From: a virus
Length of the DNA stretch: 64,000 bases
Virus record (IMG/VR): IMGVR_UViG_3300030116_004830
Location: 23,651-87,650 of that record
Direction: 5' to 3' (one strand)
The position numbers were made by a program, and so were the translations under genes. Every line of letters begins with the position of its first letter. The stretch's first letter is position 1. The notes beneath the pieces were generated by a model. It searched no databases, was not told where the DNA came from, and saw only the letters and a list, made by a program, of their open reading frames with translations. This document shows, piece after piece, positions 1 through 64,000 of the stretch.

Positions 1-1
1 C

Positions 2-2008
2 CGCCCCATTGAATCTAGTATTTGTTGTATCTGCTGATACAATTTTTCCAGTAAGCGTCCCACCTGAATTATTGATAATAGTAAATTGAACTCCTACATC
101 TGTTGCTCCTACATCGGGTAAAGTAACGATAGAAGAAGAATTGTTCATTATGATAACTGTTCCTGAATCAGCAATTGCAGGAGAATAAGTAGCGGCTCCA
201 ACCACTGCAACTGCGGCTCTTGAAAATGCTCCTGCGTAAACAGTAGCGTTAGTAGAAGTAGGATAACCTATTCTAGATAATACAGTAGAAACTGTATCGT
301 CATCATCGTTAATGAATGATAATCCCATTTTTAATTCTCCACCCTTATCAGTGGTAGTATGGTCTTCTGTTGCATAAGCGGCTATAAACGCAGATGCTTC
401 AGTAATACTGCTTGGGACATTACCATCAGTAGAATCAAAACCTATACCTCCTAATATATCACCCTCAGAAGTGCTAGAATCTTCTCTAACGATTTGAATA
501 CCATCAAAAGCATCCCCACCTGTTACATTTACTTGAAAGATATTAGAAGGGGCATTAGTGTTTATTCCTACTCTATCAGTTCCAGCATCTACTTGAAATA
601 AATTATCTATATTGTCGCCATCTACTCTAAAATTAATATCTTGATTGGAGGCGTTTATTGCTACTTGGCTAGTTTCTAATTGTATATTGTTCATATAACT
701 TGAACCATTTCTTGTTCTTAATAGCAACCTACCCTTTTCTGAACCATTAGCAACAGCATGAGCATCAGCAAAGATATGTGCATATTCAAAATCATTACCT
801 GCATCATCTTGACCTACAAATCTAATTGTGCCTATATCATCACTATCTACACCAACTCCGCTTCCTCCGCTTCCTTGACTTCGATAAAGTTGTAATTCGG
901 GAGCCTCATCTGAACTTGCTTGAGTAGATTCAATAGTAACTAAAGGCCCTGCCGTTGCTCCCTTAACATGTAATACTGGAGCAACCGCAGTATCAGTTCC
1001 ACCAGTAGTTGAATCACTTTCAACCTTTAGAGTTGTAGCGTTTACGGCTGAAGCATGGTCATTTTTAATATATACTACATTTCTTGTTGAAGTAGAACTT
1101 GAATCAGAAATAATGTTCAGCGCTGAACCTGTGGTTAATCCATCCGCAGTAATATCAATTACTTTAGCAGTAGTAATTCCATCAGCAGTAATATCGAAAG
1201 CATCGGTAGTGGTAGCCGCAGAAGTAAGAGTTAGTAAACTTCCATCAAAAGTTAGGTTGGCTTCTCCATTAATTCCACCTGCACCATCAGCAGTTGTTAC
1301 TCGATTATTACCATCGTTTGCTAAAGATGCCCCACCTGCTAATGCTACAATACTAGAAACGGTTACTGATTTAATTACATCAGAACTTCCAGTATCTTGA
1401 ATTAGAACTTTATCATCAGTAGCAACACTAGCGGTTCCAATACCAGTAATGAATAATCCACTTGATGTTCCCGAAATAGAACCTGCTTCCGTATAAGTAT
1501 TAGAATTCTCATAACCAATTGATAACTTATTTTCTGTTTTACTAGTAGTAAATGTTTGAAAAGCAACAGTTGAATGAGTATCAGTAGATTGAACTTTAAT
1601 TAGAGAAATAGGAGTTAGAGTAACCGTTAGGTCAGGAACTACACCATCACTTGTTCCTGCAACTATATTGATTGTCCCTGTTCCGTCACCATCATCAGCA
1701 AAGGCTACCCAATGATACAAAGCGCCCGAAGAAGGTTTGTTAATCGTAGTAGCAGAAAGAGCATCAACCGCAATATATTGTCCGTTTGAGAACCCCTTAC
1801 CTGCCGTTAATGCTACTTGGATATTTGCTCCACTAGTTGTAAATGTATGAGCAAATCCTAATGTTGCTCCATCCTTTAAAGCATAATTGCCTTGAGTCAT
1901 TGAATGTAATCCTTTGAATAATCCAGAATGAGGAGAATCTATTTTGTCTATCAATTGACTCGTAGGTGTTGCCGATAAACTACTGAGTATTCCGCTATTT
2001 GCTACCAT
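2..2008 (-). CDS. Tail fibre / receptor-binding protein, runs off the left edge (partial)
   Basis: Not in the ORF track. Read manually from ATG at 2008 (MVANSGILSSLSATPTSQLIDKIDSPHSG...). G/T/S/A-rich with fibre-like motifs (NNRVTTADGAGGINGEANLTFDG). Last gene of the tail module. Confidence 0.75.
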   Translation of the reverse strand, partial: MVANSGILSSLSATPTSQLIDKIDSPHSGLFKGLHSMTQGNYALKDGATLGFAHTFTTSGANIQVALTAGKGFSNGQYIAVDALSATTINKPSSGALYHWVAFADDGDGTGTINIVAGTSDGVVPDLTVTLTPISLIKVQSTDTHSTVAFQTFTTSKTENKLSIGYENSNTYTEAGSISGTSSGLFITGIGTASVATDDKVLIQDTGSSDVIKSVTVSSIVALAGGASLANDGNNRVTTADGAGGINGEANLTFDGSLLTLTSAATTTDAFDITADGITTAKVIDITADGLTTGSALNIISDSSSTSTRNVVYIKNDHASAVNATTLKVESDSTTGGTDTAVAPVLHVKGATAGPLVTIESTQASSDEAPELQLYRSQGSGGSGVGVDSDDIGTIRFVGQDDAGNDFEYAHIFADAHAVANGSEKGRLLLRTRNGSSYMNNIQLETSQVAINASNQDINFRVDGDNIDNLFQVDAGTDRVGINTNAPSNIFQVNVTGGDAFDGIQIVREDSSTSEGDILGGIGFDSTDGNVPSSITEASAFIAAYATEDHTTTDKGGELKMGLSFINDDDDTVSTVLSRIGYPTSTNATVYAGAFSRAAVAVVGAATYSPAIADSGTVIIMNNSSSIVTLPDVGATDVGVQFTIINNSGGTLTGKIVSADTTNTRFNGA

Positions 2009-2009
2009 C

Positions 2010-2435
2010 TTATTCTACCTCCAATGTGTATATCACTTCGATTGTGTCTGTTGTTGAAAAGTTTCCTATTGCGTCAAAGTTAATTCTAGAAAGCATAATA
2101 TTTTCCTTTTCCGAAGCCCCTGTAGCATCGAAGGAAGCACTTTCAATTTCAGCCATTTCTGCATCAGTAGCAACATCACCAAAGAACCCTACTTCTCTAA
2201 TTGTATATCCTTGAAGTTCAGTTCCAGTAAATGAGCCTCTAAATTCTACTACCTTATCGTCCGAAGAACTAGAAGTAGTTGAAGAATCTGTAGATGCAGG
2301 TAATGGAACATCGAGAGTTGTAGAAGTAGGATTAGTTCCACCTCCACCTGTTCCAAGTTTTACTTTTCCTGATGTAGCACCAAAAAATTCTCTTAAGAAT
2401 AGCGCCATTTTCTTCTTTGTTGTATCCGTTATCAT
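2010..2435 (-). CDS. Tail-tip / fibre-attachment protein
   Basis: GYTIREVGFF motif resembles tail-collar / fibre N-terminal domains; lies between the giant tail protein and the fibre. Confidence 0.5.
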   Translation of the reverse strand: MITDTTKKKMALFLREFFGATSGKVKLGTGGGGTNPTSTTLDVPLPASTDSSTTSSSSDDKVVEFRGSFTGTELQGYTIREVGFFGDVATDAEMAEIESASFDATGASEKENIMLSRINFDAIGNFSTTDTIEVIYTLEVE

Positions 2436-5400
2436 GTTAAATCCTCCTCTCTAATTATCTCTGTTACTGTTTCTTGTGGTCCCATAGTTGTCCCGAAATC
2501 TAATTTTCTTGAAGTTAATGTTTGGAATCCTAGTGTGAAAGCATTGGTATCCGCTAAACCTATCCTTCTGATGACTAAACTTAATTCTTTCAGTTTAACG
2601 GAGTCAAAGAAATCTAAAGGAGCAGTAGTAGAAGTAAACTGACTTCCTCTAATCGAGGCCGAATTTGATTTATTCAGCATCGACAATTCTGCAAATCTAT
2701 TTGCTAAATCTTTACGATATGTTCCTACTTCTAATTCTATTAGTCCCTTCAATTCTCTTCTAATTTCATAGACCTTGTAGGTATCTTTGGGAACTCCCTC
2801 AGATGGGAAATCAAGAGTAACAATGTCTCCCGCCTTTACAAATTCAATTCCAGTAATCGACATTCTTACAGTAAATCTATCATCACCCTCGGAGTGAGCC
2901 TTGAGTAATCCTTTCGCACGATTATCTACATCATCTTGTGAAACAAGTTCCATGTTTACCTCTTCTAAGGTTTTCTTACCAAACTTGTCGATACTCTTGC
3001 GGTTTCTCTTAATTGATTTTATTCCGTTACCATATACAATAATTTCATTGTAAAGGTCAAAGGTAGATTTATTTCTAGTTACGCTAATTATCTTCAAATC
3101 ATTATTTTCATATGAAAGAGTAACATCTCTAAAGTCCAAATCATTACTTTGTTTAATTAAAGATACTCCCTTTTCATCTACTCTAATCTCTTTTTCTTTG
3201 TATTTAGCGGCGAAATTAGTAGCATTGAACAAGTCAACTCCTTGGAAATTAGGAGAAATATAGTAGGGATATTCTCTATTATCTGAAATATCATACGATA
3301 TACCTTCATCAGATAATACATTATTGACTATGTTTTCTACCTCTTCTCCTATCACTAATGTAGAACCTATTCTAGCAGAAGTCACATCTTCTATGTTAAC
3401 TGGAACATTACTCTTAATGGTAAATATTTCACCAAAAGAAACTAATCCTAATAGCGGTTGCTCGATTTTACCTATTGATAATTTACATAATGGAGTTTCA
3501 TCATAGTAATTGGTATTGACTCCCATAGATATTTTTTGTTTATTTACTCCATCTGTAAGAAGCATGTTGTATGCCTCTCCATTCTTGAATGTGTTACGAT
3601 TACCACTTGGGTTAAACAAGTGAGAATAATTCCTTAGAACTGTATATGTATTATTGTAGACATAACCTGTTCCACTGTGATTAGTTCCTCTATATTGCCC
3701 TGCTATAGTTAAACTGCTTGTGCTTTCTATGGACTTAACGAAATAATTACCATGTAATAATCTAATTACATCTCCTTCTTGTATTACACTAGAAGTAAAC
3801 AAACTACTACTAGTGACTGTTGACGATTTATCATTTACTGCAACAGTGCCTATTTCTTTGAATTTTGAATGCCTAGCATCCATATCTACGGCTAAATACA
3901 TAGACATTGGAGGTTCATTATCACCGATTGTCCCATCATAATTACTCAATATTTGTTCTTCATCAGGACCAGTAAAGTTATTGCTAGAATTAATATTAGT
4001 AAGGCTAGGAACATAACCATACATAGAATCGGATTGAGGCATTTTAGTAGTGGAACCTGATAGTTTTCCGATGGATATTTCATTAGGAGAATTAGGCCAT
4101 AGACAAGTTTCAGCAGGGCGCATCACTCTATAGTTATTGAAGAACTGAACCTCCCCACTCTTATTGTGAGGGATATTATCTATTAATAATTCATGAGCCA
4201 CTTCCTTTCCTGTTGCGTTTCTTCGATGTTCATGGACATAGATAATATGGTCAGGGTCTACCATACAATCATCTAAACCAGTTGAGCCTCCTCCTGAGCC
4301 TCTAAATCCTAAAGTATTACTTTGAGTTGCCGCAGTAGGGGTATTACTAAGAGTAAATTGACTCGCTGAATCTACAGAATTAATAACGAAACTGGCTATT
4401 CCATGCCCCTTAACTAGCATTCCTGCTCTCAGTAATTGCCTAATATCTTCATCTCCTGTATATGTTACTACCCCATTAGAATTAGAATAGGCACAATTAG
4501 ACAAAAAGAAATCTTCTTCAATAACTCTAATTTTAGTAGAGCGCTCACCATCAGTCCCAAAAAGAGGAGAAATATAAGCGGCAGGAATATCATAGGCTTC
4601 ATCAGCAAGAACTGAACCATAGGTGTTTACGGTTAATTCTCCACTAAAGGGAGCAAAATTCCTTCTAGATGTTTTCTTTCCTTCTTCAGTTCCAAAATTA
4701 GCGACTAAATACATTCCAGTTAAATCTACGAAATTAAGCCAAGAATTTTTATCATTATGGTTGAAGTTCCTGTCCGAACTTGAATCATTAGGAGAAGGGG
4801 AACTTAGTATTCTTAATACTCCTAAATCCTTATTTGTATTAGATACGTTATCTCTAGATTGTTGATTTATGGAACGGAAGGTGAATACCCCTTCTTGTCT
4901 TTCGTTTGCATCAATATCGCCACCAGTAGTATTCAATGTTGATTTACAAATTCCTCCTAAAAATAATTCAGGATGAAAAACACCAAAAACTCCGTTAGCA
5001 ATATATCCCGTTCCTTGCCCGACATAACTAAATTGATTAGCGTTTTGAGTTAAATCTGAATTAAAATTAGCAAACCCTGATTTCCAATTACCTAGTGTAG
5101 TTAAGAAGTTAAATTCATTGCTTTTCTCATTAAAATAAGATGCAGTATCTATATTACCTGCACCATCACCATAAATGGCTTCTGACTTATTGGCATCACT
5201 AGTAGCAGGTGCAGATAATCTAGGCCTTGAATGACCGAAATTTTTAGTTATTCCTTGTTGTAAATTTCTAATCAATGTTCTTGCGCCCACTGGTAAATTA
5301 GTCGGCAAAGAATCTTCAACAGTATATCCCGCTAAACTAATAACGGAACATCCAGCATACGGATTTCCTCCGTGTTGTATGAATTCTAATACGTTAGACG

Positions 5401-8400
5401 GATGACTGTATTCTGTATCTATGGTATTATCTACGTTGTAATGCAGTTCATCGTTATTATTCAACGCCACTGCGTTTCTTGAAAACAAGGTAATTTGAGT
5501 AGCAGTAACGGCTTTGACTTTTCCTACGGGGTTATTAGAGGGGTCATAAACAACTGAATTAACAGGGAATTTAGAAACGGCATCAGAACTTCCACCTGAA
5601 CCATCATCTACTGTTATTGTAAATTGATTTTCTGAACTAAAATTACTTTCATTAACTACTACACCACTATTCGCAGGAGTCATTGACCTATTTACTAAAT
5701 ATCTTTTATCTTGCATACTATTAATCGTTAGACCAGTAGAAATTTTACTAGCAGAAGTAGCGTAAAAGGTTCTAAATGCAGGAGGTAAGGCAATTATTGG
5801 ATTATAGGCTATTTGCGAACTAGAAGGTAAATTAAAGGCGTAGGTAGTATCTCCTCCCGTTGGGTCAGTAGCATTACTAACAGGGTCAATTATTGCGTGG
5901 GGACCCATCGCTTGAATGAAGTTTCTAGTGAAACTTCTAAGGAATTTTGGTGATGGGTCATCAGATGAAGGCTCACTAATATTAGCATCTATGTTGGTAT
6001 CATCGGGTCCTGCATCTGTTTTTTCATAAGCGGCATTGTGAATTGCTAATCCTATTGGTCCGTTTGATGGCCTATTAGGACCATGTGAAGTATGGTTGCT
6101 CCCTTCTTCCACTACTCCGTAAGGAATTTGGTAAAACAGATATGGTAATACCCCATTAACGGGATGTCTAGTATGAGGAATTAAATCATAAGTAGTATCC
6201 TGACTGGCCGCCTCATGATAAGAGGCGTTCCACATCTGTTGAAGCATATGAGTTTCAGCCTTCTCTGTAGGAGCAGTAAAGGTATTCTTTCCTCCTTTGC
6301 CTTTAGTTCGGAATCTAAAGAAAGAATCCCAATAATCTTGTTCGGCTAAGGTAGAAGTTCCATCGCTTACAACGTAAAGATAACCATGATATAATCCTGC
6401 ACTACCATCTGATTTTATTATTTTACGACTAGCCCCTTCAAGTTCTATGTGATGTTCAAAAGTTAAATTTACATTATTAGCAGAAGAACCAGTAAAATTA
6501 GCACTAATTACAAACTCAGTAACATCTGTTCCTTCTGTTCCTGTAGTAATAGAAACAACAGAAGCGTTATCAGGAAATCCTGATATTGTCCCAGTTGGTC
6601 TTACTTCCATCCCAATTCTTACATTCGCAGAAGCATCACATGTAATACTAGCAGAGCCATTCGTAATATCACAAGTGTTATCAGTAACCGCATCAGCAGT
6701 TCTTTTTACCTTTCCGAGATAATGCCCTGTGCATGTAAATATTTGGTCGCCAGTTTGCAGTAAAGCACTAGGATTATTATCTAAATTAATGATAGTATCA
6801 CCATCTCCATAAAAAGCACTTAAGAAGTTAGCATCACTTCCCGTTGTTCTCAAAGGTAATCTTTTGAGAGCCTGATACCTACTGTATTCAAAATTAGGAG
6901 TAGTCATTTTTGTTATATCAGAAGGTAATCTTTCAGGGTCTATTAGATTGAAATGCCAGTCGTAAGTGCAATCAATTAATCTCATCAACCCAAATCTTTT
7001 CATTTCAGATGGAGCAATAGAGGCACTACTAATAGGAATAGTAGTATAATTATCATCAGTTTCTTCTTCATCTTGTAAAGTTCCTTCATAATGTGCATGA
7101 GGTGTATTACTATTTGAAAACGAACTCTTAGATTTTAACAACAAACTGTAATCGGAAAAACTTCTACTAATTGCTGTTTCGCTACTAGAATCGTAATTAA
7201 CAACGCCTGAATATCCAATATGGTGTTTTCTCGACATAGAATCGGGATACATATCGGCGGAAGAAAAGATAAACCATCTTAGTGCTTTAGGGTCAGGCAA
7301 TTCCCAATGGTCCTTTGCCCTAGTGATTCCATCAAATTTAGGACCAATCCAAGGCGGATGTAAAACGGTTATTTCCTCATAACCCGTAGTGGTCTTTGCT
7401 GAACCTCCAACGAATCCTACACCTGCGGTTCCTATCTTAGTAAAGGGAGGCTTCGTAGTATCCATTGTAAATTTACCTGCAACATCAGCGCTTAATGCAG
7501 ATAATTTAAATGTTCTATTATTGTTTTTATCATTTTGTCCACCTATCTTAACCCATTGACTACCTAAACTCTCTGTAATAGTATCACTGCTTCCTGCATT
7601 AGGCTCAATATAAGATGCCGCACTACCTCCTGCATAAGTAATATCATAATCAAAATCGTCAGAGTCGGAGGCTAAGGCTTTCCATTTTCTATATTTTAAA
7701 ACCGTATGAGGAACAGTGCTATTTTCAGGAGCATCCAAATCTTCTTGCCAGTCCCCTCCTCTGTGATTATCATGTAATCTAGCCATATATCTAGGATAAA
7801 TACCTACACGATATTGGGTGTGGTCAGGAGTTACAATAGCAGTTCCATGCTTATCGAAGTCAGCAAAGTTACTACCCATAACAGGTCTAAAGTCCCTAGA
7901 TTCAGGAGAAAGATATTCCAAGAAGAAATTTGGTTTTCTAATACCATTAGTTAACTCAACAGAATCATTGGTATAAGGTTCTAATAAAGTATCAGATGCG
8001 CTATCATAAGCCATTCTTGTTATACCCCAAGCAAAATCATTATTGTGATAACCATAAGGAAATTTCATTAATTTATTTTTACCATATTTAGCATCAGATA
8101 TTCTGTATGCAGTAGCATAACCATTCACTCTACCTTTTTCAAAAGAATAAGTGGTTTTGGGTTTTCCGTCCTTTAATCTCCTACTAACATATGAAAGGTA
8201 TTTACCCTTCTGCAAACCAAAGTATCTCCATTTGGTATTACCGTATCTATCAATTAAATCAGACATTATAGTTAAGGCTGTAGAATGTGGTTGGTATGCT
8301 CCTGCGCTACTTTCTGCTACACTGCCATCAGTAACATAATGGAATAAACCTGAAGCCCACTTGATAGGTTTACAATTACCATCTGCTTCATTAGGACTAG

Positions 8401-11400
8401 ACAATATAGGATTGGTTAGAGTTAAAACTCCTCCTTGACTTAATCCCTGTGTATTTAGGAAGTATAGACCTTGAGTAAAATAGTCGGTTAAAACCGTTAT
8501 TCTAACTGTTTGGCCACTACTATCATTTGAAAATGAACCAAGACCAGAGGCAGGAATTTTACCACTAGGATGTTTTCTAGTGAATAATATAACTTCGGTA
8601 TCGTCTTCAAATACATGGCCGATAGAAAACACTCCTAAGTTATCATACATTGAATGAGAAACTAGACCTTCAATTTTAATTCGCATACCTGCTTCTAAAC
8701 TTTGTAAAAAGGCTTGTGCAGTAGCATCACTACTTTTTATTACTGCGGCATTAAATTCTGTAGAAGCAAATGTTGTAGCGCTTGCATAATTACTAAAGTG
8801 TATTCCTGTTCCTGAAAAATATTGAGCAGGAGAAGCATCACCATAATATTTCATAATCTTTTCAGTAGCAGTTATAGTTTTGAAAAGGGGTCTATCTAGA
8901 GTAAAGGCTACTCTATCATTTAAAATTCCATCACTAGACCCTAAACTAATATCTATAATTTTACCAAACAGTTCTCCGTTTTCATCAAAGATATAATCTC
9001 CCTGCTTTAATTCTTCCATCCAACTAGCCTGTGCTATTTGGAATACTCCATTATATCCGTTTATTTCAGAACTAGTAAATGCCCCTACTTGTAATAGATA
9101 TTTATCTCTAGAATCTATCGGGTTATCATCTATTCTAGCGAATACTGCGGGACAAATTGGAGCCATTTCTATGATAGTTTCTCGTTCATTAGATGATAAA
9201 TTAATTACATCATATTCTGTTAATGAATTTACAGTGTGAAAATTGACGTAATTGATTCCATATTTATTGGTAATTTCATCTGCTAAATTACAATAAAAGG
9301 GATAATCGTAATCTACACCATCAGGACTGTTAATGCTATATCCTTTAGCCAATGGATGAGAACTACTAGAGGTTCCCACTAAGTCAGTTCCATCTTTAAA
9401 TGGAGCATAATCATCAGTTAGTGTTAATGATTTTCCACCAGTAAATATTATGCCTTTATCTTTAGTTCCTAATAACGAATTAACCCTTGTAGAATTAAAA
9501 GGATTAGCGGAAAGAGATTTGGCTAAACTAACGGTATTACCTTTGATATATTGTCTATAGATGTTAGCGGTAGATGTATCAGCCAAATCTTGTGAATTAG
9601 GAAATATTTCACTAGGAGTTTGATAAAAACTACCCATTAGAGTTTCGCCATCTTTCAATCTTGTAGGAATACCTTCTTCAAACAAAATCACGGCAGGGGT
9701 AAAATCACCATCACTATCAACATCAGTGATTTTATGCACTCTACCTAAAAATACACCTTGAGTAGTGTATATCAAATCACCCTGTTGTATAGTTAATGTT
9801 GTGCCTTGGGTAGTAGTAGATGAAGAGATTTGATTAACTTGAATTTCAGTTGTTCCAACAGGATAAGTTCCATCATCAGTAAAGGTTGTGCCGTGAGTAG
9901 TATGGTTATGAGTAGTAAGTTCGACTTGACCAAATGCCGCCATTCTTTCTACTGGACCGACAGTAGAGTAAACAATGTCTTCTGTAAATTTAAAATCTTT
10001 ATTTACAATAGGCCCTAACAAATCAGAAACAGTATTTCTACCTCTAATTTTTAATTTAAACATTCCATCTTCTATTACCTGCTCTACACTTTCAACAGTC
10101 CCTTTGAAAACGGTTCTTTCAATATCAATGGTTCCTGAGAAATAATCTAGATAACTTAGAACTCCTCTTGCATAAAAGTTGGTAGAAGAATCAGACCTAT
10201 TCAAATCATAACGATAAGCAGAACCGCCGCCATCTAATCCTGAATTTATGGAATAACCGTAAAGGGAAACATTTGAAATTTTATCTAAGTAAGGAGTAAC
10301 ATCTGTTCGATTGAAATTTTCTAAAAATCTTTCATCCTTAAGATGAGTTTGTAGTTTCAAGAAACTATTGTGCTTGTCTCCATATTCTACTTTAATACGA
10401 TGACCTGTAACTGGGCCTCCCTTTAGGACCAAGTGAATATCATTATTTCTTGAGTGGGATGCCTTTTCTAATTCTATTTCTCCTACATTTAAGGTAGGTC
10501 TAGTGTTAGCCCCTGCCCCTGTAATACTATCATTTGTAGGATTAAGAGTTTCAATTAAGGTTTCATAATCTCTAACATTTCTATTCCAATTATTATCAGC
10601 AACGGAATGATTACCTGATAAAATATAATTAGTAATTTTAGAATCAATTGGAATATTTGTAAGTAAATTGTCTGCTAAGAACGAATATTTTCTTCTAAAT
10701 GCTTTTGCGCTAAAAGAAGGAACGGTAGTCATAGCAGTAACGCTAGTTAGAACGTATTCTGTATCCGTAGCCTTTCTCCAACTACGAACTCCCATTGCTT
10801 GAGTAGTCCCATTATTAGTTCCTGATGCTTTATTATCAATCTTATCAATATTAAAATGATAAAGAGTTCCATCTATGTTTGTAGTAATGGTATCATTAAG
10901 CGGGTCATATCTACTACCTGTAGAGGTGCTACTATTAGGAATAACAGAAGATAAAAGAAATTTCATATCTTTTTGATTACCTAAATTATTAGCCTGTATT
11001 GTATCTACTCCTGTTATAGGCACTGAATACTCTACATCAGCAATTGGAAATGTTCTTTCTTTACCTACTGTTTCACTTTCAATAATATGGTTAATTAGAA
11101 TTGAATCTCCTTCTTTTATTTTCTTAGCAAGAATCTTTTGAGTATCAGCAAATACAATATCTACATAACCACCAGTAGAAGTTACTGATTCATATTCTAT
11201 CATCTCCATAGCATTAGGAATAATTGTATTTGTAAGTGGAGAATCACAATAATGCATGTATCGTGAATAACCCGTTGTAGTAGAATAAAGAGCATCATCT
11301 GTTGTTCTGTTAGCCATTCTAAAAGAATCCTTAAATTCGTTATTTGAATCTACTAATGAGTAAATCTTGTTATGGTCTAAATCTACAGAACTAGCAAGAG

Positions 11401-13063
11401 TAATAATTTTCTTAGAAGTAGAGGCCACATTGTCTTGTGCGGTAAAATCTCCTGTATCTAAAGTAATAGTATTAGAAATTGATTCTGTAGCACTATCTAT
11501 ACAATAAACATCATCATTTGCCGATGTTGCTGAACCCAATACCGCTATTCTCGTATCTCTCAATATACCATCTATTCCCCAGTTAGTTCCTTCGGTTCCA
11601 TCTAAGTCGGTAGTAAACGCATCTGCGGCCCCAGTAATAGTATCGTTAGAACCCCCATTATCGTTCAATCTAACTGCGGTATTAGAATAACTTCGATAAT
11701 TTACTGCCGCAGGATTGTCTGCCTTATACATCATATCTACTAAGGTAGCCTCCATAGTAAATGGCCCATAATCTACAATATGTGCTTCATACTCTTGGTC
11801 GGTAACAAAGGTAGAATAAGTGTAGATATGGGCTGAACCAGTCCACGATGAACTTCTAAGAATATATCTCGTAGCAGGTTCTAACCTGTCTTTTCCATTT
11901 AAGAAATAAAAGAATGGTCGAGATACATGGGTGTTAATATGATGTCTTATACTAGAATCTGTAGCCTGTAAACCATAAGCACAAGCAACTAATGTTTGAT
12001 TATCTGAATCTATCTTAGGTAGATTAGAATCTAAAGAAGAAAAGACCGCAAACTTAGTATCTTTAGGAATATCTACACCTAATGAAGGACTAAATTCTAT
12101 TCTATCTCCAAAAACATCATCCTCTAATATCTCAGTAATTTTAGCAAAATGATGTTTATTTCCATCGTCAGAATAAACTAACACCCATAAATGGTCAATG
12201 TTTTGTTTTAAGAATACTTCATCATTAGCGTAACTATCAGGGGTAGTATTATTGAATCCTCTAACAACAGTTAAATCATTAGAACTAATATTGGTGATAA
12301 GCATTTCTTCATTTTTAACAATAATAATATCGTTAATCGAAAGACCACTTGCACTAGTTACTGCAACAATAGTATCAGTAGCAGTTTCACTTCCACTTAA
12401 TGTAGTTAAATGTGAAATAAATCGCTGTCCTGTTTGGGACAAAAAATCAAACGTCTTCAATTGGTTTCCTGAAGTAACTGATAGATTCGATAAATGGTCA
12501 CTAATGGTAGTAGAATTAGGATATACTCGATTTACTGCTGAATAAGTTTGAGTGGTAAAAGATAAACCGATTGTTCCATTACCTGTTGGTGCATTTGATA
12601 GAACTAAACTAGTGCCATCTGTTACTGAACTCACTGTAGTATTATCAGGTATTATTCCACCAGTAGGTCCTACGGACATTCCTGCAACTATACCTGTCGT
12701 ATCCCCACTACTTATCGTAGTATTTCCACTGCTTACTGTAAAGGTTGTAACTACTTGATGTGATTGATTGATTCCTTTAGTTACATTAGCCATTGTAACA
12801 TTATCTGCTTTGTGTATTTCATAACTATTAATTGATTCATCAGCAGTAAACGCAGTAAAGTTAGCAAACGCTTCTCCCATCGTTCCTCTAGTAAGTAGAG
12901 GATTTAGAGGGGTTTTGTAAAGCGCCTTATCGAATATATTGTCTAGATAATTAGCCGAAGAAGAAGTTGATTTTCCACTTACTACCGTTTGAGCGCTAGT
13001 GCTTTCGACATTCCCTTTACCCATAGCAAAGACACCAGTAAAATTACCCATGCCTTTGGTCAT
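2432..13063 (-). CDS. Giant 3543-aa tail-tip / baseplate hub-adhesin protein
   Basis: 10.6-kb open frame with repeated beta-rich modules. C-terminus resembles tail hub proteins (FDLYNEIIVYG...SIDKFGKK...GDIVTLDFP). Downstream of the tape measure. Confidence 0.7.
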   Translation of the reverse strand: MTKGMGNFTGVFAMGKGNVESTSAQTVVSGKSTSSSANYLDNIFDKALYKTPLNPLLTRGTMGEAFANFTAFTADESINSYEIHKADNVTMANVTKGINQSHQVVTTFTVSSGNTTISSGDTTGIVAGMSVGPTGGIIPDNTTVSSVTDGTSLVLSNAPTGNGTIGLSFTTQTYSAVNRVYPNSTTISDHLSNLSVTSGNQLKTFDFLSQTGQRFISHLTTLSGSETATDTIVAVTSASGLSINDIIIVKNEEMLITNISSNDLTVVRGFNNTTPDSYANDEVFLKQNIDHLWVLVYSDDGNKHHFAKITEILEDDVFGDRIEFSPSLGVDIPKDTKFAVFSSLDSNLPKIDSDNQTLVACAYGLQATDSSIRHHINTHVSRPFFYFLNGKDRLEPATRYILRSSSWTGSAHIYTYSTFVTDQEYEAHIVDYGPFTMEATLVDMMYKADNPAAVNYRSYSNTAVRLNDNGGSNDTITGAADAFTTDLDGTEGTNWGIDGILRDTRIAVLGSATSANDDVYCIDSATESISNTITLDTGDFTAQDNVASTSKKIITLASSVDLDHNKIYSLVDSNNEFKDSFRMANRTTDDALYSTTTGYSRYMHYCDSPLTNTIIPNAMEMIEYESVTSTGGYVDIVFADTQKILAKKIKEGDSILINHIIESETVGKERTFPIADVEYSVPITGVDTIQANNLGNQKDMKFLLSSVIPNSSTSTGSRYDPLNDTITTNIDGTLYHFNIDKIDNKASGTNNGTTQAMGVRSWRKATDTEYVLTSVTAMTTVPSFSAKAFRRKYSFLADNLLTNIPIDSKITNYILSGNHSVADNNWNRNVRDYETLIETLNPTNDSITGAGANTRPTLNVGEIELEKASHSRNNDIHLVLKGGPVTGHRIKVEYGDKHNSFLKLQTHLKDERFLENFNRTDVTPYLDKISNVSLYGYSINSGLDGGGSAYRYDLNRSDSSTNFYARGVLSYLDYFSGTIDIERTVFKGTVESVEQVIEDGMFKLKIRGRNTVSDLLGPIVNKDFKFTEDIVYSTVGPVERMAAFGQVELTTHNHTTHGTTFTDDGTYPVGTTEIQVNQISSSTTTQGTTLTIQQGDLIYTTQGVFLGRVHKITDVDSDGDFTPAVILFEEGIPTRLKDGETLMGSFYQTPSEIFPNSQDLADTSTANIYRQYIKGNTVSLAKSLSANPFNSTRVNSLLGTKDKGIIFTGGKSLTLTDDYAPFKDGTDLVGTSSSSHPLAKGYSINSPDGVDYDYPFYCNLADEITNKYGINYVNFHTVNSLTEYDVINLSSNERETIIEMAPICPAVFARIDDNPIDSRDKYLLQVGAFTSSEINGYNGVFQIAQASWMEELKQGDYIFDENGELFGKIIDISLGSSDGILNDRVAFTLDRPLFKTITATEKIMKYYGDASPAQYFSGTGIHFSNYASATTFASTEFNAAVIKSSDATAQAFLQSLEAGMRIKIEGLVSHSMYDNLGVFSIGHVFEDDTEVILFTRKHPSGKIPASGLGSFSNDSSGQTVRITVLTDYFTQGLYFLNTQGLSQGGVLTLTNPILSSPNEADGNCKPIKWASGLFHYVTDGSVAESSAGAYQPHSTALTIMSDLIDRYGNTKWRYFGLQKGKYLSYVSRRLKDGKPKTTYSFEKGRVNGYATAYRISDAKYGKNKLMKFPYGYHNNDFAWGITRMAYDSASDTLLEPYTNDSVELTNGIRKPNFFLEYLSPESRDFRPVMGSNFADFDKHGTAIVTPDHTQYRVGIYPRYMARLHDNHRGGDWQEDLDAPENSTVPHTVLKYRKWKALASDSDDFDYDITYAGGSAASYIEPNAGSSDTITESLGSQWVKIGGQNDKNNNRTFKLSALSADVAGKFTMDTTKPPFTKIGTAGVGFVGGSAKTTTGYEEITVLHPPWIGPKFDGITRAKDHWELPDPKALRWFIFSSADMYPDSMSRKHHIGYSGVVNYDSSSETAISRSFSDYSLLLKSKSSFSNSNTPHAHYEGTLQDEEETDDNYTTIPISSASIAPSEMKRFGLMRLIDCTYDWHFNLIDPERLPSDITKMTTPNFEYSRYQALKRLPLRTTGSDANFLSAFYGDGDTIINLDNNPSALLQTGDQIFTCTGHYLGKVKRTADAVTDNTCDITNGSASITCDASANVRIGMEVRPTGTISGFPDNASVVSITTGTEGTDVTEFVISANFTGSSANNVNLTFEHHIELEGASRKIIKSDGSAGLYHGYLYVVSDGTSTLAEQDYWDSFFRFRTKGKGGKNTFTAPTEKAETHMLQQMWNASYHEAASQDTTYDLIPHTRHPVNGVLPYLFYQIPYGVVEEGSNHTSHGPNRPSNGPIGLAIHNAAYEKTDAGPDDTNIDANISEPSSDDPSPKFLRSFTRNFIQAMGPHAIIDPVSNATDPTGGDTTYAFNLPSSSQIAYNPIIALPPAFRTFYATSASKISTGLTINSMQDKRYLVNRSMTPANSGVVVNESNFSSENQFTITVDDGSGGSSDAVSKFPVNSVVYDPSNNPVGKVKAVTATQITLFSRNAVALNNNDELHYNVDNTIDTEYSHPSNVLEFIQHGGNPYAGCSVISLAGYTVEDSLPTNLPVGARTLIRNLQQGITKNFGHSRPRLSAPATSDANKSEAIYGDGAGNIDTASYFNEKSNEFNFLTTLGNWKSGFANFNSDLTQNANQFSYVGQGTGYIANGVFGVFHPELFLGGICKSTLNTTGGDIDANERQEGVFTFRSINQQSRDNVSNTNKDLGVLRILSSPSPNDSSSDRNFNHNDKNSWLNFVDLTGMYLVANFGTEEGKKTSRRNFAPFSGELTVNTYGSVLADEAYDIPAAYISPLFGTDGERSTKIRVIEEDFFLSNCAYSNSNGVVTYTGDEDIRQLLRAGMLVKGHGIASFVINSVDSASQFTLSNTPTAATQSNTLGFRGSGGGSTGLDDCMVDPDHIIYVHEHRRNATGKEVAHELLIDNIPHNKSGEVQFFNNYRVMRPAETCLWPNSPNEISIGKLSGSTTKMPQSDSMYGYVPSLTNINSSNNFTGPDEEQILSNYDGTIGDNEPPMSMYLAVDMDARHSKFKEIGTVAVNDKSSTVTSSSLFTSSVIQEGDVIRLLHGNYFVKSIESTSSLTIAGQYRGTNHSGTGYVYNNTYTVLRNYSHLFNPSGNRNTFKNGEAYNMLLTDGVNKQKISMGVNTNYYDETPLCKLSIGKIEQPLLGLVSFGEIFTIKSNVPVNIEDVTSARIGSTLVIGEEVENIVNNVLSDEGISYDISDNREYPYYISPNFQGVDLFNATNFAAKYKEKEIRVDEKGVSLIKQSNDLDFRDVTLSYENNDLKIISVTRNKSTFDLYNEIIVYGNGIKSIKRNRKSIDKFGKKTLEEVNMELVSQDDVDNRAKGLLKAHSEGDDRFTVRMSITGIEFVKAGDIVTLDFPSEGVPKDTYKVYEIRRELKGLIELEVGTYRKDLANRFAELSMLNKSNSASIRGSQFTSTTAPLDFFDSVKLKELSLVIRRIGLADTNAFTLGFQTLTSRKLDFGTTMGPQETVTEIIREEDLT

Positions 13064-15540
13064 GATTCATCCCCCTCAAATCTAAAGTAAACTAGAGTAT
13101 TTCTAAAGTTAGGAACAAGAGTATCAATACTATTGAATCTATCTTTGTATCCTCTTGTAATAGCAAATTCGTGCATTTCTCCCATGAACTGTGAACCTCT
13201 TCTAATCTCTAAACTGTCGTTACCGTTAGAGCCTAAGAAGCAATCGGTAGCGTTTAATTCAAATTCAGAAAAGTTTACTGTTGTCCTAATTGTAACATCT
13301 GTTAAAGTGCCGCTAGTATGAGGTCCACTAGCAATACTATTTATGCAATTGATAGAAAAAGTGTTATCTGTTATCACTGTAACTTTCCAAACTCCATCTA
13401 AATTAGTAACTCCTGTTCCTTCTAATTTAATCCAATCGTTTGTAGCCAATCCATGATTATCTTGAGTAGTAACTGTAGCAGTTGCGGATGAACCTGTAAT
13501 TGAAGCAAATCTAATTTTACCCTCACTAAATATTTCAGTATCTAATTCTTTACCATCTAAAAATAAACTAATACGATTAGCATTATTATCATAAGCCATA
13601 GCAAGATGAAACGGTCTTAAAACATAGGAGGCTTCTTTCCATGTATCCCCCAATAGATGTGCGCCGTATTCATCTGAATCAGCCAAACTATTACCACTAC
13701 CATCTACTATCTTTAGACCATTAGTAAATCCAGTATCAGGTAATGAACAGTATAATGTTCTAGAAAACATTTCTTCTTCATTTGAGGAAATTAAATAGTT
13801 AGCATTAGTAGCCCCAGTTAAGCCGTATGAATCTAAAGAAGTAGTTACTGGGTTATTACCTCTAACTACTGTTATCTTATTTTTTTCTATACTTCTTATT
13901 TCCATAGGTTCCGAATCATTCCAAAGAACCCCGCCTATACTTAATTTACTAGCATCATCAACATGAATAATAGTTTCAGTGGTCGTTCTTATTGGTTTAG
14001 TTAGTTTACATTTAGCCATAGAAACCACATCGCTTCTATTGGAAGAACTATTTACACCAATATTAGCAATATATCCTAGATATGTAGGTTGTTTTCCATG
14101 TTCCAAAGAAGCAGAATATACTCCCGTAGAACTAGATTGAGCATATAAATTACATCCTTTCCAAATATGCGGAGACATATCTAGATTACCAGTATCAATA
14201 CTTGTTGAATCATATTGGTAATATGCCCCTGCACCATCGTTAAATGATAATTGATAATGTCTTGTTTGAAAATGAATCGCTACAGTATCAGTAGCGGCGG
14301 CTACAGTTTCAGCAGTGAATAGATTAACACCTGAAGTAAACGGCTCTAATTCTATTACTGTAGTGCTAATTTTTTCTTTGACTTTGTAATGACCGTCATT
14401 CTTTGTTGAGCCAATTACTTTGATGTAATCTCCTGTGTTTAATCCTGCGGCAAAGGTAGTGTTTTGTAAAGTGATTTTATTTCCATCTGTAAGTGAACCA
14501 TCATACTCTCCAAATAGAACAAATGTTACCGCACTAGATATTGTTACCGCATTATGATAAAATCTTTCAGCGTATATCTGATTAGAACTTGTATTGATTT
14601 TCTTATGGTATCTAACTACATCTTCTATTCCAAAGTAAACAGGTCTACCAAATACCTCATCAACCGATTCTGTTTGTTCTACTGTCTTACCAAAATATTC
14701 TTCATTAGCAGTAATAACAGGAACAGCGCTTTGGACGGTAACTGTTCTAATATGACCATGCCTATCTTTACCTTTAATTACACAACCTAACTTATATTCA
14801 GCAGGTTGATTCATTGTAGTTCTAGTCATATTCTTTAGATAGAACTGGCATGTTTCATTATGAAATATCGTCATTTTATGATTGATACGATTATCGCCAT
14901 AAACCTCAGCATCAACGGCGTGAGTAGTAGCAGTAGTTCCATTTTGCGCTCTAGCAACTACAATGGTTTTAGACGTTGATATACTTACAACTTCCATTTG
15001 TTCATTACCTATTCTAATATTGGTTCCGCCCACTATGTTGTCGATATTAGATAATGTTAAAGTCGTAGCAGAATCATTTACTGCAACGGCTAAATAAGCA
15101 ACAAGTTCATGAGAAAAGTATGCTGATGTTCTAGAACTGTTACCAGTTCCTAATTGCCCTCTAGGAGAATAAAACTTATTCAATGGTAATTCTAAAGATG
15201 CGCTATTATACTTTGTAGCAAGAGTAGGTGTTCCTCCTCCTGAGATGTAATCAGCAATTAGACGATGACCAAATCCGTTTACGTCATAAGGAGTTATGAT
15301 TCCTTCTATTGTAAACGAATCAGCCAATGACCATAGACCATATTTTGCATCGTCATCATCAGCAGTTTCATCAATTTCAATACCCGCATTATTTTGAGCA
15401 TCGCCCATTGCACTTTCAACATAAGTAACATCAGGTCCTTTAGGAATATGCTTACTATAATCTAAATGAACATAGCCATCTCCCATAATAGGAAAGACCA
15501 ACGCCTTTTTATTACCAGCATATATTCTATAGTTAGACAT
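13060..15540 (-). CDS. Tail protein with LamG/ConA-like lectin motifs
   Basis: FHLAMAYD...ISLFLDG and FMGEMHEFAI are LamG-type motifs; shares beta modules with the giant protein. Start placed at MSNY. Confidence 0.6.
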   Translation of the reverse strand: MSNYRIYAGNKKALVFPIMGDGYVHLDYSKHIPKGPDVTYVESAMGDAQNNAGIEIDETADDDDAKYGLWSLADSFTIEGIITPYDVNGFGHRLIADYISGGGTPTLATKYNSASLELPLNKFYSPRGQLGTGNSSRTSAYFSHELVAYLAVAVNDSATTLTLSNIDNIVGGTNIRIGNEQMEVVSISTSKTIVVARAQNGTTATTHAVDAEVYGDNRINHKMTIFHNETCQFYLKNMTRTTMNQPAEYKLGCVIKGKDRHGHIRTVTVQSAVPVITANEEYFGKTVEQTESVDEVFGRPVYFGIEDVVRYHKKINTSSNQIYAERFYHNAVTISSAVTFVLFGEYDGSLTDGNKITLQNTTFAAGLNTGDYIKVIGSTKNDGHYKVKEKISTTVIELEPFTSGVNLFTAETVAAATDTVAIHFQTRHYQLSFNDGAGAYYQYDSTSIDTGNLDMSPHIWKGCNLYAQSSSTGVYSASLEHGKQPTYLGYIANIGVNSSSNRSDVVSMAKCKLTKPIRTTTETIIHVDDASKLSIGGVLWNDSEPMEIRSIEKNKITVVRGNNPVTTSLDSYGLTGATNANYLISSNEEEMFSRTLYCSLPDTGFTNGLKIVDGSGNSLADSDEYGAHLLGDTWKEASYVLRPFHLAMAYDNNANRISLFLDGKELDTEIFSEGKIRFASITGSSATATVTTQDNHGLATNDWIKLEGTGVTNLDGVWKVTVITDNTFSINCINSIASGPHTSGTLTDVTIRTTVNFSEFELNATDCFLGSNGNDSLEIRRGSQFMGEMHEFAITRGYKDRFNSIDTLVPNFRNTLVYFRFEGDES

Positions 15541-15544
15541 AATA

Positions 15545-16339
15545 TCACAAACTTGCAAAGGCTATTTCAAACTGTAAATTAAATTCAACAAATGGTTGGC
15601 CTCCTACAAGTGTAGTATCGAAGGACCTAACGAATCCAGCAACTCCTTCTGTAATATTTACAGCAGTGTTAATCGGTTTAGGAAAACTAGAAATTGGTAA
15701 ACTAAACTTAGCATCTAATTCTGATGCACCCTTATCTCTAACTCCATAATTGAAGGGAACTAAGGGAGCATCTTCTACTGAGGTTTGAGAGCCAACAGTA
15801 ATGGCTTCTCCTGAAGCGGTTTCATCATGGTAAGTCCAATTAGGACCTACTCTAGAAGGAATTAGAATATTTAATTTGTTTAGATTCTGATTAGGTTGCA
15901 TGAATGATGAATCAACATAAGAGTGTATTAGTTGGGCTACTTCTTGTGCGGTCATAAAAACAGTGCATCTCTTTCCATCAGCATCCGTGTATGTATTTGA
16001 GGAATCTGTAGGGTCTACTTCACTTTCAGGCAAATCGTTTGCAGAAAATTGTTTTGTGATATTCTGTTCAGTAATAATTCCGCTAAGTTGAATTGACTTT
16101 GTGGCCATACCCAAATCAAGTCCTAGAGAAACAGATTCACCAGTAGCGATACCAATAGCAGGTGTAGGAAAAGACATGATGTTTTTAGCAGTGGATATAC
16201 TTACATTGTCGCATTTAAGAGCAATACGATTTGAAGAAAATGAATCCATTGTAGAGGTATCAGGAGAATCGCTAAACGAACTTCTAGAACTTAAATCAAG
16301 AAAGACGTAATGGACATTATCGGGCGACTCAGTTGGCAT
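15545..16339 (-). CDS. Probable distal tail / baseplate protein
   Basis: Immediately after the tape measure; beta-rich, 264 aa. Confidence 0.5.
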   Translation of the reverse strand: MPTESPDNVHYVFLDLSSRSSFSDSPDTSTMDSFSSNRIALKCDNVSISTAKNIMSFPTPAIGIATGESVSLGLDLGMATKSIQLSGIITEQNITKQFSANDLPESEVDPTDSSNTYTDADGKRCTVFMTAQEVAQLIHSYVDSSFMQPNQNLNKLNILIPSRVGPNWTYHDETASGEAITVGSQTSVEDAPLVPFNYGVRDKGASELDAKFSLPISSFPKPINTAVNITEGVAGFVRSFDTTLVGGQPFVEFNLQFEIAFASL

Positions 16340-16341
16340 AT

Positions 16342-18585
16342 CTAGAACCTCACATTAGTAGACGAAGAGGTAGTTCTATTTATTTCGGTGCTAACCATTC
16401 TACCTATCTTCTTTGCAATATCTCTTAACTCACTATCAGACGCACCTAATCTTCCATTGACGTTAACACTGATATTATTTGTAACGCTCCCTCCCATCAT
16501 TGACTTAGTGGTATCGTTTGAATGAATTCTTGTTCCTCTTGGAAGATTAATTAATTCGGGACCTCTTTCACCAACCATCGACATTCCTCCTTTACTAATC
16601 CCTCCCATATGGAAAGGATTGAAAGCATCCTTTAATTTTGCAAATTCTCCTGTAATAAAATTAATAATCTTATCAATGAATTCTCCTCCCTTAGTTAATA
16701 ACATTGGAAAGAAATCATTCTGAACATATTTAGCAAATGATGATATTGCTCCTGCCACTGTGTCCGTCCAAAACTTCACTGAAAGTATTTTTTTAACTCC
16801 TGCTATTACACCCATTATAACAGTAACATATGTTTTAATTACAAACGCAACATACGCAATCGCTAATCTAATTACTAATTTTACTGCTCCTTTAAGGACG
16901 CTCCATAATATCTTGTATAATCCTTTATACAAACCTAATATTCCTTGGAAAAGTTTAGTGAATCTTTCCTTTAGTGTTCCTCCACCAAAGAATGCTTCAA
17001 AGATTAGAATGGCCCCACCAAACATATCTTTAATTCCATCAAATACTCCTCTTAGAGCATCCATCAAAGTTTCCATTACTTGCGCTTTTTCAAATATCTT
17101 TTTGATAACAACAAAGGCGAGTAATGCTCCTACTAAGAACATGATAAAATACATTGAATAGAGCATAGCCATCTTCATTACTTTACCTATAATTGAAAAA
17201 ATAGGAGTAATCTTTTTCATTAAAACTGCTCTAGCGCCGCCCTGTTTTTTAACATACGCCTGTCCTTCTGAAATTTTCTTTCTTAATCCCTCAAAGCGTT
17301 TACCTTCAGGCCCTTTCTTGCTATCTTCCTTAAGAAATTTGAATCCTTTTGAAATATTCTCAAATCCTAAACCAAAGGTCATGAATCTCTCAGTGCCTTT
17401 TCCTATGAATTTTAAAACTTTAATTCTCATTTCATGATGTTTCTTTGCGTCATCGGCTCTTTGTTGTAATGCGGCCCTTAGTTGGCCCATACTGCCTTCA
17501 TCTATTCCCTTATCACCCAATCTTCTTACACGACTACTTGCTATCCTCTGCCCTCGTTCCGCTTTCTGTCGTTTCTCAATTAATTTAGCCATAGGACCTG
17601 TTATCGCTTTACCCGTTTTAGAATCTATTCCTTTCTTAAGTTCATCTTCCGAATAAGTTGTAGTTAATTTACCCATTTCTTCCTTTATCTTTTCTAATTT
17701 CTTATCGGCTTTTATTTTCTTTTGAATTGCCGTTTCATATCTTGTTAGGTCTTCATTGGTAAACTTTGTTTTTCTTAAGAAACTCTTATTTCTTAATCTC
17801 TCTTCTCTTTCTAAGGCTTTCTGTAAGGCTTTACCCTCGGCTTTTAGATTGTCTTTTAATTGTTCATGGGTGGCTTCATATGCGTTTAATGTCCTTGCTA
17901 ATGCTAATTGTTTTGCCTTTTCTATTTTCTTAAGAGCCTGTTCCTCGGTATCTCTAGCATCTTCCGTTGCCGCCTTTAGAGCCTCAAAGGTATTTTTGTA
18001 TTCTAAATTAGATTCAATTAATTTTTTGTGGTTATTTGCCTCTCCCATTAATTTTAATTGTTTTTCTACCTGTTCTATATTGTTAGTCAATTCGCCCATA
18101 GCAAGTGCTTGCTCATTAGCGGCCTTAGTTGCTTCTTCGGTTCTACTCTGAAAACCATCCATAACTTGTCCTACGGCTCTAACATAATTTTGCAATTTCC
18201 ATAAAGGACTACCTGATAATATGCGACTAAACATAGTCCATTTTTTACCATAACCATCTACGTTATTAGCGGCCTTAGCAAACTTTCTAGTGAAACTTTC
18301 TGTTGTTGCATTAACTGTTTCTTGGGCCTTTACCAAAGAATATAACTCCGCAGTAGATTTTTTGGTTTCTTCAGTGCCATCACTTACTGCTTCGTTGTTA
18401 GCCCTTTGTGCAACTACTCCCTTCTCTAAAGCCTGTAACATTTTTTTGTTGTTATTGATTAAATGTCCCATTGCTTTATGAGTTTTCATTGTGCTTTTAG
18501 TCATAGATTCTAACATCTTTACGACTGGCTCAATATTTTTAGCAAGAGGGGCTAACTGCGAATTTATATCAGCCAATGAACTCAT
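16342..18585 (-). CDS. Tape measure protein
   Basis: Long helical protein with hydrophobic stretches. C-terminal FHMGG...VGERGPELINLPRG motif is typical of TMPs. Follows the chaperone genes. Confidence 0.85.
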   Translation of the reverse strand: MSSLADINSQLAPLAKNIEPVVKMLESMTKSTMKTHKAMGHLINNNKKMLQALEKGVVAQRANNEAVSDGTEETKKSTAELYSLVKAQETVNATTESFTRKFAKAANNVDGYGKKWTMFSRILSGSPLWKLQNYVRAVGQVMDGFQSRTEEATKAANEQALAMGELTNNIEQVEKQLKLMGEANNHKKLIESNLEYKNTFEALKAATEDARDTEEQALKKIEKAKQLALARTLNAYEATHEQLKDNLKAEGKALQKALEREERLRNKSFLRKTKFTNEDLTRYETAIQKKIKADKKLEKIKEEMGKLTTTYSEDELKKGIDSKTGKAITGPMAKLIEKRQKAERGQRIASSRVRRLGDKGIDEGSMGQLRAALQQRADDAKKHHEMRIKVLKFIGKGTERFMTFGLGFENISKGFKFLKEDSKKGPEGKRFEGLRKKISEGQAYVKKQGGARAVLMKKITPIFSIIGKVMKMAMLYSMYFIMFLVGALLAFVVIKKIFEKAQVMETLMDALRGVFDGIKDMFGGAILIFEAFFGGGTLKERFTKLFQGILGLYKGLYKILWSVLKGAVKLVIRLAIAYVAFVIKTYVTVIMGVIAGVKKILSVKFWTDTVAGAISSFAKYVQNDFFPMLLTKGGEFIDKIINFITGEFAKLKDAFNPFHMGGISKGGMSMVGERGPELINLPRGTRIHSNDTTKSMMGGSVTNNISVNVNGRLGASDSELRDIAKKIGRMVSTEINRTTSSSTNVRF

Positions 18586-18589
18586 TTAA

Positions 18590-18811
18590 TCACCTCTTAG
18601 CCTTCTTCATTTCCTTATCTATCTCTTCGGCCTTGTATGTCTCCACTTCTGCATGAACCATTAACATATCTCTAACCAGCGATGCTGGCATTTGATATAC
18701 ATCCAATGGGCTTATCCCTAATGCCTTAGAAAGGCTATAAACGGTAATTAGAGATACCATTTGAGGGTCGGATTTTCTTCCCCTTACTGCATCTCTGATT
18801 CTTCGTTTTTT
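18590..18811 (-). CDS. -1 frameshift extension of the tail assembly chaperone (gpGT-like)
   Basis: Slippery A AAA AAC at 18811-18805. The -1 frame is open for 72 codons including the stop (RRIRDAVRGRKSDPQMVSLITVYSLSKALGISPLDVYQMP...) and ends just before the TMP. Confidence 0.8.
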   Translation of the reverse strand, partial: KKRRIRDAVRGRKSDPQMVSLITVYSLSKALGISPLDVYQMPASLVRDMLMVHAEVETYKAEEIDKEMKKAKR

Positions 18812-19170
18812 GTATCATCCCCTGTTAGTTCTTGAAGGGGATTAGGTAGAATGTCTTTTAACTGAGAACCAAGGTAAGGACTCAATCTAATCAAGTCCAT
18901 CTTACCTAATGAAGGCTCTGTCTTTTCTACAAAGTTATCAATCATATAATGATATAGATTATTCAAATCAATATCCATATCGCCTGTTTTTGGATTAACT
19001 TTCATGACGGAAGCCATTGCCGCTTCTACTTGTAGCCATGTTGGTTCTTTAATCCATATTTTCAGGTATTCTTCGCTATTCTCAGCAATTCTGAGATAGT
19101 ATTCTTTCGGTTGTGTTGCCGCAAAAAGCAACGCTTTATCACTAACTATTTTCTTATTTTCTTCTAACAT
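18784..19170 (-). CDS. Tail assembly chaperone (gpG-like)
   Basis: Between the tail tube and TMP; ends at the slippery site. Start placed at ATG 19170 after GGTGG. Confidence 0.75.
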   Translation of the reverse strand: MLEENKKIVSDKALLFAATQPKEYYLRIAENSEEYLKIWIKEPTWLQVEAAMASVMKVNPKTGDMDIDLNNLYHYMIDNFVEKTEPSLGKMDLIRLSPYLGSQLKDILPNPLQELTGDDTKNEESEMQ

Positions 19171-19224
19171 TTTATCCACCTTTCTTACCAACAAACATAC
19201 AAACGGTGTTGGTGGAATCTAATA

Positions 19225-19473
19225 TCACTCGGAAGTTTCTGAACTCTCTTTTTCCTCCGATGATTCTTGGGCTTCAATCTCCGCCTTTCTTTGTTCTTTA
19301 GCGGCCTGTCTTTCAGCCTCTTCTGCCTTGGCTTTTTCTTCTTCTGCTTTAGCCTGTGCTTTAGCCGCTTTTTCCTGAGCCTTTTTCTCGGCTCTTGTTT
19401 TCTTAGCCTCTTCTTCTTCGGCTAATCTTTGAGCATACAATCTCTTTTTCTCATATTTATCCATTCTAATCAC
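19225..19473 (-). CDS. Small E/K/A-rich coiled-coil protein
   Basis: In-operon ORF of low-complexity charged sequence. Confidence 0.6.
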   Translation of the reverse strand: MIRMDKYEKKRLYAQRLAEEEEAKKTRAEKKAQEKAAKAQAKAEEEKAKAEEAERQAAKEQRKAEIEAQESSEEKESSETSE

Positions 19474-21086
19474 CCTTGTAGAACCCAGTGAGTTTTAACT
19501 TCACACTTACTCATTGTTCTCGGCATAACAGTGCCTTCAATTGTAATTGGTCCCTTATCATCAGGAACAGTAAGAGTAGCAGTGCTTAGGAAATAATCTT
19601 GGAAGTTTAGCAAGATTTGTTCTCCGCTATCTTTATCGAATTGTAGAACAATCTCATTTGTTGAACCCAAATCTTCAGCATTATTCAACAATTCTTGGAA
19701 TAACTTATCATCAGTAACTAGAGCAGTAAAGGCAATCTCATATGTCCTTTGAGCAGGAATAGCATTCTTAATCGCTTTACTAGAAACACCAACATATCTT
19801 TTATCTTGTAGATTGTTATTAATCGTTAAAGAGAGATTGGTAATCTTTAGGAAGGTTTGACCAAAGCAACTAAACAATCCACTAGAGAAAAAGAACGGTT
19901 CTAATCCGCCATTTGCTCCTGTTCCTGATGGGTAGTTGAATAGAGATGTGTCTGTCCCTACATTATTTCTAGGAGTGTAAACTTGTGTTGTAGTCAAATC
20001 ATTAATGTAATCAACCGTTCTAGTGTTAAGGTCCATCGTCATTTTAACTTCTTCATTCTCGTTAGCAGTTAGAGTAAAAGTGTTTACTCGATTACCTCTA
20101 GCAATTCTAACAAGGGTTTCTGTTTCTGTAGCGACTCCTTGAGTAGCAGTTACATTTGATGTTTTAGCAATACTGTGTTCTAAAGAGAAAGAAGGCAAAT
20201 CAGTTCCATTAGCCTCTGAGAATTCATAGGTAATAGGGTTTTGAATTACACCTGCCGCAGTAAAAGTAGGAACAGTTAGTTTGTTCAAATTACTATGAGT
20301 ATCTATACTATGAATAACTGGGGGTAATAATTGAGTATCTTCTCTAGACCTGTAAAAAATTGGCCCTTGATTAAGATGAGCAGTTTCAAAAGAACCACCG
20401 TGAGCAGTAGAAGAAGTATCTCCTGTATCAATGTAAACTTGGTCAGTTGTTCCCGACTCTGCTAAGAACAAAGATTGAGGAACAGTAGAACCCGAAGCAG
20501 AAGTGTATTTTGCACCAGTGCATTTACCTAATGCATAATACAACCATGTTCCTTGATTAGCAATTAATCCAATATTACCTCCACTTGCGGTTTCAATTCC
20601 TTTGTATTGATAACTAAAGTTTCTACTACCTCCAAGTGAAAGATTCATCTGTTTCATCTCTATCTCAGTATTTGGGAAAGTAGCAGTTTCTACAAGGCCC
20701 ATCCAGTTATCAGCGTTTAACTTTAAAGAATTTGAACCTATTCTAGAAGCAGGACAAGGTGTTCCATAAGGATGAATATGGAAAAAGTCAGAATCATCAG
20801 AAGCAAAAGTAATAGAGGGAACTGGACTTACTGTAAATGTTGTAGTAGTATTGCTAGTAATAGTATGCATAGTAGATGCATTGCTATCGTCAGCATTAAA
20901 AATTTCTACTGTGCATCCCTTATACAAATCAGGAACTAATTCCATCGTTGTAAAAGGAGCCAACGGAGCAATTATACCCGTTGCTTCTGTTGATGCGCTT
21001 TCATCTATAAATCCACTTAGCGTCAATTCTGGAACAAACGCTATGTTTGCTTGGCTTCCTACAAATATATCTTCATTTACGGTCAT
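19470..21086 (-). CDS. Major tail tube protein (with inserted domains)
   Basis: Tube-like motifs (PSFSLE, RVNTFTLT, NLSLTINNNL, RTYEIAFT); upstream of chaperone and TMP. Confidence 0.75.
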   Translation of the reverse strand: MTVNEDIFVGSQANIAFVPELTLSGFIDESASTEATGIIAPLAPFTTMELVPDLYKGCTVEIFNADDSNASTMHTITSNTTTTFTVSPVPSITFASDDSDFFHIHPYGTPCPASRIGSNSLKLNADNWMGLVETATFPNTEIEMKQMNLSLGGSRNFSYQYKGIETASGGNIGLIANQGTWLYYALGKCTGAKYTSASGSTVPQSLFLAESGTTDQVYIDTGDTSSTAHGGSFETAHLNQGPIFYRSREDTQLLPPVIHSIDTHSNLNKLTVPTFTAAGVIQNPITYEFSEANGTDLPSFSLEHSIAKTSNVTATQGVATETETLVRIARGNRVNTFTLTANENEEVKMTMDLNTRTVDYINDLTTTQVYTPRNNVGTDTSLFNYPSGTGANGGLEPFFFSSGLFSCFGQTFLKITNLSLTINNNLQDKRYVGVSSKAIKNAIPAQRTYEIAFTALVTDDKLFQELLNNAEDLGSTNEIVLQFDKDSGEQILLNFQDYFLSTATLTVPDDKGPITIEGTVMPRTMSKCEVKTHWVLQG

Positions 21087-21110
21087 TTTCTTTCACCTTT
21101 TTTTACTTAC

Positions 21111-21698
21111 TTACACGGCTACTGCGAATTTCTTCATCGTCACATTTACTTTATACCCAAATAATCTCTTTGCTTTATTATTGGATTCTGTTCTTCCTCC
21201 TAATATGATATGATTCATTTTTAATGAGTCGCCGTTAATTGTAACTGTTGCTCCTTTCCTCTTTGCTTCTAAGGTGTGCCTAAGCGACTTATAAAGTGAT
21301 TCCAATCTATCATGTGCAAAGATGTTATCTGCCGCCCTAGTGTCTCCTCCGCTAATAGTCCGTATATGGCAAGTTATATTATATATTTCATTGCGAACAT
21401 CCCAAGAAATAGTAGGATATTCTATATCTTGACCATCTTCAAACACTATAATTAGGTCTGAAGAAGTAGCCCCACCAATTGCAGGACTAGTTTGATTTAA
21501 CAAACTATACTGTCTAGCCTGTCCTCTACTTACTTTACCCGATGTTCCATCAGTAGAACCGCCCGAAGATAAATTACGAATATCAAGAATTGTAGGTTTA
21601 ACTCTATGACTACTGGATATACCTAGTGTATTCTGCATAACAGAAGCCGAAGGCCAATTGTCTCTTAACAATTGAACTAGGTATGTTACTTCATCCAT
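21111..21698 (-). CDS. Probable tail terminator / completion protein
   Basis: Size and position directly upstream of the tail tube. Confidence 0.5.
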   Translation of the reverse strand: MDEVTYLVQLLRDNWPSASVMQNTLGISSSHRVKPTILDIRNLSSGGSTDGTSGKVSRGQARQYSLLNQTSPAIGGATSSDLIIVFEDGQDIEYPTISWDVRNEIYNITCHIRTISGGDTRAADNIFAHDRLESLYKSLRHTLEAKRKGATVTINGDSLKMNHIILGGRTESNNKAKRLFGYKVNVTMKKFAVAV

Positions 21699-21886
21699 TA
21701 TAAGCCACTTTCCTTAACTATCTTTTCTAATCTTGCGATTACTTCTTTTTCTACGGCTTCTGCCATATACTTCTCAATCTCTGCATCTGAATAAGTATAG
21801 TCGCCTAGACCACTTTCTTCAAATAATTTATTCCTTTCTTCATACATTCTCTGTATTTGTTTAACCAATTTCATTACTTCACTCAA
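21698..21886 (-). CDS. Hypothetical neck-region protein
   Basis: Overlaps both neighbours in the operon. Confidence 0.55.
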   Translation of the reverse strand: MSEVMKLVKQIQRMYEERNKLFEESGLGDYTYSDAEIEKYMAEAVEKEVIARLEKIVKESGL

Positions 21887-22997
21887 TCAAGAACACCCCT
21901 TCTTTCTTTCCATCCACCATTGCCATTGCTTCTTTTCTCAGAATATCATATTTTTCCTTTACCGAAATTTGATTATCCGATTCTGTAATAAGAACAGTAG
22001 CATCATCGGAACGAAGAATCTCACATGCTACAAGTTTAGTAGCCGCATCAGTAATCTGAGCAGGGACAGTTCCACTACCTGCAAAGTAAGTTGCCCTTAT
22101 TGAGTTAAGATGAATATATGGAAACTTATCCCTAAAGAAAATTCTACCTTCTCTACCAATTTTCCACCAATCATCCATTCTTCCAGTATCTTGTTTATCA
22201 GTAAATCCACTAACACTTATTCCATGTTCATTTGTGGTAGCCGAATTACCATTCAAATAAATAGAACAACCTGCACCGTCATCACTCGGAAGTAAAGAAG
22301 AAATGAGAACCTTATTTGAGTCCTCAGAATCCAAACAAGCGTAAAAGAAATCAGAAACCTGCTTTGCTCCTGTAGAATCTGTTTGACCCTTTGCCTGAGT
22401 AGCACCTGTTAATGACGCAGTTTTAGATGGATACTTCTCATTGATTAATGAAACAAGTTCCTCTGCGGCAGTTTTGTTGCCATAAGTAGTATCGAATCTC
22501 GAATTGGTAGTTCCTGCAAGTAAATTGAATACTAATCCGCTATTAGGTAATCGAAGATTAATTGTAGTTGTTCCGCTAATCATTGATGTATAATCATTCA
22601 TTGTTACTGACGCTTCTGCACCACAAATGTTAGTCCATTTGTTACCTTCCCAAATATCTAAACGAATCATCTTAGAAATACTGTGTCTATCTAACTGAAC
22701 AAACCCGATATAATCACGGTATCTACCAATTGCATAATGACCTACACCAAAAGTAAAATTATGATATTCCTTTTCGTAAAGTAATCTTCTCCAAGATGTT
22801 TTGGTTTTACTATCAATAAAATCCTCTATTCGTTTAATGAACTCTCCTACCTCTGAATGCATAGGAGTAGTGTTAGCAGAAAATGGAGGAATTTGTAATA
22901 GTTCTGCTACCTTATCGGCAGTAGTATAATATCCTCTACCTAATGAATAATCGGGATTAATAACAGTAGTATCAGAAGGCGATTTATACTGAGACAT
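21879..22997 (-). CDS. Head-tail adaptor protein
   Basis: N-terminal YYTTADKVAELL and C-terminal ATYFAG...VPAQITDAATKLVA resemble gp6/gp15-type adaptors, with a central insertion. Confidence 0.65.
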   Translation of the reverse strand: MSQYKSPSDTTVINPDYSLGRGYYTTADKVAELLQIPPFSANTTPMHSEVGEFIKRIEDFIDSKTKTSWRRLLYEKEYHNFTFGVGHYAIGRYRDYIGFVQLDRHSISKMIRLDIWEGNKWTNICGAEASVTMNDYTSMISGTTTINLRLPNSGLVFNLLAGTTNSRFDTTYGNKTAAEELVSLINEKYPSKTASLTGATQAKGQTDSTGAKQVSDFFYACLDSEDSNKVLISSLLPSDDGAGCSIYLNGNSATTNEHGISVSGFTDKQDTGRMDDWWKIGREGRIFFRDKFPYIHLNSIRATYFAGSGTVPAQITDAATKLVACEILRSDDATVLITESDNQISVKEKYDILRKEAMAMVDGKKEGVFLIE

Positions 22998-23000
22998 TTA

Positions 23001-24299
23001 TCATGCCTCCTTAGCAACTGGTATTTTTGAAATAGCCTCTTCTAATTTTTCTAATCTAGCCTTTAATAGATTTAGATAATATTTACGAGCCATATTGATT
23101 TTATCTGCTGTAAACTCACCTGCTCTACCTGCCGTCATTCCTGCACGACCAAGACCTCTAACCCTTTCAGTTTGACCAGTAGTAGCCGCCATTGTAGTTT
23201 TAGGTTTTAGAATAGCCGTTTTGATTTTTCTCCAAACTGTTTTGATTTCAACTAGGTTATTCAATTCGTCCCCTTCAAATTTAGGAATTTTTTCACCCTC
23301 ATCATCTAATTTAAATTTACCATAATTAGGATTATCTTCGGTATCATAAATGGTTTCAGGTTCTCCTTTTTCATTTGTAATAGTGGTTGGTTTTCTGATA
23401 GTTCTTCTATCATCTATCTCATACAATTTTTTTTCCGATATTGGTTTAAGAAGAATAGTAAGAGTCATAGTAAAATCATATAGAATATCCTTATCCAATA
23501 TATCTCTAGGAGTGTTCTTAATTATGATTCTCTCTAAATCCTTCTTGTTTTCAAATATAGAATCAATCAATATGTTTCCAAAATTTTCACCTTCATCTTT
23601 TAATGCTAAAGTCCCCTTTAATCCATCGGAAATTTCTACTATAGAAGAATCGGAATCAGGAGATGTTCTAGGCTTTTTTGGTTTATGCAAAGCAACTTCT
23701 ATTCCTAATTTTTCATACCATTTTATTTTACCGTGTTCTTCTTCAGGAGTATCAGAGCGCATATTAAATTTCAGAACTATTTTATTTTCAGGACTGTTTT
23801 CATCATAAGTAAGGAACTCTTTTAATTTTGCTTTAGTTTCAGTGCCGAAAACAGCATCTTGAAGCCTCTTTTCAAAATCTTTTAGAGTATATTCCTGTTC
23901 TAAAGCATCTTTTTCTTTAAATGGAGTAATCAATTGTTCTGTCTTAGGAATGTTTCTTACATCCTTTAATTTATAATCTTCAGGAAATTCGTCTAAATTC
24001 ATATGTTCTTTTAATTTGCCCAAAGGAATATCTGTTACCAATTCCTTTAATGAAGCATTCATTAATTTATCAAGAGTTTTCTTACTAGTTTTTTTCAAAT
24101 ACTCTTCTGTCTCTTTAGTATATGATTGTCCTCTTTCCTCTAGCAGTTCGTCCTGCTCATCTAAGATTTCATCTTCTAATTCATCAATTTGATTCTTCCT
24201 ATCTTGTTGATAAGGTATGAGAATATAATCTCTAAAGGACTGATAGAATCTACTATCGCTGACCTCTTGAAGAGTGCCGTCATACCATATTAGTTTCAT
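23001..24299 (-). CDS. Hypothetical highly charged protein (432 aa)
   Basis: Long in-operon ORF; no recognised motif. Confidence 0.6.
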   Translation of the reverse strand: MKLIWYDGTLQEVSDSRFYQSFRDYILIPYQQDRKNQIDELEDEILDEQDELLEERGQSYTKETEEYLKKTSKKTLDKLMNASLKELVTDIPLGKLKEHMNLDEFPEDYKLKDVRNIPKTEQLITPFKEKDALEQEYTLKDFEKRLQDAVFGTETKAKLKEFLTYDENSPENKIVLKFNMRSDTPEEEHGKIKWYEKLGIEVALHKPKKPRTSPDSDSSIVEISDGLKGTLALKDEGENFGNILIDSIFENKKDLERIIIKNTPRDILDKDILYDFTMTLTILLKPISEKKLYEIDDRRTIRKPTTITNEKGEPETIYDTEDNPNYGKFKLDDEGEKIPKFEGDELNNLVEIKTVWRKIKTAILKPKTTMAATTGQTERVRGLGRAGMTAGRAGEFTADKINMARKYYLNLLKARLEKLEEAISKIPVAKEA

Positions 24300-24304
24300 T
24301 TAAA

Positions 24305-25018
24305 TCACGCAAGCCACTTAGCCCAAGCCGCACCCTTTTGAATCATCTTACCTAATCCTAATCCACTATTAGGAGGAGAGTAGGTCGCTTGACCAGTAGC
24401 AGGGTCTATCCAGTATGGATTATTGTAATTATCATAACCGCTAGGAGGAACAGGATAACCACTTTGATTGGTCATTGCACCTTGTCCCATAGCCATGTTT
24501 TGATTCATGTTCCCCATCATTGGTTGACCTTGAATATTAGCAGGAGTATTGTTTTGCATTTGTGGTTGTCCTCCCATTGCTGGTTGTCCTCCCATTACTG
24601 GTTGCCCTCCTCCATCTCCAAAACCTTGAGCCTCTAAATACTGATTCTTTGCCATTTGTCTTTGATATACAACCTCTTGATTAATTGAAGATTGTAAAAT
24701 CTGTTGAATATCTAATTGAATATTTTCTTCTGTAATTCTTTCATACTCAGCAAGACATGCCTTTTCTAGAGTAATATCTCCTTGAGTGGCTTCTAATTTA
24801 AAATGCAATTTAGTTAGCATCCTACTCATTACTCTTTCAATAACATCTTCCAATAGTTTCTCATAAGAGGTAAAGAAGGCTTCACCATGATAAAGTAAAA
24901 ACTCTTCAACATGGTTATCTTGTAGAGTCAAAAGGTTATTCATAGCCTTGAAACTCTTATCGTTGTTTTGGCTCATTTGGCTCGCTAAAGCACTGTTGCT
25001 TGTTCCTAGTAATCCCAT
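24305..25018 (-). CDS. Hypothetical protein: helical N-terminus, Q/G/M/P-rich disordered tail, amphipathic C-terminus
   Basis: GGQP-x-M repeats; ends GLGLGKMIQKGAAWAKWLA. Confidence 0.6.
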   Translation of the reverse strand: MGLLGTSNSALASQMSQNNDKSFKAMNNLLTLQDNHVEEFLLYHGEAFFTSYEKLLEDVIERVMSRMLTKLHFKLEATQGDITLEKACLAEYERITEENIQLDIQQILQSSINQEVVYQRQMAKNQYLEAQGFGDGGGQPVMGGQPAMGGQPQMQNNTPANIQGQPMMGNMNQNMAMGQGAMTNQSGYPVPPSGYDNYNNPYWIDPATGQATYSPPNSGLGLGKMIQKGAAWAKWLA

Positions 25019-25641
25019 TATTCATCACCTATTAATTCATCAATCTGTCCCATCTTACCCTTTAGTTCCATTAGTAGTATCATTAGTTTTTCTTCAGCAG
25101 TAGTCGTATCCGCCTTCGGGGGTTGTATTTCCCATCCCTTAGAGGTTAATGAAATTATATCCTTCTCCGTTAAAGCAGTAAGCGGCCCCCTACTTATTAC
25201 ATTCGGCATTCTTGCTTTGGGAATATACTTTTTGAACTCTAATCCATGTTTTTCAGCAATCAATTGTTGCTCTAACATTTCCATCTGTTTGAACATAGAA
25301 GAATGTTTAGGACAATAAGTTCCTCTTAATGGTCTACCCTTATGAACATGAGATAATGGAATAGGAGGTCTAAGTGTATCTCCTGCGTCCCACACATGAT
25401 GAACTCCACAAACTACACATCTATCTTTAATGTTAAATTTATAACCGTATTTTACCAACAATAGGCTTTTCTTTTCAGGCATTAATACCTTGGTTATCTC
25501 TTTCATTTGTTTCTTAGTATCAAGAGATTTATATTCAAAATTAATAATGGGTCCTGCGGCCCTAGCAGAGTTCTTCATTCTTAATGGGTTAATCATTGTA
25601 TTATCATTACCGATTATATTCGGTGTATATATTGCCGTCAT
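25018..25641 (-). CDS. Putative zinc-binding protein
   Basis: CVVC ... YCPKH motif pair. Confidence 0.55.
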   Translation of the reverse strand: MTAIYTPNIIGNDNTMINPLRMKNSARAAGPIINFEYKSLDTKKQMKEITKVLMPEKKSLLLVKYGYKFNIKDRCVVCGVHHVWDAGDTLRPPIPLSHVHKGRPLRGTYCPKHSSMFKQMEMLEQQLIAEKHGLEFKKYIPKARMPNVISRGPLTALTEKDIISLTSKGWEIQPPKADTTTAEEKLMILLMELKGKMGQIDELIGDE

Positions 25642-25645
25642 TTTA

Positions 25646-26323
25646 TCAATACTCCTTTATCATAGACATTATTCCTCGGTAAACCATTTCGGGGTCTGAC
25701 TTGGCAGATACGATGTATTTGAAACATGGTATTCCCTTATCTTGTAACCGTTGCATACCGAGCCTGAACGGTTCAAAAATTGGATGTTTCTCGATAGGTC
25801 CGTTGTGTTCATATTTATCCTTCCATAAATCATACTTGTTAGCCCATATGCCTACTGCGATTGGAAAGTCCTTGTCCTTCTTTCTTTTAGTTTTACCCTT
25901 TCCTAATCTCCAAAAATCATCACAAATCGTATCTACTAAAAATTGCCAAGAGAGTTGATGTTCTAAATTATAGGCTTCTGATAAATGGCGGTCATCAATC
26001 ATGAATATAAGATATTTTACCTTCCTTTTCATCATATCGTTTTTCCACGCATCCCAGTAATATGATTGACCTCCTACATCAGCAGTTTTGATTGTCCTAC
26101 TATCTTTATCTATTTTTACTGTTTTTCTAGAGGCACGATGTAAACCTTCTGTTCTATTCTGAATAACTGGAACTTCTCCTCTAGTTCTTAACTGTCGATG
26201 AAGGGTTGTTTTACCCGCCTTACTAGCACCATACACTCCAAAATTTATAGCATGAATTCTTTGGTAAAGGCTCATAGCCGCTTCTGCCGCTAAAATTGAA
26301 AAGCCTGTTAAAAGCGTAGCCAT
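25646..26323 (-). CDS. Arf/Sar-like small GTPase
   Basis: All G boxes present: G1 GASKAGKTT, G2 RT, G3 DVGGQ(x6)W, G4 NKYD, G5 SAK. N-terminal hydrophobic/amphipathic helix. Confidence 0.85.
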   Translation of the reverse strand: MATLLTGFSILAAEAAMSLYQRIHAINFGVYGASKAGKTTLHRQLRTRGEVPVIQNRTEGLHRASRKTVKIDKDSRTIKTADVGGQSYYWDAWKNDMMKRKVKYLIFMIDDRHLSEAYNLEHQLSWQFLVDTICDDFWRLGKGKTKRKKDKDFPIAVGIWANKYDLWKDKYEHNGPIEKHPIFEPFRLGMQRLQDKGIPCFKYIVSAKSDPEMVYRGIMSMIKEY

Positions 26324-26326
26324 ACA

Positions 26327-26545
26327 TTAGTCCCACCCAATTAACTCCTTAAAACCATCAATTGCCAACCCAAGTAAATCAATACCGAATGAACCCATGA
26401 TGTTACCGACCAAAAAGAAAAACACCGTAGAGCCAACGCCCCATAACCAGTATCTTACTTTTAGAAAGAAAATATCGGCAGAATGCGCTCTAGATAAATC
26501 GTATGCTAACGACTGTTCATCTACTCCTAAGAGCCTATCTAACAT
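26327..26545 (-). CDS. Small membrane protein
   Basis: Hydrophobic segment YWLWGVGSTVFFFLVGNIMGSFGI. Confidence 0.65.
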   Translation of the reverse strand: MLDRLLGVDEQSLAYDLSRAHSADIFFLKVRYWLWGVGSTVFFFLVGNIMGSFGIDLLGLAIDGFKELIGWD

Positions 26546-26557
26546 TGGACATCACCT

Positions 26558-26938
26558 TCATTCTAGTGCTTGAAGGAATGTTTCAGATACCTCATCATAG
26601 GGGGATTGTGGGCCACTGTAGTAGGTTAGATTTTTACCTTTCATGGATTCTCTAATCTTCTGCTTTTGTTGCTCATCTCTTTGTTTCTTTTCCCAATACA
26701 TATCTATCTTTCGATTCAATAACCACATTTCAAATCTATCATTCACTGCTAAATCAAACAGTGCTTTCTGTAGCATTATTACGCCTACAGTAATCAGTCC
26801 AAACAATATTGCATGTGTAACCGCAGTAAACGGTAATTGGCCACCATATGCAGAATAGAAATAAACATTCATTCCGCACATTGCGCCTACATACATTATC
26901 GTCATTATTAGCCTAGTATCTTTATTGATAGCCGCCAT
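26558..26938 (-). CDS. Two-TM membrane protein with charged C-terminal tail
   Basis: Two hydrophobic helices then a K/Q/R-rich coil. Start placed at MAAINK. Confidence 0.65.
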   Translation of the reverse strand: MAAINKDTRLIMTIMYVGAMCGMNVYFYSAYGGQLPFTAVTHAILFGLITVGVIMLQKALFDLAVNDRFEMWLLNRKIDMYWEKKQRDEQQKQKIRESMKGKNLTYYSGPQSPYDEVSETFLQALE

Positions 26939-26948
26939 TATATCCCTC

Positions 26949-27275
26949 TCAATTAAATTCAACGGTGAATACTTGACTGGTTCCTGCCGCAACAGTAACA
27001 TCTGCATATAGTCCGTTTCTGAAAACTACACCATGCATATCTGCTTCCGCAGAACCATTAATCAAACTGTTAGGGTCCATTCCTACAATCAATTGGCCAA
27101 TAAGGTTACTATTTGCTTTCGCCCCTGATGAAGCCACATCATACAGTTTGATGTAAGCAACGTCACCTGCACCAGTTACCATTCCGTGAACGCTAATCAA
27201 TTTGCCCTGTCCAATCGTTATTTGAGTATCAGCAGTAATAGCATTACTACTCCTACATCCACCTATTCCAGTCAT
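26949..27275 (-). CDS. Small beta-rich virion protein (possible head decoration)
   Basis: G/A/V-rich; IKLYD and GVVFRNGLY motifs; downstream of the MCP cluster. Confidence 0.45.
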   Translation of the reverse strand: MTGIGGCRSSNAITADTQITIGQGKLISVHGMVTGAGDVAYIKLYDVASSGAKANSNLIGQLIVGMDPNSLINGSAEADMHGVVFRNGLYADVTVAAGTSQVFTVEFN

Positions 27276-27313
27276 CCGCATTACCTCGTTAAGAGATGCT
27301 AAATACTTTCAGC

Positions 27314-27323
27314 GTATAAGGTT
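27314..27323 (-). promoter_or_regulatory. Putative promoter AACCTTATAC
   Basis: Matches the ACC-TTA(T/A) motif seen upstream of the protease gene and in the cassettes. Confidence 0.4.
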
Positions 27324-27717
27324 ACTCATCAGCAGAAGTTTCTTCTGAGGTTTCCTCAACAGGGGTTTCAGTAGCAGATTTTGAAGAAGTCAAAGTAGAT
27401 TTGACTGTCTCTACTGCTTTCTTTGGAACCTCTGCCGCTTTCTTTGTTACGGACTTCTTAGGCATCAATGCTGTCTTTACTGCTTTAGGCTCAACACTAA
27501 GTTTTTCTCCCATTTCAGTAAGCAATTCTTCAGGTAGGTCTTTGAAATCTGCATCAGTGAATTCCACTAGAAAATCAGGGTTCTTCATATACATAACTGC
27601 AATTTGAGAATTAACTTCTTGAGTAACCCCTGCTACGAATCTAATGTTCTGAAAAACAAAAGAAGATACACCATCTCCTTGTTGTTCATCTCTAGGTAAT
27701 AGAGTTAGTTTAGCCAA
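27322..27717 (-). CDS. Hypothetical protein with K/T/E-rich disordered tail
   Basis: In-operon ORF with GGGTGA RBS. Confidence 0.55.
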   Translation of the reverse strand: MAKLTLLPRDEQQGDGVSSFVFQNIRFVAGVTQEVNSQIAVMYMKNPDFLVEFTDADFKDLPEELLTEMGEKLSVEPKAVKTALMPKKSVTKKAAEVPKKAVETVKSTLTSSKSATETPVEETSEETSADE

Positions 27718-27727
27718 GGTATCACCC

Positions 27728-28102
27728 TCAAATTAAACCGTAAACTCTTAGCCTAAACTGCATCCCACTGTGGGTATTACCATCAGTTTGTTCTGCTGGT
27801 GTGGCTTGTAGAGCGTCTACTATCAACATAGTGAATTGAGTAGCACTAGTATATCCACCACCAGTTGTAGTAGTTCCATCTATTACAAAGGTCGGATAGA
27901 ACTTCACATTCGCAGTTCCAGTATGAGTAACTGCGCTAACGGTAGATAGTCCAAAGTCAGACGCACTGAATACAACACCTGCTGAATCATAAGTAGAAAC
28001 ATCTACGAAAGCATCAACAAAGTATTCATCGCCCGAAACTCTAGGAGCAGTTGCTCCTTTATGGTCAGCCAAGATATGAACTTCAAATACTTCTTCGGTC
28101 AC
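27728..28102 (-). CDS. Probable capsid decoration / cement protein
   Basis: Directly downstream of the MCP; small and beta-rich; GAGGTGA RBS. Confidence 0.5.
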   Translation of the reverse strand: MTEEVFEVHILADHKGATAPRVSGDEYFVDAFVDVSTYDSAGVVFSASDFGLSTVSAVTHTGTANVKFYPTFVIDGTTTTGGGYTSATQFTMLIVDALQATPAEQTDGNTHSGMQFRLRVYGLI

Positions 28103-28113
28103 TTAAAATCACC

Positions 28114-29466
28114 TCACTTCAAGTTGGTGATTTTTCCTTGTCCCTTAAAGAAGGTGCAACCAGTTTCACCCATTGTTCTGTAAAGACCTCTGTTACCTAG
28201 GACTCCAACACCGAATGGGTTTCCATGAGAAATACCGTCCTCAAAGTATTGGGTAGGCTTCATTGTAGCAAACCATAGATGGTCAGTGTCTAGCAATAGC
28301 ATGTCGGATAGACCGCTTGTTGCCGCACCTGTCTTTGGCATGTCCTTACAAGGAATTAGAGGAATATCGTAGTATGTTGCAACTCTGAATCCAACTTCTG
28401 CACCCTTTACGCCCTTTACACCGTTATGGGTTGGAATAACTTCCTTAGCGTCCATGAATCTTTCTTGGCTCTGTAGCAAGTCAGACAATGCTTGAATGGT
28501 ATCGTATCCAGTTAGGATAACCTTTGGAGTTCCACCATTCAATCTTAGGTTCTGAATAACATCGTTAATGATGCTTAGAGTTAGAACACGACCCGCAGTA
28601 GCGTAAGATGCACCGTAGTTAACAACCGAATCCATGAAAGATGCGCCTGTTGCTCTTGAGGTGTTACCGTAAAGAGTTGTTACATCAGCGTCTAGGTCAG
28701 CAATAGCAGATGAAACGCTTGAAAGCCTATCAAGTTCACCACCGCTATCGGACAACTCATCGTTACTGCTAACAATCTTCAATAGAGAAGTATAGTTTTC
28801 ACGAATTCTTCCGCTTGAAGTATCTGCTCCAAGTGTATCGTAGTTCTCAAGAGGCATTACTAGCATAACCGACTGAGATTCTGCGTGGAATTTACCCATA
28901 TCCTCACGAATGAGTTTACGAATATCTCCAACACCATCATCAATCTTAGCCATTTCAGCCGCAAGTTCGGAGTAATCGAACATATGAGCGACAATCTTTG
29001 GGTTCATGTATAGAGTGGTGTATTCAGGAGCAAGGGCTTCCAACTGTGTGCTATCCAATGCTTCGTTTTCACCGACACCACCGAGCAAATCTCCATCAGG
29101 AGTTTCTGAACCTTGAACACCACTTCCAGTAGTTGCACCTACAGCGAATGCCGCCGCACTTCCACCTTGAGGTCTGTTAATCATAACTCTCCAGCCGCTT
29201 GAAGTGTATGGCCTCTTAGGTAGAATAGATAGTGGGTTGATTTCTTGGTTAATCATTGACCAAACTTTCTGACCGTAAACCATGTTGTAAAGTGCAGTTA
29301 GGTTTGTTGCCGCAGTTCCGTTAAGAGTTAGTGCAGTGTCGGACGAACCAGTGAATCCACTGTTGATTCCGCCAACAATACCTGCCGCCTTCAAAAGGTT
29401 GTTTCCACCTACGTTACCATAGGTTGCTCTTTCCAAATCTTGAATTGTGTTAATGTATTTCGTCAT
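28114..29466 (-). CDS. Major capsid protein (HK97 fold)
   Basis: About 450 aa directly after the protease/scaffold, with HK97-like elements (LSILPKRPY, PKIVAHMFDYSELA, YYDIPLIP, QGKITNL). N-terminal leader ends in LLK|A. Confidence 0.85.
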   Translation of the reverse strand: MTKYINTIQDLERATYGNVGGNNLLKAAGIVGGINSGFTGSSDTALTLNGTAATNLTALYNMVYGQKVWSMINQEINPLSILPKRPYTSSGWRVMINRPQGGSAAAFAVGATTGSGVQGSETPDGDLLGGVGENEALDSTQLEALAPEYTTLYMNPKIVAHMFDYSELAAEMAKIDDGVGDIRKLIREDMGKFHAESQSVMLVMPLENYDTLGADTSSGRIRENYTSLLKIVSSNDELSDSGGELDRLSSVSSAIADLDADVTTLYGNTSRATGASFMDSVVNYGASYATAGRVLTLSIINDVIQNLRLNGGTPKVILTGYDTIQALSDLLQSQERFMDAKEVIPTHNGVKGVKGAEVGFRVATYYDIPLIPCKDMPKTGAATSGLSDMLLLDTDHLWFATMKPTQYFEDGISHGNPFGVGVLGNRGLYRTMGETGCTFFKGQGKITNLK

Positions 29467-29499
29467 TTTTTTCATCTCCTTATTGTTTCTCTAATGGGA

Positions 29500-30987
29500 T
29501 TAGAGTTGTCCCTCCAATCTTTCAACTAGAGCGTTAATGTCGCTCCAATCCATCTTTGCGATTTCGTCACCATTAGGAATGTTAAGTTCTGCAACTGCTT
29601 CTTCTTGCTTACGAATTACAGTTTCTTCTTCTGCCTTTAGATTGTTAAGAAGGTCAGCGAATTGCTTTCTCAACTCAGTTACTTCTGCCTTAGCATCGTA
29701 GTTTGCCTTCTCAATTTCCTCGGTCTTAGCAACCATTTCAGAATTGAATCTTGCTTGGAATCCTTCCTTTACTTTATCAAAAGCCATCTTCTCAAGTTGT
29801 TCTGCCTTGAATTCAGCGTAAGCCTTCTCCAAGTTTTCAGCAGATAGGTCAAGAGTAGTTTGGTCTTCAAACTTAGCCATGTATTTGCTGTCCAATTGTG
29901 GATGAGCATCATCTACATATTCACCAGCGTTTCCTGCTTCTACTTGACCAGTAGCCAAATCAGGCTTTGACTTTCTTTCGGTATCCATGTATTCTCCACC
30001 CATACCTTTTTCGTCCATCATCTCTTTATCAGGCATATTAGGATTCATTGCTTCAACATCCTCTTCTGCGTTTTCAATTTCTTCTTCTTCTTTAGCAACC
30101 ATTTCTGTTCCCTCGGATGTTTTCTGATTTTTCTCTATGTTCTTATTAACGTTTTCTGCTGAATCCGTGTTTTCCATATCTTTCATAGCATTAAATTGGT
30201 CAACCATTTGTCTTAGTTCATCCTTTTCCATAATGCCTCTACCTAATACTCTTTCATATGGAGCCATCTCTACTTTACCAGTAGTGTTTTCCATATCTTC
30301 TTTCATAGCGTCAATTACATCTTTCTTCTTGTAATCCCCGCTAGTCAATACTTCAAGGTATTGCATTTTTACTACGCTTTCATTATTGTATGCGGAATTT
30401 GCCGCATCCAACGTCTTGTTCAGTTCTTCTAGTGCTTTGCTTATTGCATTCATTTTATCACCTTTATCCATTTTTAGTATATCGAATTTTGCTTCAGGGT
30501 TAATACCCTTTTCACAAATCGTTACTTCATGGAGTTCTAATTTGGAGATTTCATTGTATTCTCCGTATTCTTTGTGGGTCTTCTTTCTCTTTTCTAAGGC
30601 TTGACCCCCAATACTAAATGAGCGTAGAGAACCATCTCTGATTTCTCTACCAACCTCTTTTGCCTTTTCAATATCTTCTCTCATCTTAATGACGACAAAG
30701 AATCCAACATCGTCTACTTCTGTCTTGTAGAGTTTACCTGTCTTATCTCTGTAACTAGGAATAACTTCTCCTACTTGAACATTAGAATGATTAGTCATTA
30801 CGTTTCTAAACTTCGTAATTTTCATGTATTTGTTTACTGCTTCTTGTAGTGCATCAAGAGTAATAAGGTCGTTTTGCTTATCTACCATTTCAATAGAAGC
30901 ATAACCTCCAATGACTAAGTTATTGGATTTAAGGATGGTAAAGGGGTCATTTCTAATAGCGTTGATAGAAGTGACCGCACTACCCAT
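29500..30987 (-). CDS. Prohead protease fused to a scaffold domain
   Basis: IGGYAS..VDKQND, NHSN (His), SFSIGG (Ser), LHEVTIC; acidic coiled-coil C-terminus. Start placed at MGSAV. Confidence 0.9.
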   Translation of the reverse strand: MGSAVTSINAIRNDPFTILKSNNLVIGGYASIEMVDKQNDLITLDALQEAVNKYMKITKFRNVMTNHSNVQVGEVIPSYRDKTGKLYKTEVDDVGFFVVIKMREDIEKAKEVGREIRDGSLRSFSIGGQALEKRKKTHKEYGEYNEISKLELHEVTICEKGINPEAKFDILKMDKGDKMNAISKALEELNKTLDAANSAYNNESVVKMQYLEVLTSGDYKKKDVIDAMKEDMENTTGKVEMAPYERVLGRGIMEKDELRQMVDQFNAMKDMENTDSAENVNKNIEKNQKTSEGTEMVAKEEEEIENAEEDVEAMNPNMPDKEMMDEKGMGGEYMDTERKSKPDLATGQVEAGNAGEYVDDAHPQLDSKYMAKFEDQTTLDLSAENLEKAYAEFKAEQLEKMAFDKVKEGFQARFNSEMVAKTEEIEKANYDAKAEVTELRKQFADLLNNLKAEEETVIRKQEEAVAELNIPNGDEIAKMDWSDINALVERLEGQL

Positions 30988-31010
30988 GCGTGATACTTTT
31001 TTCACAATTT

Positions 31011-31023
31011 CTATATTAGGTTT
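31011..31023 (-). promoter_or_regulatory. Putative TATA-like promoter AAACCTAATATAG
   Basis: About 25 nt upstream of the protease ATG, i.e. archaeal spacing for a leaderless start. Confidence 0.5.
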
Positions 31024-31025
31024 GC

Positions 31026-33509
31026 CTAGAATTTTAATTTAGAATCCTTATCTTCTCTAATATCCCATAGTCCGTCATCAGTTTCAGGGTCCACAGGTTT
31101 CTGTTCTATTCCAGTCCAAGCAAGCCACTTATCTTCGCCCTTTATCGGTATAACTCTAACATGAAATTTAGTATCGAATTTATTTCCAGTTAAAATGTAT
31201 TCATGATAACCATGACGCTGAACCCCTAACTCTACTTTTCCTGAATCTATGAGTTTACCCGTTTCTATTTTCGTTACAACTTGTGCAGGGTATTTGCCTG
31301 ATTTACCGAATAGAGTAAAGATGTCGTCTTCGTTTTCTATCTCTATATCCCAACCAATAGTTTCGTCTGATAATTTGAATAAGATAGAAAGATGACCGTT
31401 ATCTTTGTAGTAGATTTTGAAATCACCATTACGGTATTCATCAGGGGTTTTATATTTTGATTTTAAAATGTCCTTTTCTAAAATATCAGGTTCAGCAAAA
31501 AATAATTTCTCTTCTTCATTGTAACCAATGTCTTCTAGATTCTTTAGATAATTCTTCAATCTTGTAGGTTTACTATCAAAGATATTGTTGTAAGGGGTTT
31601 TCTGTTTCTCATTAACGAACTGTTCTATCTTAGAAAACGGAGATTCGCCATTCTCTAAAAGATAATTTCTTATTGATACTCTAAATGCTCCCTTTTCTCT
31701 TTTAATCAGTTCTTCTATTTCTGTTTTCCAAACGTCAATATCAAGTAATGCATTCTTAGCCATTATATTATTTTCTTCAAAACCATAGAAAGTAAACCCA
31801 TCTAAATCAGATTTAATGATAGCAGTAGCATCACCATGAATAGTATCGCTTATACGAAATCCTTTCTCTAATGCTTCTATATCATAATTAAGAGATTTCT
31901 TAGTATCTTGAGATAATAGGTCTAAAGTGATTAATTTTTCAGGAAGTTCAACTTCGGGTATTTCTATTACTTTAGCCGAAAAGAGCGTGTATCCCTTTTC
32001 GTTTTTCTTTACTTCATCTATCTTTACACGAATAATACTTCCAACTTCAACATCTATTTTTGTATTTAACGCCTTACCAACATTAAGATATTCTCTATCG
32101 TTAATTGTCTTAGTGTCCGAATAATTATCTTTATCTGTTAATGGTCCTGCCCCTAAAGTATAGGTAAACATATTTGATTTAGTGGTTTTCTTATCTAAAA
32201 CCATCATATCTAAATCTACAAACTTTTTCCATTTAATCCATTTAGGGTTTTTCTTAGTTCCTATAAAGTAAGTGGAAGTTACATCTTTTATTACTACCCC
32301 TTCAGCAGTAGGAATCTCCATAATTTCTTTTGCATATTCTTCCACTTCTTTCACAGAATCAGCATAACGAGTATCCTTCTTAGAAGGGAACGCTAACTTT
32401 TCATGGGAATGTGTAGAATAATTATTGAATAGAATAGTCATTCTTTCTATGAGTTCTTTCTCATGTAACTCCTCACTTTCATGTCGCATTATGTCGAACA
32501 CATGCGCTCTTAATTCTGTATCAGATTTTTTGTCCTTAAAAATTCTAGCAACTACCTCTGCTCGGTGTAGGGCTTCCTTACCTTTGAATAATAGAAGTTC
32601 AGCATCGAGGATACAATCTCCAAAATGCTTGGCTTTCATCACCTTAACTTGTTCAGGACATTTCTTGGTAATGTCCTTACCGTTGAAAGAAAATATCTTG
32701 ATTTGATTATCTATCTTATGAATTTGAATTCTCATTCCATCATACTTTTCTTGGACTACCCATTTACCAGTAAATCCTCTTAACTGTTCTAAGTCATCAA
32801 TATCGAATATACGATACATCGGTTTGTTAGGAACCAAGAAATGTTCTTCCGCCTTCATCGCCTTTTCTAGGCTAACCGTCTTATCCCAATTTTTACGGCT
32901 ATGATGGTTCACAAATATTTCTTCTAACAATTTCTTAGCGCCTAAATATTTACCTTTGATTCTTTTTGTGTCTTTATCGTCACCATAATGTTCGACCACA
33001 AAATCTAGAATATCCTTTTCAGCAAGGTTTAGTCCCTTGAATCCCTCTGTAATACTATCGGGTTCCAAATCATTCTTTTCCCATGCCTCATCACTAAGGG
33101 CTTTATCGTGGTTTCTCATAGCCCAGTGAATAAATTTAGCAAATAGAGATTCGTTTTCTATTAGTTCATCTAATACATCTTCACCATATTTAGTAGAGAA
33201 TGGGTCCTTTACAATACCCGATGAATATCTCAATTCTTTAACTTGAGAATATATTTTTCTAGCATCATCACTTTCTACGTTTTCTGCCTCATCAGAGAAC
33301 AGTTCCTTTTCATTAATTATTTCTTTAATCTCTTTACTGAACTCATCAATGTCGTCCCATTGTTCTCTAAGTGTTTTAATTTCGCCTATCCATTTATCGC
33401 CGTATCTTTTCTTATCTGATAAAGCAGACAAGTAAGACATTCTCATTTTTTCAAAGAATTGAATTACTCTAAGGGTTAGAGGGTCATCTTTGATAACGGA
33501 AACAGGCAC
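31026..33509 (-). CDS. lig: ATP-dependent DNA ligase with extra N- and C-terminal domains
   Basis: Motif I QEKYDGMR, III ILDAEL, IIIa HVFDIM, IV EGVVIK, V WIKWK, plus OB fold. C-terminal domain resembles a degenerate LigD phosphoesterase. Confidence 0.9.
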   Translation of the reverse strand: MPVSVIKDDPLTLRVIQFFEKMRMSYLSALSDKKRYGDKWIGEIKTLREQWDDIDEFSKEIKEIINEKELFSDEAENVESDDARKIYSQVKELRYSSGIVKDPFSTKYGEDVLDELIENESLFAKFIHWAMRNHDKALSDEAWEKNDLEPDSITEGFKGLNLAEKDILDFVVEHYGDDKDTKRIKGKYLGAKKLLEEIFVNHHSRKNWDKTVSLEKAMKAEEHFLVPNKPMYRIFDIDDLEQLRGFTGKWVVQEKYDGMRIQIHKIDNQIKIFSFNGKDITKKCPEQVKVMKAKHFGDCILDAELLLFKGKEALHRAEVVARIFKDKKSDTELRAHVFDIMRHESEELHEKELIERMTILFNNYSTHSHEKLAFPSKKDTRYADSVKEVEEYAKEIMEIPTAEGVVIKDVTSTYFIGTKKNPKWIKWKKFVDLDMMVLDKKTTKSNMFTYTLGAGPLTDKDNYSDTKTINDREYLNVGKALNTKIDVEVGSIIRVKIDEVKKNEKGYTLFSAKVIEIPEVELPEKLITLDLLSQDTKKSLNYDIEALEKGFRISDTIHGDATAIIKSDLDGFTFYGFEENNIMAKNALLDIDVWKTEIEELIKREKGAFRVSIRNYLLENGESPFSKIEQFVNEKQKTPYNNIFDSKPTRLKNYLKNLEDIGYNEEEKLFFAEPDILEKDILKSKYKTPDEYRNGDFKIYYKDNGHLSILFKLSDETIGWDIEIENEDDIFTLFGKSGKYPAQVVTKIETGKLIDSGKVELGVQRHGYHEYILTGNKFDTKFHVRVIPIKGEDKWLAWTGIEQKPVDPETDDGLWDIREDKDSKLKF

Positions 33510-33519
33510 ACAGAATCAC

Positions 33520-33705
33520 CTACTTCTTTTTGTTAGCCCCTGCGTAATGCCTTTTACCAGCCTTTACGCTTTGGCCTTTAGCCTCATCAGAAAGATGACC
33601 TACTCCCAAGGGCTTAGTTTTATCCTTTTCACCTTTGGTTCTCTTGAGTTTCATTTCTTCGCCAATGACGAATTTCATTAGTTTTTCAGTGTATTCAGTG
33701 GTCAT
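33520..33705 (-). CDS. Small basic hypothetical protein
   Basis: In-operon ORF. Confidence 0.55.
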   Translation of the reverse strand: MTTEYTEKLMKFVIGEEMKLKRTKGEKDKTKPLGVGHLSDEAKGQSVKAGKRHYAGANKKK

Positions 33706-34082
33706 TTTGGTCCCTCCTTTATTGCTATTGCTTCAATTCCGTCAAAACTTGTATTTCTAATAGTCCAGCCTTCAGCACGATATATATCGGAAATTATTTG
33801 AAGAATGTATGACCTATTCCGACCGAGTTTATCTTGCCCGTCTTGTCCCATAAGATAAAATGGAGAATTGTTATTGGACAATCCCGTTTTATCTGCTGGT
33901 TCATTTCTAAAACCAATATATGTTTCTTTTCCTTCTAGCGCTGGTTGCGCTTGAACCAACGCTACTAATTTAGGTTCAATTACTGATTTCTCATACTCAG
34001 TAATCGCTTGTTTATGGTCTTCATCTCTAGCGGTCCTAGTGCCTAGGGGCATAGGCATTTTCAAAATATCTTTCCAATTCAT
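33702..34082 (-). CDS. Hypothetical protein with N-terminal MNWKDILK tag
   Basis: Shared N-terminal motif; GGAG RBS. Confidence 0.7.
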   Translation of the reverse strand: MNWKDILKMPMPLGTRTARDEDHKQAITEYEKSVIEPKLVALVQAQPALEGKETYIGFRNEPADKTGLSNNNSPFYLMGQDGQDKLGRNRSYILQIISDIYRAEGWTIRNTSFDGIEAIAIKEGPK

Positions 34083-34083
34083 T

Positions 34084-34320
34084 TTACTCTCCTCCTAATC
34101 TTGCTACTAAGTCATTAATTTCATCCCAACTCATCTTAGCAATTGTATCTGAATCAGGAACATCACTATGAGTTCTGATTGCAGGAGTTGGCGAGTCCAC
34201 AGTAACAATACCCGACTTAACTAAGATATTATCATTGTTATAAACTGTATTTTCTATTTTCTTAATTCTACCTACTAATTCCTTTAGCAGGTCTACCATT
34301 TCATTATTCTCTTCCGTCAT
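34084..34320 (-). CDS. Small protein whose C-terminus mimics the scaffold C-terminus
   Basis: VPDSDTIAKMSWDEINDLVARL versus scaffold IPNGDEIAKMDWSDINALVERL. Confidence 0.7.
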   Translation of the reverse strand: MTEENNEMVDLLKELVGRIKKIENTVYNNDNILVKSGIVTVDSPTPAIRTHSDVPDSDTIAKMSWDEINDLVARLGGE

Positions 34321-34661
34321 TATTCATCATCCCTTAAACTTCTAGCGCTCTTTGGATATACTACTTTTCTTACTTGGCGATACAACTGTTCGTATTGCTT
34401 ACGAAGTTTGCTGGCAGTAGCGACCATATCAACATTCTGTTCACTGATGGACTTTACTTTCTTTTGTAGTTTAGAGTCATCCTTCACCAAATCTAGTTCA
34501 CTCATCATATCAATGAGTTCTCCTAACTTGGTAAAATCCTGACCAAAATACTCTGTAGGTTCAGCCGCTTGGAGTGTCTTTTTGAGTTTCTTTTTCTTCT
34601 TAGAATCAAGAGCATTGAGGATTTTGCTTTCCTCTTTGATTAGCATATCTTCCCAAGTCAT
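34320..34661 (-). CDS. Hypothetical protein with MTWEDMLIK tag
   Basis: Shared N-terminal motif. Confidence 0.7.
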   Translation of the reverse strand: MTWEDMLIKEESKILNALDSKKKKKLKKTLQAAEPTEYFGQDFTKLGELIDMMSELDLVKDDSKLQKKVKSISEQNVDMVATASKLRKQYEQLYRQVRKVVYPKSARSLRDDE

Positions 34662-34662
34662 A

Positions 34663-35313
34663 TTAATCCCTATATCCTAATGACCTTGCATTTGCGGCAA
34701 ATCTATGACCCGCCATTTCTCCTCTAAACTCCCTTTGTTCTTCTTCGGACATATCGCCCCAATCTTCTTCATATTGAGCATATTCCTTGAAGGCCTTCAA
34801 AATAGCCTGAACAAAATCTCTTACGCCCTGTCTACTATTATCCCATCCTTTGAGGTCAATCTTAACATCAATTTTCTTTTTGCCTCCTTGGGTAGCCAAC
34901 TCAATATCATGTATCTTGAAACTATTAATAGCGAGTCGACCATAATCAGGATTTCTTGGATTATAGTATAAATCATAATTATCGGGCAAATACCTGATAG
35001 TCATTTTATCTGAACCAAAACCTTGACGATAAGCATAAGGTTCATCCATATCGGTAATAATTAATTCGTGGCCAAAGGTTTCTTGTCCATAAGAGCCGTC
35101 ATAATCTTCCATTTCTTCATCAGACAAAGTAGTAAATTCTCGATATTTCATTTTCTTCTTATCTTTTTCAGTCATCCAAGACATATTCTCATAGTGGTCG
35201 CTATATTTAATCTCAAAACCTAATGCCTCTAAACTACTAATTACTTGGTCGCCAAATTCACTAATCTTCATATTGCTTAAATTGTCGTATTTCAAAATAT
35301 CTTTCCAACTCAT
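34663..35313 (-). CDS. Hypothetical protein with MSWKDILK tag
   Basis: Start reassigned to the tag Met after GAGGTG. Confidence 0.7.
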   Translation of the reverse strand: MSWKDILKYDNLSNMKISEFGDQVISSLEALGFEIKYSDHYENMSWMTEKDKKKMKYREFTTLSDEEMEDYDGSYGQETFGHELIITDMDEPYAYRQGFGSDKMTIRYLPDNYDLYYNPRNPDYGRLAINSFKIHDIELATQGGKKKIDVKIDLKGWDNSRQGVRDFVQAILKAFKEYAQYEEDWGDMSEEEQREFRGEMAGHRFAANARSLGYRD

Positions 35314-35314
35314 T

Positions 35315-35635
35315 TTAAGCACCTCTATATCTATAATCATAACTGTAATTATCCGACTCTTTATCTGATTGAACTCTTCTTAAATTCTTTTTAGATAAGA
35401 AAAACCATGAAGATGCATTCATATTTCCATCCATATTTCCTTCATCTATCCCTAATGGTTTAGCAATTTCTCTTGCTATTTTCCAACTTGTTCTAGGTAA
35501 AACAAAATCTACTTTCTCTTCAGGATATTGTTCCCGATACTTTTCAGAAACAACTTTCACACCATTTTTTGATTTTTTCCATGCTTCACGAATAGCATCA
35601 TAATCGTTACTTTTTAGTATATCTTCCCAAGTCAT
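35315..35635 (-). CDS. Hypothetical protein with MTWEDILK tag
   Basis: Shared N-terminal motif. Confidence 0.7.
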   Translation of the reverse strand: MTWEDILKSNDYDAIREAWKKSKNGVKVVSEKYREQYPEEKVDFVLPRTSWKIAREIAKPLGIDEGNMDGNMNASSWFFLSKKNLRRVQSDKESDNYSYDYRYRGA

Positions 35636-35636
35636 T

Positions 35637-36716
35637 TTAATTTCTCCTAATTGTTTTACCTGCCATTAAATCCTCTAACTCTTGTCTTTCCCTTTCTGCT
35701 TGGGCTTCTCTTTCTTCAAAGGTTAGACCTTCTTCTTGTCTAGAGGGTCTTTCGGTTTCTCTTTCTTCAATGGCCCTTCTCATTGCCGCATCTTCAGCAG
35801 TTGCTAAATCCATAAGAACATCTCTTCCTCTTGTAGTAACCATATACCAAATATCATTTCTTGCATTTAGAATATCTCTCTGCTGTTTAATATCCGCCAA
35901 GGTTACACCAGTGTTTTGTGAATAAGCATAAAGTAAAGCATCAATAAAAGGCTCTTTGATTCTACCCTTTGTATGATGATTAAATTCAATAGGTTCATTC
36001 AAAAGATTGTAAACTTTTTGTCTCAATTTCTTAATATCAGATTGAGGCATACGAGCAGTTTTTTCTGCATATATAGGTGATGCCGTTTCTCTAAGTTCAG
36101 CAACATCGTATTTATTCTTAATAACTTCAGATAGGTTTCTTTCAAATCTATCATCGTGAATAAAATCTCCATCGAAATCTAATTTAGCATCTTGTAATGC
36201 ATCCCTAAGTTCAGTTAATTTATCAATTCCCCTTTCTAGTTGTTTATCTTCCTTAACCCTAGAAAAGGTAGCGCCTTTCCCTGCTCCCTGTGTAACCTTT
36301 TGTTTGGGAGTTTTCTGAGAATCCATAATATCAGATAGTAAATCTTGAAGCCCCGTCATAATTGGTTTCATGATAGTAGGTTCAATTTCACTCCCTTTGA
36401 TAGCATTAAGCAATGCTCTAACATTAGATTCTCTTACACTAGCAAAATAAGGGTCATTACTTTGTTTACCCTCTTTTATTCCTAGTAGCAGTGACTTTGG
36501 GGAACCCAGTTTATTCATATCAGTTTCACTGTCTAGTAGATTTTCAATAGCAGTAAATAATTGATTAGACATCTTAGGTTGATTAGTCCTTTGCATACTC
36601 TGAAGAAGTTCTCTCCAAGATTTACCGTCCTGTTTTAGAATATCTTCTAAATAGCACTTCAACATAATGAACGGGTCATTAGTTTTCAGAAGTTTTGCCT
36701 TTAGAAGTGTTCCCAT
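35637..36716 (-). CDS. Hypothetical head-module protein (359 aa)
   Basis: LLKA / LLKT / DILK motifs near the N-terminus; helical and charged. Confidence 0.6.
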   Translation of the reverse strand: MGTLLKAKLLKTNDPFIMLKCYLEDILKQDGKSWRELLQSMQRTNQPKMSNQLFTAIENLLDSETDMNKLGSPKSLLLGIKEGKQSNDPYFASVRESNVRALLNAIKGSEIEPTIMKPIMTGLQDLLSDIMDSQKTPKQKVTQGAGKGATFSRVKEDKQLERGIDKLTELRDALQDAKLDFDGDFIHDDRFERNLSEVIKNKYDVAELRETASPIYAEKTARMPQSDIKKLRQKVYNLLNEPIEFNHHTKGRIKEPFIDALLYAYSQNTGVTLADIKQQRDILNARNDIWYMVTTRGRDVLMDLATAEDAAMRRAIEERETERPSRQEEGLTFEEREAQAERERQELEDLMAGKTIRRN

Positions 36717-36725
36717 GTTATCGCC

Positions 36726-36956
36726 TCAAAAGAACGGAATGTTTTCTTTCTTTAGTTTCTTTCTCTTAGGATTATGAATAACATTAGGAACATCAGCAGT
36801 TTTAGGTTCAGGCCTATCCTTTTCCTTCTTTAGTTGCATAGGAGTTAGAACAGGTTTCGACTCTCTTGCTTTTTCTTTCTGCGCTAGAATCCTTTCGGCC
36901 CTAACAAGTTCCTTTCTCATTTTATTTGTTTCTTCTCTTGTAACCATATTATTCAC
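36726..36956 (-). CDS. Small basic hypothetical protein
   Basis: In-operon ORF. Confidence 0.55.
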   Translation of the reverse strand: MNNMVTREETNKMRKELVRAERILAQKEKARESKPVLTPMQLKKEKDRPEPKTADVPNVIHNPKRKKLKKENIPFF

Positions 36957-37144
36957 CTATTTGCTATTTTTTCCATCATATCTATTAATTCGCCTTCTAA
37001 TTCAGGGGCAGAATAATGTCTTTCTAACAATTTATTCATAGCCATCATTTTCAATTTCTCATATTTAGGTAAATGCATCAATTCAGAATCTAATTCACCA
37101 ACATAATCAAATTTCTCTTTCTTTATTACATCTTCCCAATTCAT
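36953..37144 (-). CDS. Hypothetical protein with MNWEDVIK tag
   Basis: Shared N-terminal motif. Confidence 0.65.
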   Translation of the reverse strand: MNWEDVIKKEKFDYVGELDSELMHLPKYEKLKMMAMNKLLERHYSAPELEGELIDMMEKIANR

Positions 37145-37145
37145 A

Positions 37146-38804
37146 TCATCCAACTCTCCTTTCAGTCCTTCTATCTACGTTATTGTTAGCCGCTTCCTTG
37201 GGTAAGCCTGTAGCCCGATTAGGTGGCCCTACACTCATCTTAGGTTTAGGACTTGCGCCTTTTACCTTAGCAGGTTGCCCTGCTTGTTCCATTGTTGGTT
37301 TAGTTCCAGCCTCCATCATTTGACCTAATTGTGATTGGTCAATATCTGTTCCCGCATAAGGGTCAGATTCAAACTTTTCATCTTCTGATTGTCCTTCTCC
37401 TTCTGCTTCGGGTTGGGGTTCAGGTTTCTTGTAAATGAACTTACCATTTTCATCCATATCAACTTCAAATCCTAAATTTTTAATTTGACCAGCAATATTA
37501 ACTTCAATTTCTCTTTTTCTCATTTTAGCAATTTCATCCTCTTCTTCGGAAGGTGGTAGAATTATATCCCAGTCAGTAATACCGAACTGCTTAATCACAA
37601 ACGGGAACACATATTTGTTCCATACATTTTGAGCCATTTCTACAGCCCTATTGGTAACAAGTATTTGCATACCTTCATTGTTTAATCCACCACTGGTAGA
37701 ATTATCCGCCATGAAGATTTTACTTACACCATAGAAAGCGGCGACTCTATCTCTCAAATCTTCCTTAACAGAAATATAATCCATTTCCTTTAGAGAATCC
37801 ATGAACTTAACCCATTCAACAGAACCTCTACCGTTTTCTGCTTCTATTCCCATTACAGGAATAAAGTGAGCATCCTGTTCCATCTTTTCTTTAACGCCTC
37901 TCCAAAAGGTCTTCATCGAATCTATGTTTCTTGTTTGAACAGCCAGTAAACCTCTAGGCATTCTAGCCTTTGTATATGCTTGATTAATATAATTCTCCAT
38001 AGCAATTAATGTAGTTAGATGATTAAACATTGTAATGACTGGACTAGTTCCATAGAGCCTACTTGGTTTATATTTGCTAAAGTGTAAAACCTCTCCTTTA
38101 ATGAAATTCTGAGCCTCCCCATGTCCTCTGTTTACATAATGAACAGGATACAAATCTCCTCCACATTCCCCACATTTCTCATGAGGATTATCTGCCATTA
38201 CATGTCTATGGTGTAAACAAGTAAACGATGAAGCCCCTTTGTTACCATCATCATCACAAGTAATAGCCATAGTAACTGGGTCGCCACGATACATTTCTTT
38301 GATTCTATGCGCTCTAATATTTCCATTACCATCAATGAAATATTCCTTGACTAGAACTAAGTAAGCATCATCCATAATATTGAGGTCATCTTCTAATTCC
38401 TTTAGAACATCAATAAACATCTGTTCCGATTGATTAACATAACTACTGCCCATGAATTTATTAGCATACAATTTTTGTTTCATATCAGGTTTTCTTAAAT
38501 TAGTAGAACCGCAATTTGCACATTCATTAGTTGTCTCTTCGTGTTCATGTCCACAATCATTACACTTTACTGCAAATCTAGGACTCCACTCATAGCCTCT
38601 TCTAAAAATTTCATTCTTTAATTGAGTAATACAAGTCCTAAGAATAACTGAACTATCAGCAATATGATAGATGATAGGTCCAGTCATCTGCAAAGGATGA
38701 TGTCTTTCTTGTATCCCCATTTGGTAAACTTCTCTATCAGCAGGAACAGGAGTTGTTCTCCTAAAGAAATTAGTAATAGAAAATCTTCTTTTTTCTTCTA
38801 CCAT
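37146..38804 (-). CDS. Portal protein with zinc-ribbon insertions
   Basis: GEVLHF..YKP..LYGTSP, MPRGLL and RVAAFYGV portal motifs; CxxC pairs (CNDC/CANC, CLHH/CGEC). Confidence 0.85.
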   Translation of the reverse strand: MVEEKRRFSITNFFRRTTPVPADREVYQMGIQERHHPLQMTGPIIYHIADSSVILRTCITQLKNEIFRRGYEWSPRFAVKCNDCGHEHEETTNECANCGSTNLRKPDMKQKLYANKFMGSSYVNQSEQMFIDVLKELEDDLNIMDDAYLVLVKEYFIDGNGNIRAHRIKEMYRGDPVTMAITCDDDGNKGASSFTCLHHRHVMADNPHEKCGECGGDLYPVHYVNRGHGEAQNFIKGEVLHFSKYKPSRLYGTSPVITMFNHLTTLIAMENYINQAYTKARMPRGLLAVQTRNIDSMKTFWRGVKEKMEQDAHFIPVMGIEAENGRGSVEWVKFMDSLKEMDYISVKEDLRDRVAAFYGVSKIFMADNSTSGGLNNEGMQILVTNRAVEMAQNVWNKYVFPFVIKQFGITDWDIILPPSEEEDEIAKMRKREIEVNIAGQIKNLGFEVDMDENGKFIYKKPEPQPEAEGEGQSEDEKFESDPYAGTDIDQSQLGQMMEAGTKPTMEQAGQPAKVKGASPKPKMSVGPPNRATGLPKEAANNNVDRRTERRVG

Positions 38805-40177
38805 TATTCCTCACTCCCTTTGGATATGACGCTTCCTATATTTTCTAATTCATCCATAACACTCATTTTATTATTCTCCTTATACTTAGCGATATTTTCC
38901 ACATCTATGTCGTCCTTTGAAAAATCATAATTAACGTGGTCGGCATGATTAGCCCACTTCATTAACTTGAATAACTCCGACATTCTTTCTTTGGCCCAAG
39001 GTTCCTTCTTATGATTTTTCTTAATTCTAATCAATTCAGTTAGAATATCAGCGTTCTCCCCTTTCATTCTAAAGTAGGGGCGACATTTGCTTAATAATTT
39101 AGTAATATCATCTTGGGAATAAAAATTCAATCTTTGAACGGCCCTAGTTGCCTGTGGAGATTTTTGGTCGAGATGTAATTTTCCACAACCTAATTCCTTA
39201 TGGAGTTCAGTAACGAATGCTTTGCCTCTATTACCTGTAGCAATAATACCAATTCTAGGATTATAGTTTCTATCCATCGTGATATACCCGTCCGAATCAA
39301 TAAATGCCGCAGTATAAGCATGAAGGTCTTTGATAATAGCATCGGGTAATTTATACAATTCACCTTCGATATTAGTGATTCCCAACCTTTGCGCCCTTTT
39401 AGCAATAATTTGAGGAGATGCCCTTCGATGTAATTTATTGGGTAATTTCTCATAAACTAATCTAGAAGAAATACTTGGGTTTTCACATACCTGTTTTAGA
39501 ATATTATCATCTAACTGTTTAGAGATATTATTTTTGATAGTATGATTTGGAATATCAGTTACTAGTTTTCTAAATTCCTTTTTGGCATTAGTCATTGTTT
39601 TTGTTAATGAAGAATATTCAGAATTGTAATTATCTCCTCTATGTAATTCGGCTTCCCAATATTTACACAAAGCATCTATTACCTCTCTTCTTGTATCTAA
39701 ATCCTTAACTGAATGAAGTTTCTTTAAATCATTCTCAGTATATCGCATGTTTCTTAATGGGGTTTCATATGGAGATAACCAATAAATAGATTTGATACAA
39801 TTACTTAGATGATTACCATACTGAACGATTAGATTATCAATGCCTTTCGTGAAATTTATTTTTTCTTCACCCTTTAGGGTTCTCCTATGTTTTTTTAATT
39901 CTTTAACAATATCAGGTATCGTTTTATTTTCGATGACGTATTGTTTTGGAAAAGTATCTAATTTTGCTTTAGCCTCTGTGATATTGATGTTGTATTTTTT
40001 CGATACACTCATAGCGGCTTCATAATCGCTCATTACAGGTAAAGTGGAAATCCATTTTTGTGCTTCCATTTGTTCTTTGATAGATTGCTTACGGTCTTCT
40101 AATTCGGCTAACTCCTCATGTTGTCTTGCCTGTTCTCGGAGTTTATCTCCCTCTTCACTTTTAGAAATTAAGCCCAA
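38804..40177 (-). CDS. Free-standing LAGLIDADG-domain protein with a long helical N-terminus
   Basis: AYTAAFIDSDGYI motif followed by an endonuclease-type sequence. Start placed at TTG 40177 after GGAGGTG. Confidence 0.75.
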   Translation of the reverse strand: MGLISKSEEGDKLREQARQHEELAELEDRKQSIKEQMEAQKWISTLPVMSDYEAAMSVSKKYNINITEAKAKLDTFPKQYVIENKTIPDIVKELKKHRRTLKGEEKINFTKGIDNLIVQYGNHLSNCIKSIYWLSPYETPLRNMRYTENDLKKLHSVKDLDTRREVIDALCKYWEAELHRGDNYNSEYSSLTKTMTNAKKEFRKLVTDIPNHTIKNNISKQLDDNILKQVCENPSISSRLVYEKLPNKLHRRASPQIIAKRAQRLGITNIEGELYKLPDAIIKDLHAYTAAFIDSDGYITMDRNYNPRIGIIATGNRGKAFVTELHKELGCGKLHLDQKSPQATRAVQRLNFYSQDDITKLLSKCRPYFRMKGENADILTELIRIKKNHKKEPWAKERMSELFKLMKWANHADHVNYDFSKDDIDVENIAKYKENNKMSVMDELENIGSVISKGSEE

Positions 40178-41612
40178 ACATTCCACCTCCCATAAATTGC
40201 GCCTGTGGTTGCTCGTTATCAAAGATTTCCATATCGTCTAGTAATATAAATGATTCAAGCATATCGTGAGTTGCTGAATTTGCAAGAGCAAGTCCCATAA
40301 CTAAATCATCGTGAGCGCCCACGCCTTCAAACTTGCCTTTGTCCGTAATACTGAACATAGATAATTCTTCGATGATATTATCCGTCACCTTTCTAGATTC
40401 ATCATTTCCTCTAGGAAAAACAATCTTAGTATTTTCAATATTCATCTGTAGGTTTAGAATAATTTCTTCTTTCTTTCTACGAGTCATAGTAACATCTTTG
40501 ATGTTCAAATCTGTTTCGTTTCTCAATTCCTGAGTAAAGGATTTGGCGAAAGTATTTGTTTCAAAGTAAATAGCATCGGGGTCAAACAGTTTACCTATCA
40601 TTTTTATTTTATTGATGTTATCTCTAAACTCAACATTCTTTTGTCTATCAACATGGATAATTGTTTTATTTCTATTTTCATCTACTTCTAAAACAATAAT
40701 TACATTAAAATCCCCATCAGTAGAAATAGCAGGGTCTACACCAACATAATAGGTATAACCTGAATCTTTTCTATGGCGTAATCTAAGAATAGAATCCTTA
40801 CCTAACTTCTTACATTCCTCAATATGTTCTTGTCCGAATAGTGCAGTTCCAGTTGAAATTGGAATACAAAGATATTCTCTTGTAAATTTTAGTGAGCCTA
40901 CTTCTTTCTTTCTTTGCATAAGGGAATCATAATCCCAACGACTAGGCCAAAGAGGTTCATTGTTTTGATTTAAACATGGATAATTTCTAACGGTGTAAAC
41001 TTCTGAATATTCATCACTAGCCAATAAAGCAAAAATATCCGTGTAAGTAAATGGTGTTCCAATCATTCTTAATGTAGCAGTATGGTGAAGAGTAGGAATC
41101 ATATCGCCAAAGAACCAATCAGTAACTTTCTTGATAGCGGTTAAACTAAATTCCTTTAGTGGGTCATCAATAATAATTTCTTGAGGATGTAAACCACGAA
41201 TCTGTGAACCTACGGAACGCTCAAGAATTGAATTACCATTTGTAAGAGTAATATTTCCTACCGCCCATCCTCTTGACGGCCTAAAATGAGCAATAGTAGG
41301 ATTGTTGAATATCTTATCTATTTCTCTCATGTGAACCATTGTCTGTTTATGGTTAGATGAAATGTAAAGCATTTGATATGGAGGAGGCTGAAAACATAAT
41401 TGCCATACCGCCCACGAATGCATGAATACGGATTTACCGTGGTCCCTACTGCAAATGATAACTGTTCTATCAGTTCCTTGCATAAGGTCTAACCATTCTT
41501 GATGAAAAGAAGTAAACTCAAAACCTAAAACTTCAGTAAAGAAATATGGAAAGGAGGTCTTGGATAATTCCAAGTCCATCTGCTTACTAAAATCCAAGTC
41601 ATCCAACATCAC
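40161..41612 (-). CDS. terL: Terminase large subunit
   Basis: Walker A SRDHGKS, Walker B IIIDD, GTP coupling motif, nuclease GVDPA and HDDLVMGLALA. Confidence 0.95.
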   Translation of the reverse strand: MMLDDLDFSKQMDLELSKTSFPYFFTEVLGFEFTSFHQEWLDLMQGTDRTVIICSRDHGKSVFMHSWAVWQLCFQPPPYQMLYISSNHKQTMVHMREIDKIFNNPTIAHFRPSRGWAVGNITLTNGNSILERSVGSQIRGLHPQEIIIDDPLKEFSLTAIKKVTDWFFGDMIPTLHHTATLRMIGTPFTYTDIFALLASDEYSEVYTVRNYPCLNQNNEPLWPSRWDYDSLMQRKKEVGSLKFTREYLCIPISTGTALFGQEHIEECKKLGKDSILRLRHRKDSGYTYYVGVDPAISTDGDFNVIIVLEVDENRNKTIIHVDRQKNVEFRDNINKIKMIGKLFDPDAIYFETNTFAKSFTQELRNETDLNIKDVTMTRRKKEEIILNLQMNIENTKIVFPRGNDESRKVTDNIIEELSMFSITDKGKFEGVGAHDDLVMGLALANSATHDMLESFILLDDMEIFDNEQPQAQFMGGGMFGLNF

Positions 41613-42223
41613 AAATCACACTTATACACATACTTCGCCCAAACATAAGCAAAGGACTTTTTCATATCCCCACTATCTCGATAATAAATTGGATACTTTA
41701 CTGATTTTAATTTCTTCTTAACGTCTTCAGGAAGATTAGCAGTTTCCTCAACATAAGGAACAAACCCTAAACCTCTCCACATTGGTATGAGTCCTTTATT
41801 CGCAACACTAAGAATCATAGGTTTATCCGTATATTTACCAATGACCTGTTCATATATCTCAGACCAACCTCGATTTACCTTTATTCCATCTACTTCTCTT
41901 GATGGAACTTTATCTTTAGAAAACATTTCTTCGTTAGCGATTGACCTTGCTCCACCACCTGCATAAAAATCACCGTAATCAGTAACGGCTTGGACGGCTA
42001 CAGGTTTATCTCCTTCACCAGTTTTACTTGAACGAATATTTACATGAAAATCAGTATTACCTGCTCCAAACAATCTAAAGAAAGTAGTATTTCTATCTGC
42101 TCTTGTAGGAAATATATCACTAGGGCTTGGTTTTCTTCCAAGCAATTCTTCAAATGATTCAGCCCATGCATCAAAAAACATTTTTTGAACGGACTGTTCG
42201 TTTGTTATTACTTGGATAGCCAA
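41609..42223 (-). CDS. Hypothetical protein, possible GNAT fold
   Basis: LSVANKGLIPMWRGLGF resembles the GNAT C-terminal N..A..Y..LGF motif. Confidence 0.4.
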   Translation of the reverse strand: MAIQVITNEQSVQKMFFDAWAESFEELLGRKPSPSDIFPTRADRNTTFFRLFGAGNTDFHVNIRSSKTGEGDKPVAVQAVTDYGDFYAGGGARSIANEEMFSKDKVPSREVDGIKVNRGWSEIYEQVIGKYTDKPMILSVANKGLIPMWRGLGFVPYVEETANLPEDVKKKLKSVKYPIYYRDSGDMKKSFAYVWAKYVYKCDL

Positions 42224-42228
42224 TTACA

Positions 42229-42516
42229 TCACCATAGTTTCTTACAGGCTAAACATTTAGGTGTAGTAATTCTCCCTTTACATTGGTCGCAATTGTGTCT
42301 TGCTCTAAAGTTGGCTCTCCTTTTAGGATTCTTATGAGTCCCACCGCCACGATTTTTACCTTTGCGTTTGTAATTACCATATCCTTTAGCACCAGCATGA
42401 ATCTTTTTACCTTCATGTGTTAACATCATAATTTTCTTACCAGCCCTATCACTAGGATATACACGACCTACACGCATATCCTTCTTATCTTTCTTTAGAA
42501 CTTCTTCCCAACTCAT
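42229..42516 (-). CDS. Basic protein of the KIHxGAKGY...KRRxxFRARH family (DUF5754-like) with MSWEEVLK tag
   Basis: Motif recalled from marine phage and giant-virus proteins. Confidence 0.65.
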   Translation of the reverse strand: MSWEEVLKKDKKDMRVGRVYPSDRAGKKIMMLTHEGKKIHAGAKGYGNYKRKGKNRGGGTHKNPKRRANFRARHNCDQCKGRITTPKCLACKKLW

Positions 42517-42518
42517 AT

Positions 42519-42722
42519 CTATACCCCAGTATGAATGTCCTTTAGCATTTTAATTGCAGTTTGAATTTTTACTGTATCTTTTCTAGACATACTTATGCGT
42601 GTTGATTCTAAATACTCAATAACCTTTTTAATGTCTTCACCGATTTCTTCAACCTGTTCCATATAAGATTCCCCATAAAAATAAGGGTCCCTTTCAAATT
42701 TGATTATATCTTGCCAACTCAT
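42519..42722 (-). CDS. MSWQDIIK-tagged protein, paralog A
   Basis: Similar to 43039-43218. Confidence 0.7.
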   Translation of the reverse strand: MSWQDIIKFERDPYFYGESYMEQVEEIGEDIKKVIEYLESTRISMSRKDTVKIQTAIKMLKDIHTGV

Positions 42723-42727
42723 TCTAA

Positions 42728-43036
42728 TCACTTCCATTCTAATCGTATATCACCATCAGCAAATTTCACTAATTCGTGTGGTTGTAACATCCCTGCAATT
42801 GAGAGTCCATCATCATTAATCATCTTAATTTCGTTATCAGAAAGGTTGGCATCAATAATATCAGTAACCTCAATTTTGATTTTATCCATATTTTCTTTGC
42901 GTTGTTCAAATGAAAATTCCCATTTAACTATTGCTTTACCTGATTCTAATCTTGTTTGTAAATTGATATATTCAACCTCTGTCTCAAACGCAAAGGTTTG
43001 TAGTCCTGATTGTTTGATTAGATTTTCCCAACTCAT
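42728..43036 (-). CDS. MSWENLIK-tagged protein
   Basis: Shared N-terminal motif. Confidence 0.7.
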   Translation of the reverse strand: MSWENLIKQSGLQTFAFETEVEYINLQTRLESGKAIVKWEFSFEQRKENMDKIKIEVTDIIDANLSDNEIKMINDDGLSIAGMLQPHELVKFADGDIRLEWK

Positions 43037-43038
43037 AT

Positions 43039-43218
43039 CTATACCTTCGTATCTATTTTCTCTAACATATCAATTGCAGTAGGTGAACTATCAGGATGCC
43101 TTCTTAATAATTCAATGACTTTTTCAATATCTTCTGCAATTCGTTCAATTTGCCTAACATAAGATTTTCCATCAGAATAGGGGTTTCTTTCAAATTTAAC
43201 TATATCTTCCCATTTCAT
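43039..43218 (-). CDS. MKWEDIVK-tagged protein, paralog B
   Basis: Similar to 42519-42722. Confidence 0.7.
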   Translation of the reverse strand: MKWEDIVKFERNPYSDGKSYVRQIERIAEDIEKVIELLRRHPDSSPTAIDMLEKIDTKV

Positions 43219-43223
43219 TAAAA

Positions 43224-43574
43224 TCACCTCCTTGGTTTATGAGTATAAATATCTCCATCACTGTGCATGAAAATTACTTTCTTTCTTTTCATAGCATTAA
43301 GGATTCTTTCTAAATCTTTTTTCGGAGCGATAGCCTTTAGGTTCTTCATCCCCAATGCTCCACCTTCCTTTTTAATTTCAGCAAGGATTTCTTTCTCAAT
43401 ATCTGAATCGCTTTTTACCGCCTTCTTTTCATCCCTAAGCATCTTGAAATCTTTTCCGCTAATTTTTCCATCACCATCAGCATCAATTTCTTTTTGATTA
43501 CCCGTTAGTGTCTTTTCTTCATCATCTGTTTTTCCTGTCGTGCAATGTATCTTCAATACGTCTTCCCAACTCAT
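43224..43574 (-). CDS. MSWEDVLK-tagged protein with an EF-hand-like loop
   Basis: DADGDGKISGKDF. Confidence 0.7.
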   Translation of the reverse strand: MSWEDVLKIHCTTGKTDDEEKTLTGNQKEIDADGDGKISGKDFKMLRDEKKAVKSDSDIEKEILAEIKKEGGALGMKNLKAIAPKKDLERILNAMKRKKVIFMHSDGDIYTHKPRR

Positions 43575-43976
43575 TTATTGTTCACCTCTTTCTTGGTTTT
43601 CCTTTGACCTCTTATCGTCCGTTATTGGGCCACCCTTCGCCCAAGTATAACAAGTTCTCGCTGAATGGCATTTGAAATGATGCATCCAACAATAACCTAA
43701 ACGACCGTCATCATCTAATTCTAAGGGCATACAATCTTCCATTCTAGGAGAAATATCAAACGCTACACAATTACTACAGTTAGATTTCTTTGCTACCTCC
43801 GCAGTAGTATTCCATCTCTTAGCATACCTTTCCCAATAATCTTCATCATTTAGATTAAGAGGACCATATTGAATGTGTTCAGCCTTAACTGCACTATCTC
43901 TATTTTTAGTGTTTAACTTCAAATCTTGAGTTGCTCTGGGACAAGCCATTTCCTTTAGAATAATTTCCCAACCCAT
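43575..43976 (-). CDS. MGWEIILK-tagged Cys-rich protein
   Basis: CPRATQD, CSNC, GYCWMHHFKC, RTC motifs. Confidence 0.7.
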   Translation of the reverse strand: MGWEIILKEMACPRATQDLKLNTKNRDSAVKAEHIQYGPLNLNDEDYWERYAKRWNTTAEVAKKSNCSNCVAFDISPRMEDCMPLELDDDGRLGYCWMHHFKCHSARTCYTWAKGGPITDDKRSKENQERGEQ

Positions 43977-44075
43977 TTTATTCCTCCTTTCTTTGCCCAA
44001 TAGATTGTAACCTTTTAGTTACAGAATCTATATCGGTAATTTTTTTTCTAAACCTTTTATGTCTAGATACCCAAT

Positions 44076-44471
44076 TCATGCACCTTTCCTCCTTTTGTAA
44101 GTTTTACATGCGGCACAAGTAGGTCTACACCTCTGTTTAGTTCCCTTAGAAGCGTCCTTTCTACCACAAGGTTTTGTTCCTTTCTTATCATCTTCACATG
44201 ACTGGCAGGAAACCCAACCTTTCTGACCTCCACCGCCTCTTCTTGAGAACCATCCATGAAGACCTTCTTTCTTTTCTCTTGCGAAATTGTCTCCACCTTT
44301 CAGGGCTTCTTCCCATGATTTCTTAGTAGATTTTCCCCAATTGGCCGCACCTACCTTTCTACACTGAACCAATGCTCCACTAGCATAAGCCGATGGCCAC
44401 TTTTTATATCGGCTTCTTACCTTATGATAACAGGCATCTTTTTTTGCCTTCAGTGTTTCTTCCCATAACAT
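44076..44471 (-). CDS. Tagged basic Cys-rich protein (DUF5872-like, WPSAYASGALVxCRK)
   Basis: Two tagged halves: MLWEETLK and internal KSWEEALK. Confidence 0.7.
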   Translation of the reverse strand: MLWEETLKAKKDACYHKVRSRYKKWPSAYASGALVQCRKVGAANWGKSTKKSWEEALKGGDNFAREKKEGLHGWFSRRGGGGQKGWVSCQSCEDDKKGTKPCGRKDASKGTKQRCRPTCAACKTYKRRKGA

Positions 44472-44476
44472 CTTAA

Positions 44477-44758
44477 TCACGCTACATAGTAAAGATTAGG
44501 TTCTCCTTTCTTTTCAAACATTTTACACATGCCTTTTGTATCAATATCTATTTCTGATAACGTGCATTGGTAATTTGAATTATGTTTACAGGATGTAGCC
44601 TCACATCTTCTAACTTTACAGTCCTTTCCACCAAATCCTGTTTTTTCGGGAGGTTTTCTATATCCGCCTTGTTGTTCCATTAAAGCCCTTTTTGACCTTT
44701 CCTTGATTCCACCATGTAGGTATTTATCCTTGGGATGCAATTGTTCCTTCCAACTCAT
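44477..44758 (-). CDS. Tagged protein with a DUF1540-like Cys motif
   Basis: MSWKEQL; CEATSCKHN...C...I...C. Confidence 0.6.
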   Translation of the reverse strand: MSWKEQLHPKDKYLHGGIKERSKRALMEQQGGYRKPPEKTGFGGKDCKVRRCEATSCKHNSNYQCTLSEIDIDTKGMCKMFEKKGEPNLYYVA

Positions 44759-44763
44759 TTTAA

Positions 44764-47298
44764 TCACCTAAACAATGCCTTAATTGTATATACCGTATCT
44801 TCATTTATTCCATAATCTCTAGAAATAGATTCGTAAGATGCTACTGCCTTTACTATTCTATTAATCTCAGTAGCAGTAACATCCATTCTTTGTTCAGTAT
44901 GGATTTTATTGATAACTAAATCCATATGTTCAACTGAATCCAAAGATAAATTAGCATAAGAAATATCCTTATCTTGCATTTTTCTAATTGTATCGTGAGC
45001 ATTCAACAAAGATAGATTTACACTATCCATCTTATGAAAACTATCGAATACTTTGTCTAATTCATCAATCGCTTCAGCCAACTTAGGGTCAGTGTAGTTC
45101 ACCTTTTTCGATTCAAAGTCAATGTTATCTTTTAGTCCAAGCCATGCTTTAAACTCAGGAGTATTTAGTGCGTATCTTAGCATAGTAATGGGATATTTGT
45201 CTTTATTTGAATCCTTATATTCATCATGTAATTCTTTTAGATTTGACCAATAAGGTGTAGACAAGTCCCCTAAATTTTGAACATTTAATTTTCTAGCCAT
45301 ATCATAAATAATAAAACCAACCGACCTCTTATTCATTGTTTCATAGTTTTTACCGAATAACCTATTCAAGGCGGTCACTGCCTTCTTTCCTGTCCTGAAA
45401 ATTTCCTTGGTAAATGCTCTCGCTCCTGTCTGTCTAGCACTCTGAATAAACGCAGTAATATCCTTAATGTTCTTAGGAGAAACAAGATGTATAGAATCTG
45501 TAACCATTCTATCTAGCATAGCACCAATCGCATTTTCTTTTGCATTTTTAATTGAGAGAACCATTGCAGAATGACCAGTCGCCCATGTAGGTTTCTCTTT
45601 TGCTTGAACATAATTTCTGCCTTGAAGAGGAATAAGATAATACTCGTTAATCGCCTTTAGTAAATCATTCCACGGTTTATCTACTAGTGCAGGAACTTCT
45701 CTTTCTTTTCCTTTTTGACCAGCCCATACCGACATAGGAGCAGAACCCGTTTCTCCCTGAGTTCCTTCTCCCTTTTTTGGTTGGTAAACAGACAAACTAG
45801 TTTTGTATGCTTCAGCGATATTAGCGATATTATCTAAGAACCTAACTGTATCGTCAGTAATTTTATCGTAATTTGTTTCTCCTTTCTTTTGGTATTTCTC
45901 TACAAACTTAGAAAGAGGCAAGTGGAAAATCTTTTCATCTTGAATATCATCAATATTCGCTTCAAATTTATTAAACCAATCATCGAATTCGTTTAATGCC
46001 TGTTTATCCAAAATATATTCTTCACCTTGTCTCTTACCCATGAATCTATACTTTAGGCCAATGGTAGCAGGAATGACTCTAATCTCCCCGCCTTCTTCTA
46101 TAGGTTCTAATCTCTTTTCTCTAACCCCATTAATGAGCGCCTTAACCTGATTCAATTGTCTCTTAGGAATTCTTATCTTTGAGAAATCATCTTTGAATTT
46201 ATACCAAAAGATAGGGTCTACATTCATTAGATTCTTGCTCGTAACAACCTGTGGCTCTTTTGCCCTTCCCGACATATCAGGTAATGAAGCATCGTAAACA
46301 GTTTGAACTTCTCCTTGTTGTCTATCAGATTCTAACGCTTCACTTCCTGTTTGAGCCGCCCCTTCTGAAACCTCATCAGGTTGGTATCCTCTTTCATCTT
46401 GCATTCCCATATCTTCAGGGGCTTTTTTCTGAGGAACGGCTCCTCTTAAATCATTAAAAGCATCCATAATGTAAAGAGCATTATTGAAGGCATTGTCCAC
46501 TGGAAGTTCAAATGGTTTTAGTTTTAGAACGTAATTAGGAATACCTTTTTTGTAATCTGCAATGAAATTATTTGATGCGTCAATGAATGGTTTTAGGAAT
46601 TTACTTTCGGTTTCTTCCATTACAAAATCTAATGATACAAGCATATCATGAAACTCTTTTGCGGCATCTAAAAGCGTCTTATGTTTACCATGAATACCTT
46701 CCCAATAATCATAAATTCTTTCTCTAGAAGATAACTTACCTAACTTCAAATCTCCAATATCTTCCGCCCAAGCAACATCAATTCTAGTTTTTCTAGATGA
46801 CCTTTGTTTACCTTCAGCCTGTTGCAAATCTCGATGATATTGCATTAGTTTGTTTACATTATTAATTACAGTTTCATCATTAGTTTTCTTAGCGAATTCC
46901 TCTAACTCAGTTAGTGTTTGTCCTATGTCGCTAGGTGCAGAAGTTTTCTTGAACGCTAACGATTCAACATTAAAATTCCCTTCATTTAGGTTATCATAGT
47001 TTAGAGGTCTACTCTTGTATGTAAAAGATGCTCTCAATTGTTTATTGAATCTTTTTTCGTCAGCAATTTCTTCTTGAGTTTCTGATTCTCTCATTTCTTG
47101 ACCTGCTGGCATAGCGCTTATTCCTCTTAATGCTCTTAGAGCATTTTTTGTTTCTCTAGGAGATGCGGAAGGAAATTGTTCTTTAAGTGCATCTCTTATT
47201 TGAGAAGCCATTTCATTGAAATTATTATTTTCTGCGGCTTGCCTAGCCATCTGTTTAATCTCATCGCTAATCATGTTCATTGTTATTTTATCAGCCAT
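44764..47298 (-). CDS. Large helical protein (844 aa), probable internal virion protein
   Basis: Long charged ORF in the head module; function not recognised. Confidence 0.55.
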   Translation of the reverse strand: MADKITMNMISDEIKQMARQAAENNNFNEMASQIRDALKEQFPSASPRETKNALRALRGISAMPAGQEMRESETQEEIADEKRFNKQLRASFTYKSRPLNYDNLNEGNFNVESLAFKKTSAPSDIGQTLTELEEFAKKTNDETVINNVNKLMQYHRDLQQAEGKQRSSRKTRIDVAWAEDIGDLKLGKLSSRERIYDYWEGIHGKHKTLLDAAKEFHDMLVSLDFVMEETESKFLKPFIDASNNFIADYKKGIPNYVLKLKPFELPVDNAFNNALYIMDAFNDLRGAVPQKKAPEDMGMQDERGYQPDEVSEGAAQTGSEALESDRQQGEVQTVYDASLPDMSGRAKEPQVVTSKNLMNVDPIFWYKFKDDFSKIRIPKRQLNQVKALINGVREKRLEPIEEGGEIRVIPATIGLKYRFMGKRQGEEYILDKQALNEFDDWFNKFEANIDDIQDEKIFHLPLSKFVEKYQKKGETNYDKITDDTVRFLDNIANIAEAYKTSLSVYQPKKGEGTQGETGSAPMSVWAGQKGKEREVPALVDKPWNDLLKAINEYYLIPLQGRNYVQAKEKPTWATGHSAMVLSIKNAKENAIGAMLDRMVTDSIHLVSPKNIKDITAFIQSARQTGARAFTKEIFRTGKKAVTALNRLFGKNYETMNKRSVGFIIYDMARKLNVQNLGDLSTPYWSNLKELHDEYKDSNKDKYPITMLRYALNTPEFKAWLGLKDNIDFESKKVNYTDPKLAEAIDELDKVFDSFHKMDSVNLSLLNAHDTIRKMQDKDISYANLSLDSVEHMDLVINKIHTEQRMDVTATEINRIVKAVASYESISRDYGINEDTVYTIKALFR

Positions 47299-49562
47299 TA
47301 TTCCACCGCCCGTATTAATCCTTCATTCTCCAAAGTTTTCAAAAAATTCCTTTTTGATTTGGCTCCTCTCTGTTGCTGATAAGTCAGCGACTCTGAAACT
47401 ATCTTTTCTAACTTGTCCCTAATGTCTTGAGTAATCTCTTGTCTTAATTTAGGGATTATATCTTTAGTAATCTTTGCTATTTTTTTAATCTCGTTAGCAA
47501 ATGGCGACTCCATAAAATCCAAATCTTCACTTGGTTGGATTTCCTTGGTTAACCCATCTAACGCTTCTTGCTCACTAGGAATATATATTCTACCTGCTCC
47601 AATAATTACATTGTATAAATTATCTAAAGATTCAATTTTAGTTTTTATTACCTCCCCACCTAAAACATCATCTAAACCCTTACCAGCCGCTAGCCCCTTG
47701 TAGGCTATCTCAGCAATATCTTCTTCATGTCCATCAGAAAACTTACTTTCATCGAAATCTACTTCAAACACCTTTCCGTAATTTGTTTCTAAGGCCCTAT
47801 CTAATTGTTCAAATTGCGTATCAAAATCGCCTTTAACAGATTCTAATCCTGCCTTTAGAGAACTACCTGCTGGTTCTAAATCTATTAAGAAAAATAGATT
47901 CATGATTTTATCATAGGTAGATTGGCTAGCCACAACATAAGCATAAACCGTTTCATCTCCATATTGAATCTTTTTTTCTCTTATACCTAAATCATCCATT
48001 TTTTGAAGATTACTAATTATACTCATAATTTTCTTTTGATTATCAGATTGTTTATCTTCATTTGTAGGTATATCTTTTAGAAGTTCTTCAGCCTCTTCAT
48101 CTCCTGATACTAAGTCAGCAATGAACTCATCTTGAGATTCAGTAAGCGATTTTCTTATCATCTGTAAATTTTGTTCTAGTTGTTTTTTAGATGCTTCATA
48201 AGCATCTCTTAGTGAACCTCTACCCTTGAGAGCATTTACAATATCATTTTTGTATTTATCAAAATTAGGATTATCATCTTCTTTGATTCTATTCTCTATT
48301 ATCTCTGAATAAAAGTCGTTATTTATATCTCCTTTAGAAGAAGCATTATAGACACTCCGAGCATAATAATTTAAACGATATTTTTCGTTAGCAAATTTCA
48401 TTGTTTGCATATTGAGAATAAAATTATCCGCCATACTTCCATCTTCTATCATGGATTCATATTTTCCGTCTAAAATTTTCAATAGGCTTCTATGAATAAA
48501 ACCGCTTCTTTCTTTAATTGCGTTTAATTTGTTTGTAGAAAGTTTCTCGTATTCTTTTTCACTCATTACCTTTTCAAGAAAGTAATGTGCCTTTGCAGAA
48601 GTAAACGGTTCTACCAATTCATATTCTTTGAAAATCATACCTTTAGTATCATCTTTTGAATATTCTACCATATCTAATTTACCAAATAATGCGTAAACGG
48701 GTCTAGGTTTATTCTCAATTTTTTGGGGTCCTATAATTTCCTTTACCTTTCTTTTAAGTTCGTTTACATCTCCCTCATATGAAGGGATAATTTGGTGCGG
48801 TCCTTTTTTTTCAAAACCTAATTGGGATAAATCTTCTTCGGTCTTAACAGAAATTCTTTGTTGCCTATTCCAGCCCCATTGATTCAATAGAGGTATTATC
48901 TTTCTACCATACGTTTGAGTAAAATATGGTTTTAGTTTGTCGATTTTAGTTTTATCTTTAAGTAACAATCTATCTAATTTCGCCAAATATCTTTTCTGTT
49001 GATTTTCATCCCAAGTATCAAAATTTTCTTGTAGAACCGCATCAATTTTTTCTTTGGTAACATCTTGCATTTCTACATTGATACGGGCTAATCCTGATGC
49101 AGTTCCCCTTGCTTTAGCCTGTCCTTTCTTTCTACCCTCTAAGAACGGCAACAATTCATTAACGACTTTCGTAACCCTAGCGGTTATCTTAGGTCCCTTT
49201 ATTCTATTAGGTCCTGTTGTTAATTTTCTAATCTCACTTATGTTTCTCCATCCCTTGAAATCATCTTGTTGATAAAATCTTAATCGGTCAATGGTAGCGT
49301 CTAATCCTTCGGGCTGATATTTTCTTTTTACTTCACTTATGAACATATCAGTATCTTCATCGCTAGAAAAAACTTCAGCCCAGTAAGTATTGGTTTGTTC
49401 TTCATTGAATCTTCTAAAATGAGGTAATCTAATTTTACCGTCTTGGTCGTATCTGTTGTATTGAGCCTTAATAACTTCCAAACTAGCATACACATGGTCA
49501 TTGTCTTTCAAAACCCTATTGGATTTCTTAAGAGATAATATCCATGCGGGTTCTTGACTCAT
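47298..49562 (-). CDS. Large helical protein (754 aa), probable internal virion protein
   Basis: N-terminal WILSLKK tag variant. Confidence 0.55.
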   Translation of the reverse strand: MSQEPAWILSLKKSNRVLKDNDHVYASLEVIKAQYNRYDQDGKIRLPHFRRFNEEQTNTYWAEVFSSDEDTDMFISEVKRKYQPEGLDATIDRLRFYQQDDFKGWRNISEIRKLTTGPNRIKGPKITARVTKVVNELLPFLEGRKKGQAKARGTASGLARINVEMQDVTKEKIDAVLQENFDTWDENQQKRYLAKLDRLLLKDKTKIDKLKPYFTQTYGRKIIPLLNQWGWNRQQRISVKTEEDLSQLGFEKKGPHQIIPSYEGDVNELKRKVKEIIGPQKIENKPRPVYALFGKLDMVEYSKDDTKGMIFKEYELVEPFTSAKAHYFLEKVMSEKEYEKLSTNKLNAIKERSGFIHRSLLKILDGKYESMIEDGSMADNFILNMQTMKFANEKYRLNYYARSVYNASSKGDINNDFYSEIIENRIKEDDNPNFDKYKNDIVNALKGRGSLRDAYEASKKQLEQNLQMIRKSLTESQDEFIADLVSGDEEAEELLKDIPTNEDKQSDNQKKIMSIISNLQKMDDLGIREKKIQYGDETVYAYVVASQSTYDKIMNLFFLIDLEPAGSSLKAGLESVKGDFDTQFEQLDRALETNYGKVFEVDFDESKFSDGHEEDIAEIAYKGLAAGKGLDDVLGGEVIKTKIESLDNLYNVIIGAGRIYIPSEQEALDGLTKEIQPSEDLDFMESPFANEIKKIAKITKDIIPKLRQEITQDIRDKLEKIVSESLTYQQQRGAKSKRNFLKTLENEGLIRAVE

Positions 49563-50221
49563 TGTAATTGCTCCTGCATCTTACTCTTAATGTCCAACCA
49601 AACTTGAGGATGCTGTTGTGCTAATACCTCTTGAACGACTTGCATTTGATGAACGATAATTGTATCTTGTCTTTTGTGAACCAACTGTCCCTTGAACTCC
49701 AACATATACTTCAATGATTCACGAATCTCTTTTGCTAGTTTCGTCAAACTATCAATATATTTTGGATTGAGGTCATCCTCTTGAAACAACAATTCAATCT
49801 TTTCTTCAAGACGATGAATATTTACCGACAACAAATCAATTTCATTCAAATCTCTTTTCATGATTTCCATTGCCGCAGATTGTTGAACTAGCGGCTTCAA
49901 GTGTTTATTCATGTGTTTCATGACTTGTTGACGACTAATTCCTAAATCCGCCGCAACGGTTGAAGGTGAAATCTCTCCTTCATGGATAGCCATCTCTAGA
50001 GTTTTTCTTTCAGGACTAACGCATAACGCACATTTAGGATTTGATTGGTCGGTATAATCTGTATCCATGTGGTTTCTCAAATGTCTGGCAGTAACTCCAC
50101 TAGTCCATCCCATTTCTTCATCAAGTTCATCAGGAGTAATTTGTTTTGAAGAAAGCCTTTCCTCTAATTGGTCCCTATCGGGATGTTGGCAGAGTTTACA
50201 GTGCTTTCTTGTTTTAGCCAT
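49559..50221 (-). CDS. Probable terminase small subunit
   Basis: Two tandem CxxC-HTH-HxxxH repeats plus a C-terminal coiled coil; upstream of terL. Confidence 0.55.
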   Translation of the reverse strand: MAKTRKHCKLCQHPDRDQLEERLSSKQITPDELDEEMGWTSGVTARHLRNHMDTDYTDQSNPKCALCVSPERKTLEMAIHEGEISPSTVAADLGISRQQVMKHMNKHLKPLVQQSAAMEIMKRDLNEIDLLSVNIHRLEEKIELLFQEDDLNPKYIDSLTKLAKEIRESLKYMLEFKGQLVHKRQDTIIVHQMQVVQEVLAQQHPQVWLDIKSKMQEQLQ

Positions 50222-50225
50222 TCAA

Positions 50226-51476
50226 TCAGCCCCACAAACCATCAGTCCAACTTTTCTTAATCTTTGAATTAGCCACTGCCTGTTCATGCTTTGATGACCA
50301 AGGCTGACCAGTAACCTTTCTTCCACCACCTGCCGATGAAAGCATAAGTGGTTTACTATTAGGAGGTAGATGAGGCGGAACGATAAAATCTTGACGAACA
50401 AACATGTTAATCAAACGGTTAATGGTAGCATCAGTAAATTTAATCTTAAATTCCTTTACATCATCCATTCCTGTAACATCTTTTAGATAAGGAGCAATCG
50501 AAGTCAAATATCTTTGAGTTTGTTTCTGTTGACCTTTGAATGGGAAATTGTTCAATTGAGTAGTAATACCTCTAGCACCACCATACATCAATTGATGGCC
50601 CCCACCACGATACGAATTACTATTACTCAAAATCTTTCTAATTTCTCTTATCAATTGAGGCAGTTTGGATAATGCATCTACCTTATTAGCAAAATCTCCT
50701 TTATCATTAATGATAATCTCTTGAATAAAGGCTCCATCCAATGCCTTTTTGAAATCTTGAAGAATGGCTAAAAGTCCCTTTTCAATAGTATCTCCTTTTC
50801 CTCCATTTTTCACTCCTTCTGCCCCTGCGTAAAATGCTTGCCAAAAGGGAGGCTTTGCTTGATTTTTTCCACCATCACCTTCTTCATACCAAGAAGATTT
50901 CACGGGACCTTGTTCATTTTCACTATCATGAACATCTGTTCTAGACCTAACATAAATCGGAGTTCGATAATGACCATAAACAACTTCTTCACCAATATCG
51001 GCCATTTTACCTTTTACTTTACCAACATCCAATGGTTGAGTAAAAAAGATGTTTCTTGGGTCATCGTCTGTTCCCTCCATTTTCTCTAAATCGTTTATCA
51101 AATCAAGAATATCTTGTTCATCATCTTCATCTATCAAAGATTGTTCATCCAAAATAACAGAATCTAGCAATTCCACGATGGCTTTTCCTTTATCTCTTGG
51201 AGTTCTGTTCGGTCTTACTACTCTAGCAGTAACATGGTCTTCTACATGTTGCAATAAGGTGTCGCTACCTGCGCTTCCATCTTTCTTATGACCTCTACCA
51301 GTAACTCCAATATCTGCCAATGTTAATCCTCGACATTCATTCTTCCACTTCGTATATTGTCTTTGAATAGTTCCAATCTCTTCGCCTAATTCTTGGTCAA
51401 TTAGTGCATTCTTAAACTGAATCATTCTTTTCTTCTTAACTGGTGGGGCCTTCAATAGCGTATTTACCCAATTCAT
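50226..51476 (-). CDS. Hypothetical protein with MNWVNTLLKA tag
   Basis: Tag-like motifs at both ends (C-terminal KKSWTDGLWG). Confidence 0.6.
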   Translation of the reverse strand: MNWVNTLLKAPPVKKKRMIQFKNALIDQELGEEIGTIQRQYTKWKNECRGLTLADIGVTGRGHKKDGSAGSDTLLQHVEDHVTARVVRPNRTPRDKGKAIVELLDSVILDEQSLIDEDDEQDILDLINDLEKMEGTDDDPRNIFFTQPLDVGKVKGKMADIGEEVVYGHYRTPIYVRSRTDVHDSENEQGPVKSSWYEEGDGGKNQAKPPFWQAFYAGAEGVKNGGKGDTIEKGLLAILQDFKKALDGAFIQEIIINDKGDFANKVDALSKLPQLIREIRKILSNSNSYRGGGHQLMYGGARGITTQLNNFPFKGQQKQTQRYLTSIAPYLKDVTGMDDVKEFKIKFTDATINRLINMFVRQDFIVPPHLPPNSKPLMLSSAGGGRKVTGQPWSSKHEQAVANSKIKKSWTDGLWG

Positions 51477-51745
51477 TCTTCATCTTCCTCCTTTTTCTTT
51501 TTCTTTTTTCCATAAAGAGGTCTAGGTTCAAGACCTGCGGTAGTGGAAGTTACTGCCCCTGCTAGTTTAAGCATCTTGACCCACCTACCATGAGCCTTCC
51601 TGTTTGAAGAATGCTTCAAATTGTTTCTTCTAGCCACTTTTATTTCGGCTTCATTTTGGGACATATTAGCAAACCTCATTATATCTTCTATCTCTTTACG
51701 ATATTCAGGATATTTCTGAATAAAATTGGTTTGGACGATAGCCAT
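51473..51745 (-). CDS. Small basic hypothetical protein
   Basis: In-operon ORF. Confidence 0.55.
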   Translation of the reverse strand: MAIVQTNFIQKYPEYRKEIEDIMRFANMSQNEAEIKVARRNNLKHSSNRKAHGRWVKMLKLAGAVTSTTAGLEPRPLYGKKKKKKEEDEE

Positions 51746-51799
51746 GATTAAACCCGCTTTTTCAATCGTAGATAATCCCCGTTTATTTCCTTTGTTATT

Positions 51800-52654
51800 T
51801 TAAACGGCTAAACTAATTTCTCTATTTAATTTATTCATCCAATCAGTAACATACCATAAATCGTCTAACTCAACACCAGTTTCGTAATTCCTATTATGTA
51901 AATAATTAACCAATTGATTGGTTGAAAGGTTCCTTCCGCTTTCAGGAATAAAGGGACATCCACCAAGACCAGCAATACTCGCATCAAACTTGGTTATTCC
52001 CCAATCTAAAGCCGCTTCCACATTAGCAAAAATGTCCGTATCTCCATTTTTTCTCTCATGAAGGTGTAAAGTTACATCCGAATCTAATTTTCTAGTCAAT
52101 TCTAAGGTTTGAAGCAACTTTGTAGGAAAAGCAGACCCAATTGTATCACAAAGGACTATCTCATTAGCGATTTCACTTGCCATTTCAAAGGATTTAATCA
52201 ATTTATAGTCAGAAATGCCTCCTGTGAGTGGACAACCAAAGGCACAAGAGACATATGCACGAACATTTTCTCTTTTTTCTTCTTCTAACATCGTTTTTAT
52301 CTCAGGAAACGCTTCATCTAGTGTTCTTCCCAAATTTATTCGATTAAATTCGTCCGAAGGAGAAAAATATACGTTAAATCTCGATACTCCAACCGCTTTT
52401 GCCCTATCATATCCCTTTTGATTCGGCACTAGCGCCGCAAAATTAGCCAAATTGCGAGTTTCGCTAAACACACTTTCCGCATCAGCCATATGAGGGACCA
52501 TTTTGGGATGGACAAATGATGCAACTTCAATATCTTCTAGTCCACCATGATATAATTCGTTTATCATCCTAACTTTTTCATTTGTATCTAAAACAAACTT
52601 GCTATTTTGTAAACCATCTCTAGGTCCCACTTCATATATCTCAATATCTCTCAT
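51800..52654 (-). CDS. hmgL: Hydroxymethylglutaryl-CoA lyase (DRE-TIM family)
   Basis: EVGPRDGLQN, SFVHPK.VP.MAD, LxDTIG, HxH metal ligands, GLGGCPF catalytic Cys, GxNLST. Confidence 0.9.
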   Translation of the reverse strand: MRDIEIYEVGPRDGLQNSKFVLDTNEKVRMINELYHGGLEDIEVASFVHPKMVPHMADAESVFSETRNLANFAALVPNQKGYDRAKAVGVSRFNVYFSPSDEFNRINLGRTLDEAFPEIKTMLEEEKRENVRAYVSCAFGCPLTGGISDYKLIKSFEMASEIANEIVLCDTIGSAFPTKLLQTLELTRKLDSDVTLHLHERKNGDTDIFANVEAALDWGITKFDASIAGLGGCPFIPESGRNLSTNQLVNYLHNRNYETGVELDDLWYVTDWMNKLNREISLAV

Positions 52655-52881
52655 CTTCTAACCCCATTACTAGCGATAATTCACCTAGTAATATATCCAA
52701 TTTAAACATGCCCCTAATTTCTCATCCTTCCTCAACCATTTACCTTTCAGCGATAAATGACGATGGGCTAGATTAGTGGGTGATATATCTCCCACCTAAC
52801 TTTTTCAAAAAATGACCCGTAATTTGTGTGGGACTAGCAAAAATTTTTTGGGGCTTATCGTCTATTTCCAGCCAAATGCCT

Positions 52882-53127
52882 TTAATCCTCTAAAATCATT
52901 TTTGTTATATCTTCTAAGGTCAATCGTTCTTTTATATCGCTACTCGATTTAGTAGCAAAATCATCTAAGGAACTCTGAGTGGTCTTCTTCCTTGTAGCAT
53001 CTAGCAATTGCTTTAGCAATCCGTCAGCCTGTTTTAGTGCTTTATTGGCAATGTCCGTCTGAATTCTTGCTTCCGACATTAGTTTATTGATTTCTCTTAC
53101 GGCCTGAAATACTTCTTCATCCTCCAT
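52882..53127 (-). CDS. Hypothetical coiled-coil protein
   Basis: ORF with GGAGG RBS. Confidence 0.6.
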   Translation of the reverse strand: MEDEEVFQAVREINKLMSEARIQTDIANKALKQADGLLKQLLDATRKKTTQSSLDDFATKSSSDIKERLTLEDITKMILED

Positions 53128-53308
53128 AGAAACCCTCCACTAAACCAAGCCTAGCGCCATTTAACTAATAGAGATATGGTCTAATCATTAAATTATAACA
53201 GTGTAAGGCTTATCATTAAATGACGTTCAAATAAAAATTTTTTTCACAAAGCCATATGGTTGGAGGCTTTGCTATCCAACCTTATGAGTATTAAAAATAC
53301 CATCTGAT

Positions 53309-53455
53309 ATGAGTGATGAAAAGTTGGACCCGTTTCACGATGATTATGAAATCGTAATGACCAAAAAGGAACTATACCATTTAGAGATATTGCGGGCAAT
53401 GGGGCTTAACTTTGAAATGCTTAAGATAATGGGACCAGAAGGTGAGGAGGAATGA
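53309..53455 (+). CDS. Cassette 1, leaderless 48-aa ORF (MSDEKLDPFHDD...)
   Basis: Below the track cutoff; follows the cassette promoter; stop overlaps the next ATG. Confidence 0.6.
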   Translation: MSDEKLDPFHDDYEIVMTKKELYHLEILRAMGLNFEMLKIMGPEGEEE

Positions 53456-53712
53456 GAGCAGACGAGATAGCGGATTGGTGTGGCTTTGACGATGAATGGG
53501 ATATGTTAACCGACAATTTAGATGATGATGAATTGATGGACCTATTGCGGGTATTCGTTTATTCTGATAAGGAAGGCTTAATTCAAGAGATGATAGAGGA
53601 TTGGGCAAAATATCAATACGATTGGGTAGACCATGAAAAGATAAAGGCAGATTACGAGGATATGAAATATCAAGAGTGGAAAGATAGTAGAGGTGAAAGA
53701 GATGAAAGATAA
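53452..53712 (+). CDS. Cassette 1, acidic hypothetical protein
   Basis: ORF track; RBS present. Confidence 0.65.
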   Translation: MRADEIADWCGFDDEWDMLTDNLDDDELMDLLRVFVYSDKEGLIQEMIEDWAKYQYDWVDHEKIKADYEDMKYQEWKDSRGERDER

Positions 53713-53956
53713 AGAGATTAAGATACGATGTGGTAAGAATAGTTTTGTGCATCCTAGTTATATCGACTATTGTATGACTACTAGTAAAGTGGATTGGAAT
53801 GAAGATGCTCAAACAGAAGCAATAAGGATTTGGCAGTTATGCTTCTTGTTTCCTAACCTTGAAGCAGGAGTCCTTATTGATTTAGTTAAGGGCAAAAGAA
53901 AATACAGTTACGATGATGAAACGATTTATATTCATGTAGAAGAGGAGGAAGAGTGA
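53702..53956 (+). CDS. Cassette 1, hypothetical protein
   Basis: GAGGTGA RBS before ATG 53702. Confidence 0.65.
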   Translation: MKDKEIKIRCGKNSFVHPSYIDYCMTTSKVDWNEDAQTEAIRIWQLCFLFPNLEAGVLIDLVKGKRKYSYDDETIYIHVEEEEE

Positions 53957-54036
53957 TGTGTGGAGCAATACCCGTTCAGTGTGAAGATTGTGGGCGCTGG
54001 TATAGGATAGGCAGTTGCCAATGGTGTAAAGAATAA
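53956..54036 (+). CDS. Cassette 1, 26-aa zinc-finger microprotein (MCGAIPVQCEDCGRWYRIGSCQWCKE)
   Basis: TGATG coupling, GGAGG RBS, CxxCG...CxxC. Confidence 0.5.
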   Translation: MCGAIPVQCEDCGRWYRIGSCQWCKE

Positions 54037-54038
54037 AT

Positions 54039-54048
54039 CCCTTCGGGG
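54039..54048 (+). terminator. CCC-TTCG-GGG hairpin ending cassette 1 (same type at 54411-54422, 57943-57954 and minus-strand 56776-56787)
   Basis: UUCG-capped hairpins at the 3' end of four cassettes. Confidence 0.55.
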
Positions 54049-54123
54049 TAGTAGACAAAAGCACTACCATATGGTAATGACTTTGTAAATTACCTTAACA
54101 TAGTTTATCCGCTAACTACTATT

Positions 54124-54405
54124 GTCGAGGTGACGGCCTCGGCAGGGAATGACCGAATAGAGCCTGTGCTGGGCGCTAAGGTATTCTCCTTCGTGTGGTG
54201 CGACACTGCCTTATCAGCATGGCCTAATGGTTAGATGGGTAAGTAGTAGTGAAAAGTCCTTAATCCTCAAAAGGGGAGTTGCCTAACTAACAACTTGGAC
54301 AGGAGAAGTAGTCATGCTAAACCAATCGAATGGATTGAAACGGCGCAAAACGAGAGAGGCGGAATCCTCTCATGACTTGAAGGTAGCCAGTCCTTCTTCC
54401 CACCT
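54124..54405 (+). ncRNA. Cassette 2, putative ~280-nt structured RNA
   Basis: Promoter and terminal hairpin but no ORF; GC-richer than the genome; many stems (GAGAGG/CCTCTC, GAAGG/CCTTC, AGTCATG/CATGACT, AGTTG/CAACT, TGCTG/CAGCA). Confidence 0.65.
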
Positions 54406-54514
54406 TTATTTCCCTTCGGGGATTTAAGGTTCTTCATCTCAAAGTTAGAACCATATGGTGAGGTAACTTTGAGGTAACACGAACCTCATATAGAATACGG
54501 ATTAACTACTATTG

Positions 54515-54730
54515 ATGTGGCAAGAACGTAAAGAATGGAGACAGTGGCATACGGTTGATTTTCCTGTAACAATTGGAAATGTTGAATATAATTCAATTAG
54601 ACCGTTAATGAAGATGGTTAGGGAGAGATACCCTTGGAGAGAGTGGAAAGTTATCAAGCATTATTACTACGGGGCATTTTGGGAGATTAAGTATTCTACA
54701 GATGCACATATGAGACAGGAGTGGGGTTAA
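54515..54730 (+). CDS. Cassette 3, leaderless W/R-rich protein
   Basis: ATG immediately after CTACTATTG. Confidence 0.6.
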   Translation: MWQERKEWRQWHTVDFPVTIGNVEYNSIRPLMKMVRERYPWREWKVIKHYYYGAFWEIKYSTDAHMRQEWG

Positions 54731-54865
54731 ATGAAAGCAAGAGATTTATTGAGAATGACGGTTAAAGAAGTGAAAGAAATCGAGCAACAACTATGGAAAG
54801 AATGGGAAATCGCAAATAAAGTGCTTAAGGTGCTGACGGAAATTGAGAAGGAGGAAGAAGAATGA
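54731..54865 (+). CDS. Cassette 3, 44-aa coiled-coil ORF (MKARDLLRMTVKEV...)
   Basis: Below the track cutoff; coupled to both neighbours. Confidence 0.6.
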   Translation: MKARDLLRMTVKEVKEIEQQLWKEWEIANKVLKVLTEIEKEEEE

Positions 54866-55044
54866 GCAAAATGGCAAAATGGATTAGTGAAAACTGGAAG
54901 TCGATTTGGGGACATGGAACTTATCTATGTGCTAAAGATGGTAGAGAGGCAGAAAGTGGCTTTTATGTCGTAGTGCCTTTAGACATGATTGTTGAGGAAT
55001 TGGGAGTTAGTAGGAATTACCTGATGTATGGAGAGGATGAATAA
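54862..55044 (+). CDS. Cassette 3, hypothetical protein
   Basis: ORF track. Confidence 0.6.
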   Translation: MSKMAKWISENWKSIWGHGTYLCAKDGREAESGFYVVVPLDMIVEELGVSRNYLMYGEDE

Positions 55045-55205
55045 TGTTTCAAAGACGACATATGATAGTTATAGCAGAGATACTGAAAGAACAAGGAGCA
55101 ACATATCAAAATATCAACAGATGGGCTGATATGCTTGGTCATTACAACCACAATTTTGACCGTGAGAAGTTCTTCAAGGCTTGTGGGAAGGAAGATTCGG
55201 GGTAA
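55044..55205 (+). CDS. Cassette 3, 53-aa ORF (MFQRRHMIVIAEIL...NFDREKFFKACG)
   Basis: TAATG coupling; FDxxxFxxAC motif recalled from small phage proteins. Confidence 0.65.
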   Translation: MFQRRHMIVIAEILKEQGATYQNINRWADMLGHYNHNFDREKFFKACGKEDSG

Positions 55206-55441
55206 CGCCCGTTTCTCTCCTTATTCTCAAAGTTAGTCGCTACACTTGTTGCGTTACCATATGGTCTTGAAATATGTGCAGATATAGGAACACTTCGATA
55301 GATTAATCTCAAAACTCTAGCATGTTTTACTACCAATCTGAGATTATTTCCTAAGTTGCCGCAGTAAACAGCAAATCGAAGATTTTTCATTACCATATGG
55401 TATTGGGCTTTGTAATCAATACCTCAAGAGTAAAAATTTCA

Positions 55442-55512
55442 GACCCCACCATCACATCCGCTAAGATGCTGAAACCAATAGGGTGCTACCCGTATTTCTA
55501 GATGGTGGGGTC
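55442..55512. ncRNA. Three-way-junction element closed by a 12-bp perfect stem
   Basis: GACCCCACCATC...GATGGTGGGGTC enclosing CATC/GATG and GGGT/ACCC hairpins. Confidence 0.45.
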
Positions 55513-55545
55513 CTAAAGCCAATACTTTTCATTTCTTCACCTCAA

Positions 55546-55743
55546 CTACTCTTGTTGAAGTATGCGAAAGTCCTGTAATGCTAATTGTAAGTCAGCGATG
55601 CACGTTGTTAGTTCATCACCACTTACACGAAGTTTCTTGATAATCAATTCATTGTTTCGATTATGTCCAACTTCGATAACGAAGCGTTGCTCTTGGTTCG
55701 CAGTAAATTCCTCAATTGTATTCTTTTTGTTAAACCACTTCAT
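55546..55743 (-). CDS. Cassette 4, hypothetical protein (MKWFNKK...)
   Basis: GGAGTGA RBS. Confidence 0.6.
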   Translation of the reverse strand: MKWFNKKNTIEEFTANQEQRFVIEVGHNRNNELIIKKLRVSGDELTTCIADLQLALQDFRILQQE

Positions 55744-55759
55744 CTCAATCACTCCTTTG

Positions 55760-56004
55760 AATTAGGCCGAACCATTGCCCGACATTGGCCAATTAGGGCA
55801 GAGAACTTACGTATCTACAAGTCGGAGGGACATTCTCAAATATTACTTGGTCTGTTTAGGTTGCACCCTGCCCTTCCTAGGAAAAAACAGGCCCTAATGA
55901 GTCGTTCATAATGATAAACATGTGTCGCACTTAGGTTTCGATTCTCAGGTTCTATTACCAAGCAAATCCACAGTCACCCGAAGGCCGTTTTTTCACTTGG
56001 TCGT
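55760..56004 (-). ncRNA. Cassette 4, ~245-nt structured leader / ncRNA
   Basis: Begins right after the cassette promoter; has stems; shares colinear motifs with the cassette 2 RNA. Confidence 0.5.
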
Positions 56005-56164
56005 GATAGTAGAAATGATTGGATGTATATTAAGGTAAGAATACAAAGCCCTTACCATATGGTTGTTTAACTTTGGGAATTTAACAACCCTGCTAAAAGT
56101 CGCCTCCCCCACTTAGGAATAGAAGGTGGGGGGAGGCATTGGGTGGAAACCTTCGCTTTAACAT

Positions 56165-56416
56165 TTAATTTGTGAATCTGTTAAAGGTCTTTAATTCGGC
56201 TATTGTTGCTTTAGCCAAATCTCCTCTCCAACCTTCAAGGTTAGAAAGGACGTAAGGGATTTGATGTTCTAATCCCTCATCACCATAAACAACATATGCT
56301 TCTATTGAAGAAGCGGCATAGGTCTTCGCATATTCGGCATATTCACCCGAAGCGTGTGCTATAACCGTAGCCATTAGTTCAAAAATTCGGTCTACTTGTT
56401 CTCTTGTGTAATTCAT
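56165..56416 (-). CDS. Cassette 5, hypothetical protein (MNYTREQV...YVLSNLEGWRG)
   Basis: TAATG coupling to the upstream ORF. Confidence 0.65.
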   Translation of the reverse strand: MNYTREQVDRIFELMATVIAHASGEYAEYAKTYAASSIEAYVVYGDEGLEHQIPYVLSNLEGWRGDLAKATIAELKTFNRFTN

Positions 56417-56529
56417 TAATATTCCCTCCTGCATTGGTCAGCATCCTTACCCTTACAATTTTTGATTGCCTTCAAAAGGTCTATTTCCTCTTCTGTTAGG
56501 TATTTCTTTCTCAAGTCACTCCGCTTCAT
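56416..56529 (-). CDS. Cassette 5, leaderless 37-aa ORF (MKRSDLRKKYL...)
   Basis: ATG immediately after CTACTATC. Confidence 0.55.
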   Translation of the reverse strand: MKRSDLRKKYLTEEEIDLLKAIKNCKGKDADQCRREY

Positions 56530-56822
56530 GATAGTAGAGATAGTTTTCTTAACATAAGGTTCCTTCTACTCAAAGTTAGTCACCATATGGTTTGGTGAAA
56601 AATGTGGCTTTTCCTGAAGCGAGAGTATTTGAATCGACAATTATGAAAATAATCTCAAATGAGTAGCAATGTGCTAGAGATTTCAGATTACAACATTCTC
56701 TACAGAATTTGAGCCTATTTGCGGACAAATTTCATTACCATATGGTAGCGCTTTGTATATCTACCCTACAAGAAATGCCCGAAGGCAAATCTTGTTGGGG
56801 TGCAGGCCAAGAACGATTAGGC

Positions 56823-57362
56823 TCAGACCTCAGCCTCCTCGACTTCAGGAACAACAAGGTTTGGCGAACCATCCTTGCTTAGAGTTCCGTCCCACTGAAT
56901 TGCTTCAGAGTTTTTGTCGGTGTAGTTCTTGTAGTATCCCGTAAGGCGTGTTTTCAAGTTTGCAACTTGAGCCTTAGCATAGGACTCTGCATCTGCGTAA
57001 GGTGTGTATCCTGCAACACCTCTTGCACGAAGCACCTCACCATAAAGGGGGTGACTCGCAAAAAGAACAGAATGTCCTTCTGCATATACCGCACAAATCG
57101 CTTCCATAGAGTCCTGAACTGCTTGGGGGAGTGAACTTCTCTTACCAATGATAATTGGGGAGTTATCCACAGTTGCAAACATATTGGTGATGTTGTTCCA
57201 ATATCGCTTACGGTATTCGGGCTTATCAGTTCCCATTTTTAAGTTCCAACGCAAAGGTGCTTCCATGTCTCCTACATCGTTATTCTTGATGTGGGATTCA
57301 ATCAATTCAACCCGTGCGGTCCATTTGTCGTCATCCATTGTATAATCTGCCATACTTTTCAT
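56823..57362 (-). CDS. Cassette 6, hypothetical protein (179 aa)
   Basis: AGGAG RBS; own promoter and UUCG hairpin. Confidence 0.7.
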   Translation of the reverse strand: MKSMADYTMDDDKWTARVELIESHIKNNDVGDMEAPLRWNLKMGTDKPEYRKRYWNNITNMFATVDNSPIIIGKRSSLPQAVQDSMEAICAVYAEGHSVLFASHPLYGEVLRARGVAGYTPYADAESYAKAQVANLKTRLTGYYKNYTDKNSEAIQWDGTLSKDGSPNLVVPEVEEAEV

Positions 57363-57597
57363 CTCCTGTTAAATCAATCCGATTCAATCATTCTTGACCT
57401 GCAATAGTGGAATGAATTGAAACTATTTGTATGGTTCCGAGCAAAGCCGAACCATATGGTTGGTATGAAATTAAACCTCAAATCAGGTGTTCATAAGATA
57501 TGACTCGATACATCTCGCAATATCATATTTCATACCATATGGTAACACAACTTTGAGAATTATGTTACCTTATGTAAAATAATATATTCTTACTATC

Positions 57598-57864
57598 ATG
57601 ATTGATTGGAGCGAAGCAGTTGAAGATTATAAGACACAATACACAGACGAAGACGGAATTCATGAATACGTTGATTCATTGGTCCCTATTTATTACGGGG
57701 ACATTACTCAAACCTTTATGGATTTACGAGGTCCGTCTATATCTTGTAAAATACATGAGGCTCATGTTGGTATGCCTGTATGGAGATTCATGCAGGAGGT
57801 CATTTATGAGGAATACATGGGTGAGTTTATGGCTCACTGGACAGGATTTGACGAAGAAGAATGA
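57598..57864 (+). CDS. Cassette 7, leaderless acidic protein
   Basis: ATG immediately after TTACTATC. Confidence 0.7.
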   Translation: MIDWSEAVEDYKTQYTDEDGIHEYVDSLVPIYYGDITQTFMDLRGPSISCKIHEAHVGMPVWRFMQEVIYEEYMGEFMAHWTGFDEEE

Positions 57865-58324
57865 GAAACTGGGGAGTGTTTTGAATGTTTACACAGGTAA
57901 GGGAGCCTCGGCAGATATGCCAAATAGCCGAACCAAACATTCACCCTTCGGGGTCATTATTCTCAAAGTTAAGACCATATGGTAACGGAAAAAACAGATA
58001 AACTGCAAATTGATTTTTCTTAAAGTTAAGTTTTCACTGCCGCCCTTTTCATAGCCCCATTTATATACTTTCCAAGAAGGCCGCTACCGAGAATGATTCA
58101 ACATTCATTCTTAGATTATCTCGCATGGAGATTGACCTCTTCAGTGCGACTAATACCTAACCTCAATATATCAACGCAGTATAACAGGGTAGTCAATCTT
58201 ACCACCCATTTTCGTATGGGTTTTATTGGGTTACATTCAATTGGTATATACAGTATAATATATTGTATAGGTATCAGGTATTTAGTAAATAATATTTGAT
58301 TTGATAATATCGGATTTCCTTTAT

Positions 58325-58635
58325 TTTGCAATTATTGTAGTGAACTACAAAATCAAAAATGCGGGAAAAACGGTGGACGAGAAAGGAAAAGTAAGTATTA
58401 TTGTAATATTGTAATTATTGTAATAATATAATATATATTACACACACTTTCTTTCTCTCTCTTTCTTTCCCTATGGGAAGGGTTACAAAATCTACAATAT
58501 TACAATATTCAAGAAAATGGCTCGCAGTGTCGTGTTTGTAGTTTTTACAAATATTACATAATGCGTAAATATTCTACAATAATGAAAGAAGTAAGTATTC
58601 CTGCTATGTAGGTGGAATATTGTAATTAATGTGAA
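58325..58635. other. AT-rich iterated-repeat region, candidate replication origin or packaging site
   Basis: More than 10 copies of (A)TTGTA/TACAA(T) in both orientations around a TA/CA/TC microsatellite-like core; no ORF. Confidence 0.5.
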
Positions 58636-58662
58636 ACTACTGGCAATGAAATAGGTGATACT

Positions 58663-58923
58663 ATGACTAGTGAAAAGAAGATTAAAGATACAATCAAGAT
58701 GATAGAGAAGTTACTTCTATCCAAGAATAAGCAATACGGAAATTCTGCATTGAAGCCATTAGGCATATTTGCGAATGGTTCAGCAGAAGAATTGATTCGT
58801 GTTAGAATAGATGATAAGTTGAATAGATTACTTCAAGGAGATGAATCTATAGAAACTGATACAGATGTAATATTAGACCTAATCGGTTATCTTGTATTAC
58901 TTCTAATATCTATGGAAGAATAA
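58663..58923 (+). CDS. DUF1599 / nucleotide-modification-associated domain protein
   Basis: KNKQYGNS...VRIDDKLNR...DLIGY. Confidence 0.7.
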   Translation: MTSEKKIKDTIKMIEKLLLSKNKQYGNSALKPLGIFANGSAEELIRVRIDDKLNRLLQGDESIETDTDVILDLIGYLVLLLISMEE

Positions 58924-58928
58924 AATTT

Positions 58929-59124
58929 GAATGAGTCCCACCACCATCTATAGAGTGAGTAACCAAAGCGTATTTTCGTTGAAGGGTTAAACTGAATACG
59001 GCGTTAGTAGATAAAACAACGTAGATGGGTCCAAAACTATTGTTTGAGAATAGATAATCTAGAATGCACTCAAAACCTTTTGGTTGACCAATCGGACCTC
59101 TGCATGAAGGGCGGGACCTCATTC
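58929..59124 (+). ncRNA. Putative ~195-nt structured intergenic RNA
   Basis: Closing stem GAATGAG-TCCC/GGGAC-CTCATTC; inner stems CCATCTA/TAGATGG, CGTATT/AATACG, GGTCC/GGACC, TTTGAG/CTCAAA. Strand assumed from flanking genes. Confidence 0.55.
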
Positions 59125-59143
59125 TATAGAGGAGATGAAAATT

Positions 59144-59731
59144 ATGAATATATTTGTTTTAGACGAAAATCCAAAAACATCAGCAAGAATGATGATAGAC
59201 AAACATGTGGTAAAAATGCCTACAGAAAGTATGCAAATGATTTCCACAATTACTAATCACTTAGGATTCGATTCACCATACAAACCTGTTATGTTGAATC
59301 ATCCTTCTACTATTTGGGCGAGAGAATCCCAAGATAACTTTCAATGGTTGTTAGACCATTGCGAAGCATTGTGCGAAGAGTTCAATCTTCGATACGATAA
59401 TACGCATAGTGTTGAATTAACATTGAGAGATAATTATGATACGTTCATGAAAGTAAAGAGTCACTTACCTAATATTGGTTTGACTCCATTTGCAATAGCA
59501 ATTAGTCCTAACATGAACTGTAGAAAACTTCCAAACTTTGAGGCTTTAAATACAGTCGAGAAATACCAACAGTATTACTTAGAAGACAAGTGGAAGTTTG
59601 CGAGTTGGAAATTGGGCAAACCATCATGGTGGCCTGACGACCATATACAAACAAAAAACCAAGAATGGAATGATTGGTTAGAATCAGAAAATGAAAGAAT
59701 AAGGAGAGTTAATAATGAGTTCACACATTAA
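59144..59731 (+). CDS. Pyrimidine-dimer DNA glycosylase-like (DenV / Pyr_excise family) protein
   Basis: MNIFVLD...DKHVVKMPTESMQM...YKP...NHPSTIW. Confidence 0.75.
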   Translation: MNIFVLDENPKTSARMMIDKHVVKMPTESMQMISTITNHLGFDSPYKPVMLNHPSTIWARESQDNFQWLLDHCEALCEEFNLRYDNTHSVELTLRDNYDTFMKVKSHLPNIGLTPFAIAISPNMNCRKLPNFEALNTVEKYQQYYLEDKWKFASWKLGKPSWWPDDHIQTKNQEWNDWLESENERIRRVNNEFTH

Positions 59732-60092
59732 TGGAAAAGTTTTGAAATTTAAGAAACAATTAGAGCAAGAAGGATTTTGCATAGACATACGAGATAACTG
59801 TTGGCGGATTTACAAGATAGGACAACCGTTCTATGCTTTTCATCCTGCCGAAAAAGGAATCCAACCGTGTATGCGGTGGATTAAGGCAACATACAAAATT
59901 GACCTTAACCCAAGGCAACAAAAATCCAAAAAGAAAATGAATCAGAAGGAAATAATGCAAATGAACCATGAGAAGATTCAGTCACTAGAACAACGACTGA
60001 AACTATCCAATGATAGGTTTACTGAATTAGTAGCATTCCTTCAAAGAAGACACCAAGATGTGTTTGAAGAATTTATGGAGAGATACGAATGA
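59715..60092 (+). CDS. Hypothetical protein (weakly HicA-like N-terminus)
   Basis: LEQEGF...WRIY...FHP pattern followed by a coiled coil. Confidence 0.5.
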   Translation: MSSHINGKVLKFKKQLEQEGFCIDIRDNCWRIYKIGQPFYAFHPAEKGIQPCMRWIKATYKIDLNPRQQKSKKKMNQKEIMQMNHEKIQSLEQRLKLSNDRFTELVAFLQRRHQDVFEEFMERYE

Positions 60093-60394
60093 ATAGAGAA
60101 ATTGATACAAGCGAATTCCAAAAGAAAATCAATCAAGCAGTTGGCCGTGTGGCCAAGAGAATTACCAAGATGGTAATTCATTACGATGATGATTCTACTA
60201 TTATTTTGGAAGACGGAGGGAGAGTTGGTAGAACAGGAAACTGGGATACTCACTGTTCGATATGTGGTGAAAAAAGTGAATCATATGTGTGTTCTCCTGA
60301 ATGCGAAGAAGAAGCATTTGAAATTCTATCTCAAATCAGAGAAGAAGAATACCAAAACGAATTACTTTATGATAAAATGAGGGATAACCTATGA
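60089..60394 (+). CDS. Hypothetical zinc-finger protein
   Basis: HCSICG...VCSPEC. Confidence 0.6.
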   Translation: MNREIDTSEFQKKINQAVGRVAKRITKMVIHYDDDSTIILEDGGRVGRTGNWDTHCSICGEKSESYVCSPECEEEAFEILSQIREEEYQNELLYDKMRDNL

Positions 60395-60630
60395 AAGAGA
60401 AATACTTTAACAATATAGAAATGGAACTTAATTCAATGATTAAGAGATTGGCTGAAAACATGGTTGAAGCCGTAAACGAAAATGAGTGGGAAGCAGTTCT
60501 GCTTTCTGCGGGAGCAATTATGGATTGTGTTAAATCAGTTCATCCAACTGCTTCAGGAAACTTACATCGAATAATGAGTGGTAAGTTCAATGGCGATAAG
60601 CCAGTGGAGAATAACAATTTATTCGGTTAA
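60391..60630 (+). CDS. Hypothetical protein
   Basis: In-operon ORF. Confidence 0.6.
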   Translation: MKEKYFNNIEMELNSMIKRLAENMVEAVNENEWEAVLLSAGAIMDCVKSVHPTASGNLHRIMSGKFNGDKPVENNNLFG

Positions 60631-60640
60631 CCATACAATT

Positions 60641-60712
60641 GGGCGTATGGTGTAATGGATAGCATTTTGGCCTTCTAAGCCGAAGATAGGGGTTCGATTC
60701 CTCTTACGCCCG
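60641..60712 (+). tRNA. tRNA-Arg(TCT), no encoded CCA, no intron
   Basis: Acceptor GGGCGTA/TACGCCC, anticodon arm TTGGC-CTTCTAA-GCCGA, T arm GGTTCGATTCC. AGA is visibly the common Arg codon in this genome. Confidence 0.93.
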
Positions 60713-60738
60713 TATGGTAATAATAAAGAGATGATAAT

Positions 60739-60981
60739 ATGGAAAGACAAATAGAATTTAGATTAATAGAAGAAGAAGATATGCCTCCGATTGTAATTAC
60801 AATTGGAGAAAACTTAGAACCAAAGGTTGTCCTCAATGCCCACCATAGAATATGGATGGGATGGAAAAGGAAAATGATTGGCGGAGTAGCAAAGAGCCTC
60901 TATGATAAAATAGATGAGTTACTAGATAGTTACTTAGCAGACCAATACCAATTACAGGAGATGGATACATGGGAAGAATGA
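60739..60981 (+). CDS. Hypothetical protein
   Basis: ORF track. Confidence 0.65.
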   Translation: MERQIEFRLIEEEDMPPIVITIGENLEPKVVLNAHHRIWMGWKRKMIGGVAKSLYDKIDELLDSYLADQYQLQEMDTWEE

Positions 60982-61115
60982 AAGAAATAGCAATGTTACT
61001 TGAAGAAGGTAATAGTGTATATGAAGTCGCTAGAATCATGAAAATAGATGTAGAGGTAATCAAAGCACTAATCAGTAGGTCAAAGAACCCTTGGCCTGAT
61101 AAGGAGGAAGATTAA
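60978..61115 (+). CDS. 45-aa HTH-like protein (MKEIAMLLEEGNSVYEVARIMKI...)
   Basis: Below the track cutoff; coupled at both ends; HTH pattern. Confidence 0.55.
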   Translation: MKEIAMLLEEGNSVYEVARIMKIDVEVIKALISRSKNPWPDKEED

Positions 61116-61459
61116 TGTCCTACAATGAAGGAAAAATATGGGATTCTAAAAGAGGTTGGGTTACTCCCCATCGAGGAATAACCATCCGTAGAATTAAACC
61201 AGTAAATCCAGTAACAGTTCAGGATTATGATGATTATCTTAATGCCCCTGATAATCCCGATTATACTTTATGGAGCAAAGAATTAGATAAAATAGGATAT
61301 ACTGAAAAAAACTGTCCTCTCGCAAGAGAAGAAAGGTTTGAGAAAAAACTAGAGAGATTTGAAAAAATAAACAATTGGCTCAACCGACTACCATTCGTTA
61401 GAGTGATAGTATTAGATAAAGAGAATACTTCAAAGAACCCATTCACAAGGAGAGATTAA
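61115..61459 (+). CDS. Hypothetical protein
   Basis: ORF track; GGAGG RBS. Confidence 0.6.
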   Translation: MSYNEGKIWDSKRGWVTPHRGITIRRIKPVNPVTVQDYDDYLNAPDNPDYTLWSKELDKIGYTEKNCPLAREERFEKKLERFEKINNWLNRLPFVRVIVLDKENTSKNPFTRRD

Positions 61460-61460
61460 A

Positions 61461-61601
61461 ATGAAGTATATTTTAACAGATTGGCATGGAACAGAACAGG
61501 GCGAAAAGCCTAGAATTTTAATATTCAAAAACAAAGATGATTTGATTGAACAATTAATGAATTTTTTAGATGACGACATTACATTAGAGGTGATTAAATG
61601 A
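61461..61601 (+). CDS. 46-aa hypothetical protein (MKYILTDWHG...)
   Basis: AGGAG RBS; overlaps the next ATG. Confidence 0.5.
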   Translation: MKYILTDWHGTEQGEKPRILIFKNKDDLIEQLMNFLDDDITLEVIK

Positions 61602-62890
61602 ATTACAATAACAGATTAAGAAACGAAATACTAGCAAGAGGTGGCGAATTTATTGCTACTGGAAATCTTATTCACGATATGGTGAGTAAGAAGTGGGACA
61701 ACCCAACAGGAGCATTCAATGTAGCATTGAAGAATAATCTTGTTGAGATGTCCGTTGCAGATGATTGGAAAGAAGCAAGAAAGGAATGGAAGGCTACAGG
61801 AAAGGTTTGGTATATTCCCCTAGCCGATGATGCTACAGATGTTCTACCTGAACCTCATAAAAGTAGCCATCCTCATTATTGTGTTTGTGGACATCCTATC
61901 GCATGGCATTTTGAAATTGAGAATACCGAGAATGGAAGATTAGAAGTTGTTGGTAGTGAACATATTGGCTTTTGGATGATTGTTAGACATCTAGTAGAAA
62001 ACCTAGAGATGGACCCCGAAGAAGTTACTCAAGAGAGAGTAAAGGAGTGGGTCAAAGAAGCAATCAAATCCATGAAAGCGGAATGGTGGTGGAGTCAATA
62101 CGGAGAAGAGTTTGAAGAATGGTTTTCAGCCATTAGAGAACAGGACTTGATTCTTAATACAAGACAAGGACCTCAATATTATGATAATGATACTGCTAGA
62201 AATGAACACAAGAGATTGATTCGTAAGAAGGGAGTAGGAACAAGAGGAACAAATGAGTTCCAAATGCCTTCTATTGTTTGGAGATGGAACCATCCTGATA
62301 ACGATAAGACGGCACAAATCAATACTACTGGTTATCCTAATCGTGACCTTTGGAATGACCTTCAAATGTTCTACTTCAATCTTGATAAGCATAATGCTAA
62401 GATTGAGGAAATGAATCGAGAAAGGCAAGAAAGAATCGAAGAAATTGCCGAACAAAGAAGAGTCATGGAAGAAGAAAGAAGAGAAAGAAATAGGCTTCAC
62501 GAAGAAAGAATGCAGAGACAAGCAGAGAGAAGGAGACAGGAACAAATTGAACATCAAAGGCTTCTTGATACTGCCTTTGAAAGAACATGTTCCGAGTGGG
62601 GCATTGTCCAATTTACTGCTGAAAGCGGGAGAGATGCTTGGGAACAAGATTTCCTTTTGAAGATGATTAAGAGAATTAATTCCTTGGATTATATTTCAGA
62701 GAAACAAAAGCAGAGAGTTATCAAGATTATCAATCGAGAAGATGAACCTGCTACCGAAAAGCAGTTGTCTTACATTCGTGCTTTGGGTGGAGAACCTAAC
62801 CCTAATCTAACCAAAATAAAGGCAAGTAAAATGATTGACGAATTGAAAAATCCTCCTGAAGTAGTAATTACTGATGAGGAGGAGGAATAA
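61598..62890 (+). CDS. Hypothetical protein: Zn-binding N-domain, coiled coil, C-terminal PATEKQ (DUF3072-like) motif
   Basis: CVCGHPI...VGSEHI; PATEKQLSYIRALG...KASKMIDEL. Confidence 0.65.
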   Translation: MNYNNRLRNEILARGGEFIATGNLIHDMVSKKWDNPTGAFNVALKNNLVEMSVADDWKEARKEWKATGKVWYIPLADDATDVLPEPHKSSHPHYCVCGHPIAWHFEIENTENGRLEVVGSEHIGFWMIVRHLVENLEMDPEEVTQERVKEWVKEAIKSMKAEWWWSQYGEEFEEWFSAIREQDLILNTRQGPQYYDNDTARNEHKRLIRKKGVGTRGTNEFQMPSIVWRWNHPDNDKTAQINTTGYPNRDLWNDLQMFYFNLDKHNAKIEEMNRERQERIEEIAEQRRVMEEERRERNRLHEERMQRQAERRRQEQIEHQRLLDTAFERTCSEWGIVQFTAESGRDAWEQDFLLKMIKRINSLDYISEKQKQRVIKIINREDEPATEKQLSYIRALGGEPNPNLTKIKASKMIDELKNPPEVVITDEEEE

Positions 62891-62935
62891 AGTCAAATCA
62901 CTGGCTTAAACTCTAAACAATAAAGAGGTGATAAA

Positions 62936-63190
62936 ATGTTAAAGAAACAATTAGAACAAAGAATACTAGAATTAGAAGAAGAAAATAATGGAATTAAAAT
63001 GGTAGCCGAAAGGCTCCATGAACAGAATGAAACCTTACAAATGTATGTGAACCAATTGAGAGGTAAACTACAAGAAGTAAGTAGCAACATGATTGCATAC
63101 GAGAGTAGTATGTTGGTCATGACGAGTCGGCTCAAGGAATTGGGCGGCTTAATAAGTGAACAGAACGTAGAAAAAAATAGGAGCGAATAA
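62936..63190 (+). CDS. Coiled-coil protein
   Basis: GAGGTGA RBS; heptad pattern. Confidence 0.65.
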   Translation: MLKKQLEQRILELEEENNGIKMVAERLHEQNETLQMYVNQLRGKLQEVSSNMIAYESSMLVMTSRLKELGGLISEQNVEKNRSE

Positions 63191-63192
63191 TT

Positions 63193-63396
63193 ATGAAACT
63201 AAGAATTTTGAATGAAACGGGACACACCGAAATGTCGGTGGCGGCTAGTGAGATTGTAGACCACATTAACGAACATGCAACCCATTGGGTTTTCGTTGAT
63301 GGGGAAATGATTAGCAGAAGCGACATCAACGCAGTTAATTGGGATGATGTCTCTGACGTTGAACTAGTTCCCGCTATCGTTGGCGGAACCTGTTAA
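63193..63396 (+). CDS. Ubiquitin-like (SAMP/ThiS/MoaD-type beta-grasp) protein with a masked GG
   Basis: VFVDGE...DVELVPAIVGG-TC C-terminus. Confidence 0.7.
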   Translation: MKLRILNETGHTEMSVAASEIVDHINEHATHWVFVDGEMISRSDINAVNWDDVSDVELVPAIVGGTC

Positions 63397-63418
63397 ACAG
63401 GAATAACATTCCATAGTG

Positions 63419-63540
63419 GATTACGGTTCCTAGGCAGGAATGCTTAGGGTAATTGATGTAAGAACGAAAGTGGTTTCACCTTTGTTGGTGTTGAAAACGG
63501 GGAGTCGCATTTCCGTTATTGTTCTAACATCCCCGTAATC
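63419..63540 (+). ncRNA. Putative ~120-nt structured RNA upstream of the RNR
   Basis: GATTACGG/CCGTAATC closing stem; GATGT-AGAAC/GTTCT-ACATC; TTCCT/AGGAA; AACGG/CCGTT. Confidence 0.45.
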
Positions 63541-63727
63541 TGCTAGACATTTGAGATTGTTATTTTACAATCTCTACAAAACTAAAAGTTGAAACTTTTT
63601 TCAACAAAATTAGGGGCATAGTCGTAGTCCCTCGCTATTTGGCCATTAAGGTTCATATAGTGTAAATTCATGACGAAGAATACCCATATTCAGTTGTTTG
63701 AAATGGGTAATTAAAGAGGTTGTAACC

Positions 63728-64000
63728 ATGAATAAAGCCAGTGAAATAATGAGTGAAATTACAGTGCATATGAAATACGCTAGGTATCTTTCTACATTAA
63801 ACAGGAGAGAAACTTGGGATGAGTTAGTATCTAGAAACTACAATATGCATCTTGAAAAGATAAACAATTTAGATACTGACGATACTGATAAAAAGGCATT
63901 GAAAGGATTGTTACATGATTCGTATGAATATGTCTTTGCTAAGAAGGTATTACCATCAATGAGAAGTTTACAGTTTGCGGGTAAACCTATTGCTCTTAGC
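63728..64000 (+). CDS. nrdJ: Class II (B12-dependent) ribonucleotide reductase, N-terminal part (truncated by the window)
   Basis: Read manually: MNKASEIMSEITVHMKYARY...RRETWDELVSR...KKVLPSMRSLQFAG. Confidence 0.8.
   Translation, partial: MNKASEIMSEITVHMKYARYLSTLNRRETWDELVSRNYNMHLEKINNLDTDDTDKKALKGLLHDSYEYVFAKKVLPSMRSLQFAGKPIALS

Follow-up and report, generated by a model that had tools for sequence, protein, structure and literature searches.

What does a small GTPase encoded beside membrane proteins, between the capsid and tail genes, do for an archaeal tailed virus? The question arises from a cassette of five packed minus-strand genes that follows the capsid gene at 24305-26938 of the stretch of viral DNA analyzed here (64,000 nucleotides; the window). 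The intergenic gaps within the cassette range from -1 to 12 nt, and purifying selection acts on all five genes (dN/dS of about 0.04 to 0.22, similar to the capsid gene). As claimed in a preliminary description of this DNA, all five open reading frames (ORFs) are present on the minus strand, listed here in gene order with the evidence used for each:

26558-26938, minus strand: small integral membrane protein, 126 aa (ORF, hydropathy, two-clade alignment)
26327-26545, minus strand: small membrane protein, 72 aa (ORF, hydropathy, alignment)
25646-26323, minus strand: Arf-like small GTPase, 225 aa (motifs, AF2 model, fold searches)
25018-25641, minus strand: Cys/His protein, 207 aa (alignments)
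24305-25018, minus strand: Q/G/M/P-rich protein, 237 aa (ORF, alignment)

The source record (IMGVR_UViG_3300030116_004830; 87.65 kb) derives from a magrovirus-like archaeal tailed virus. Magroviruses are described as having genomes of 65 to 100 kb, a capsid module like that of haloviruses, a second DNA ligase within the structural module, a chaperonin, and a marine origin (PMC5434244), and the record displays this set of traits in its size, capsid module, ligase, chaperonin, and marine homologues. These homologues come from Tara and other marine samples or runs. The virus family carrying the cassette consists of abundant ocean viruses whose hosts are probably marine group II archaea; the assignment of magroviruses to these archaea rests on PMC5434244. 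The host of the source virus is uncultivated. The genes that place the cassette and identify the virus are as follows:

28114-29475, minus strand: HK97-type major capsid protein (PF17236 at 5e-8, phrog_24667 at 9e-24)
19470-21086, minus strand: tail tube protein (PF18906, Phage_tube_2, at 2e-9; phrog_290)
16342-18585: tape measure protein
31026-33509: DNA ligase (the second, within the structural module)
G000:C1:963-2381: Cpn60 chaperonin gene

The capsid gene, upstream of the block with three small genes between them, and the tail tube gene, downstream, mark the limits of the stretch containing the cassette. The nearest deposited relatives of the capsid protein are found in tailed viruses of haloarchaea and methanogens, with HCTV-1 and HVTV-1 being the closest. 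A PHROG "tail terminator" match of a 149-aa ORF (E = 0.0014 over only 47 residues) was taken as chance, as were matches to Mo25, Pup, and EAD7.

The GTPase motifs listed in the preliminary description, along with an N-terminal hydrophobic helix, were all located. The protein contains a P-loop (GASKAGKTT, residues 32 to 40), switch-I Thr58, DVGGQ (82 to 86), NKYD (162 to 165), and SAK (206 to 208), with Trp residues at 90 and 93. The conserved elements GxxxxGKT, Thr58, DxGG, NKxD, and SAK correspond to G1 to G5 of a Ras-like G domain. Among 158 viral sequences, DxGG, the Trp at +7 from the catalytic position, and NKxD are each invariant (158/158), while the catalytic position itself varies among Q, E, D, and H; 44 of the 82 close homologues have E there. 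A conserved, hydrophobic helix is predicted at residues 2 to 23, and a conserved polybasic hairpin is inserted at about residues 135 to 155. Constraint on the gene is strong (dN/dS of 0.05 to 0.12). The AF2 model built on a 46-sequence alignment (pLDDT, 93.3) predicts a fold of six strands and five helices; an earlier run on 26 close homologues (pLDDT, 64) was set aside in its favor. Arf proteins have an interswitch toggle, in which the register shifts by two residues from the GDP to the GTP form; the model represents one conformation, which resembles GTP forms in the fold search.

Whether this GTPase is Arf-like is a matter of degree. Against the Pfam Arf profile (PF00025), the protein scores 21.9 bits, 0.4 bit under the gathering cutoff of 22.3. 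NCBIfam assigns it the generic small_GTP domain alone, below cutoff, and single-sequence phmmer against the PDB gave a best E value of 0.16. Foldseek by itself does not separate Arf from Rab for the model. An ESM Atlas search retrieved viral clusters followed by bacterial "Arf family" clusters, which serve as leads only. Among 39 relatives, Arf is the commonest family (23/39), and three distant relatives score above the PF00025 cutoff (P0169, 57.2 bits; P0182, 39.5 bits; P0157, 27.2 bits).

The Arf/Sar1 hallmarks that had been claimed hold in part. In Arf1, Trp66 directly precedes the G3 Asp (WDVGGQ) and forms part of an aromatic triad. The viral protein has Ala81 before Asp82 (TADVGGQ), its relatives have Ala, Ser, or Thr, and the Arf Trp is missing. 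DxGG with a Trp at +7 does stand: Trp93 aligns with the ArfR Trp and is the counterpart of Arf1 Trp78. On the other side are the subthreshold profile score, the absent Trp, a G5 motif (SAK) as in Ras/Rab, and the frequent replacement of the catalytic Gln by Glu. In Arf proteins, an N-terminal amphipathic helix serves GTP-dependent membrane binding. For the helix claimed at this place in the viral protein, a conserved helix is predicted, but it is hydrophobic and its moment is low (H = 0.73 and muH = 0.21, versus 0.38 and 0.42 for Arf1). This hydrophobic helix is common to the whole GTPase family, with distant relatives possessing outright transmembrane-like N termini; it could pack against a partner instead of the membrane.

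Relative to the Arf family (Arf, Arl, Sar1, SR-beta, and Asgard ArfR), the viral GTPase is approximately 45 residues longer, carries a second insert after NKxD in addition to the polybasic hairpin, often uses E or D as the catalytic residue, and has an N-terminal helix without a myristoylation-type context. ArfR has been reported to be almost exclusive to Asgard archaea (bioRxiv 10.1101/2024.02.28.582541), whereas the viral protein occurs in a virus whose hosts are probably non-Asgard archaea. We use "Arf-like" for a likeness to the Arf type in sequence and predicted fold, not for descent within Arf.

The GTPase family is essentially virus-only in sequence searches. A search of 50,697 deposited genomes of phages and archaeal viruses found no match to the GTPase. 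Just two matches turned up among 185,579 species genomes; contigs of a single bacterial metagenome-assembled genome (MAG), which includes magrovirus-type contigs, carry both. In 400 sampled Pseudomonadota genomes, only generic GTPase matches were retrieved (30 to 34 bits). No viral loci were found for P0130 or P0157. Longer, fused forms of the GTPase were also sought and none was found, which is weak evidence.

Each of the four partner proteins returned no homologue of known function from Pfam, PHROGs, or NCBIfam; their description relies on composition, hydropathy, and alignment. The 126-aa protein begins at the Met of MAAI, as in its homologues; a longer ORF extending to 27007 overlaps the upstream gene. 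Of the two transmembrane segments that had been claimed for it, one is strong by hydropathy but the second is only borderline; these are followed by a long K/R/E/Q-rich C-terminal tail. By hydropathy and sequence, the protein combines one or more transmembrane segments with a charged C terminus, a predicted layout that is holin-like. Its homologues are present in 155 of 162 loci (dN/dS of 0.09 to 0.10, considering only comparisons with unsaturated dS), and its only PHROG match was at chance level. The 72-aa protein has a polar N-terminal part and then a single hydrophobic segment at residues 37 to 62, in agreement with the single-pass topology assigned to it earlier (homologues in 133/162 loci; dN/dS of 0.09 to 0.19). 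By hydropathy, the late operon of the window encodes no small membrane proteins besides these two.

The gene for the Cys/His protein lies directly downstream of the GTPase gene in all clades, with homologues in 151/162 loci (dN/dS of 0.07 to 0.22). The protein displays the pattern C-x2-C ... G-R-x-x-G-T-Y-C-P-x-H, with C75, G79, G102, T108, C110, and H113 invariant. The earlier designation as a Zn-binding protein is consistent with the invariant C75, C110, and H113, but zinc itself is putative; we regard the protein as putatively of the zinc-ribbon type and as a candidate partner or regulator for the GTPase. In addition to the family databases, PDB sequences yielded no relative (best E value of about 1 in a PDB profile search), and the ESM Atlas yielded no lead above 0.8. 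The 237-aa protein (146/162 loci; dN/dS of 0.04 to 0.18) has a conserved MG[LFW][LFW] N terminus, an ordered middle of approximately 110 aa, and then a Q/G/M/P-rich low-complexity region. Both the rich tail and the amphipathic end noted for it previously are present, the latter as a C-terminal segment (GAAWAKWLA); the tail ends in GLGLGKMIQKGAAWAKWLA. In its counterparts from other clades, the combined Q, G, M, and P fraction is 0.31 to 0.45.

The proposed check of synteny indicates that the five genes are co-conserved. The ordered gene set recurs in about 180 related viral contigs from at least four clades. Its order is kept in 80 close loci, and it is found in three further clades (P0133-like, P0131-like, and P0140-like), with only ~30% GTPase identity between clades. 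Such conservation goes far beyond what chance would give. In these clades, the cassette lies on the same strand, 8 to 12 kb upstream of the terminase gene and at least 20 kb from the capsid gene (three genomes). Because its position differs between clades yet its genes stay together, the cassette moves as one unit. Some variation accompanies this pattern: the other clades have a sixth gene, encoding an 81-aa two-segment protein with no counterpart in the window, and some relatives have inserted accessory ORFs. The magrovirus papers searched contain no mention of the cassette, and neither they nor the archaeal virus papers searched report a GTPase encoded by such viruses.

By analogy, the closest functional precedent for the cassette is the ArvABC vesiculation operon. 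ArvA, an Arf-like GTPase, drives vesicle budding in Haloferax with a neighboring Zn-ribbon protein, and ArvABC works at the cytoplasmic membrane (PMC10927574). ArvA-ArvB-ArvC (OapABC; Haloferax volcanii) and the viral cassette share a small GTPase that is closest to Arf in Pfam, an N-terminal helix, and a Zn-binding neighbor, with ArvA being compared by description. Absent from the cellular operon but encoded in the viral block are a Q/G/M-rich protein and small membrane proteins, two (or three) in number. In four viral genomes, neither the OapB/ArvB profile (PF09846) nor the OapC/ArvC Zn-ribbon profile (PF09845) gave a match at E <= 10, while the Haloferax control for PF09846 was matched; the place that ArvC would take, within two genes of the GTPase, is held by a different Cys/His protein.

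Phage holin cassettes provide a second comparison. They also feature small, late-expressed membrane proteins with a strongly charged C-terminal tail beside structural genes, but the viral block lacks an endolysin and any holin family match. The preliminary description had stated that no holin or endolysin was recognizable, and indeed Pfam and PHROGs gave no holin, endolysin, or other lysis category match for the cassette or for the ~40 window proteins scanned. Holin systems are not known to include a small GTPase. Among the small GTPases that giant eukaryotic viruses encode, that of mimivirus differs in being a Rab from a eukaryotic virus, whereas the cassette protein is Arf-like, belongs to an archaeal tailed virus, and has its own partner genes.

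From these features, we consider it likely that the cassette is a membrane-associated GTPase switch module. An egress or membrane-remodeling role is plausible as an inference, and egress as the actual purpose is a serious possibility that falls short of probable. Our tentative overall reading, to which we give somewhat less than an even chance, is that magrovirus-type tailed viruses of archaea possess, in their late operon, an autonomous membrane module organized around a virus-specific Arf-like GTPase and serving timed virion release. Late in infection, the N-terminal helix and basic loop would hold the GTP-bound GTPase at the cytoplasmic membrane, where it would adjoin the pair of small membrane proteins. 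The nucleotide cycle of the GTPase would be tuned by the zinc-type protein, much as ArfGAP or, as proposed, ArvC does. The Q/G/M-rich protein would be recruited as the effector and would deform or breach the membrane, and the 126-aa protein, with its two segments and charged tail, would act in a holin-like manner. With a host envelope that is presumably wall-less, the most likely outcome would be timed virion release by membrane rupture or vesiculation. The fullest version of this reading would make the cassette the missing egress machinery for a major group of tailed viruses of archaea: a virus-encoded Arf/ArvA-like switch, holin-like membrane proteins, a regulator of the zinc type, and an effector of low complexity would together time and execute membrane rupture or vesicle-type release. 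We regard this version as doubtful.

The genomic setting also allows a role in virion morphogenesis. The GTPase and its membrane partners might tether or chaperone, at the membrane, the assembly of the prohead or portal or the packaging of DNA, with the Q/G/M-rich protein as a scaffold-like or decoration protein; the membrane chaperone used in T4 portal assembly is the model for such a role. The block does lie within an uninterrupted operon between capsid and tail genes both in the window and in the 80 relatives closest to it, and the other clades retain its strand and place it upstream of the terminase gene. The distance to the head genes is not conserved, however, as the relocated cassettes demonstrate. 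Halovirus relatives share the capsid module, yet the GTPase is unmatched among the deposited virus genomes, and heads of tailed viruses normally need no membrane proteins. We consider morphogenesis unlikely. The shared synteny bears as well on the notion that the five are mere operon neighbors without a joint function, the GTPase working by itself in, for instance, translation or assembly. Since these viruses keep entire structural operons in the same order, little can be concluded from adjacency in a single clade; but the genes remain together and in order after relocation and at ~30% identity, and the Zn-type gene is homologous and always directly after the GTPase gene, which renders this explanation very improbable.

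A further alternative places the cassette in host takeover or exclusion, with release not being its direct purpose. The GTPase would mimic or hijack a pathway run by small GTPases of the host, for vesiculation, division, or envelope biogenesis; alternatively, superinfection or a membrane-based defense would be blocked by the membrane proteins. In Euryarchaeota, vesicle formation is under the control of host small GTPases (PMC10927574). The virus-specific GTPase family is also fast evolving, with ~30% identity between clades whose capsid proteins are 46% identical, and the accessory ORFs inserted in some relatives point in the same direction. Conversely, the cassette is near-universal and ordered across four clades, resides not in early regions but in operons that are late or structural, and has dN/dS values as low as those of the capsid gene, unlike typical arms-race genes. 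Takeover or exclusion is, on balance, also an unlikely account, and timed virion release by a membrane module remains our preferred, tentative reading.

The egress players of tailed archaeal viruses have been described in a recent review as "completely uncharacterized" (PMC10791045). The cassette offers a concrete handle on this process in the form of a self-contained Arf-like switch with membrane proteins, and its five small proteins can be expressed, mutated, and reconstituted despite the uncultivated host. Arf-like GTPases also gain a large virus-only family outside Asgard archaea and eukaryotes, one that has its own candidate regulator and effectors; this bears on how GTPase-driven membrane remodeling arose. 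If the egress reading is true, the virosphere of non-Asgard archaea would be a setting in which Arf-type switches with dedicated partners evolved or spread.

The source of the window is an 87.65-kb IMG/VR viral record with an estimated completeness of 96%, of which the window takes in bases 23651 to 87650; its base composition is AT rich (∼36% GC). A single long minus-strand operon spans the window from ∼52 kb down to base 1 and includes the following genes.

Late operon of the window
40161-41612, minus strand: terminase
38804-40222, minus strand: 472-aa ORF between terminase and portal, with an HNH-endonuclease-like part (phrog_5046, 6.7e-7, residues 301-415)
37146-38804, minus strand: portal
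31026-33509, minus strand: ATP-dependent DNA ligase, 827 aa (PF01068, 1.7e-27), inside the structural operon, immediately upstream of the prohead protease
29500-31005, minus strand: prohead protease
28114-29475, minus strand: HK97-type major capsid protein
24305-26938, minus strand: five-gene cassette, between the capsid and tail tube genes
19470-21086, minus strand: tail tube
16342-18585, minus strand: tape measure
2432-13063, minus strand: 3543-aa protein, a single ORF downstream of the tail genes

The 3543-aa ORF, which matched zero Pfam families, presumably encodes a giant protein that serves in the tail fibre or in host recognition. As published, magroviruses have genomes of 65 to 100 kb, in which a halovirus-like structural module harbours a second ligase (groups A and B); they also carry chaperonins, and a tRNA-Arg was reported in group B (PMC5434244). 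The window virus fits this description. Its capsid protein has haloarchaeal tailed viruses (HCTV-1 and HVTV-1) and methanogen viruses as closest deposited relatives; the genome encodes a Cpn60/TCP1-family chaperonin outside the window (1.3e-42; whole record G000:C1:963-2381) and tRNA-Arg(TCT) at window positions 60640 to 60713; and homologues derive from Tara and other marine samples. The window ligase corresponds to the second ligase of groups A and B, and the HNH-like ORF may be set beside the homing endonuclease reported in the magrovirus structural module (PMC5434244). Marine group II archaea were inferred as the host in the same study.

All five ORFs of the cassette claimed in a preliminary description are present, with intergenic gaps of −1 to 12 nt. 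The first gene most likely starts at position 26938 (126 aa), because the longer ORF runs into the upstream gene and orthologues start at the corresponding Met. In its product, two hydrophobic segments, of which one is clear and the other borderline, precede a long tail rich in K/R/E/Q; that of the second gene (72 aa) has a single hydrophobic stretch. The third gene encodes the GTPase. The fourth-gene product, a putative Zn-binding (Zn-type) protein, contains invariant C75, C110, and H113 (C-x2-C ... G-T-Y-C-P-x-H), and the fifth begins with a conserved MG[LFW][LFW], continues through an ordered middle part into a region rich in Q/G/M/P, and has an amphipathic segment at its C terminus. Against eight relatives, pairwise dN/dS lay between 0.04 and 0.22 throughout the cassette, a range shared by the capsid gene; thus, the five genes are real and constrained. 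For none of the four partner proteins was a relative of known function detected in Pfam, PHROGs, or NCBIfam (for the Zn-type protein, also PDB and ESM Atlas).

More than 335 near-full-length GTPase homologues (60 to 95% identity) were retrieved, as were 296 viral contigs. In the best 80 loci, the order is protease, capsid, small genes, 126-aa protein, 72-aa protein, GTPase, Zn-type protein, Q/G-rich protein, and, further on, tail tube, and it was kept wherever the contig extends far enough to be scored. A GTPase profile run against 1.84 billion representative proteins gave only 95 matches, among them a few full-length relatives at ∼30% identity. One of these, P0133, led to 81 further viral contigs (GC, 41 to 55%; the second clade), and P0131 and P0140 led to 4 and 13 more, respectively. 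The same ordered gene set recurs on all three groups of contigs.

Cassette genes in the other clades
Gene 1: 145-260 aa, one or two hydrophobic segments
Gene 2: 73-97 aa, usually one hydrophobic segment
Gene 3: GTPase
Gene 4: 256-340 aa, CP-x-H motif, recognisable homologue of the window Zn-type protein
Gene 5: 190-272 aa, Q+G+M+P 31-45%, MG[LW]F-type start
Gene 6 (two clades only): 81 aa, two-segment membrane protein (L086:9318-9563; equivalents L177:7392-7634 and L178:7374-7619)

Over 162 loci, the Zn-type protein was present in 151, the Q/G-rich protein in 146, the 72-aa protein in 133, and the 126-aa protein in 155. In three complete or nearly complete second-clade genomes, the cassette lies 8 to 12 kb upstream of the terminase and at least 20 kb from the capsid gene, adjoining a methyltransferase and a GP88-like gene. 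Because the gene set is intact at this different position, the cassette has moved as a unit, and no other observation speaks as strongly for joint action of the five genes. Co-conservation, the lack of which the preliminary description listed as refuting its proposal, is borne out across clades. A thermosome-type gene, as reported for magrovirus groups A and D (PMC5434244), lies on one of these second-clade contigs. Among 185,579 species genomes, only two GTPase matches were found, both on contigs of one bacterial MAG ("MAG: Maricaulis sp."). Three different contigs of this MAG (G005, loci L162 to L166) carry the viral GTPase (E values, 5e-84 to 5e-71) and are most likely mis-binned magrovirus contigs rather than carriers of a bacterial gene. 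The GTPase family is in effect virus specific.

Several additional ORFs accompany the cassette in relatives. An extra 178- to 188-aa ORF occurs in close relatives between the GTPase and Zn-type genes or between the 72-aa and GTPase genes (L055:6666-7205, L076:5462-5995, and L076:6672-7235; also L043, L064, L072, L074, and L075); it matched no Pfam family and may be a mobile insert or an accessory subunit. The conserved 81-aa protein of two other clades ends in RQFASFR, is encoded right after the cassette, and is followed by a 236-aa Cys-rich/HTH protein whose sequence opens with MAGRQTRKNC; the window has no counterpart of either. Second-clade loci L115, L125, L147, and L154 have ∼2000-aa ORFs immediately upstream of the cassette, with neither Pfam nor PHROG matches. 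A few kilobases downstream of the cassette in second-clade locus L086 (10941-11789), a 282-aa ORF resembles by eye an HMG-CoA-lyase/aldolase-type enzyme and is a possible auxiliary metabolic gene.

By profile scores, motifs, and predicted fold, the viral protein is a small GTPase that can broadly be called Arf-like and a candidate member of the Arf/ArfR clade. Arf is the commonest Pfam match in the family (23/39 members), and distant members clearly exceed its cutoff (57, 39.5, and 27 bits, each 12 to 22 bits above Ras). A 46-sequence family profile ranked the Asgard ArfR GerdArfR1 first (8OUN, 1.1e-13; bioRxiv 10.1101/2024.02.28.582541), followed by Arl3, Arf1, Arl8, Arl1, and then Rab33B at 1.5e-9. 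The AlphaFold2 model from the same alignment has a pLDDT of 93.3, and the structural margins are consistent but modest. The motifs cited in the preliminary description occur exactly so, and DxGG, a Trp seven residues past the catalytic position, and NKxD are invariant (158/158 sequences). Other features are less Arf-like: the window protein is borderline for Pfam Arf (21.9 bits versus a cutoff of 22.3, with MMR_HSR1 next), Ala stands where Arf has a Trp just before the G3 Asp, and G5 reads SAK. The catalytic position is Q (38) or E (44) in the window clade. In the second clade it is Q, E, or D; a third clade has H there, as does Sar1. Two inserts are family specific, namely, a conserved polybasic hairpin (∼135 to 155) and a loop after NKxD.

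All members share an N-terminal extension that is predicted to form a helix. As the preliminary description noted for the window protein, this helix is hydrophobic, and its moment is low (hydrophobicity, 0.73, and moment, 0.21, versus 0.38 and 0.42 in Arf1). More distant relatives have plainly transmembrane-like N termini. These recall SR-beta, which is anchored via an N-terminal transmembrane helix.

A cellular parallel exists in Haloferax volcanii, where the small GTPase ArvA (OapA), whose closest Pfam family is Arf and which has an N-terminal amphipathic helix, drives extracellular-vesicle formation with ArvB (OapB) and ArvC (OapC), both encoded in its operon; ArvC, a Zn-ribbon protein, is a possible GAP according to the authors (PMC10927574). 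The viral block follows the same scheme, in that its Arf-like switch carries a putative N-terminal membrane helix and the zinc-type gene comes immediately after it. Unlike arvABC, the viral block also encodes small membrane proteins (two or three) and a low-complexity protein whose end is amphipathic. OapB and OapC profiles had no match in four viral genomes (the positive control matched in Haloferax); thus, the viral block is not a copy of arvABC.

We propose that the cassette would form a GTP-switched membrane module acting late. Virion release is its most likely purpose, a reading that we hold tentatively. The 126-aa protein has a holin layout, and apart from it and the 72-aa protein the window late operon encodes no small membrane protein. 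In agreement with the preliminary description, no lysis-category family was found among ∼40 window proteins scanned (Pfam and PHROGs). Membrane-tethered assembly is a less likely but serious rival purpose; relocation of the cassette as a unit speaks against its genes being ordinary head or neck parts. Host takeover or exclusion is a rival of the same weight.

A few homologues already carry the label "GTPase SAR1 family protein" in source databases; thus, recognition of the domain has precedent. The magrovirus and archaeal-virus texts searched nowhere mention a GTPase encoded by such viruses. According to a review, the main players in the egress of tailed archaeal viruses are completely uncharacterised, and no holins have been identified for viruses of archaea (PMC10791045). 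The apparent novelty lies in a conserved and mobile cassette of five or six genes, in its occurrence across deep clades of marine viruses that are very abundant, and in its connection to this open egress question.

Follow-up and report, generated by a model that had tools for sequence, protein, structure and literature searches.

A recurrent eight-residue tag on proteins of a magrovirus resembles the tail of its prohead protease and may label cargo for the capsid

Why should fourteen genes near the head genes of one virus begin with almost the same eight residues? The window (the whole stretch of DNA analysed, 64,000 nucleotides) belongs to a tailed archaeal virus of the ocean, a member of the magrovirus group. 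In the surface ocean magroviruses count as one of the most abundant groups of archaeal viruses; they infect uncultured hosts, and their genes are mostly unannotated. The consensus M-x-W-x-x-[IV]-[LI]-K was found as the N-terminus of 14 minus-strand genes, two of them with degenerate copies, and all 14 N-termini listed in an earlier note on this DNA lie at ORF starts of that strand. The tagged genes are given below together with two genes carrying other short leaders; each ORF starts at its higher coordinate.

50226-51476, minus strand: 416-aa protein, degenerate nine-residue leader MNWVNTLLK, then APP
44477-44758, minus strand: 93-aa tagged protein, degenerate MSWKEQLH; Cys-rich DUF1540-like motif
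44076-44471, minus strand: 131-aa tagged protein, MLWEETLK; internal relic tag SWEEALK between two domains
43575-43976, minus strand: 133-aa tagged protein, MGWEIILK; Cys/His-rich
43224-43574, minus strand: 116-aa tagged protein, MSWEDVLK
43039-43218, minus strand: 59-aa tagged protein, MKWEDIVK; begins a run of three cassettes that the nearest relative lacks
42728-43036, minus strand: 102-aa tagged protein, MSWENLIK; the middle one of these three cassettes
42519-42722, minus strand: 67-aa tagged protein, MSWQDIIK; last of these three cassettes, product paralogous to the 59-aa protein
42229-42516, minus strand: 95-aa tagged protein, MSWEEVLK; basic DUF5754 zinc-ribbon-like body
36953-37144, minus strand: 63-aa tagged protein, MNWEDVIK; directly behind the portal gene, cassette missing in the nearest relative (L010)
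35637-36716, minus strand: 359-aa protein, short leader MGTLLK, then A
35315-35635, minus strand: 106-aa tagged protein, MTWEDILK; L010 has an unrelated body behind the same tag
34663-35313, minus strand: 216-aa tagged protein, MSWKDILK
34320-34661, minus strand: 113-aa core tagged protein, MTWEDMLIK; coiled coil with a Lys-rich stretch
33702-34082, minus strand: 126-aa tagged protein, MNWKDILK; cassette missing in L010
31026-33509, minus strand: 827-aa core protein, ATP-dependent DNA ligase domain; leader VPVSVIK, then DDP

All six reading frames of the complete genome (87,650 bp) were scanned with the strict pattern.W[EKQ][DEN][ILVM][ILVM]K. Ten matches were observed, compared to a mean of 0.12 in shuffled genomes, and all ten follow directly after a start Met on the gene strand. 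A motif census in related genomes, as proposed in the earlier note, gave 339 tagged genes in 80 loci; every one of them lies on the gene strand, and the opposite strand had none. A stringent form of the motif gave 297 forward matches in these loci vs 1 for the reversed control. A motif scan of a genome collection matched only virus contigs that had been binned into bacterial MAGs. The number of tags per genome was 8-17. Nearly all tags of this genome, and of five complete relatives, fall into two clusters, one upstream of the terminase and the other between portal and protease. Within 10 kb of the portal, tagged gene families outnumbered the untagged (123 vs 107). The tagged proteins had been called head-module proteins, a description that holds by gene position only.

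Start codons account for 245 of the 297 stringent copies, some of the tags apparently beginning with GTG or TTG, while 34 copies are internal and five stand at extreme C-termini. Judged by these locations, the tag is a position-independent short linear motif. The predominance of start codons would fit a signal for translation initiation or N-terminal stability, such as a downstream box, a ribosome-tunnel peptide or an N-degron. Such a signal is hardly credible in view of the internal and C-terminal copies, of Trp, Ile/Val, Leu and Lys codons that vary freely at synonymous and first positions, and of the same peptide at the C-termini of two core proteins.

The tagged proteins of the 80 loci fall into about 131 BLAST families, 76 of which are singletons. 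Six of the window's 14 tagged proteins, including the 216-aa protein, have no homologue in the 80 related loci, and the 416-aa protein has only two there; Pfam and PHROG searches with the latter gave no match. The bodies behind the tag had been described as unrelated, which fits the number of families but not every pair, as the 59-aa and 67-aa proteins are paralogues and the 131-aa and 95-aa proteins have a common DUF5754-like domain. Each of tag positions 1-8 held 1.7-4.3 bits of information, and no position from 9 onwards exceeded 0.64 bits. This sharp boundary after Lys8, with information near zero beyond it, bears out the proposal of a modular tag of eight residues. PHROG matches to the 131-aa protein begin at residue 8-9, right behind the tag, and domain-shuffled bodies were found to retain the tag. 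The tag is present in all 18 homologues of the 116-aa protein, and the tag pattern is matched by 14 of the 17 homologues of the 133-aa protein. Close homologues of the 95-aa protein carry the tag, whereas distant DUF5754 homologues do not.

Nucleotide conservation of the tag tracks its codon structure, and no flanking non-coding conservation was observed beyond the ribosome-binding site, only the Shine-Dalgarno region being conserved upstream. Codon 7 showed 2.0 bits at nucleotide position 2, where T is imposed by the pattern used to collect tags, and 0.20 and 0.33 bits at positions 1 and 3. At position 2 of codon 6, which was free in the collecting pattern, 1.52 bits were observed. This profile indicates that selection on the tag acts at the level of the peptide and not of the DNA. 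Conservation only at the DNA level, an outcome against which the earlier note had set its proposal, is excluded by the codon-structured profile and the sharp eight-residue boundary.

The repertoire of tagged genes is polymorphic among related viruses, with the tag retained. Compared with L010, gain, loss and replacement all had their breakpoints in or at the tag. At the indel of three cassettes (59-, 102- and 67-aa genes) two tags flank the insert and one hybrid tag remains. Two whole-cassette indels (63-aa and 126-aa) and two bodies replaced right behind the tag were also observed, among them that of the 93-aa protein, which is exchanged in L010 directly after the first ~10 nt of the tag. At codon 2 most tags have AGT or a codon one change from it, which suggests common descent of the segment. 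Because all cassettes begin with the same ~24 nt, recombination at the tag would account for their gain, loss and exchange. As a marker of recombination breakpoints, the tag has a role at the DNA level beside its peptide role.

Could the conserved 24 nt then be mainly a recombination junction for cassette shuffling, with the peptide as a passenger? The breakpoints, the hybrid tag and the signs of common descent in codon 2 all agree with this. It is nevertheless very improbable, since conservation is by amino-acid class and not by nucleotide identity, reaches upstream only at the ribosome-binding site, and is kept as peptide by internal and C-terminal copies; the hexapeptide core also stands in the tails of two core proteins, where no cassette junction is present. 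PeSL cassettes of the T4-type hyperplastic regions are likewise small accessory genes swapped as units at a short conserved element, but the element described here is coding and peptide-constrained, and is not a promoter or stem-loop. Codon-independent conservation reaching into non-coding DNA, as in PeSL- or attC-like elements, was not found around the tags; breakpoints at the element were.

The two core proteins with the same peptide in their tails, and the other anchors of the module, are:

40161-41612, minus strand: large terminase subunit, untagged
37146-38804, minus strand: portal protein, untagged
34084-34320, minus strand: 78-aa core protein; C-terminus ..AKMSWDEINDLVARLGGE matches the protease-scaffold tail
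29500-31005, minus strand: prohead protease (Peptidase_S78) with a long C-terminal extension, tail ..KMDWSDINALVERLEGQL
28114-29466, minus strand: major capsid protein; conserved 26-residue N-terminal segment ending G-N-x-L-L-K, then [SA]-A-G

The C-terminal end of the protease-scaffold fusion (31005-29500) was ..AKMDWSDINALVERLEGQL. The 78-aa protein, a candidate small scaffold, was present in 77 of the 80 loci, and in essentially all related loci both it and the protease end in M-[SDEN]-W-x-[DEQ]-I-[NH]-x-[LM]-[VA]. A search of 550,000 residues with M[STNDGKE]W.[DENSK][IV] gave 378 matches, of which 220 are standard tags, 70 lie at the C-terminus of the 78-aa protein and 66 at that of the protease; nearly all of the remaining 22 were tag variants. 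On sequence grounds, the tag core M-x-W-x-[DE]-I is a copy of the C-terminal tail common to the protease-scaffold and the 78-aa protein. As the tag copies the tails of protease and scaffold, it is most likely a portable label that would load soluble proteins into the capsid.

Resemblance of the tag to the scaffold C-terminus had been claimed in the earlier note. It stands for the core hexapeptide in this lineage and does not extend to a second magrovirus lineage, in which a different leader, a 12-mer, shows no likeness to the scaffold tail; tail mimicry can thus not be the whole mechanism. The 12-mer also ends in hydrophobic-hydrophobic-Lys, and the capsid protein of that lineage has [IL]LK, then AD. 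Across both leader types, only the hydrophobic-hydrophobic-Lys end is general. Around the portal, haloarchaeal HVTV-1 agrees with this virus in gene order, yet both the tag and the common tail are absent from it.

A different hub for the tag was considered, namely the portal, the terminase, the scaffold itself or a host factor, in which case the tagged proteins would join a late-stage complex and would be neither packaged nor injected. The behaviour of the motif as a position-independent short linear motif, the many tagged families that fit more easily outside a DNA-filled capsid, and the 12-residue leader that is no copy of the scaffold tail speak for this explanation. It is considered unlikely, because in this lineage, outside the tags, the core hexapeptide occurs only on the protease-scaffold and the adjacent 78-aa protein, and because the tags have their Lys end in common with conserved junctions of the capsid protein and the protease. 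By analogy to HK97, lambda, 80alpha (PMC6893505) and herpesviruses, the protease-scaffold and the 78-aa protein would have to enter the procapsid.

A conserved N-terminal junction F-x-I-L-K, then S, was found in the protease just ahead of the catalytic domain. The capsid protein has GN.LLK, then [SA]AG, in every orthologue; L25 and K26 are invariant among 33 of them, and the N-terminus in this virus, ..GGNNLLKAAG, confirms the earlier reading of a leader ending in LLK before A. The suggestion that the tag is cut after hydrophobic-hydrophobic-Lys is consistent with these junctions, which match the tag end. However, the Lys is retained even in tags 2-8 residues from the stop codon, where a binding residue fits at least as well as a cleavage site. 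The sequence I-A-K before the M-x-W of the C-terminal tails was also considered as a cleavage site and was rejected because its Lys is unconserved beyond the closest clade. The 359-aa protein has more hydrophobic-Leu-Lys repeats within its first 30 residues. The 113-aa core protein, present in 77 of the 80 loci, has in some loci another N-terminal extension or is fused to the upstream protein; in these forms the Trp is lost and LLK or ILK is retained at the joint.

Retention of LLK or ILK alone, together with an end that is the sole feature of both leader types and of the capsid and protease junctions, would suit a simple pro-peptide, a recognition and cleavage signal for activation or maturation with no part in loading. 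This explanation is improbable. Trp3 and Ile6 are conserved as much as Lys8, and cleavage of tags at the extreme C-terminus would release merely 2-8 residues. Furthermore, prohead proteases of the S78 family act inside procapsids, so that a substrate would need to be loaded anyway. Avoidance of the protease by the tagged bodies was not apparent. The [IVL][LIV]K triplets in tagged bodies relative to shuffles stood at 0.84 vs 1.23 in the redundant set, a difference that vanished with one representative per family (0.91 in tagged bodies vs 0.87-0.98 in untagged).

The tagged proteins are probably soluble, since only two of the 131 families have a transmembrane-like segment. A Pfam scan of 20 large tagged proteins from the lineage of this virus and 10 from the lineage with the 12-residue leader gave one confident match, a soluble PAP2 phosphatase. 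No Pfam match to a MuF/SPP1 gp7-like head-incorporation domain was found in ~30 tagged proteins of the lineage; MuF polymorphic toxins have an N-terminal MuF domain with variable C-terminal domains, whereas the common part here is eight residues. The tag was modelled by AF2 as a short helix on a flexible linker; in the 116-aa protein an EF-hand-like loop and a winged-helix-like C-domain come after the linker. The model of the 133-aa protein (mean pLDDT 43) was too poor to read. When the capsid protein (alignment A1) was modelled in complex with residues 1-35 of the 116-aa tagged protein (alignment A2), the prediction gave no answer (score 0.00, mark 0.32) and weighs neither for nor against docking. 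A search for a solved relative of the capsid protein with a mapped maturation site gave nothing usable.

One of the closest known systems is the capsid-targeting sequence (CTS) of T4 (IPI-III and Alt), which loads diverse small proteins into the prohead core and is removed by the prohead protease, after which the proteins are injected (PMC3012670). In both systems a short N-terminal peptide is the only thing common to diverse, polymorphic small proteins, but sequence similarity is absent. Here the repertoire is far larger, with 8-17 per genome and about 131 families among the 80 loci; the host is archaeal, the tag is also found internally and at C-termini, and the system is known from sequence alone. 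The T4 prohead protease, gp21, cuts after Glu, whereas the protease here is of the HK97-type S78 family and its proposed cut is after Lys.

Shared C-terminal capsid-docking tails are found in the HK97 protease, in lambda C/Nu3 and in herpesvirus UL26/UL26.5; the HK97 tail was reportedly treated by Duda et al. in 2013. Similarly, the 80alpha scaffold and SaPI CpmB have a common C-terminal capsid-binding motif, and a second protein can compete for the site (PMC6893505). The tail described here, like the RIIK motif of 80alpha scaffold and SaPI1 CpmB, is one C-terminal peptide on two head-module proteins. It differs in that its core is reused as an N-terminal tag on more than 100 unrelated families, and its capsid binding is putative. 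P1 delivers anti-restriction proteins; a reporter fused to residues 1-30 of DarB enters the capsid, and the signal is between 9 and 30 residues long (PMC9024508). N-terminal residues thus serve as a packaging signal, sufficient for a heterologous protein in the case of DarB, but the P1 signal was shown for DarB alone (PMC9024508) and is not a consensus of many proteins. All of terminase, portal, prohead protease and capsid protein are present in this virus. In encapsulins, a short terminal peptide docks diverse cargo on the inner face of an HK97-fold shell; unlike here, portal, terminase, protease and DNA are lacking, and the cargo is neither released nor injected.

A capsid-loading and protease-release label for swappable cargo, similar in kind to the T4 CTS, is the reading that we regard as somewhat probable. 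With its front part, M-x-W-x-[DE]-I, the tag would dock its carrier at the scaffold-tail site within the procapsid during assembly, the capsid protein being the likeliest partner. Its hydrophobic-hydrophobic-Lys end would be cut by the prohead protease, which is of HK97 type (S78) and may cut comparable sites close to its own N-terminus and to that of the capsid protein. The cargo, a fast-turning-over set of small soluble proteins, would be freed inside the head and delivered with the DNA. Against this, 8-17 tags per genome and more than half of the near-portal families make a large cargo list for a ~90-kb capsid. It is a tentative further possibility, somewhat doubtful at present, that the scaffold docking tail has been reused as a label throughout an entire order of abundant marine archaeal viruses, with more than 100 effector families injected into Marine Group II archaea and shuffled via the 24 nt.

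No paper describing such a magrovirus tag was found in a literature search. If true, this would be, as far as that search found, the first capsid-targeting system of an archaeal virus, and capsid targeting would be linked mechanistically to the scaffold tail and an HK97-type protease. The tag would provide an eight-residue handle for reconstitution, proteomics and protein encapsidation, in effect a ready-made loading tag. Its breakpoints offer a concrete case of a coding element that may both address a protein and promote gene shuffling. Injected effectors could be listed from sequence only in uncultured archaeal viruses. If the tag does mark capsid cargo, a large share of magrovirus dark matter would form one class, proteins that are delivered along with the genome and probably serve counter-defence or takeover of the host.

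The N-terminal octapeptide M-x-W-x-x-[IV]-[LI]-K, referred to here as the tag, was described in the earlier note for 14 genes, and on the gene strand an ORF begins with each of the 14 N-termini named there. Six-frame translation of the whole genome gave 10 matches to the strict pattern.W[EKQ][DEN][ILVM][ILVM]K compared to 0.12 in shuffles, and all ten matches were located immediately after a start Met. The replication and tail modules and the palindrome-joined cassette region were free of strict-pattern matches. The tagged genes lie near the head genes, in the following order from high to low coordinates.

51800-52654, minus strand: HMGL-like enzyme of 284 aa (Pfam PF00682, E 2.7e-25), first in order
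second, minus strand: 416-aa protein with a degenerate N-terminal leader
third, minus strand: HTH/HNH-like protein
next, minus strand: two large unknowns of 754 and 844 aa
next, minus strand: eight small tagged genes
next, minus strand: possible small terminase of 204 aa
next, minus strand: large terminase
38804-40222, minus strand: 472-aa protein with an HNH-like region
37146-38804, minus strand: portal
portal-to-ligase stretch, minus strand: five tagged genes mixed with several untagged ones, including that of a conserved 78-aa protein
31026-33509, minus strand: 827-aa protein with an ATP-dependent DNA ligase domain, kept in 76 of 80 related loci
29500-31005, minus strand: Peptidase_S78 prohead protease with a long C-terminal extension (protease-scaffold), immediately downstream of the 827-aa protein
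last, minus strand: major capsid protein

The virus record (87,650 bp, of which the window covers bases 23651-87650) has an estimated completeness of 96%. Its portal resembled most closely those of haloarchaeal tailed viruses (such as HVTV-1 and HCTV-5) and methanogen viruses (about 26% identity), and close relatives occur on over 160 IMG/VR contigs of marine metagenomes. Gene content and relatives fit the assignment to the magroviruses, viruses of Marine Group II archaea. Three magrovirus-like contigs with capsid proteins 47-59% identical were found in bacterial bins (L209 and L210, Maricaulis MAG; L211, Altibacter MAG), almost certainly a binning artefact and no sign of a bacterial host. The 472-aa protein was kept in 75 of 80 loci and is therefore regarded as a core packaging-module gene and not as a homing endonuclease that strayed in; an HNH gene occupies the equivalent position in HVTV-1. 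The late strand has the HMGL-like enzyme at its upstream end, a metabolic gene unusual in a tailed archaeal virus. The C-terminus of the 416-aa protein (50226-50260, minus strand) reads ..KKSWTDGLWG, with a loose likeness to an S-W-x-D motif.

A census of related genomes, which had been proposed earlier, gave 339 tagged ORFs in 80 loci with 66-94% portal identity, every one on the gene strand. Five complete relatives carried 8-17 tags each, located upstream of the terminase and in the portal-to-protease interval with almost none outside. An exact-pattern scan of IMG/VR added at least 119 stretches, nearly all with homologues of proteins of this genome. Together with the 14 proteins of the window, 347 tagged proteins of at least 35 residues were clustered by BLAST after trimming of the first 10 residues, resulting in 131 families, 76 of them singletons. 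The proteins are thus largely unrelated behind the tag, as had been claimed. For six tagged proteins of the window, the 80 loci contained no homologue.

When each family was represented by one sequence, positions 1-8 held 1.7-4.3 bits of information and those from position 9 onwards no more than 0.64 bits, the 4.3 bits of Met1, Trp3 and Lys8 being set by the collecting pattern. The consensus was M-[STN]-W-[EFQK]-[DNEK]-[IV]-[LI]-K. In close homologues of the 95-aa protein the tag immediately precedes the DUF5754 body; more remote homologues of DUF5754, taken from other sources, begin with a different sequence. Relatives of the 116-aa protein keep the N-terminal tag while an EF-hand-like loop and C-terminal domain are shuffled or lost. 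Nucleotide information in 127 family representatives tracked the codon structure: 2.0 bits at position 2 of codon 7 (a T set by the collecting pattern) against 0.20 and 0.33 at positions 1 and 3, 1.52 bits at position 2 of codon 6, which the pattern leaves free, and 0.05 bits at position 1 of codon 4. Upstream conservation was limited to a ribosome-binding site and a TA dinucleotide. A stringent motif gave 297 forward matches compared to one in a reversed control, with 245 N-terminal, 10 at likely alternative start codons, 34 internal and five at the extreme C-terminus, in proteins as long as 1152 aa. The internal copies include a recurrent family with a domain of about 43 residues ahead of the tag.

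Judged from these sequences, the tag is a sharply bounded module in which constraint acts on the peptide and not on the DNA, and the motif occurs irrespective of position in the protein. The codon-structured information and the internal and C-terminal copies exclude a signal for translation initiation as well as a motif acting at the DNA level alone; conservation of the latter kind had been named in the earlier note as an outcome that would refute its reading. With 34 internal and five C-terminal copies, a translation signal is an extremely improbable reading. In L015 (12413-15868, plus strand) and L018 (12113-15382, plus strand), two related loci, proteins of about 1100 aa just past the portal carry a tag-like peptide that ends 2-3 residues short of their C-terminus, and the next gene, a homologue of the 113-aa core protein, has lost its tag, apparently through a lineage-specific transfer onto the upstream protein.

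Breakpoints were compared between the window and its nearest relative, L010 (portal 94% identical). The window has a three-cassette insertion at 43218-42517 with a tag on each flank, and L010 has a single hybrid tag at this site, its upstream side matching the first junction and its downstream side the second. In the 106-aa and 93-aa proteins the bodies were substituted by unrelated sequence immediately past the tag, and the 63-aa and 126-aa cassettes were whole-unit indels beginning at the ATG. Tandem tags, and an internal relic tag in the 131-aa protein, fit cassette recombination. The recombination role is thus real, but superimposed on selection on the peptide. As the nucleotide information is codon-structured, a tag that is a recombination element only is very unlikely, despite the coincident breakpoints.

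The protease-scaffold ends in ..KMDWSDINALVERLEGQL, as had been noted. It has a C-terminus, M-[SDEN]-W-x-[DEQ]-I-[NH]-x-[LM]-[VA], in common with the untagged 78-aa protein (77 of 80 loci), a small candidate scaffold, in essentially all relatives. Gene-strand ORFs, 550,416 residues in total, contained 378 copies of the hexapeptide M[STNDGKE]W.[DENSK][IV]: 220 standard tags, 70 tails of the 78-aa protein, 66 protease tails and 22 others, almost all tag variants. The same arrangement of a shared C-terminal tail is known from lambda C/Nu3, the HK97 protease tail and herpesvirus UL26/UL26.5. The 80alpha scaffold and SaPI CpmB have in common a C-terminal tail through which they bind the capsid protein, in competition for a single site (PMC6893505); here, similarly, one C-terminal peptide is found on the protease and a separate small protein. 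By analogy with these systems, the tail is probably a procapsid-docking peptide, and the tag may be a second-hand copy of its core.

The Lys end of the tag looks like a maturation site. HK97 protease cleaves its capsid protein after a Lys. The capsid protein leader ends in ..NNLLK followed by AAG, as had been read before; the N-terminus M..YI.T..DLEAATYG...GN.LLK followed by [SA]AG was kept in every orthologue, with L25 and K26 invariant. The protease has a variable N-terminus, often with an LLK, and then an invariant F-x-I-L-K followed by S immediately ahead of the catalytic domain. Short N-terminal segments with terminal hydrophobics and Lys were found in the 78-aa, 359-aa and ligase-domain proteins, and for this reason the last may itself be head-internal. 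In some loci the 113-aa core tagged protein starts with an alternative extension, and in L038 it forms a fusion with a large protein encoded upstream; in these forms the Trp is gone and the joint still reads ..LLK then EES or ..ILK then AES. A second magrovirus lineage (L212-L291, capsid protein about 40% identical) has a 12-residue leader, M-[TN]-[AP]-F-D-x-A-W-x-[LVI]-[LV]-K, in at least 186 distinct examples in 80 loci (median protein length about 160 aa; no Pfam matches among the 10 largest). Its capsid protein has [IL]LK then AD at the matching place, and the tail of its protease, MSWD[DE]VH.LA, is unlike the leader. The hydrophobic-hydrophobic-Lys end is thus general, and tail mimicry is limited to the 8-residue type. 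That the tag is a pro-peptide only is unlikely.

The best-supported model, somewhat favored overall, is a loading and release tag comparable to the capsid targeting sequence (CTS) of phage T4. The T4 internal proteins are a diverse, polymorphic set with only this sequence in common (PMC3012670), a likeness to the tagged proteins with their short common peptide, and the first 30 residues of P1 DarB bring a reporter into capsids (PMC9024508). Against this model count the very large proportion of local gene families that are tagged (123 vs 107 untagged), cargo bodies that do not avoid the putative cleavage site, the Lys retained in C-terminal tags close to the stop, and the lack of likeness between the 12-residue leader and the scaffold tail. 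Docking onto a hub other than the capsid interior is a possible, though doubtful, alternative to the loading tag.

The tagged proteins had a median length of 106 aa, with acidic and basic proteins roughly equal in number, and were almost never membrane proteins (a hydrophobic segment in 2 of 131 families). Identifiable pieces were Cys-rich DUF1540 and DUF5754 bodies, an EF-hand-like loop and a winged-helix-like domain; large tagged proteins of 300-869 aa had no Pfam matches. In L025, a related locus, a tagged 191-aa protein (3144-3716, plus strand) contains a domain of PAP2 phosphatase (E 1.4e-12); its catalytic motifs appear to be intact and it lacks a transmembrane segment, which makes it a candidate delivered enzyme. 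In the AF2 model of the 116-aa protein (43224-43574, minus strand) the tag forms a helix (3-11), residues 11-27 are a disordered linker, and the C-terminal domain reaches pLDDT 70-80. The best structural matches of this domain were winged-helix Z-alpha domains, which bind Z-DNA/Z-RNA (TM to target about 0.79); due to the weak E of about 0.04, the modelled likeness is only a lead.

The tag is unmentioned in the searchable magrovirus literature. Capsid-targeting-type tags are an already known kind. If the reading is true, such a tag would be new in archaeal viruses and in its link to an HK97-type protease and scaffold tail, and its cargo set would be unusually large and mobile.

Follow-up and report, generated by a model that had tools for sequence, protein, structure and literature searches.

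The window examined here is a stretch of 64,000 nucleotides from an 87,650-bp genome that is 96% complete and belongs to a magrovirus-type tailed virus of marine group II archaea. This assignment is based on a Caudoviral head module (major capsid protein, prohead protease and portal) and an archaeal-type replication set (thermosome-type chaperonin, ATP-dependent ligase, RFC and split PolB), and it bears out the preliminary description of this DNA, which had recognised an archaeal tailed virus. The virus also encodes ERCC4/XPF and Cas4-like nucleases, and the sources are marine metagenomes. Magroviruses, whose hosts are uncultured, rank among the most abundant archaeal viruses of the surface ocean. 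An accessory-gene cassette array is located at the strand-switch point, where two gene blocks of the genome diverge.

The array is punctuated by a short palindrome. CCATATGG is present in 12 copies in the window, as compared to 0.92 copies expected and a maximum of 4 over 100 shuffles, and 11 of the 12 copies are located at 53252-57982. These 11 cores within 4.7 kb lie exactly where the preliminary description had placed them, and its view that 10 of them share one form is also correct: 10 read ACCATATGGT, a perfect 10-letter palindrome, and the first reads GCCATATGGT. The accompanying statement that there are none elsewhere in the window has to be amended for one unrelated single copy at 16605 (CCCATATGGA); no further ACCATATGGT was found outside the array in the whole genome. 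In arm contexts, the core was found in 359 perfect copies versus 6 copies with one mismatch, which indicates that it is under strong constraint. The spacing between core and CTTTG, the motif of the A-type arms, varies from 4 to 10 nt; arms of type B carry TGAAA.

The left end of the array is formed by the platform boundary joint (53215..53260), in which an A/T-rich stretch is followed by CAAAG that directly abuts the core (CAAAGCCATATGG; core at 53251-53260), with a TGAAA-like stretch further outward. Read leftward, this joint resembles the promoter arm of a fixed leftward operon. The form AAATAAAAAATTT-N-CAAAGCCATATGG occurs once per array, and in 46 of 48 cases it is positioned at the outer array end, facing outward. 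The array has one fixed, polar platform end. Cassette 1 (53261..54065, plus strand) has a promoter box (CTTTG, ACCTTA, TATA-like), ORFs at 53309-53455, 53452-53712 and 53693-53956 plus a tiny CxxC ORF, all on the plus strand, and a CCCTTCGGGG hairpin at its end. Its 86-aa ORF is also present in the closest relative, and none of its ORFs matched a Pfam family. Core 2 (ACCATATGGT, 54066..54075) joins this 3' end to the promoter side of cassette 2 (54076..54449, plus strand), which contains its own promoter, a manA-type RNA (54126-54406) and a UUCG hairpin, but no ORF. The RNA belongs to Rfam family RF01745, as it covers the full model (positions 1-192 of 192) with 62.5 bits against a gathering score of 55.2 (E=1.4e-14). 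Core 3 (54450..54459) is followed by cassette 3 (54460..55255, plus strand) with a promoter, a CTACTAT initiator and plus-strand ORFs at 54512-54730, 54731-54865, 54862-55044 and 55044-55205, for which no Pfam family was matched either. The 3' end of this cassette meets core 4 (55256..55265), an A/B joint, and thereafter B module 1 (55266..55391), which is ORF-less and has TGAAA-type inverted arms. This module and the reverse complement of B module 2 are homologues, with 73% identity (z=13.5).

Core 5 (55392..55401) is a B/A joint at the 3' end of cassette 4 (55402..56053, minus strand), which has a promoter at ~56048, a leader of ~260 nt, a 68-aa ORF (55546-55752, minus strand) and a long terminator hairpin. 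Contigs from RNA libraries map to 55528-55677 and 55850-55969 within this cassette, and its ORF family is encountered in both orientations among relatives. Core 6 (56054..56063) separates it from cassette 5 (56064..56581, minus strand; promoter at ~56575, ORFs at 56416-56529 and 56165-56434). B module 2 (56592..56736), the inverted homologue of B module 1, is enclosed by core 7 (56582..56591), an A/B joint, and core 8 (56737..56746), a B/A joint at the 3' end of cassette 6. The latter cassette (56747..57450, minus strand) encodes a 179-aa all-helical protein (56823-57362) whose family is the commonest cargo of these arrays, with 126 members at 122 loci. Its AF2 model (pLDDT 87) gave no fold match, and the protein has neither an enzyme-like fold nor invariant catalytic residues. 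Core 9 (57451..57460, A/B) and core 10 (57534..57543, B/A) enclose B module 3 (57461..57533, the 75-bp segment), which is followed by cassette 7 (57544..57973, plus strand) with a promoter, an 88-aa ORF (57598-57864) and a CCCTTCGGGG hairpin. In the relative L129, the family of this ORF is found at a different place and inverted. Core 11 (57974..57983) forms the right end of the array, and the stretch next to it is conserved among close relatives. The cargo includes the manA-type RNA and a protein family that is also found in cyanophages.

Accordingly, the ten segments between the 11 cores comprise seven A...A transcription units and three short ORF-less B...B modules, and each segment ends in inverted, matched arms. 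The arm typing and the ten segment coordinates of the preliminary description were right, apart from three small corrections. At the core at 54067, the left arm reads CAAAAG and not CAAAG. Both outer ends had been called B-like; at the first core, CAAAG lies right next to the core and the TGAAA-like stretch comes after it on the outer side, and the right arm (after 57982) is only weakly B-like. The orientations +,+,+,-,-,-,+ agree with the ORFs, the promoter boxes and the 3' hairpins, and each A segment is indeed a full transcription unit with its own promoter, small ORFs or an RNA, and a 3' hairpin. The general layout is an arm, an archaeal TATA-type promoter, 1-4 small ORFs or an RNA, a stable 3' hairpin and a second arm, the units being joined head or tail and in either orientation via the invariant ACCATATGGT palindrome. 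The ATG most often lies 20-29 nt downstream of the promoter box, which is indicative of leaderless, archaeal-type transcripts. The last 70 nt before a downstream core have a mean folding energy of -17.2 kcal/mol as opposed to -7.4 for internal stretches, with 57% of the pre-core 3' stretches and 5% of the internal ones folding below -15 kcal/mol, and UUCG loops are frequent in these hairpins.

The core and its arms are boundary elements and not parts of the promoter. In support of this view, their conservation is equal at 3' ends, with CTTTG in 93% of the promoter-side arms and 87% of the terminator-side arms, and the joints across the family include 22 between convergent 3' ends, besides 108 tandem and 22 divergent (promoter-promoter) ones. 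The earlier proposal that arms match inside a segment and not across a core is likewise borne out family-wide. The mean best arm match was 6.07/10 within segments, 5.50 across cores and 5.36 for random pairs, and matches of at least 8/10 were observed in 19%, 8% and 7% of the cases, respectively (Mann-Whitney P=4e-9, where it should be noted that the sequences tested are related). These data support the view that a segment, together with the inverted arms at its ends, constitutes the unit.

The joint CAAAG-N-ACCATATGGT-N-CTTTG was identified in more than 120 viral contig stretches, with one array per genome in every relative checked. In 596 Gb of cellular genomes the same joint was found at chance level, in 34 stretches of which 33 had a single copy. 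A cumulative GC-skew minimum coincides with the array, which is flanked by A/T-rich stretches and lies where the gene blocks diverge, so that the palindromes could be replication origin iterons or a packaging signal that bind an initiator or terminase at the turning point. We consider this highly improbable. The sites extend over 4-5 kb and mark each transcription-unit border once, the cargo between them is variable, core number and spacing vary freely between close relatives, and the skew switches at the same place as the gene direction.

Comparison with relatives, which the preliminary description had named as a test that could refute it, revealed that content, order and orientation are not fixed and that the breakpoints fall at cores. 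The closest relative differs by the absence of one unit and one B module and by the inversion of another unit, and all breaks lie inside a core. Specifically, it lacks cassette 2 with both arms and one core, as well as B module 3, and it carries cassette 6 in inverted orientation, with an alignment that spans core to core, includes both arms and stops at the cores. B module 3 is also absent from contigs of an independent 2021 metagenome, in which the joint 57450->57534 shares the 10 core letters. The order of units is swapped in L056/L131 and L089/L110, and an identity jump from ~72% to ~95% occurs exactly at a core. Family-wide, gene neighbours kept their order and orientation in 68% of the within-unit comparisons versus 25% of those across a core, and cassettes that are 90-99% identical had non-homologous neighbours in 22 of 51 comparisons. 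Taken together, these comparisons and contigs show that the palindrome serves as the crossover point for whole units, which, with their own arms, have been gained, lost, inverted, reordered and exchanged between lineages. No circle junction, as would be left by an excised unit, was detected in the assembled contigs of public runs.

It could be argued that the palindrome is purely regulatory, binding an operator, insulator or roadblock-terminator factor that separates densely packed units, and that breakpoints map to cores since rearrangements that cut units are lost. Indeed, selection for intact transcription units would bias the surviving breakpoints to unit borders, whatever the mechanism. 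The core is located upstream of nearly every promoter, including that of the fixed leftward platform operon, and bidirectional sites at both unit ends, together with the lack of a detectable recombinase, would fit a boundary or terminator factor. However, the breaks are confined to 10-12 shared letters and do not merely fall within 100-200 nt of intergenic DNA, and gene-less B modules of 72-166 bp are gained and lost with cores as their borders. In addition, the arms are similar within a unit, and 7 of 16 arrays in the relatives' records are cut by the contig end, which suggests structural heterogeneity in the population. A boundary without a role in recombination is therefore unlikely in our judgement.

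The preliminary description had postulated a site-specific system that shuffles cassettes at a symmetric core, and had seen no recombinase in the window; its assignment of the cargo to early host interaction is a guess. The relatives confirm that units are inserted, deleted, inverted and reordered at this core, but no enzyme to go with it emerged. When the 96%-complete genome was searched in six frames, there were 0 candidates for a tyrosine recombinase (Phage_integrase, PF00589; 14 of 14 control genomes were positive), and likewise none for a serine recombinase (Resolvase, PF00239) or a Y1 transposase (Y1_Tnp, PF01797). The cassette cargo examined matched no Pfam family, and neither this cargo nor the flanking proteins examined contain nuclease or recombinase domains. 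Short-homology recombination at a protein-bound boundary would explain the same data.

A dedicated system with integron- or shufflon-like logic would involve an unrecognised viral or host recombinase or nuclease that binds the arms, and cuts and rejoins within the symmetric core, with units moving as circles and inverting in place. Its appeal lies in the near-invariant core, in breaks inside the core such that arms travel with their unit, in the better arm match within units than across cores, and in the single fixed platform with its special end joint. Furthermore, order swaps that keep orientation require excision and reinsertion, or several inversions, and nearly identical cassettes reside beside non-homologous neighbours. 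The matched arms suggest that selection acts on a circular or excised form, which would favour such a system. This has to be weighed against the absence of the three enzyme types from a nearly complete genome and of relevant domains from cargo and flanks, the non-enzymatic appearance of the commonest cargo protein, and the variable core-CTTTG spacing, which is odd for a recombinase arm site. We regard a dedicated system as possible but rather doubtful. The same tentative status applies to its most far-reaching version, in which archaeal viruses would possess a novel type of machine for site-specific DNA rearrangement, with palindrome and arms as its substrate. This symmetric-core 'cassette joint' would be cut and resealed either by an enzyme outside the recognised recombinase families or by a sequence-specific nuclease together with the viral ligase.

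We favour, at about even confidence, a PeSL-like (promoter-early stem-loop) shuffling with a dedicated symmetric joint that would depend on a boundary protein and the viral repair machinery, and for which no classical recombinase would be needed. Most likely, the near-invariant core and its CTTTG arms are bound by a predicted sequence-specific dimeric protein, and this putative protein would mark the unit boundaries. Within the 10 identical letters, the DNA would be broken and rejoined by replication and repair proteins that the virus itself encodes, with the XPF-type and Cas4-like nucleases, the ATP-ligase and the clamp loader as candidates. The symmetry of the core lets two cores pair in either direction: in one alignment a unit would be deleted or inserted, whether as a circle or through exchange between genomes, and in the other it would be inverted. 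Two observations speak against this reading. Ten identical letters are very short for ordinary homologous recombination, and no breakpoints were seen at other array repeats of similar length, the CCCTTCGGGG hairpins among them, a pattern more in keeping with a targeted mechanism than with general microhomology.

A near-invariant joint that packages genes and RNAs as plug-and-play units throughout a virus family would explain the hypervariable region of magrovirus genomes. In metagenomes, CAAAG-N-ACCATATGGT-N-CTTTG provides a sequence handle for such viruses and their mobile gene pool. The biochemical question raised is what recognises the palindrome. Should an enzyme be involved, it would represent a novel recombination system with potential as a tool, and if it is a new rearrangement machine, abundant ocean viruses would trade promoter-equipped genes in an integron-like, orientation-free manner.

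The searchable magrovirus literature contains no mention of repeats, promoters or palindromes. Like an integron, the array starts from a single fixed platform, to which exchangeable units are attached in series; the unit borders lie at a short conserved core, the sites show imperfect inverted symmetry, and the cargo is mostly of unknown function. Unlike integron cassettes, which are promoterless, lie in one orientation and depend on a platform promoter for expression, the magrovirus units have their own promoters, occur in both orientations and are armed at both ends of a segment bounded by fully symmetric cores; moreover, the genome lacks IntI, which integrons (with attI and attC) encode at the platform, as it lacks any tyrosine recombinase. 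Shufflons and invertible segments (Rci, Hin/Gin/Cin) are similarly bounded by short repeats, with inversion and reordering generating variants, but they rearrange the coding 3' ends of one gene, whereas here whole autonomous genes move, and the tyrosine (Rci) or serine (Hin/Gin) recombinase that they require, and that is encoded alongside, is missing from the magrovirus genome. A hairpin-guided element of the IS200/IS605 type does not apply, as there is no Y1 HUH transposase and hairpins around CTTTG are not general (28% versus 23% in a flank-shuffled control). Baculovirus homologous regions (hrs) are repeated imperfect palindromes that bind a dimeric viral factor, enhance early promoters and coincide with hot spots of rearrangement. 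These are clustered tandem repeats dispersed around the genome of a eukaryotic virus, and not one joint per transcription unit.

The preliminary description knew of no such system in archaeal tailed viruses. This needs qualification, since a conserved TATA-plus-inverted-repeat motif before ORFs of the haloarchaeal myovirus HGTV-1 has been proposed to play a PeSL-like role in regulation and shuffling (reviewed in PMC3950731). HGTV-1 is likewise an archaeal tailed virus in which a repeated motif borders many small ORFs in one genome arm, but the sequence and lineage differ, and the accessible part of that review describes neither an invariant palindromic joint nor comparative evidence for shuffling. 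The closest known system is PeSL shuffling in the hyperplastic regions of T4-type phages (Arbiol et al. 2010, PMC2839356; Comeau et al. 2014, PMC4122927), for which a dedicated recombinase is not known and circles have been proposed as intermediates. Both systems consist of small ORFan units, each with a strong host-type promoter and a terminator-like stem-loop, and in both, a repeated motif delimits the indels, replacements and shuffling events that distinguish close relatives. In the T4-type phages, the recombining repeat is the sigma-70 promoter plus stem-loop itself, which is directional and scattered over several regions, whereas the magrovirus repeat is a separate 10-bp perfect palindrome with inverted arms that is also present at the 22 promoter-less 3'-3' joints, accepts units in both orientations, and is restricted to a single array that has a polar platform, in a virus of an archaeal host. 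If no enzyme is involved, the magrovirus array would be the clearest archaeal-virus counterpart of PeSL shuffling, equipped with a dedicated symmetric joint.

The sequence CCATATGG is present in 12 copies in the window, where 0.92 copies would be expected, and 11 of these are clustered in an array at positions 53252-57982. The preliminary description placed eleven cores here, ten of them of one form, and this is borne out by the sequence count: ten of the array cores read ACCATATGGT and the first reads GCCATATGGT. Its further view that the cores are confined to the array holds for these 11 clustered copies, but has to be amended for a twelfth CCATATGG at position 16605, which is unrelated to the array. 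No further ACCATATGGT was found outside the array in the whole virus record, which comprises 87,650 bp, is judged to be 96% complete and contains the window as its bases 23651-87650. Reading of the sequence also verified that the cores delimit ten segments with matched ends, marked by arms of either the A (CTTTG) or the B (TGAAA) type, and that the orientations of the A units are +,+,+,-,-,-,+. The array sits at the divergence of a leftward and a rightward gene block, and a blastn search of the GenBank phage collection with the array as query yielded no match.

The proposed shuffling at the cores is supported by the comparison of relatives, which revealed unit loss, inversion and order swaps with breaks at the cores. 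In the closest relative, G001 (complete form G006), the flanks of the array are collinear with 75-87% identity. Cassette 2 is missing from this relative together with both arms and one core, the 75-bp B module is missing as well, and cassette 6 is inverted, with an alignment that extends from core to core, includes both arms and is lost just outside. In contigs from an independent 2021 metagenome, position 57450 is joined to 57534 with the 10 core letters in common, and the relative represented there therefore also lacks the B module. Further contigs part from the window at, or no more than about 13 nt from, a core; this contig evidence pertains to covered stretches and is exclusive of the 'opposite strands' joint 55243/57985, one side of which is short (31).

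Comparison of six arrays brought into one orientation showed collinear genes on the flanks and cargo families that differ in place and direction. Order swaps with breaks at cores were observed between the related loci L056 and L131 and between L089 and L110, and the identity of L056 and L131 rises abruptly from about 72% to about 95%, with the step located exactly at a core. Over the whole family, order and orientation of adjacent gene-family pairs are retained in 68% of comparisons if the pair lies in a common unit versus 25% if it is separated by a core, and the mean retention over unique pairs is 0.77 in a unit versus 0.38 across a core. In 22 of 51 comparisons, cassettes of 90-99% identity adjoin a neighbour that is not homologous. 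Furthermore, 7 of 16 arrays in the records of relatives are interrupted by a contig end, which hints at structural heterogeneity disrupting the assemblies. There is thus good support for crossing-over at the core, which we consider highly probable. In a relative from an independent metagenome, precisely the 72-aa ORF of cassette 3 is missing (54512 joined to 54731, with one letter between), showing that single-gene indels also occur inside units, away from the cores.

That this is an archaeal tailed virus, as had been suggested, is borne out by its structural genes (major capsid protein, prohead protease and portal) and by a replication set of archaeal type, which includes a thermosome-like chaperonin, an ATP-dependent ligase, RFC, a split family-B polymerase, a Cas4-like nuclease and an ERCC4/XPF nuclease with HhH motifs. 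The genome matches the magroviruses, which are viruses of marine group II archaea (PMC5434244), and the public runs containing the virus are marine metagenomes. Two genes can be regarded as auxiliary, namely that for an HMGL-like (pyruvate carboxyltransferase-type) protein, which adjoins the array (51800-52654, minus strand), and, in the replication block, that for a chaperonin of thermosome type (L125:909-2432, plus strand). A tRNA-Arg (TCT) is located slightly to the right of the array (60640-60713, plus strand). The palindromes AGCT, CCGG, CGCG, GATC and GTAC have zero copies in the whole genome of 87,650 bp (G000), where 50-330 of each would be expected, and depletion is seen for ACGT and TCGA. 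There is no avoidance of CATATG. The missing 4-bp palindromes look like an extreme form of restriction-site avoidance.

From the core inward, the promoter-side arm consists of a T, then CTTTG after a gap of 4-10 nt, an (A)CC[CT][TCA]A box after a further 3-13 nt, and finally a TATA-like stretch. In 45% of 180 units, the distance from this box to the start of the first long ORF is 20-29 nt, the spacing of archaeal promoters that give rise to leaderless mRNAs. A promoter of bacterial sigma-70 or Bacteroidetes type and a virion RNA polymerase of the crAss/N4-like kind were both discarded, because the gene set is archaeal and the TATA geometry is leaderless. At the 3' ends, the final 70 nt upstream of the next core have an average folding energy of -17.2 kcal/mol, compared to -7.4 for internal stretches, and they often fold into G/C stems with UUCG loops.

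The most common cargo family is that of the 179-aa protein of cassette 6, which has 126 members in 122 loci and is helical, fast-evolving and devoid of invariant residues. Searches of the small cassette proteins against Pfam identified no family. The second most common cargo family matches Kyano_Gp96, a Pfam family of T4-like cyanophages (E=1e-17), and is represented by L010:5633-6043 (minus strand) and 27 further in-array genes in related loci. Cassette 2 contains no ORF, and encodes a manA-type RNA (Rfam RF01745; 54126-54406, plus strand; 62.5 bits versus a gathering score of 55.2). The manA motif is known from marine bacteria and cyanophages and is presumed to be a cis-regulator; here, in an archaeal virus, it stands alone as a unit equipped with a promoter and a hairpin of its own. 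Together, Kyano_Gp96 and manA suggest an accessory gene pool common to marine archaeal and bacterial viruses. The B modules, of 75-147 bp, have no ORFs. When compared with the reverse complement of module 2, module 1 shows 73% identity (z=13.5).

Arms and joints were analysed in a deduplicated set of 295 units whose orientation is clear. CTTTG occurs in 93% of the promoter-side arms and 87% of the terminator-side arms, and the box follows CTTTG in 40% of the terminator-side arms versus 5.5% following CTTTG elsewhere. The joints comprise 108 tandem, 22 divergent and 22 convergent 3'-3' cases, and the latter imply that a two-armed joint exists without a promoter nearby. Arm similarity is higher inside a unit than across a core, and spacings vary throughout. 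The cores are constrained in arm contexts (359 perfect, 6 with one mismatch), while arms and cargo have freely diverged. The core and its arms are boundary marks and not promoter parts. Alternatively, the joint could be a purely regulatory site that coincides with breakpoints as a result of selection, and we regard this alternative as improbable. Our first idea that CTTTG resides in a hairpin loop was dropped, as this applies to a minority of arms and is not defining. The stem directly around CTTTG has a mean of 0.74 pairs versus 0.45 in controls, complementary runs of at least 5 number 152 versus about 68 expected, and a folded hairpin whose loop contains TTT is seen in 28% of arms versus 23% in the flank-shuffled control. 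In this data set, CTTTG hairpins are thus not general.

One end of each array carries a special joint, the platform (in this virus at the first core, 53251-53260), in which CAAAG lies directly against the core and is preceded by an A/T-rich stretch. This joint occurs once per array, at the outer end and facing outward in 46 of 48 cases, and its outward reading resembles the promoter arm of the fixed operon next to it. The product of this operon's first gene (52882-53127, minus strand) is a helical protein of about 75-80 aa that contains a QxxLxxF motif (QSSLDDF / QTSLxDF); homologous genes are found in about 15 related loci, and in many lineages such a gene is the first outward from the platform. 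The motif looks like a canonical PCNA-interacting (PIP) box, and the protein may bind or inhibit the clamp. Between this gene and that for the HMGL-like protein, a stretch of about 80 bp (52793-52875) is 77-90% conserved in about 20 otherwise diverged loci, and its summed contig depth is elevated in metagenomes.

The pattern CAAAG-N2-8-ACCATATGGT-N2-8-CTTTG was found in more than 120 IMG/VR stretches among the matches listed, which is a lower bound, and many of these have 3-7 joints each on contigs of 25-100 kb. The identical scan of 596 Gb of prokaryote genomes returned 34 stretches, 33 of which are single and, by estimate, at about chance level. The sole multi-site match, the 14.7-kb contig NZ_NZTP01000027.1 (L157) of an 'Altibacter sp.' MAG, has a five-joint array including the platform end of magroviruses, and probably represents viral DNA misbinned into a bacterial MAG. 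The joint is therefore a trait of the virus family. In every record where an array is visible, the cores form one array of 4-5 kb with 5-13 sites. The idea of a lineage with a different core was set aside, since the two relatives with 0-1 cores are records that are broken at the array or have no array, and are uninformative.

The absence of a visible recombinase, reported previously for the window, extends to the genome: a six-frame search, run with positive controls, found no Phage_integrase, Resolvase or Y1 transposase. Pfam matches of the flanking and cargo proteins include a UvrD-like helicase, DUF932, Kyano_Gp96 and a Pyr_excise-like protein (59135-59731), and no recombinase or nuclease domain beyond general repair nucleases was detected among them. 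An HTH protein is encoded at 49559-50221. The 179-aa protein was rejected as an enzyme, as it has no invariant residues. Its confident all-helical model had no Foldseek match in the PDB at E≤0.001, matched only magrovirus homologues in BFVD, and otherwise gave generic three-helix matches (Z≤6.7). Since no recombinase was found and this family has no fold match, we rank first, at about an even chance, crossing-over by general viral replication and repair functions within the few identical letters of the core, which would be a boundary site bound by a protein. A dedicated, unrecognised recombinase, which would fit breaks exactly at a constrained core and for which these searches gave no candidate, ranks second and is considered rather unlikely, followed by the regulatory alternative.

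The magrovirus literature, as far as papers are searchable, does not mention repeats, promoters or palindromes, and a full-text literature search for the motif letters returned only primers. Among the nearest described systems are the promoter-early stem-loop (PeSL) cassettes of T4-type phages; the process in magroviruses would be a PeSL-like shuffling with a dedicated symmetric joint, the likeliest candidate for the agent being the general functions ranked first. The other nearest described system is the PeSL-like motif of the haloarchaeal virus HGTV-1.

Follow-up and report, generated by a model that had tools for sequence, protein, structure and literature searches.

An enlarged manA-family RNA in an insertable cassette of a putative magrovirus

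What does a viral cassette specify when it possesses a promoter and an end hairpin but no gene? The locus that raises this question lies in a 64,000-nucleotide stretch of DNA (hereafter the window), corresponding to positions 23,651 to 87,650 of the IMG/VR virus record IMGVR_UViG_3300030116_004830. The initial annotation, made from the sequence alone, recognized there a cassette that encodes nothing other than a structured RNA of about 280 nt. It considered this RNA to be novel, without a match to any known class, and to be handled by the virus as interchangeable cargo, for example as an anti-defense decoy, a sponge, or a ribozyme. The UUCG end hairpin (CCCTTCGGGG, at 54412) that it described is indeed present, and so is a putative promoter, but the class to which the RNA belongs is a known one.

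An enlarged and divergent member of the manA family

A search of the whole window with the covariance models of Rfam 15 returned two matches only, a tRNA and a manA RNA (RF01745). The latter spans positions 54126-54406 on the plus strand and covers the model over its full length (model positions 1-192), with 62.5 bits (gathering score 55.2 bits) and an E-value of 1.5e-13. The claim of a class without known members was therefore wrong. Apart from a weak chance snoRNA match upstream, the Rfam scan detected no other family at E ≤ 1 between 53900 and 54600 and none at E ≤ 0.1 between 54400 and 58200, and neither self-cleaving ribozymes nor the ROOL and GOLLD families gave a covariance-model match to the cassette RNA region. 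In the Rfam alignment, the window RNA displays the signature nucleotides of manA, including GGGAnUGACnGAAUA, GGGAAUGACCGAAUA, UAAGGU, the GUGGUG loop, and the closing UCCCACC, and its insertions with respect to the model at the breaks shown (16, 35, and 50 nt) are all situated in peripheral arms. This full-model match, together with the signature nucleotides, places the RNA in a known class as an enlarged and divergent member of the manA family (~284 nt, as compared with ~190 nt in the canonical form). Canonical manA copies score 181-195 bits on RF01745. Among the eight relatives of the window RNA listed on this model, L124 lies above the cut-off (64.4 bits) and the other seven lie below it (41.9-52.4 bits), the E-values of these relatives ranging from 1e-7 to 4e-14. 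Most enlarged variants are thus below the Rfam threshold and are missed by routine annotation.

The first description of manA drew on marine metagenomes, T4-like cyanophages, and two gamma-proteobacteria and proposed it as a cis-regulatory riboswitch candidate (PMC2864571). With the canonical RNAs of cyanophages, marine metagenomes, and Photobacterium, the window RNA shares not only the end-to-end model match and the signature nucleotides but also a GUGGUG-type L5 loop, the closing CCC, the order of helices P1-P9, and the same two nested multi-helix junctions; both are virus-borne and both come from marine surface water. It differs from them by its enlarged P6 and by its three-way P7 and P8 arms (Table 1). 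The plus strand of the region folds at -95 kcal/mol, which is exceptional with respect to dinucleotide shuffles (z = -2.30; 1 of 200 shuffles as good), whereas the fold of the minus strand is unremarkable by the same measure (z = -0.08). The closing helix P2, in which GGGAA (54145-54149) pairs with UUCCC (54397-54401), is kept in all 14 sequences of the alignment described below. Most of the helices that had been drawn by eye in the initial annotation, as well as its multibranch layout, are borne out by covariation. They include the 5′ hairpin, AGTCAT/ATGACT (54310-54315 with 54372-54377), GAGAGG/CCTCTC (54354-54359 with 54366-54371), and GAAGG/CCTTC (54379-54383 with 54392-54396). By contrast, two of its pairings have to be rejected: TGCTG-TAAGGTA/TGCCTTA-CAGCA appears neither in the minimum free energy fold nor in the consensus fold, UAAGGU being a conserved unpaired manA signature, and the CCCA of the supposed long-range TGGG/CCCA contact belongs to the UUCCC strand of P2, the partner of which is GGGAA.

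Table 1. Features of the manA cassette and of its RNA in the window
Feature	Position	Strand	Basis
Left CCATATGG palindromic core, left boundary of the cassette	54067..54074	.	Single core at this site in G001
manA cassette, 384 bp (arm, promoter, RNA, T-run, CCCTTCGGGG hairpin, arm, second core)	54075..54458	+	Absent in G001
TATA-box-like TTAACATA, center ~26 nt 5′ of the first base of the RNA	54095..54102	+	Sequence; putative archaeal-type promoter
Initiator-like 11-mer AACTACTATTG; its last G (54124) is the first P1 base and the predicted transcription start	54114..54124	+	
Expanded manA-family RNA, ~284 nt	54124..54407	+	5′ end predicted from the promoter, 3′ end from the T-run
P1, 5′ hairpin GUCGAGGU-GACG-GCCUCGGC	54124..54143 (54124-54131 with 54136-54143)	+	Fold and relatives
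Invariant signature GGGAAUGACCGAAUA, P2 5′ strand and junction	54145..54159	+	14/14 magrovirus-type sequences and canonical consensus
Inner multi-helix domain, closed by P4 (UUCUCCU/AGGAGAA)	54184..54307	+	Consensus fold, helices 4-10
P5, loop GUGUGGUG	54191-54203	+	Within the P4-closed domain
Enlarged P6	54204-54251	+	Within the P4-closed domain
Enlarged three-way P7, conserved CUCAAAAGG hairpin and L7b hairpin	54256-54300	+	Within the P4-closed domain
Enlarged three-way P8 (AGUCAU/AUGACU)	54310..54377	+	Consensus helices 11-13; 50-nt insertion relative to the Rfam model
P8 inner hairpins	54316-54344, 54354-54371	+	Fold and covariation
P9 hairpin GAAGG-UAGCCAGU-CCUUC	54379..54396	+	Compensatory changes at 4/5 pairs; 100% of cells paired
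T-run CCTTTATTT and CCCTTCGGGG UUCG-loop mini-hairpin, predicted archaeal-type termination region	54403..54421	+	Sequence
Right CCATATGG core, opening the promoter unit of the next cassette	54451..54458	.	Sequence and G001 alignment

Pattern scans of IMG/VR viral contigs and JGI metagenomes yielded 13 further distinct copies of the enlarged type, 44-65% identical to the window RNA, ten of them (those from IMG/VR) on viral contigs of 56-97 kb. The 120 matches listed in the metagenome scan were mostly due to chance, the real ones being L148, L195, L234 (a duplicate of L090), and L238. An exact GGGAATGACCGAATA scan of viral contigs gave 28 matches, none of them genuine, and a phage collection contained no match to 54000-54520 by distant blastn or to 40000-64000 by megablast. 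Cellular genomes provided four true matches, all of the canonical cyanophage type, and no magrovirus-type copy was found among the cellular genomes scanned.

We aligned the window RNA and its 13 relatives with MAFFT (alignment A2) and computed their consensus structure with RNAalifold, which recovered 69 pairs in 14 helices, with compensatory double changes at 43 of these pairs. Standard pairing is observed in 94.7% of the cells, as against 42-44% when the partners are slid by 1-3 columns, and double-changed cells amount to 180, as against 14-38 in the slid controls; none of 500 shuffles reached the observed values of pairing and covariation. The architecture supported in this way comprises P1, the closing helix, P3, the P4 domain with its three hairpins, P8, and P9, and the added arms covary too, namely the long P6, the three-way P7 with its almost invariant CUCAAAAGG hairpin, and the three-way P8. 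MAFFT misaligned P1, the pairing of which was checked clade by clade: its stem differs among clades and still pairs (GCUGG/CCAGC, GUUGG/CCAAC, GUCUAAAG/CUUUGGAC, and CUUCGGGGGG/CCCCUCGGAG). GGGA.UGAC.GAAUA and UCCCA are invariant in the 14 sequences, and UAAGGU is replaced in some relatives by UAAAGU or UAAUGU with a compensating change at column 32. The many conserved G-U pairs (e.g., columns 73/79, 151/157, and 160/180) indicate that the plus strand is the functional RNA strand. This 14-member covarying alignment, most members of which lie below the Rfam threshold, is new or better resolved here.

Could a short conserved protein-coding ORF explain the conservation of the region instead? Some relatives do contain minus-strand ORFs of 87-90 codons, but these are accidental. 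In the window copy of the region, stop-free runs reach no more than 41 codons in any of the six frames; no reading frame, on either strand, is open across all 14 homologs; the lengths of the indels do not follow a triplet period; and the substitutions occur as compensatory pairs. This explanation is effectively refuted. The initial annotation had named an absence of covariation and a conserved short ORF among the findings that would speak against an RNA gene; given the covariation and the frame analysis, neither is the case, and its description of the cassette as devoid of ORFs holds. The segment from 54124 to ~54407 on the plus strand is a real structured RNA gene and is non-coding.

Transcription unit, cassette boundaries, and host virus

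Upstream of the RNA, the window carries what looks like a complete promoter (Table 1). All relatives are preceded by the same arrangement of CCATATGG, TATA-like box, and (T)AT(T)G, with AACC(A/T)TATA-like boxes at equal distance in 13 of 13 and the (T)AT(T)G at the position of the initiator-like AACTACTATTG. The latter motif recurs in the window at 54504-54514, directly before the ATG (54515) of the next cassette, which is leaderless relative to its own promoter, also made up of a CCATATGG core, a TATA-like box, and an initiator. The spacing of the TATA-like box and the recurrence of AACTACTATTG before a leaderless ATG suggest that the RNA starts at or next to 54124. On the 3′ side, the closing helix is followed by ACC, the T-run TTTATTT, the CCCTTCGGGG mini-hairpin, and the next CCATATGG promoter unit, and a T-rich tract follows CCCAYC in 12 of the 14 homologs. 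The RNA is therefore predicted to be transcribed from its own archaeal TATA-type promoter, from G54124 to the T-run at ~54405-54411, as a discrete RNA and not as a 5′ UTR. The next start codon is found 109 nt from the RNA, behind its own promoter at 54483-54514, although some read-through from the RNA into the next cassette may occur. This stand-alone organization contrasts with that of canonical manA, which usually lies in the 5′ UTR position: in 49 of 83 unique canonical copies an ORF of at least 50 codons starts within 60 nt (median 48 nt), and a minority have terminator-like hairpins or tRNA genes 3′ of the RNA.

Other transcription units of the region have comparable features. First-gene start codons abut the initiator-like motif (54504-54517, with CTATTG immediately followed by the ATG at 54515; also 53278-53311), lie ~26-28 nt 3′ of a TATA-like box, and look like those of leaderless archaeal-type mRNAs, and the internal cassette genes have GGAGG-type ribosome-binding sites. 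The CCCTTCGGGG motif, with a 3-4 bp stem and a UUCG loop, is present at 54039-54048, 54412-54421, and 57944-57953 and recurs at cassette ends before the next CCATATGG, in the related genome G001 as well. It is too short for a bacterial-type terminator, and may be a 3′-end stabilizer, a processing site, or a recombination accessory.

The boundaries of the cassette can be defined at the base level. The window contains 12 copies of CCATATGG (0.92 expected), 11 of them within a 4.7-kb array. The related genome G001 is 100% complete and encodes a capsid protein with 96% identity; it aligns collinearly with the window over 48-62 kb at 72-92% nucleotide identity, and the window segments 54039-54085 and 54450-54517 both align to one and the same G001 site (L430 8263-8356). 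At this site G001 has a single CCATATGG, the left arm of which corresponds to the left junction in the window and the right arm to the right junction. The two genomes thus differ by exactly one 384-bp module between two cores, and the RNA is therefore a discrete insertable cassette. In G001, the downstream genes and their promoter are retained in the absence of the RNA, which is consequently not needed by these genes. BLAST and motif searches, in which the positive controls were found, revealed no manA copy anywhere in G001-G004, the four near-complete genomes whose capsids are most alike, and the invariant manA core is missing from all four. The RNA is present in more distant magroviruses of 96 kb, so that its distribution among magroviruses is patchy, and the small genes beside it in the relatives are different, shuffled, or inverted. 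The notion of interchangeable cargo put forward in the initial annotation fits these observations well. The delineation of the cassette to the base, together with that of the empty site in a sister genome, is new or better resolved here.

Which virus carries it? The source record (87.65 kb, 96% complete according to IMG/VR) encodes, upstream of the window (L318, G000:C1:1-20000), a TCP-1/thermosome-type chaperonin, an ATP-dependent DNA ligase, an RFC clamp loader, and a Cas4-like nuclease, as well as a family-B polymerase split into two ORFs (L318 12822-14513 and 14940-15869). Its portal protein is similar to that of haloarchaeal tailed viruses and to that of Methanomassiliicoccales viruses, and the window contains a tRNA gene. 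A search with the capsid protein retrieved 1346 relatives, the source names of which were uninformative on the host. Such a gene set, split polymerases, and, in some groups, a tRNA-Arg characterize the magroviruses of Marine Group II archaea (PMC5434244). Its gene content identifies the record as a magrovirus, one of the tailed viruses assigned to these archaea; the assignment of magroviruses to archaeal hosts is itself indirect because no host has been cultured. The known range of canonical manA comprises T4-like cyanophages, gamma-proteobacteria, and marine metagenomes, in contrast with the window copy, which resides in a putative magrovirus behind an apparently archaeal-type promoter. In the literature searched, we found no report of manA in an archaeal virus, and this archaeal-type promoter context, as read from the sequence, is new or better resolved here.

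Loop-loop contacts and alternative readings of the RNA

Canonical manA RNAs have been seen by cryo-EM, in a preprint of July 2026, to form closed homo-oligomers, namely a 60-subunit icosahedral-like cage, decamers, and octamers (10.64898/2026.07.01.735769). These assemblies are built from pentamers in which L5-L7' and L8-L9' (or L3-L8') form the connecting kissing loops, and the RNAs involved, all of less than 200 nt and assembled in vitro, combine a conserved core with variable peripheral helices (10.64898/2026.07.01.735769). In 102 unique canonical sequences, L5 is GUGGUG in all 102 and L7 is ACCA in 99, and CUGU in L8 and ACAG in L9 are swapped jointly to AUGU and ACAU. The near-invariance of L5 and L7 and the joint change of L8 and L9 indicate that natural selection acts on the canonical loop contacts. 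L5 reads GU(G/A)GU in the magrovirus type, and the P7b loop carries AC(C/U)A; 4 or more nt of the two loops are complementary in 13 of the 14 sequences. In the window, UGGU faces ACUA with one G-U pair, and the incompatible combination UAGU/ACCA was never seen among the 14. The complementarity of L5 and L7b amounts to 4.71 within a molecule and 4.51 across clades, a weak covariation; with a cross-clade control almost as high, these data are consistent with a kissing contact, short of proof. A counterpart of L8-L9 is not recognizable: in the window, where P8 is rebuilt as a three-way arm, neither L8b (CGGAAU) nor L8a (GAAUG) has a complementarity of at least 4 nt with L9 (UAGCCAGU), and an all-against-all comparison of L3, L8a, L8b, and L9 revealed no pair of kissing partners above the cross-clade controls. 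The window RNA has the core fold family of the cage-forming RNAs, and the complementarity of its L5 and P7 loops may allow a contact like L5-L7', but its enlarged arms would alter the geometry of any assembly with respect to that formed by RNAs of less than 200 nt.

We consider it reasonably probable that this locus is a stand-alone gene for an enlarged manA RNA in a magrovirus, the product of which is a discrete, trans-acting RNA that self-associates into closed multimers. Starting at G54124 from its own promoter of putative archaeal TATA type and ending at the T-run, the transcript would fold into the conserved manA core, and loop-loop contacts would join its copies into closed multimers acting in trans in the infected cell. 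With its three enlarged peripheral arms, the RNA would assemble in a different geometry, and the assembly may serve for enclosing, scaffolding, or sequestering. Much more tentatively, archaeal viruses might deliver a cage-forming enlarged manA into Poseidoniales cells by means of a mobile, promoter-equipped cassette, the cage being a device common to bacterial and archaeal viruses and exchanged by CCATATGG recombination, a scenario that is conceivable but that we do not expect to hold in full.

An RNA that acts in trans could also work as a monomer, for instance as a protein-binding decoy or sponge or as an anti-defense RNA, as the initial annotation had imagined. A stand-alone cassette with an accessory, patchy distribution is typical of counter-defense or host-takeover cargo, and the invariant single-stranded motifs (UGACCGAAUA, UAAGGU, and the CAAAA loop) could be contacts with proteins or other RNAs. 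We nevertheless regard a monomeric function as rather unlikely, as we saw no protein gene whose occurrence follows that of the RNA, ribozyme families gave no match, and the only property of the manA family known from experiments is homo-oligomerization. Less probable still is a cis-acting regulator, in which a riboswitch-like leader would bind a ligand and thereby control read-through of the T-run into the genes at 54515-55205. It is under this heading that Rfam and Weinberg 2010 (PMC2864571) class manA, in agreement with the short distance to an ORF in many canonical copies, and in the window the downstream genes share the strand of the RNA, and the T-run abuts the closing helix. Against such a leader, a full promoter is interposed between the RNA and the next, leaderless ATG; the same genes and promoter do without the RNA in G001; the relatives have other non-coding DNA or different, shuffled genes 3′ of theirs; no overlapping terminator/antiterminator or start-site sequestration was seen at the window copy; and no ligand of manA is known after 16 years. 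Finally, the locus belongs to an array that comprises 11 CCATATGG palindromes and shows inversions and indels at their cores, which might point to a DNA-level element, such as a recombination accessory site or an origin, the RNA fold of which would be incidental. This is highly improbable in view of the pairing kept by compensatory changes, of G-U pairs whose counterparts on the other strand would be A-C mismatches, of the strand-specific stability of the fold, and of the homology with an RNA family for which RNA structures have been solved.

The window copy bears on the family as a whole. Since 2010, manA has stayed an orphan "riboswitch candidate", and this copy is not easily seen as a leader; its own promoter, its T-run, the second promoter behind it, and its clean 384-bp presence/absence support a function of manA as an independent RNA, which agrees with the cage report (10.64898/2026.07.01.735769). 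The family is also extended from bacterial viruses to viruses assigned to archaea, so that whatever manA does would work in both cellular backgrounds or would need the RNA alone. ROOL and GOLLD are large (~600-800 nt) phage-associated non-coding RNAs of bacteriophages and bacteria that have been reported to form multimeric cages. Like them, the window RNA is ornate, virus-borne, and stand-alone, and self-assembly is the main known property of those RNAs, but it is much smaller and matches neither Rfam family. The source genome and G001 (the G000/G001 pair) offer a natural with/without comparison for metatranscriptomic or ecological analysis, and the enlarged arms a natural variant with which the control of assembly geometry by peripheral helices can be tested.

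Other elements of the array and sequences adjoining manA copies

Several other observations concern the CCATATGG array and the surroundings of manA genes. The segment 56727-57460 of the window is inverted with respect to G001 (L430 10440-11173; 86% identity on the opposite strand) between collinear flanks. It is bounded by CCATATGG cores at 56738 and 57452, and the inversion has therefore taken place at cores of the same type as those of the manA cassette. A second ORF-less cassette (55401-55530) contains, at 55441-55513 on the plus strand, a fold with a 12-bp helix (GACCCCACCAUC/GAUGGUGGGGUC) enclosing two small hairpins (z = -3.36; 0 of 200 shuffles as good); neither an Rfam family nor a tRNA corresponds to this candidate small RNA.

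On the 3′ side of manA, most other magrovirus copies have a conserved non-coding stretch of ~340 nt that finishes with a GCCCC...GGGGU hairpin, after which comes CCATATGG (L126:810-1148, L130:10181-10551, L090:8359-8726(-), L127:5445-5784(-), L195:2641-3010(-), and L148:546-874(-)). RNAalifold predicts 52 pairs in it, 11 of them with compensatory changes, and it either extends manA on the 3′ side or constitutes a second RNA. An nhmmer search found no match to this stretch in the window, the copy of which is a minimal, manA-only magrovirus form of ~284 nt, new or better resolved here.

Canonical manA has neighbors of its own. A contig of the metagenome-assembled genome "Methanobacteriota archaeon NAT150" (L253, PADI01000053.1), which we considered as a possible archaeal carrier of manA, proved to be cyanophage-like DNA: its manA is canonical (182 bits), its RNase H and other genes match T4-like cyanophage genomes, and it is probably mis-binned. 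Many cyanophage-type copies (L014, L015, L017, L024, L028, L045, L051, L052, L057, L059, and L063) are followed by a conserved hairpin, AGACCUAAGAUGCAACU...GGGGCAGAUGGUCU, with a U-run. It matched no Rfam family at the gathering score in the three loci searched (L014, L028, and L051) and may act as a conserved terminator or represent a small RNA of its own. In L006, L034, and L050, canonical manA is adjoined by tRNA genes.
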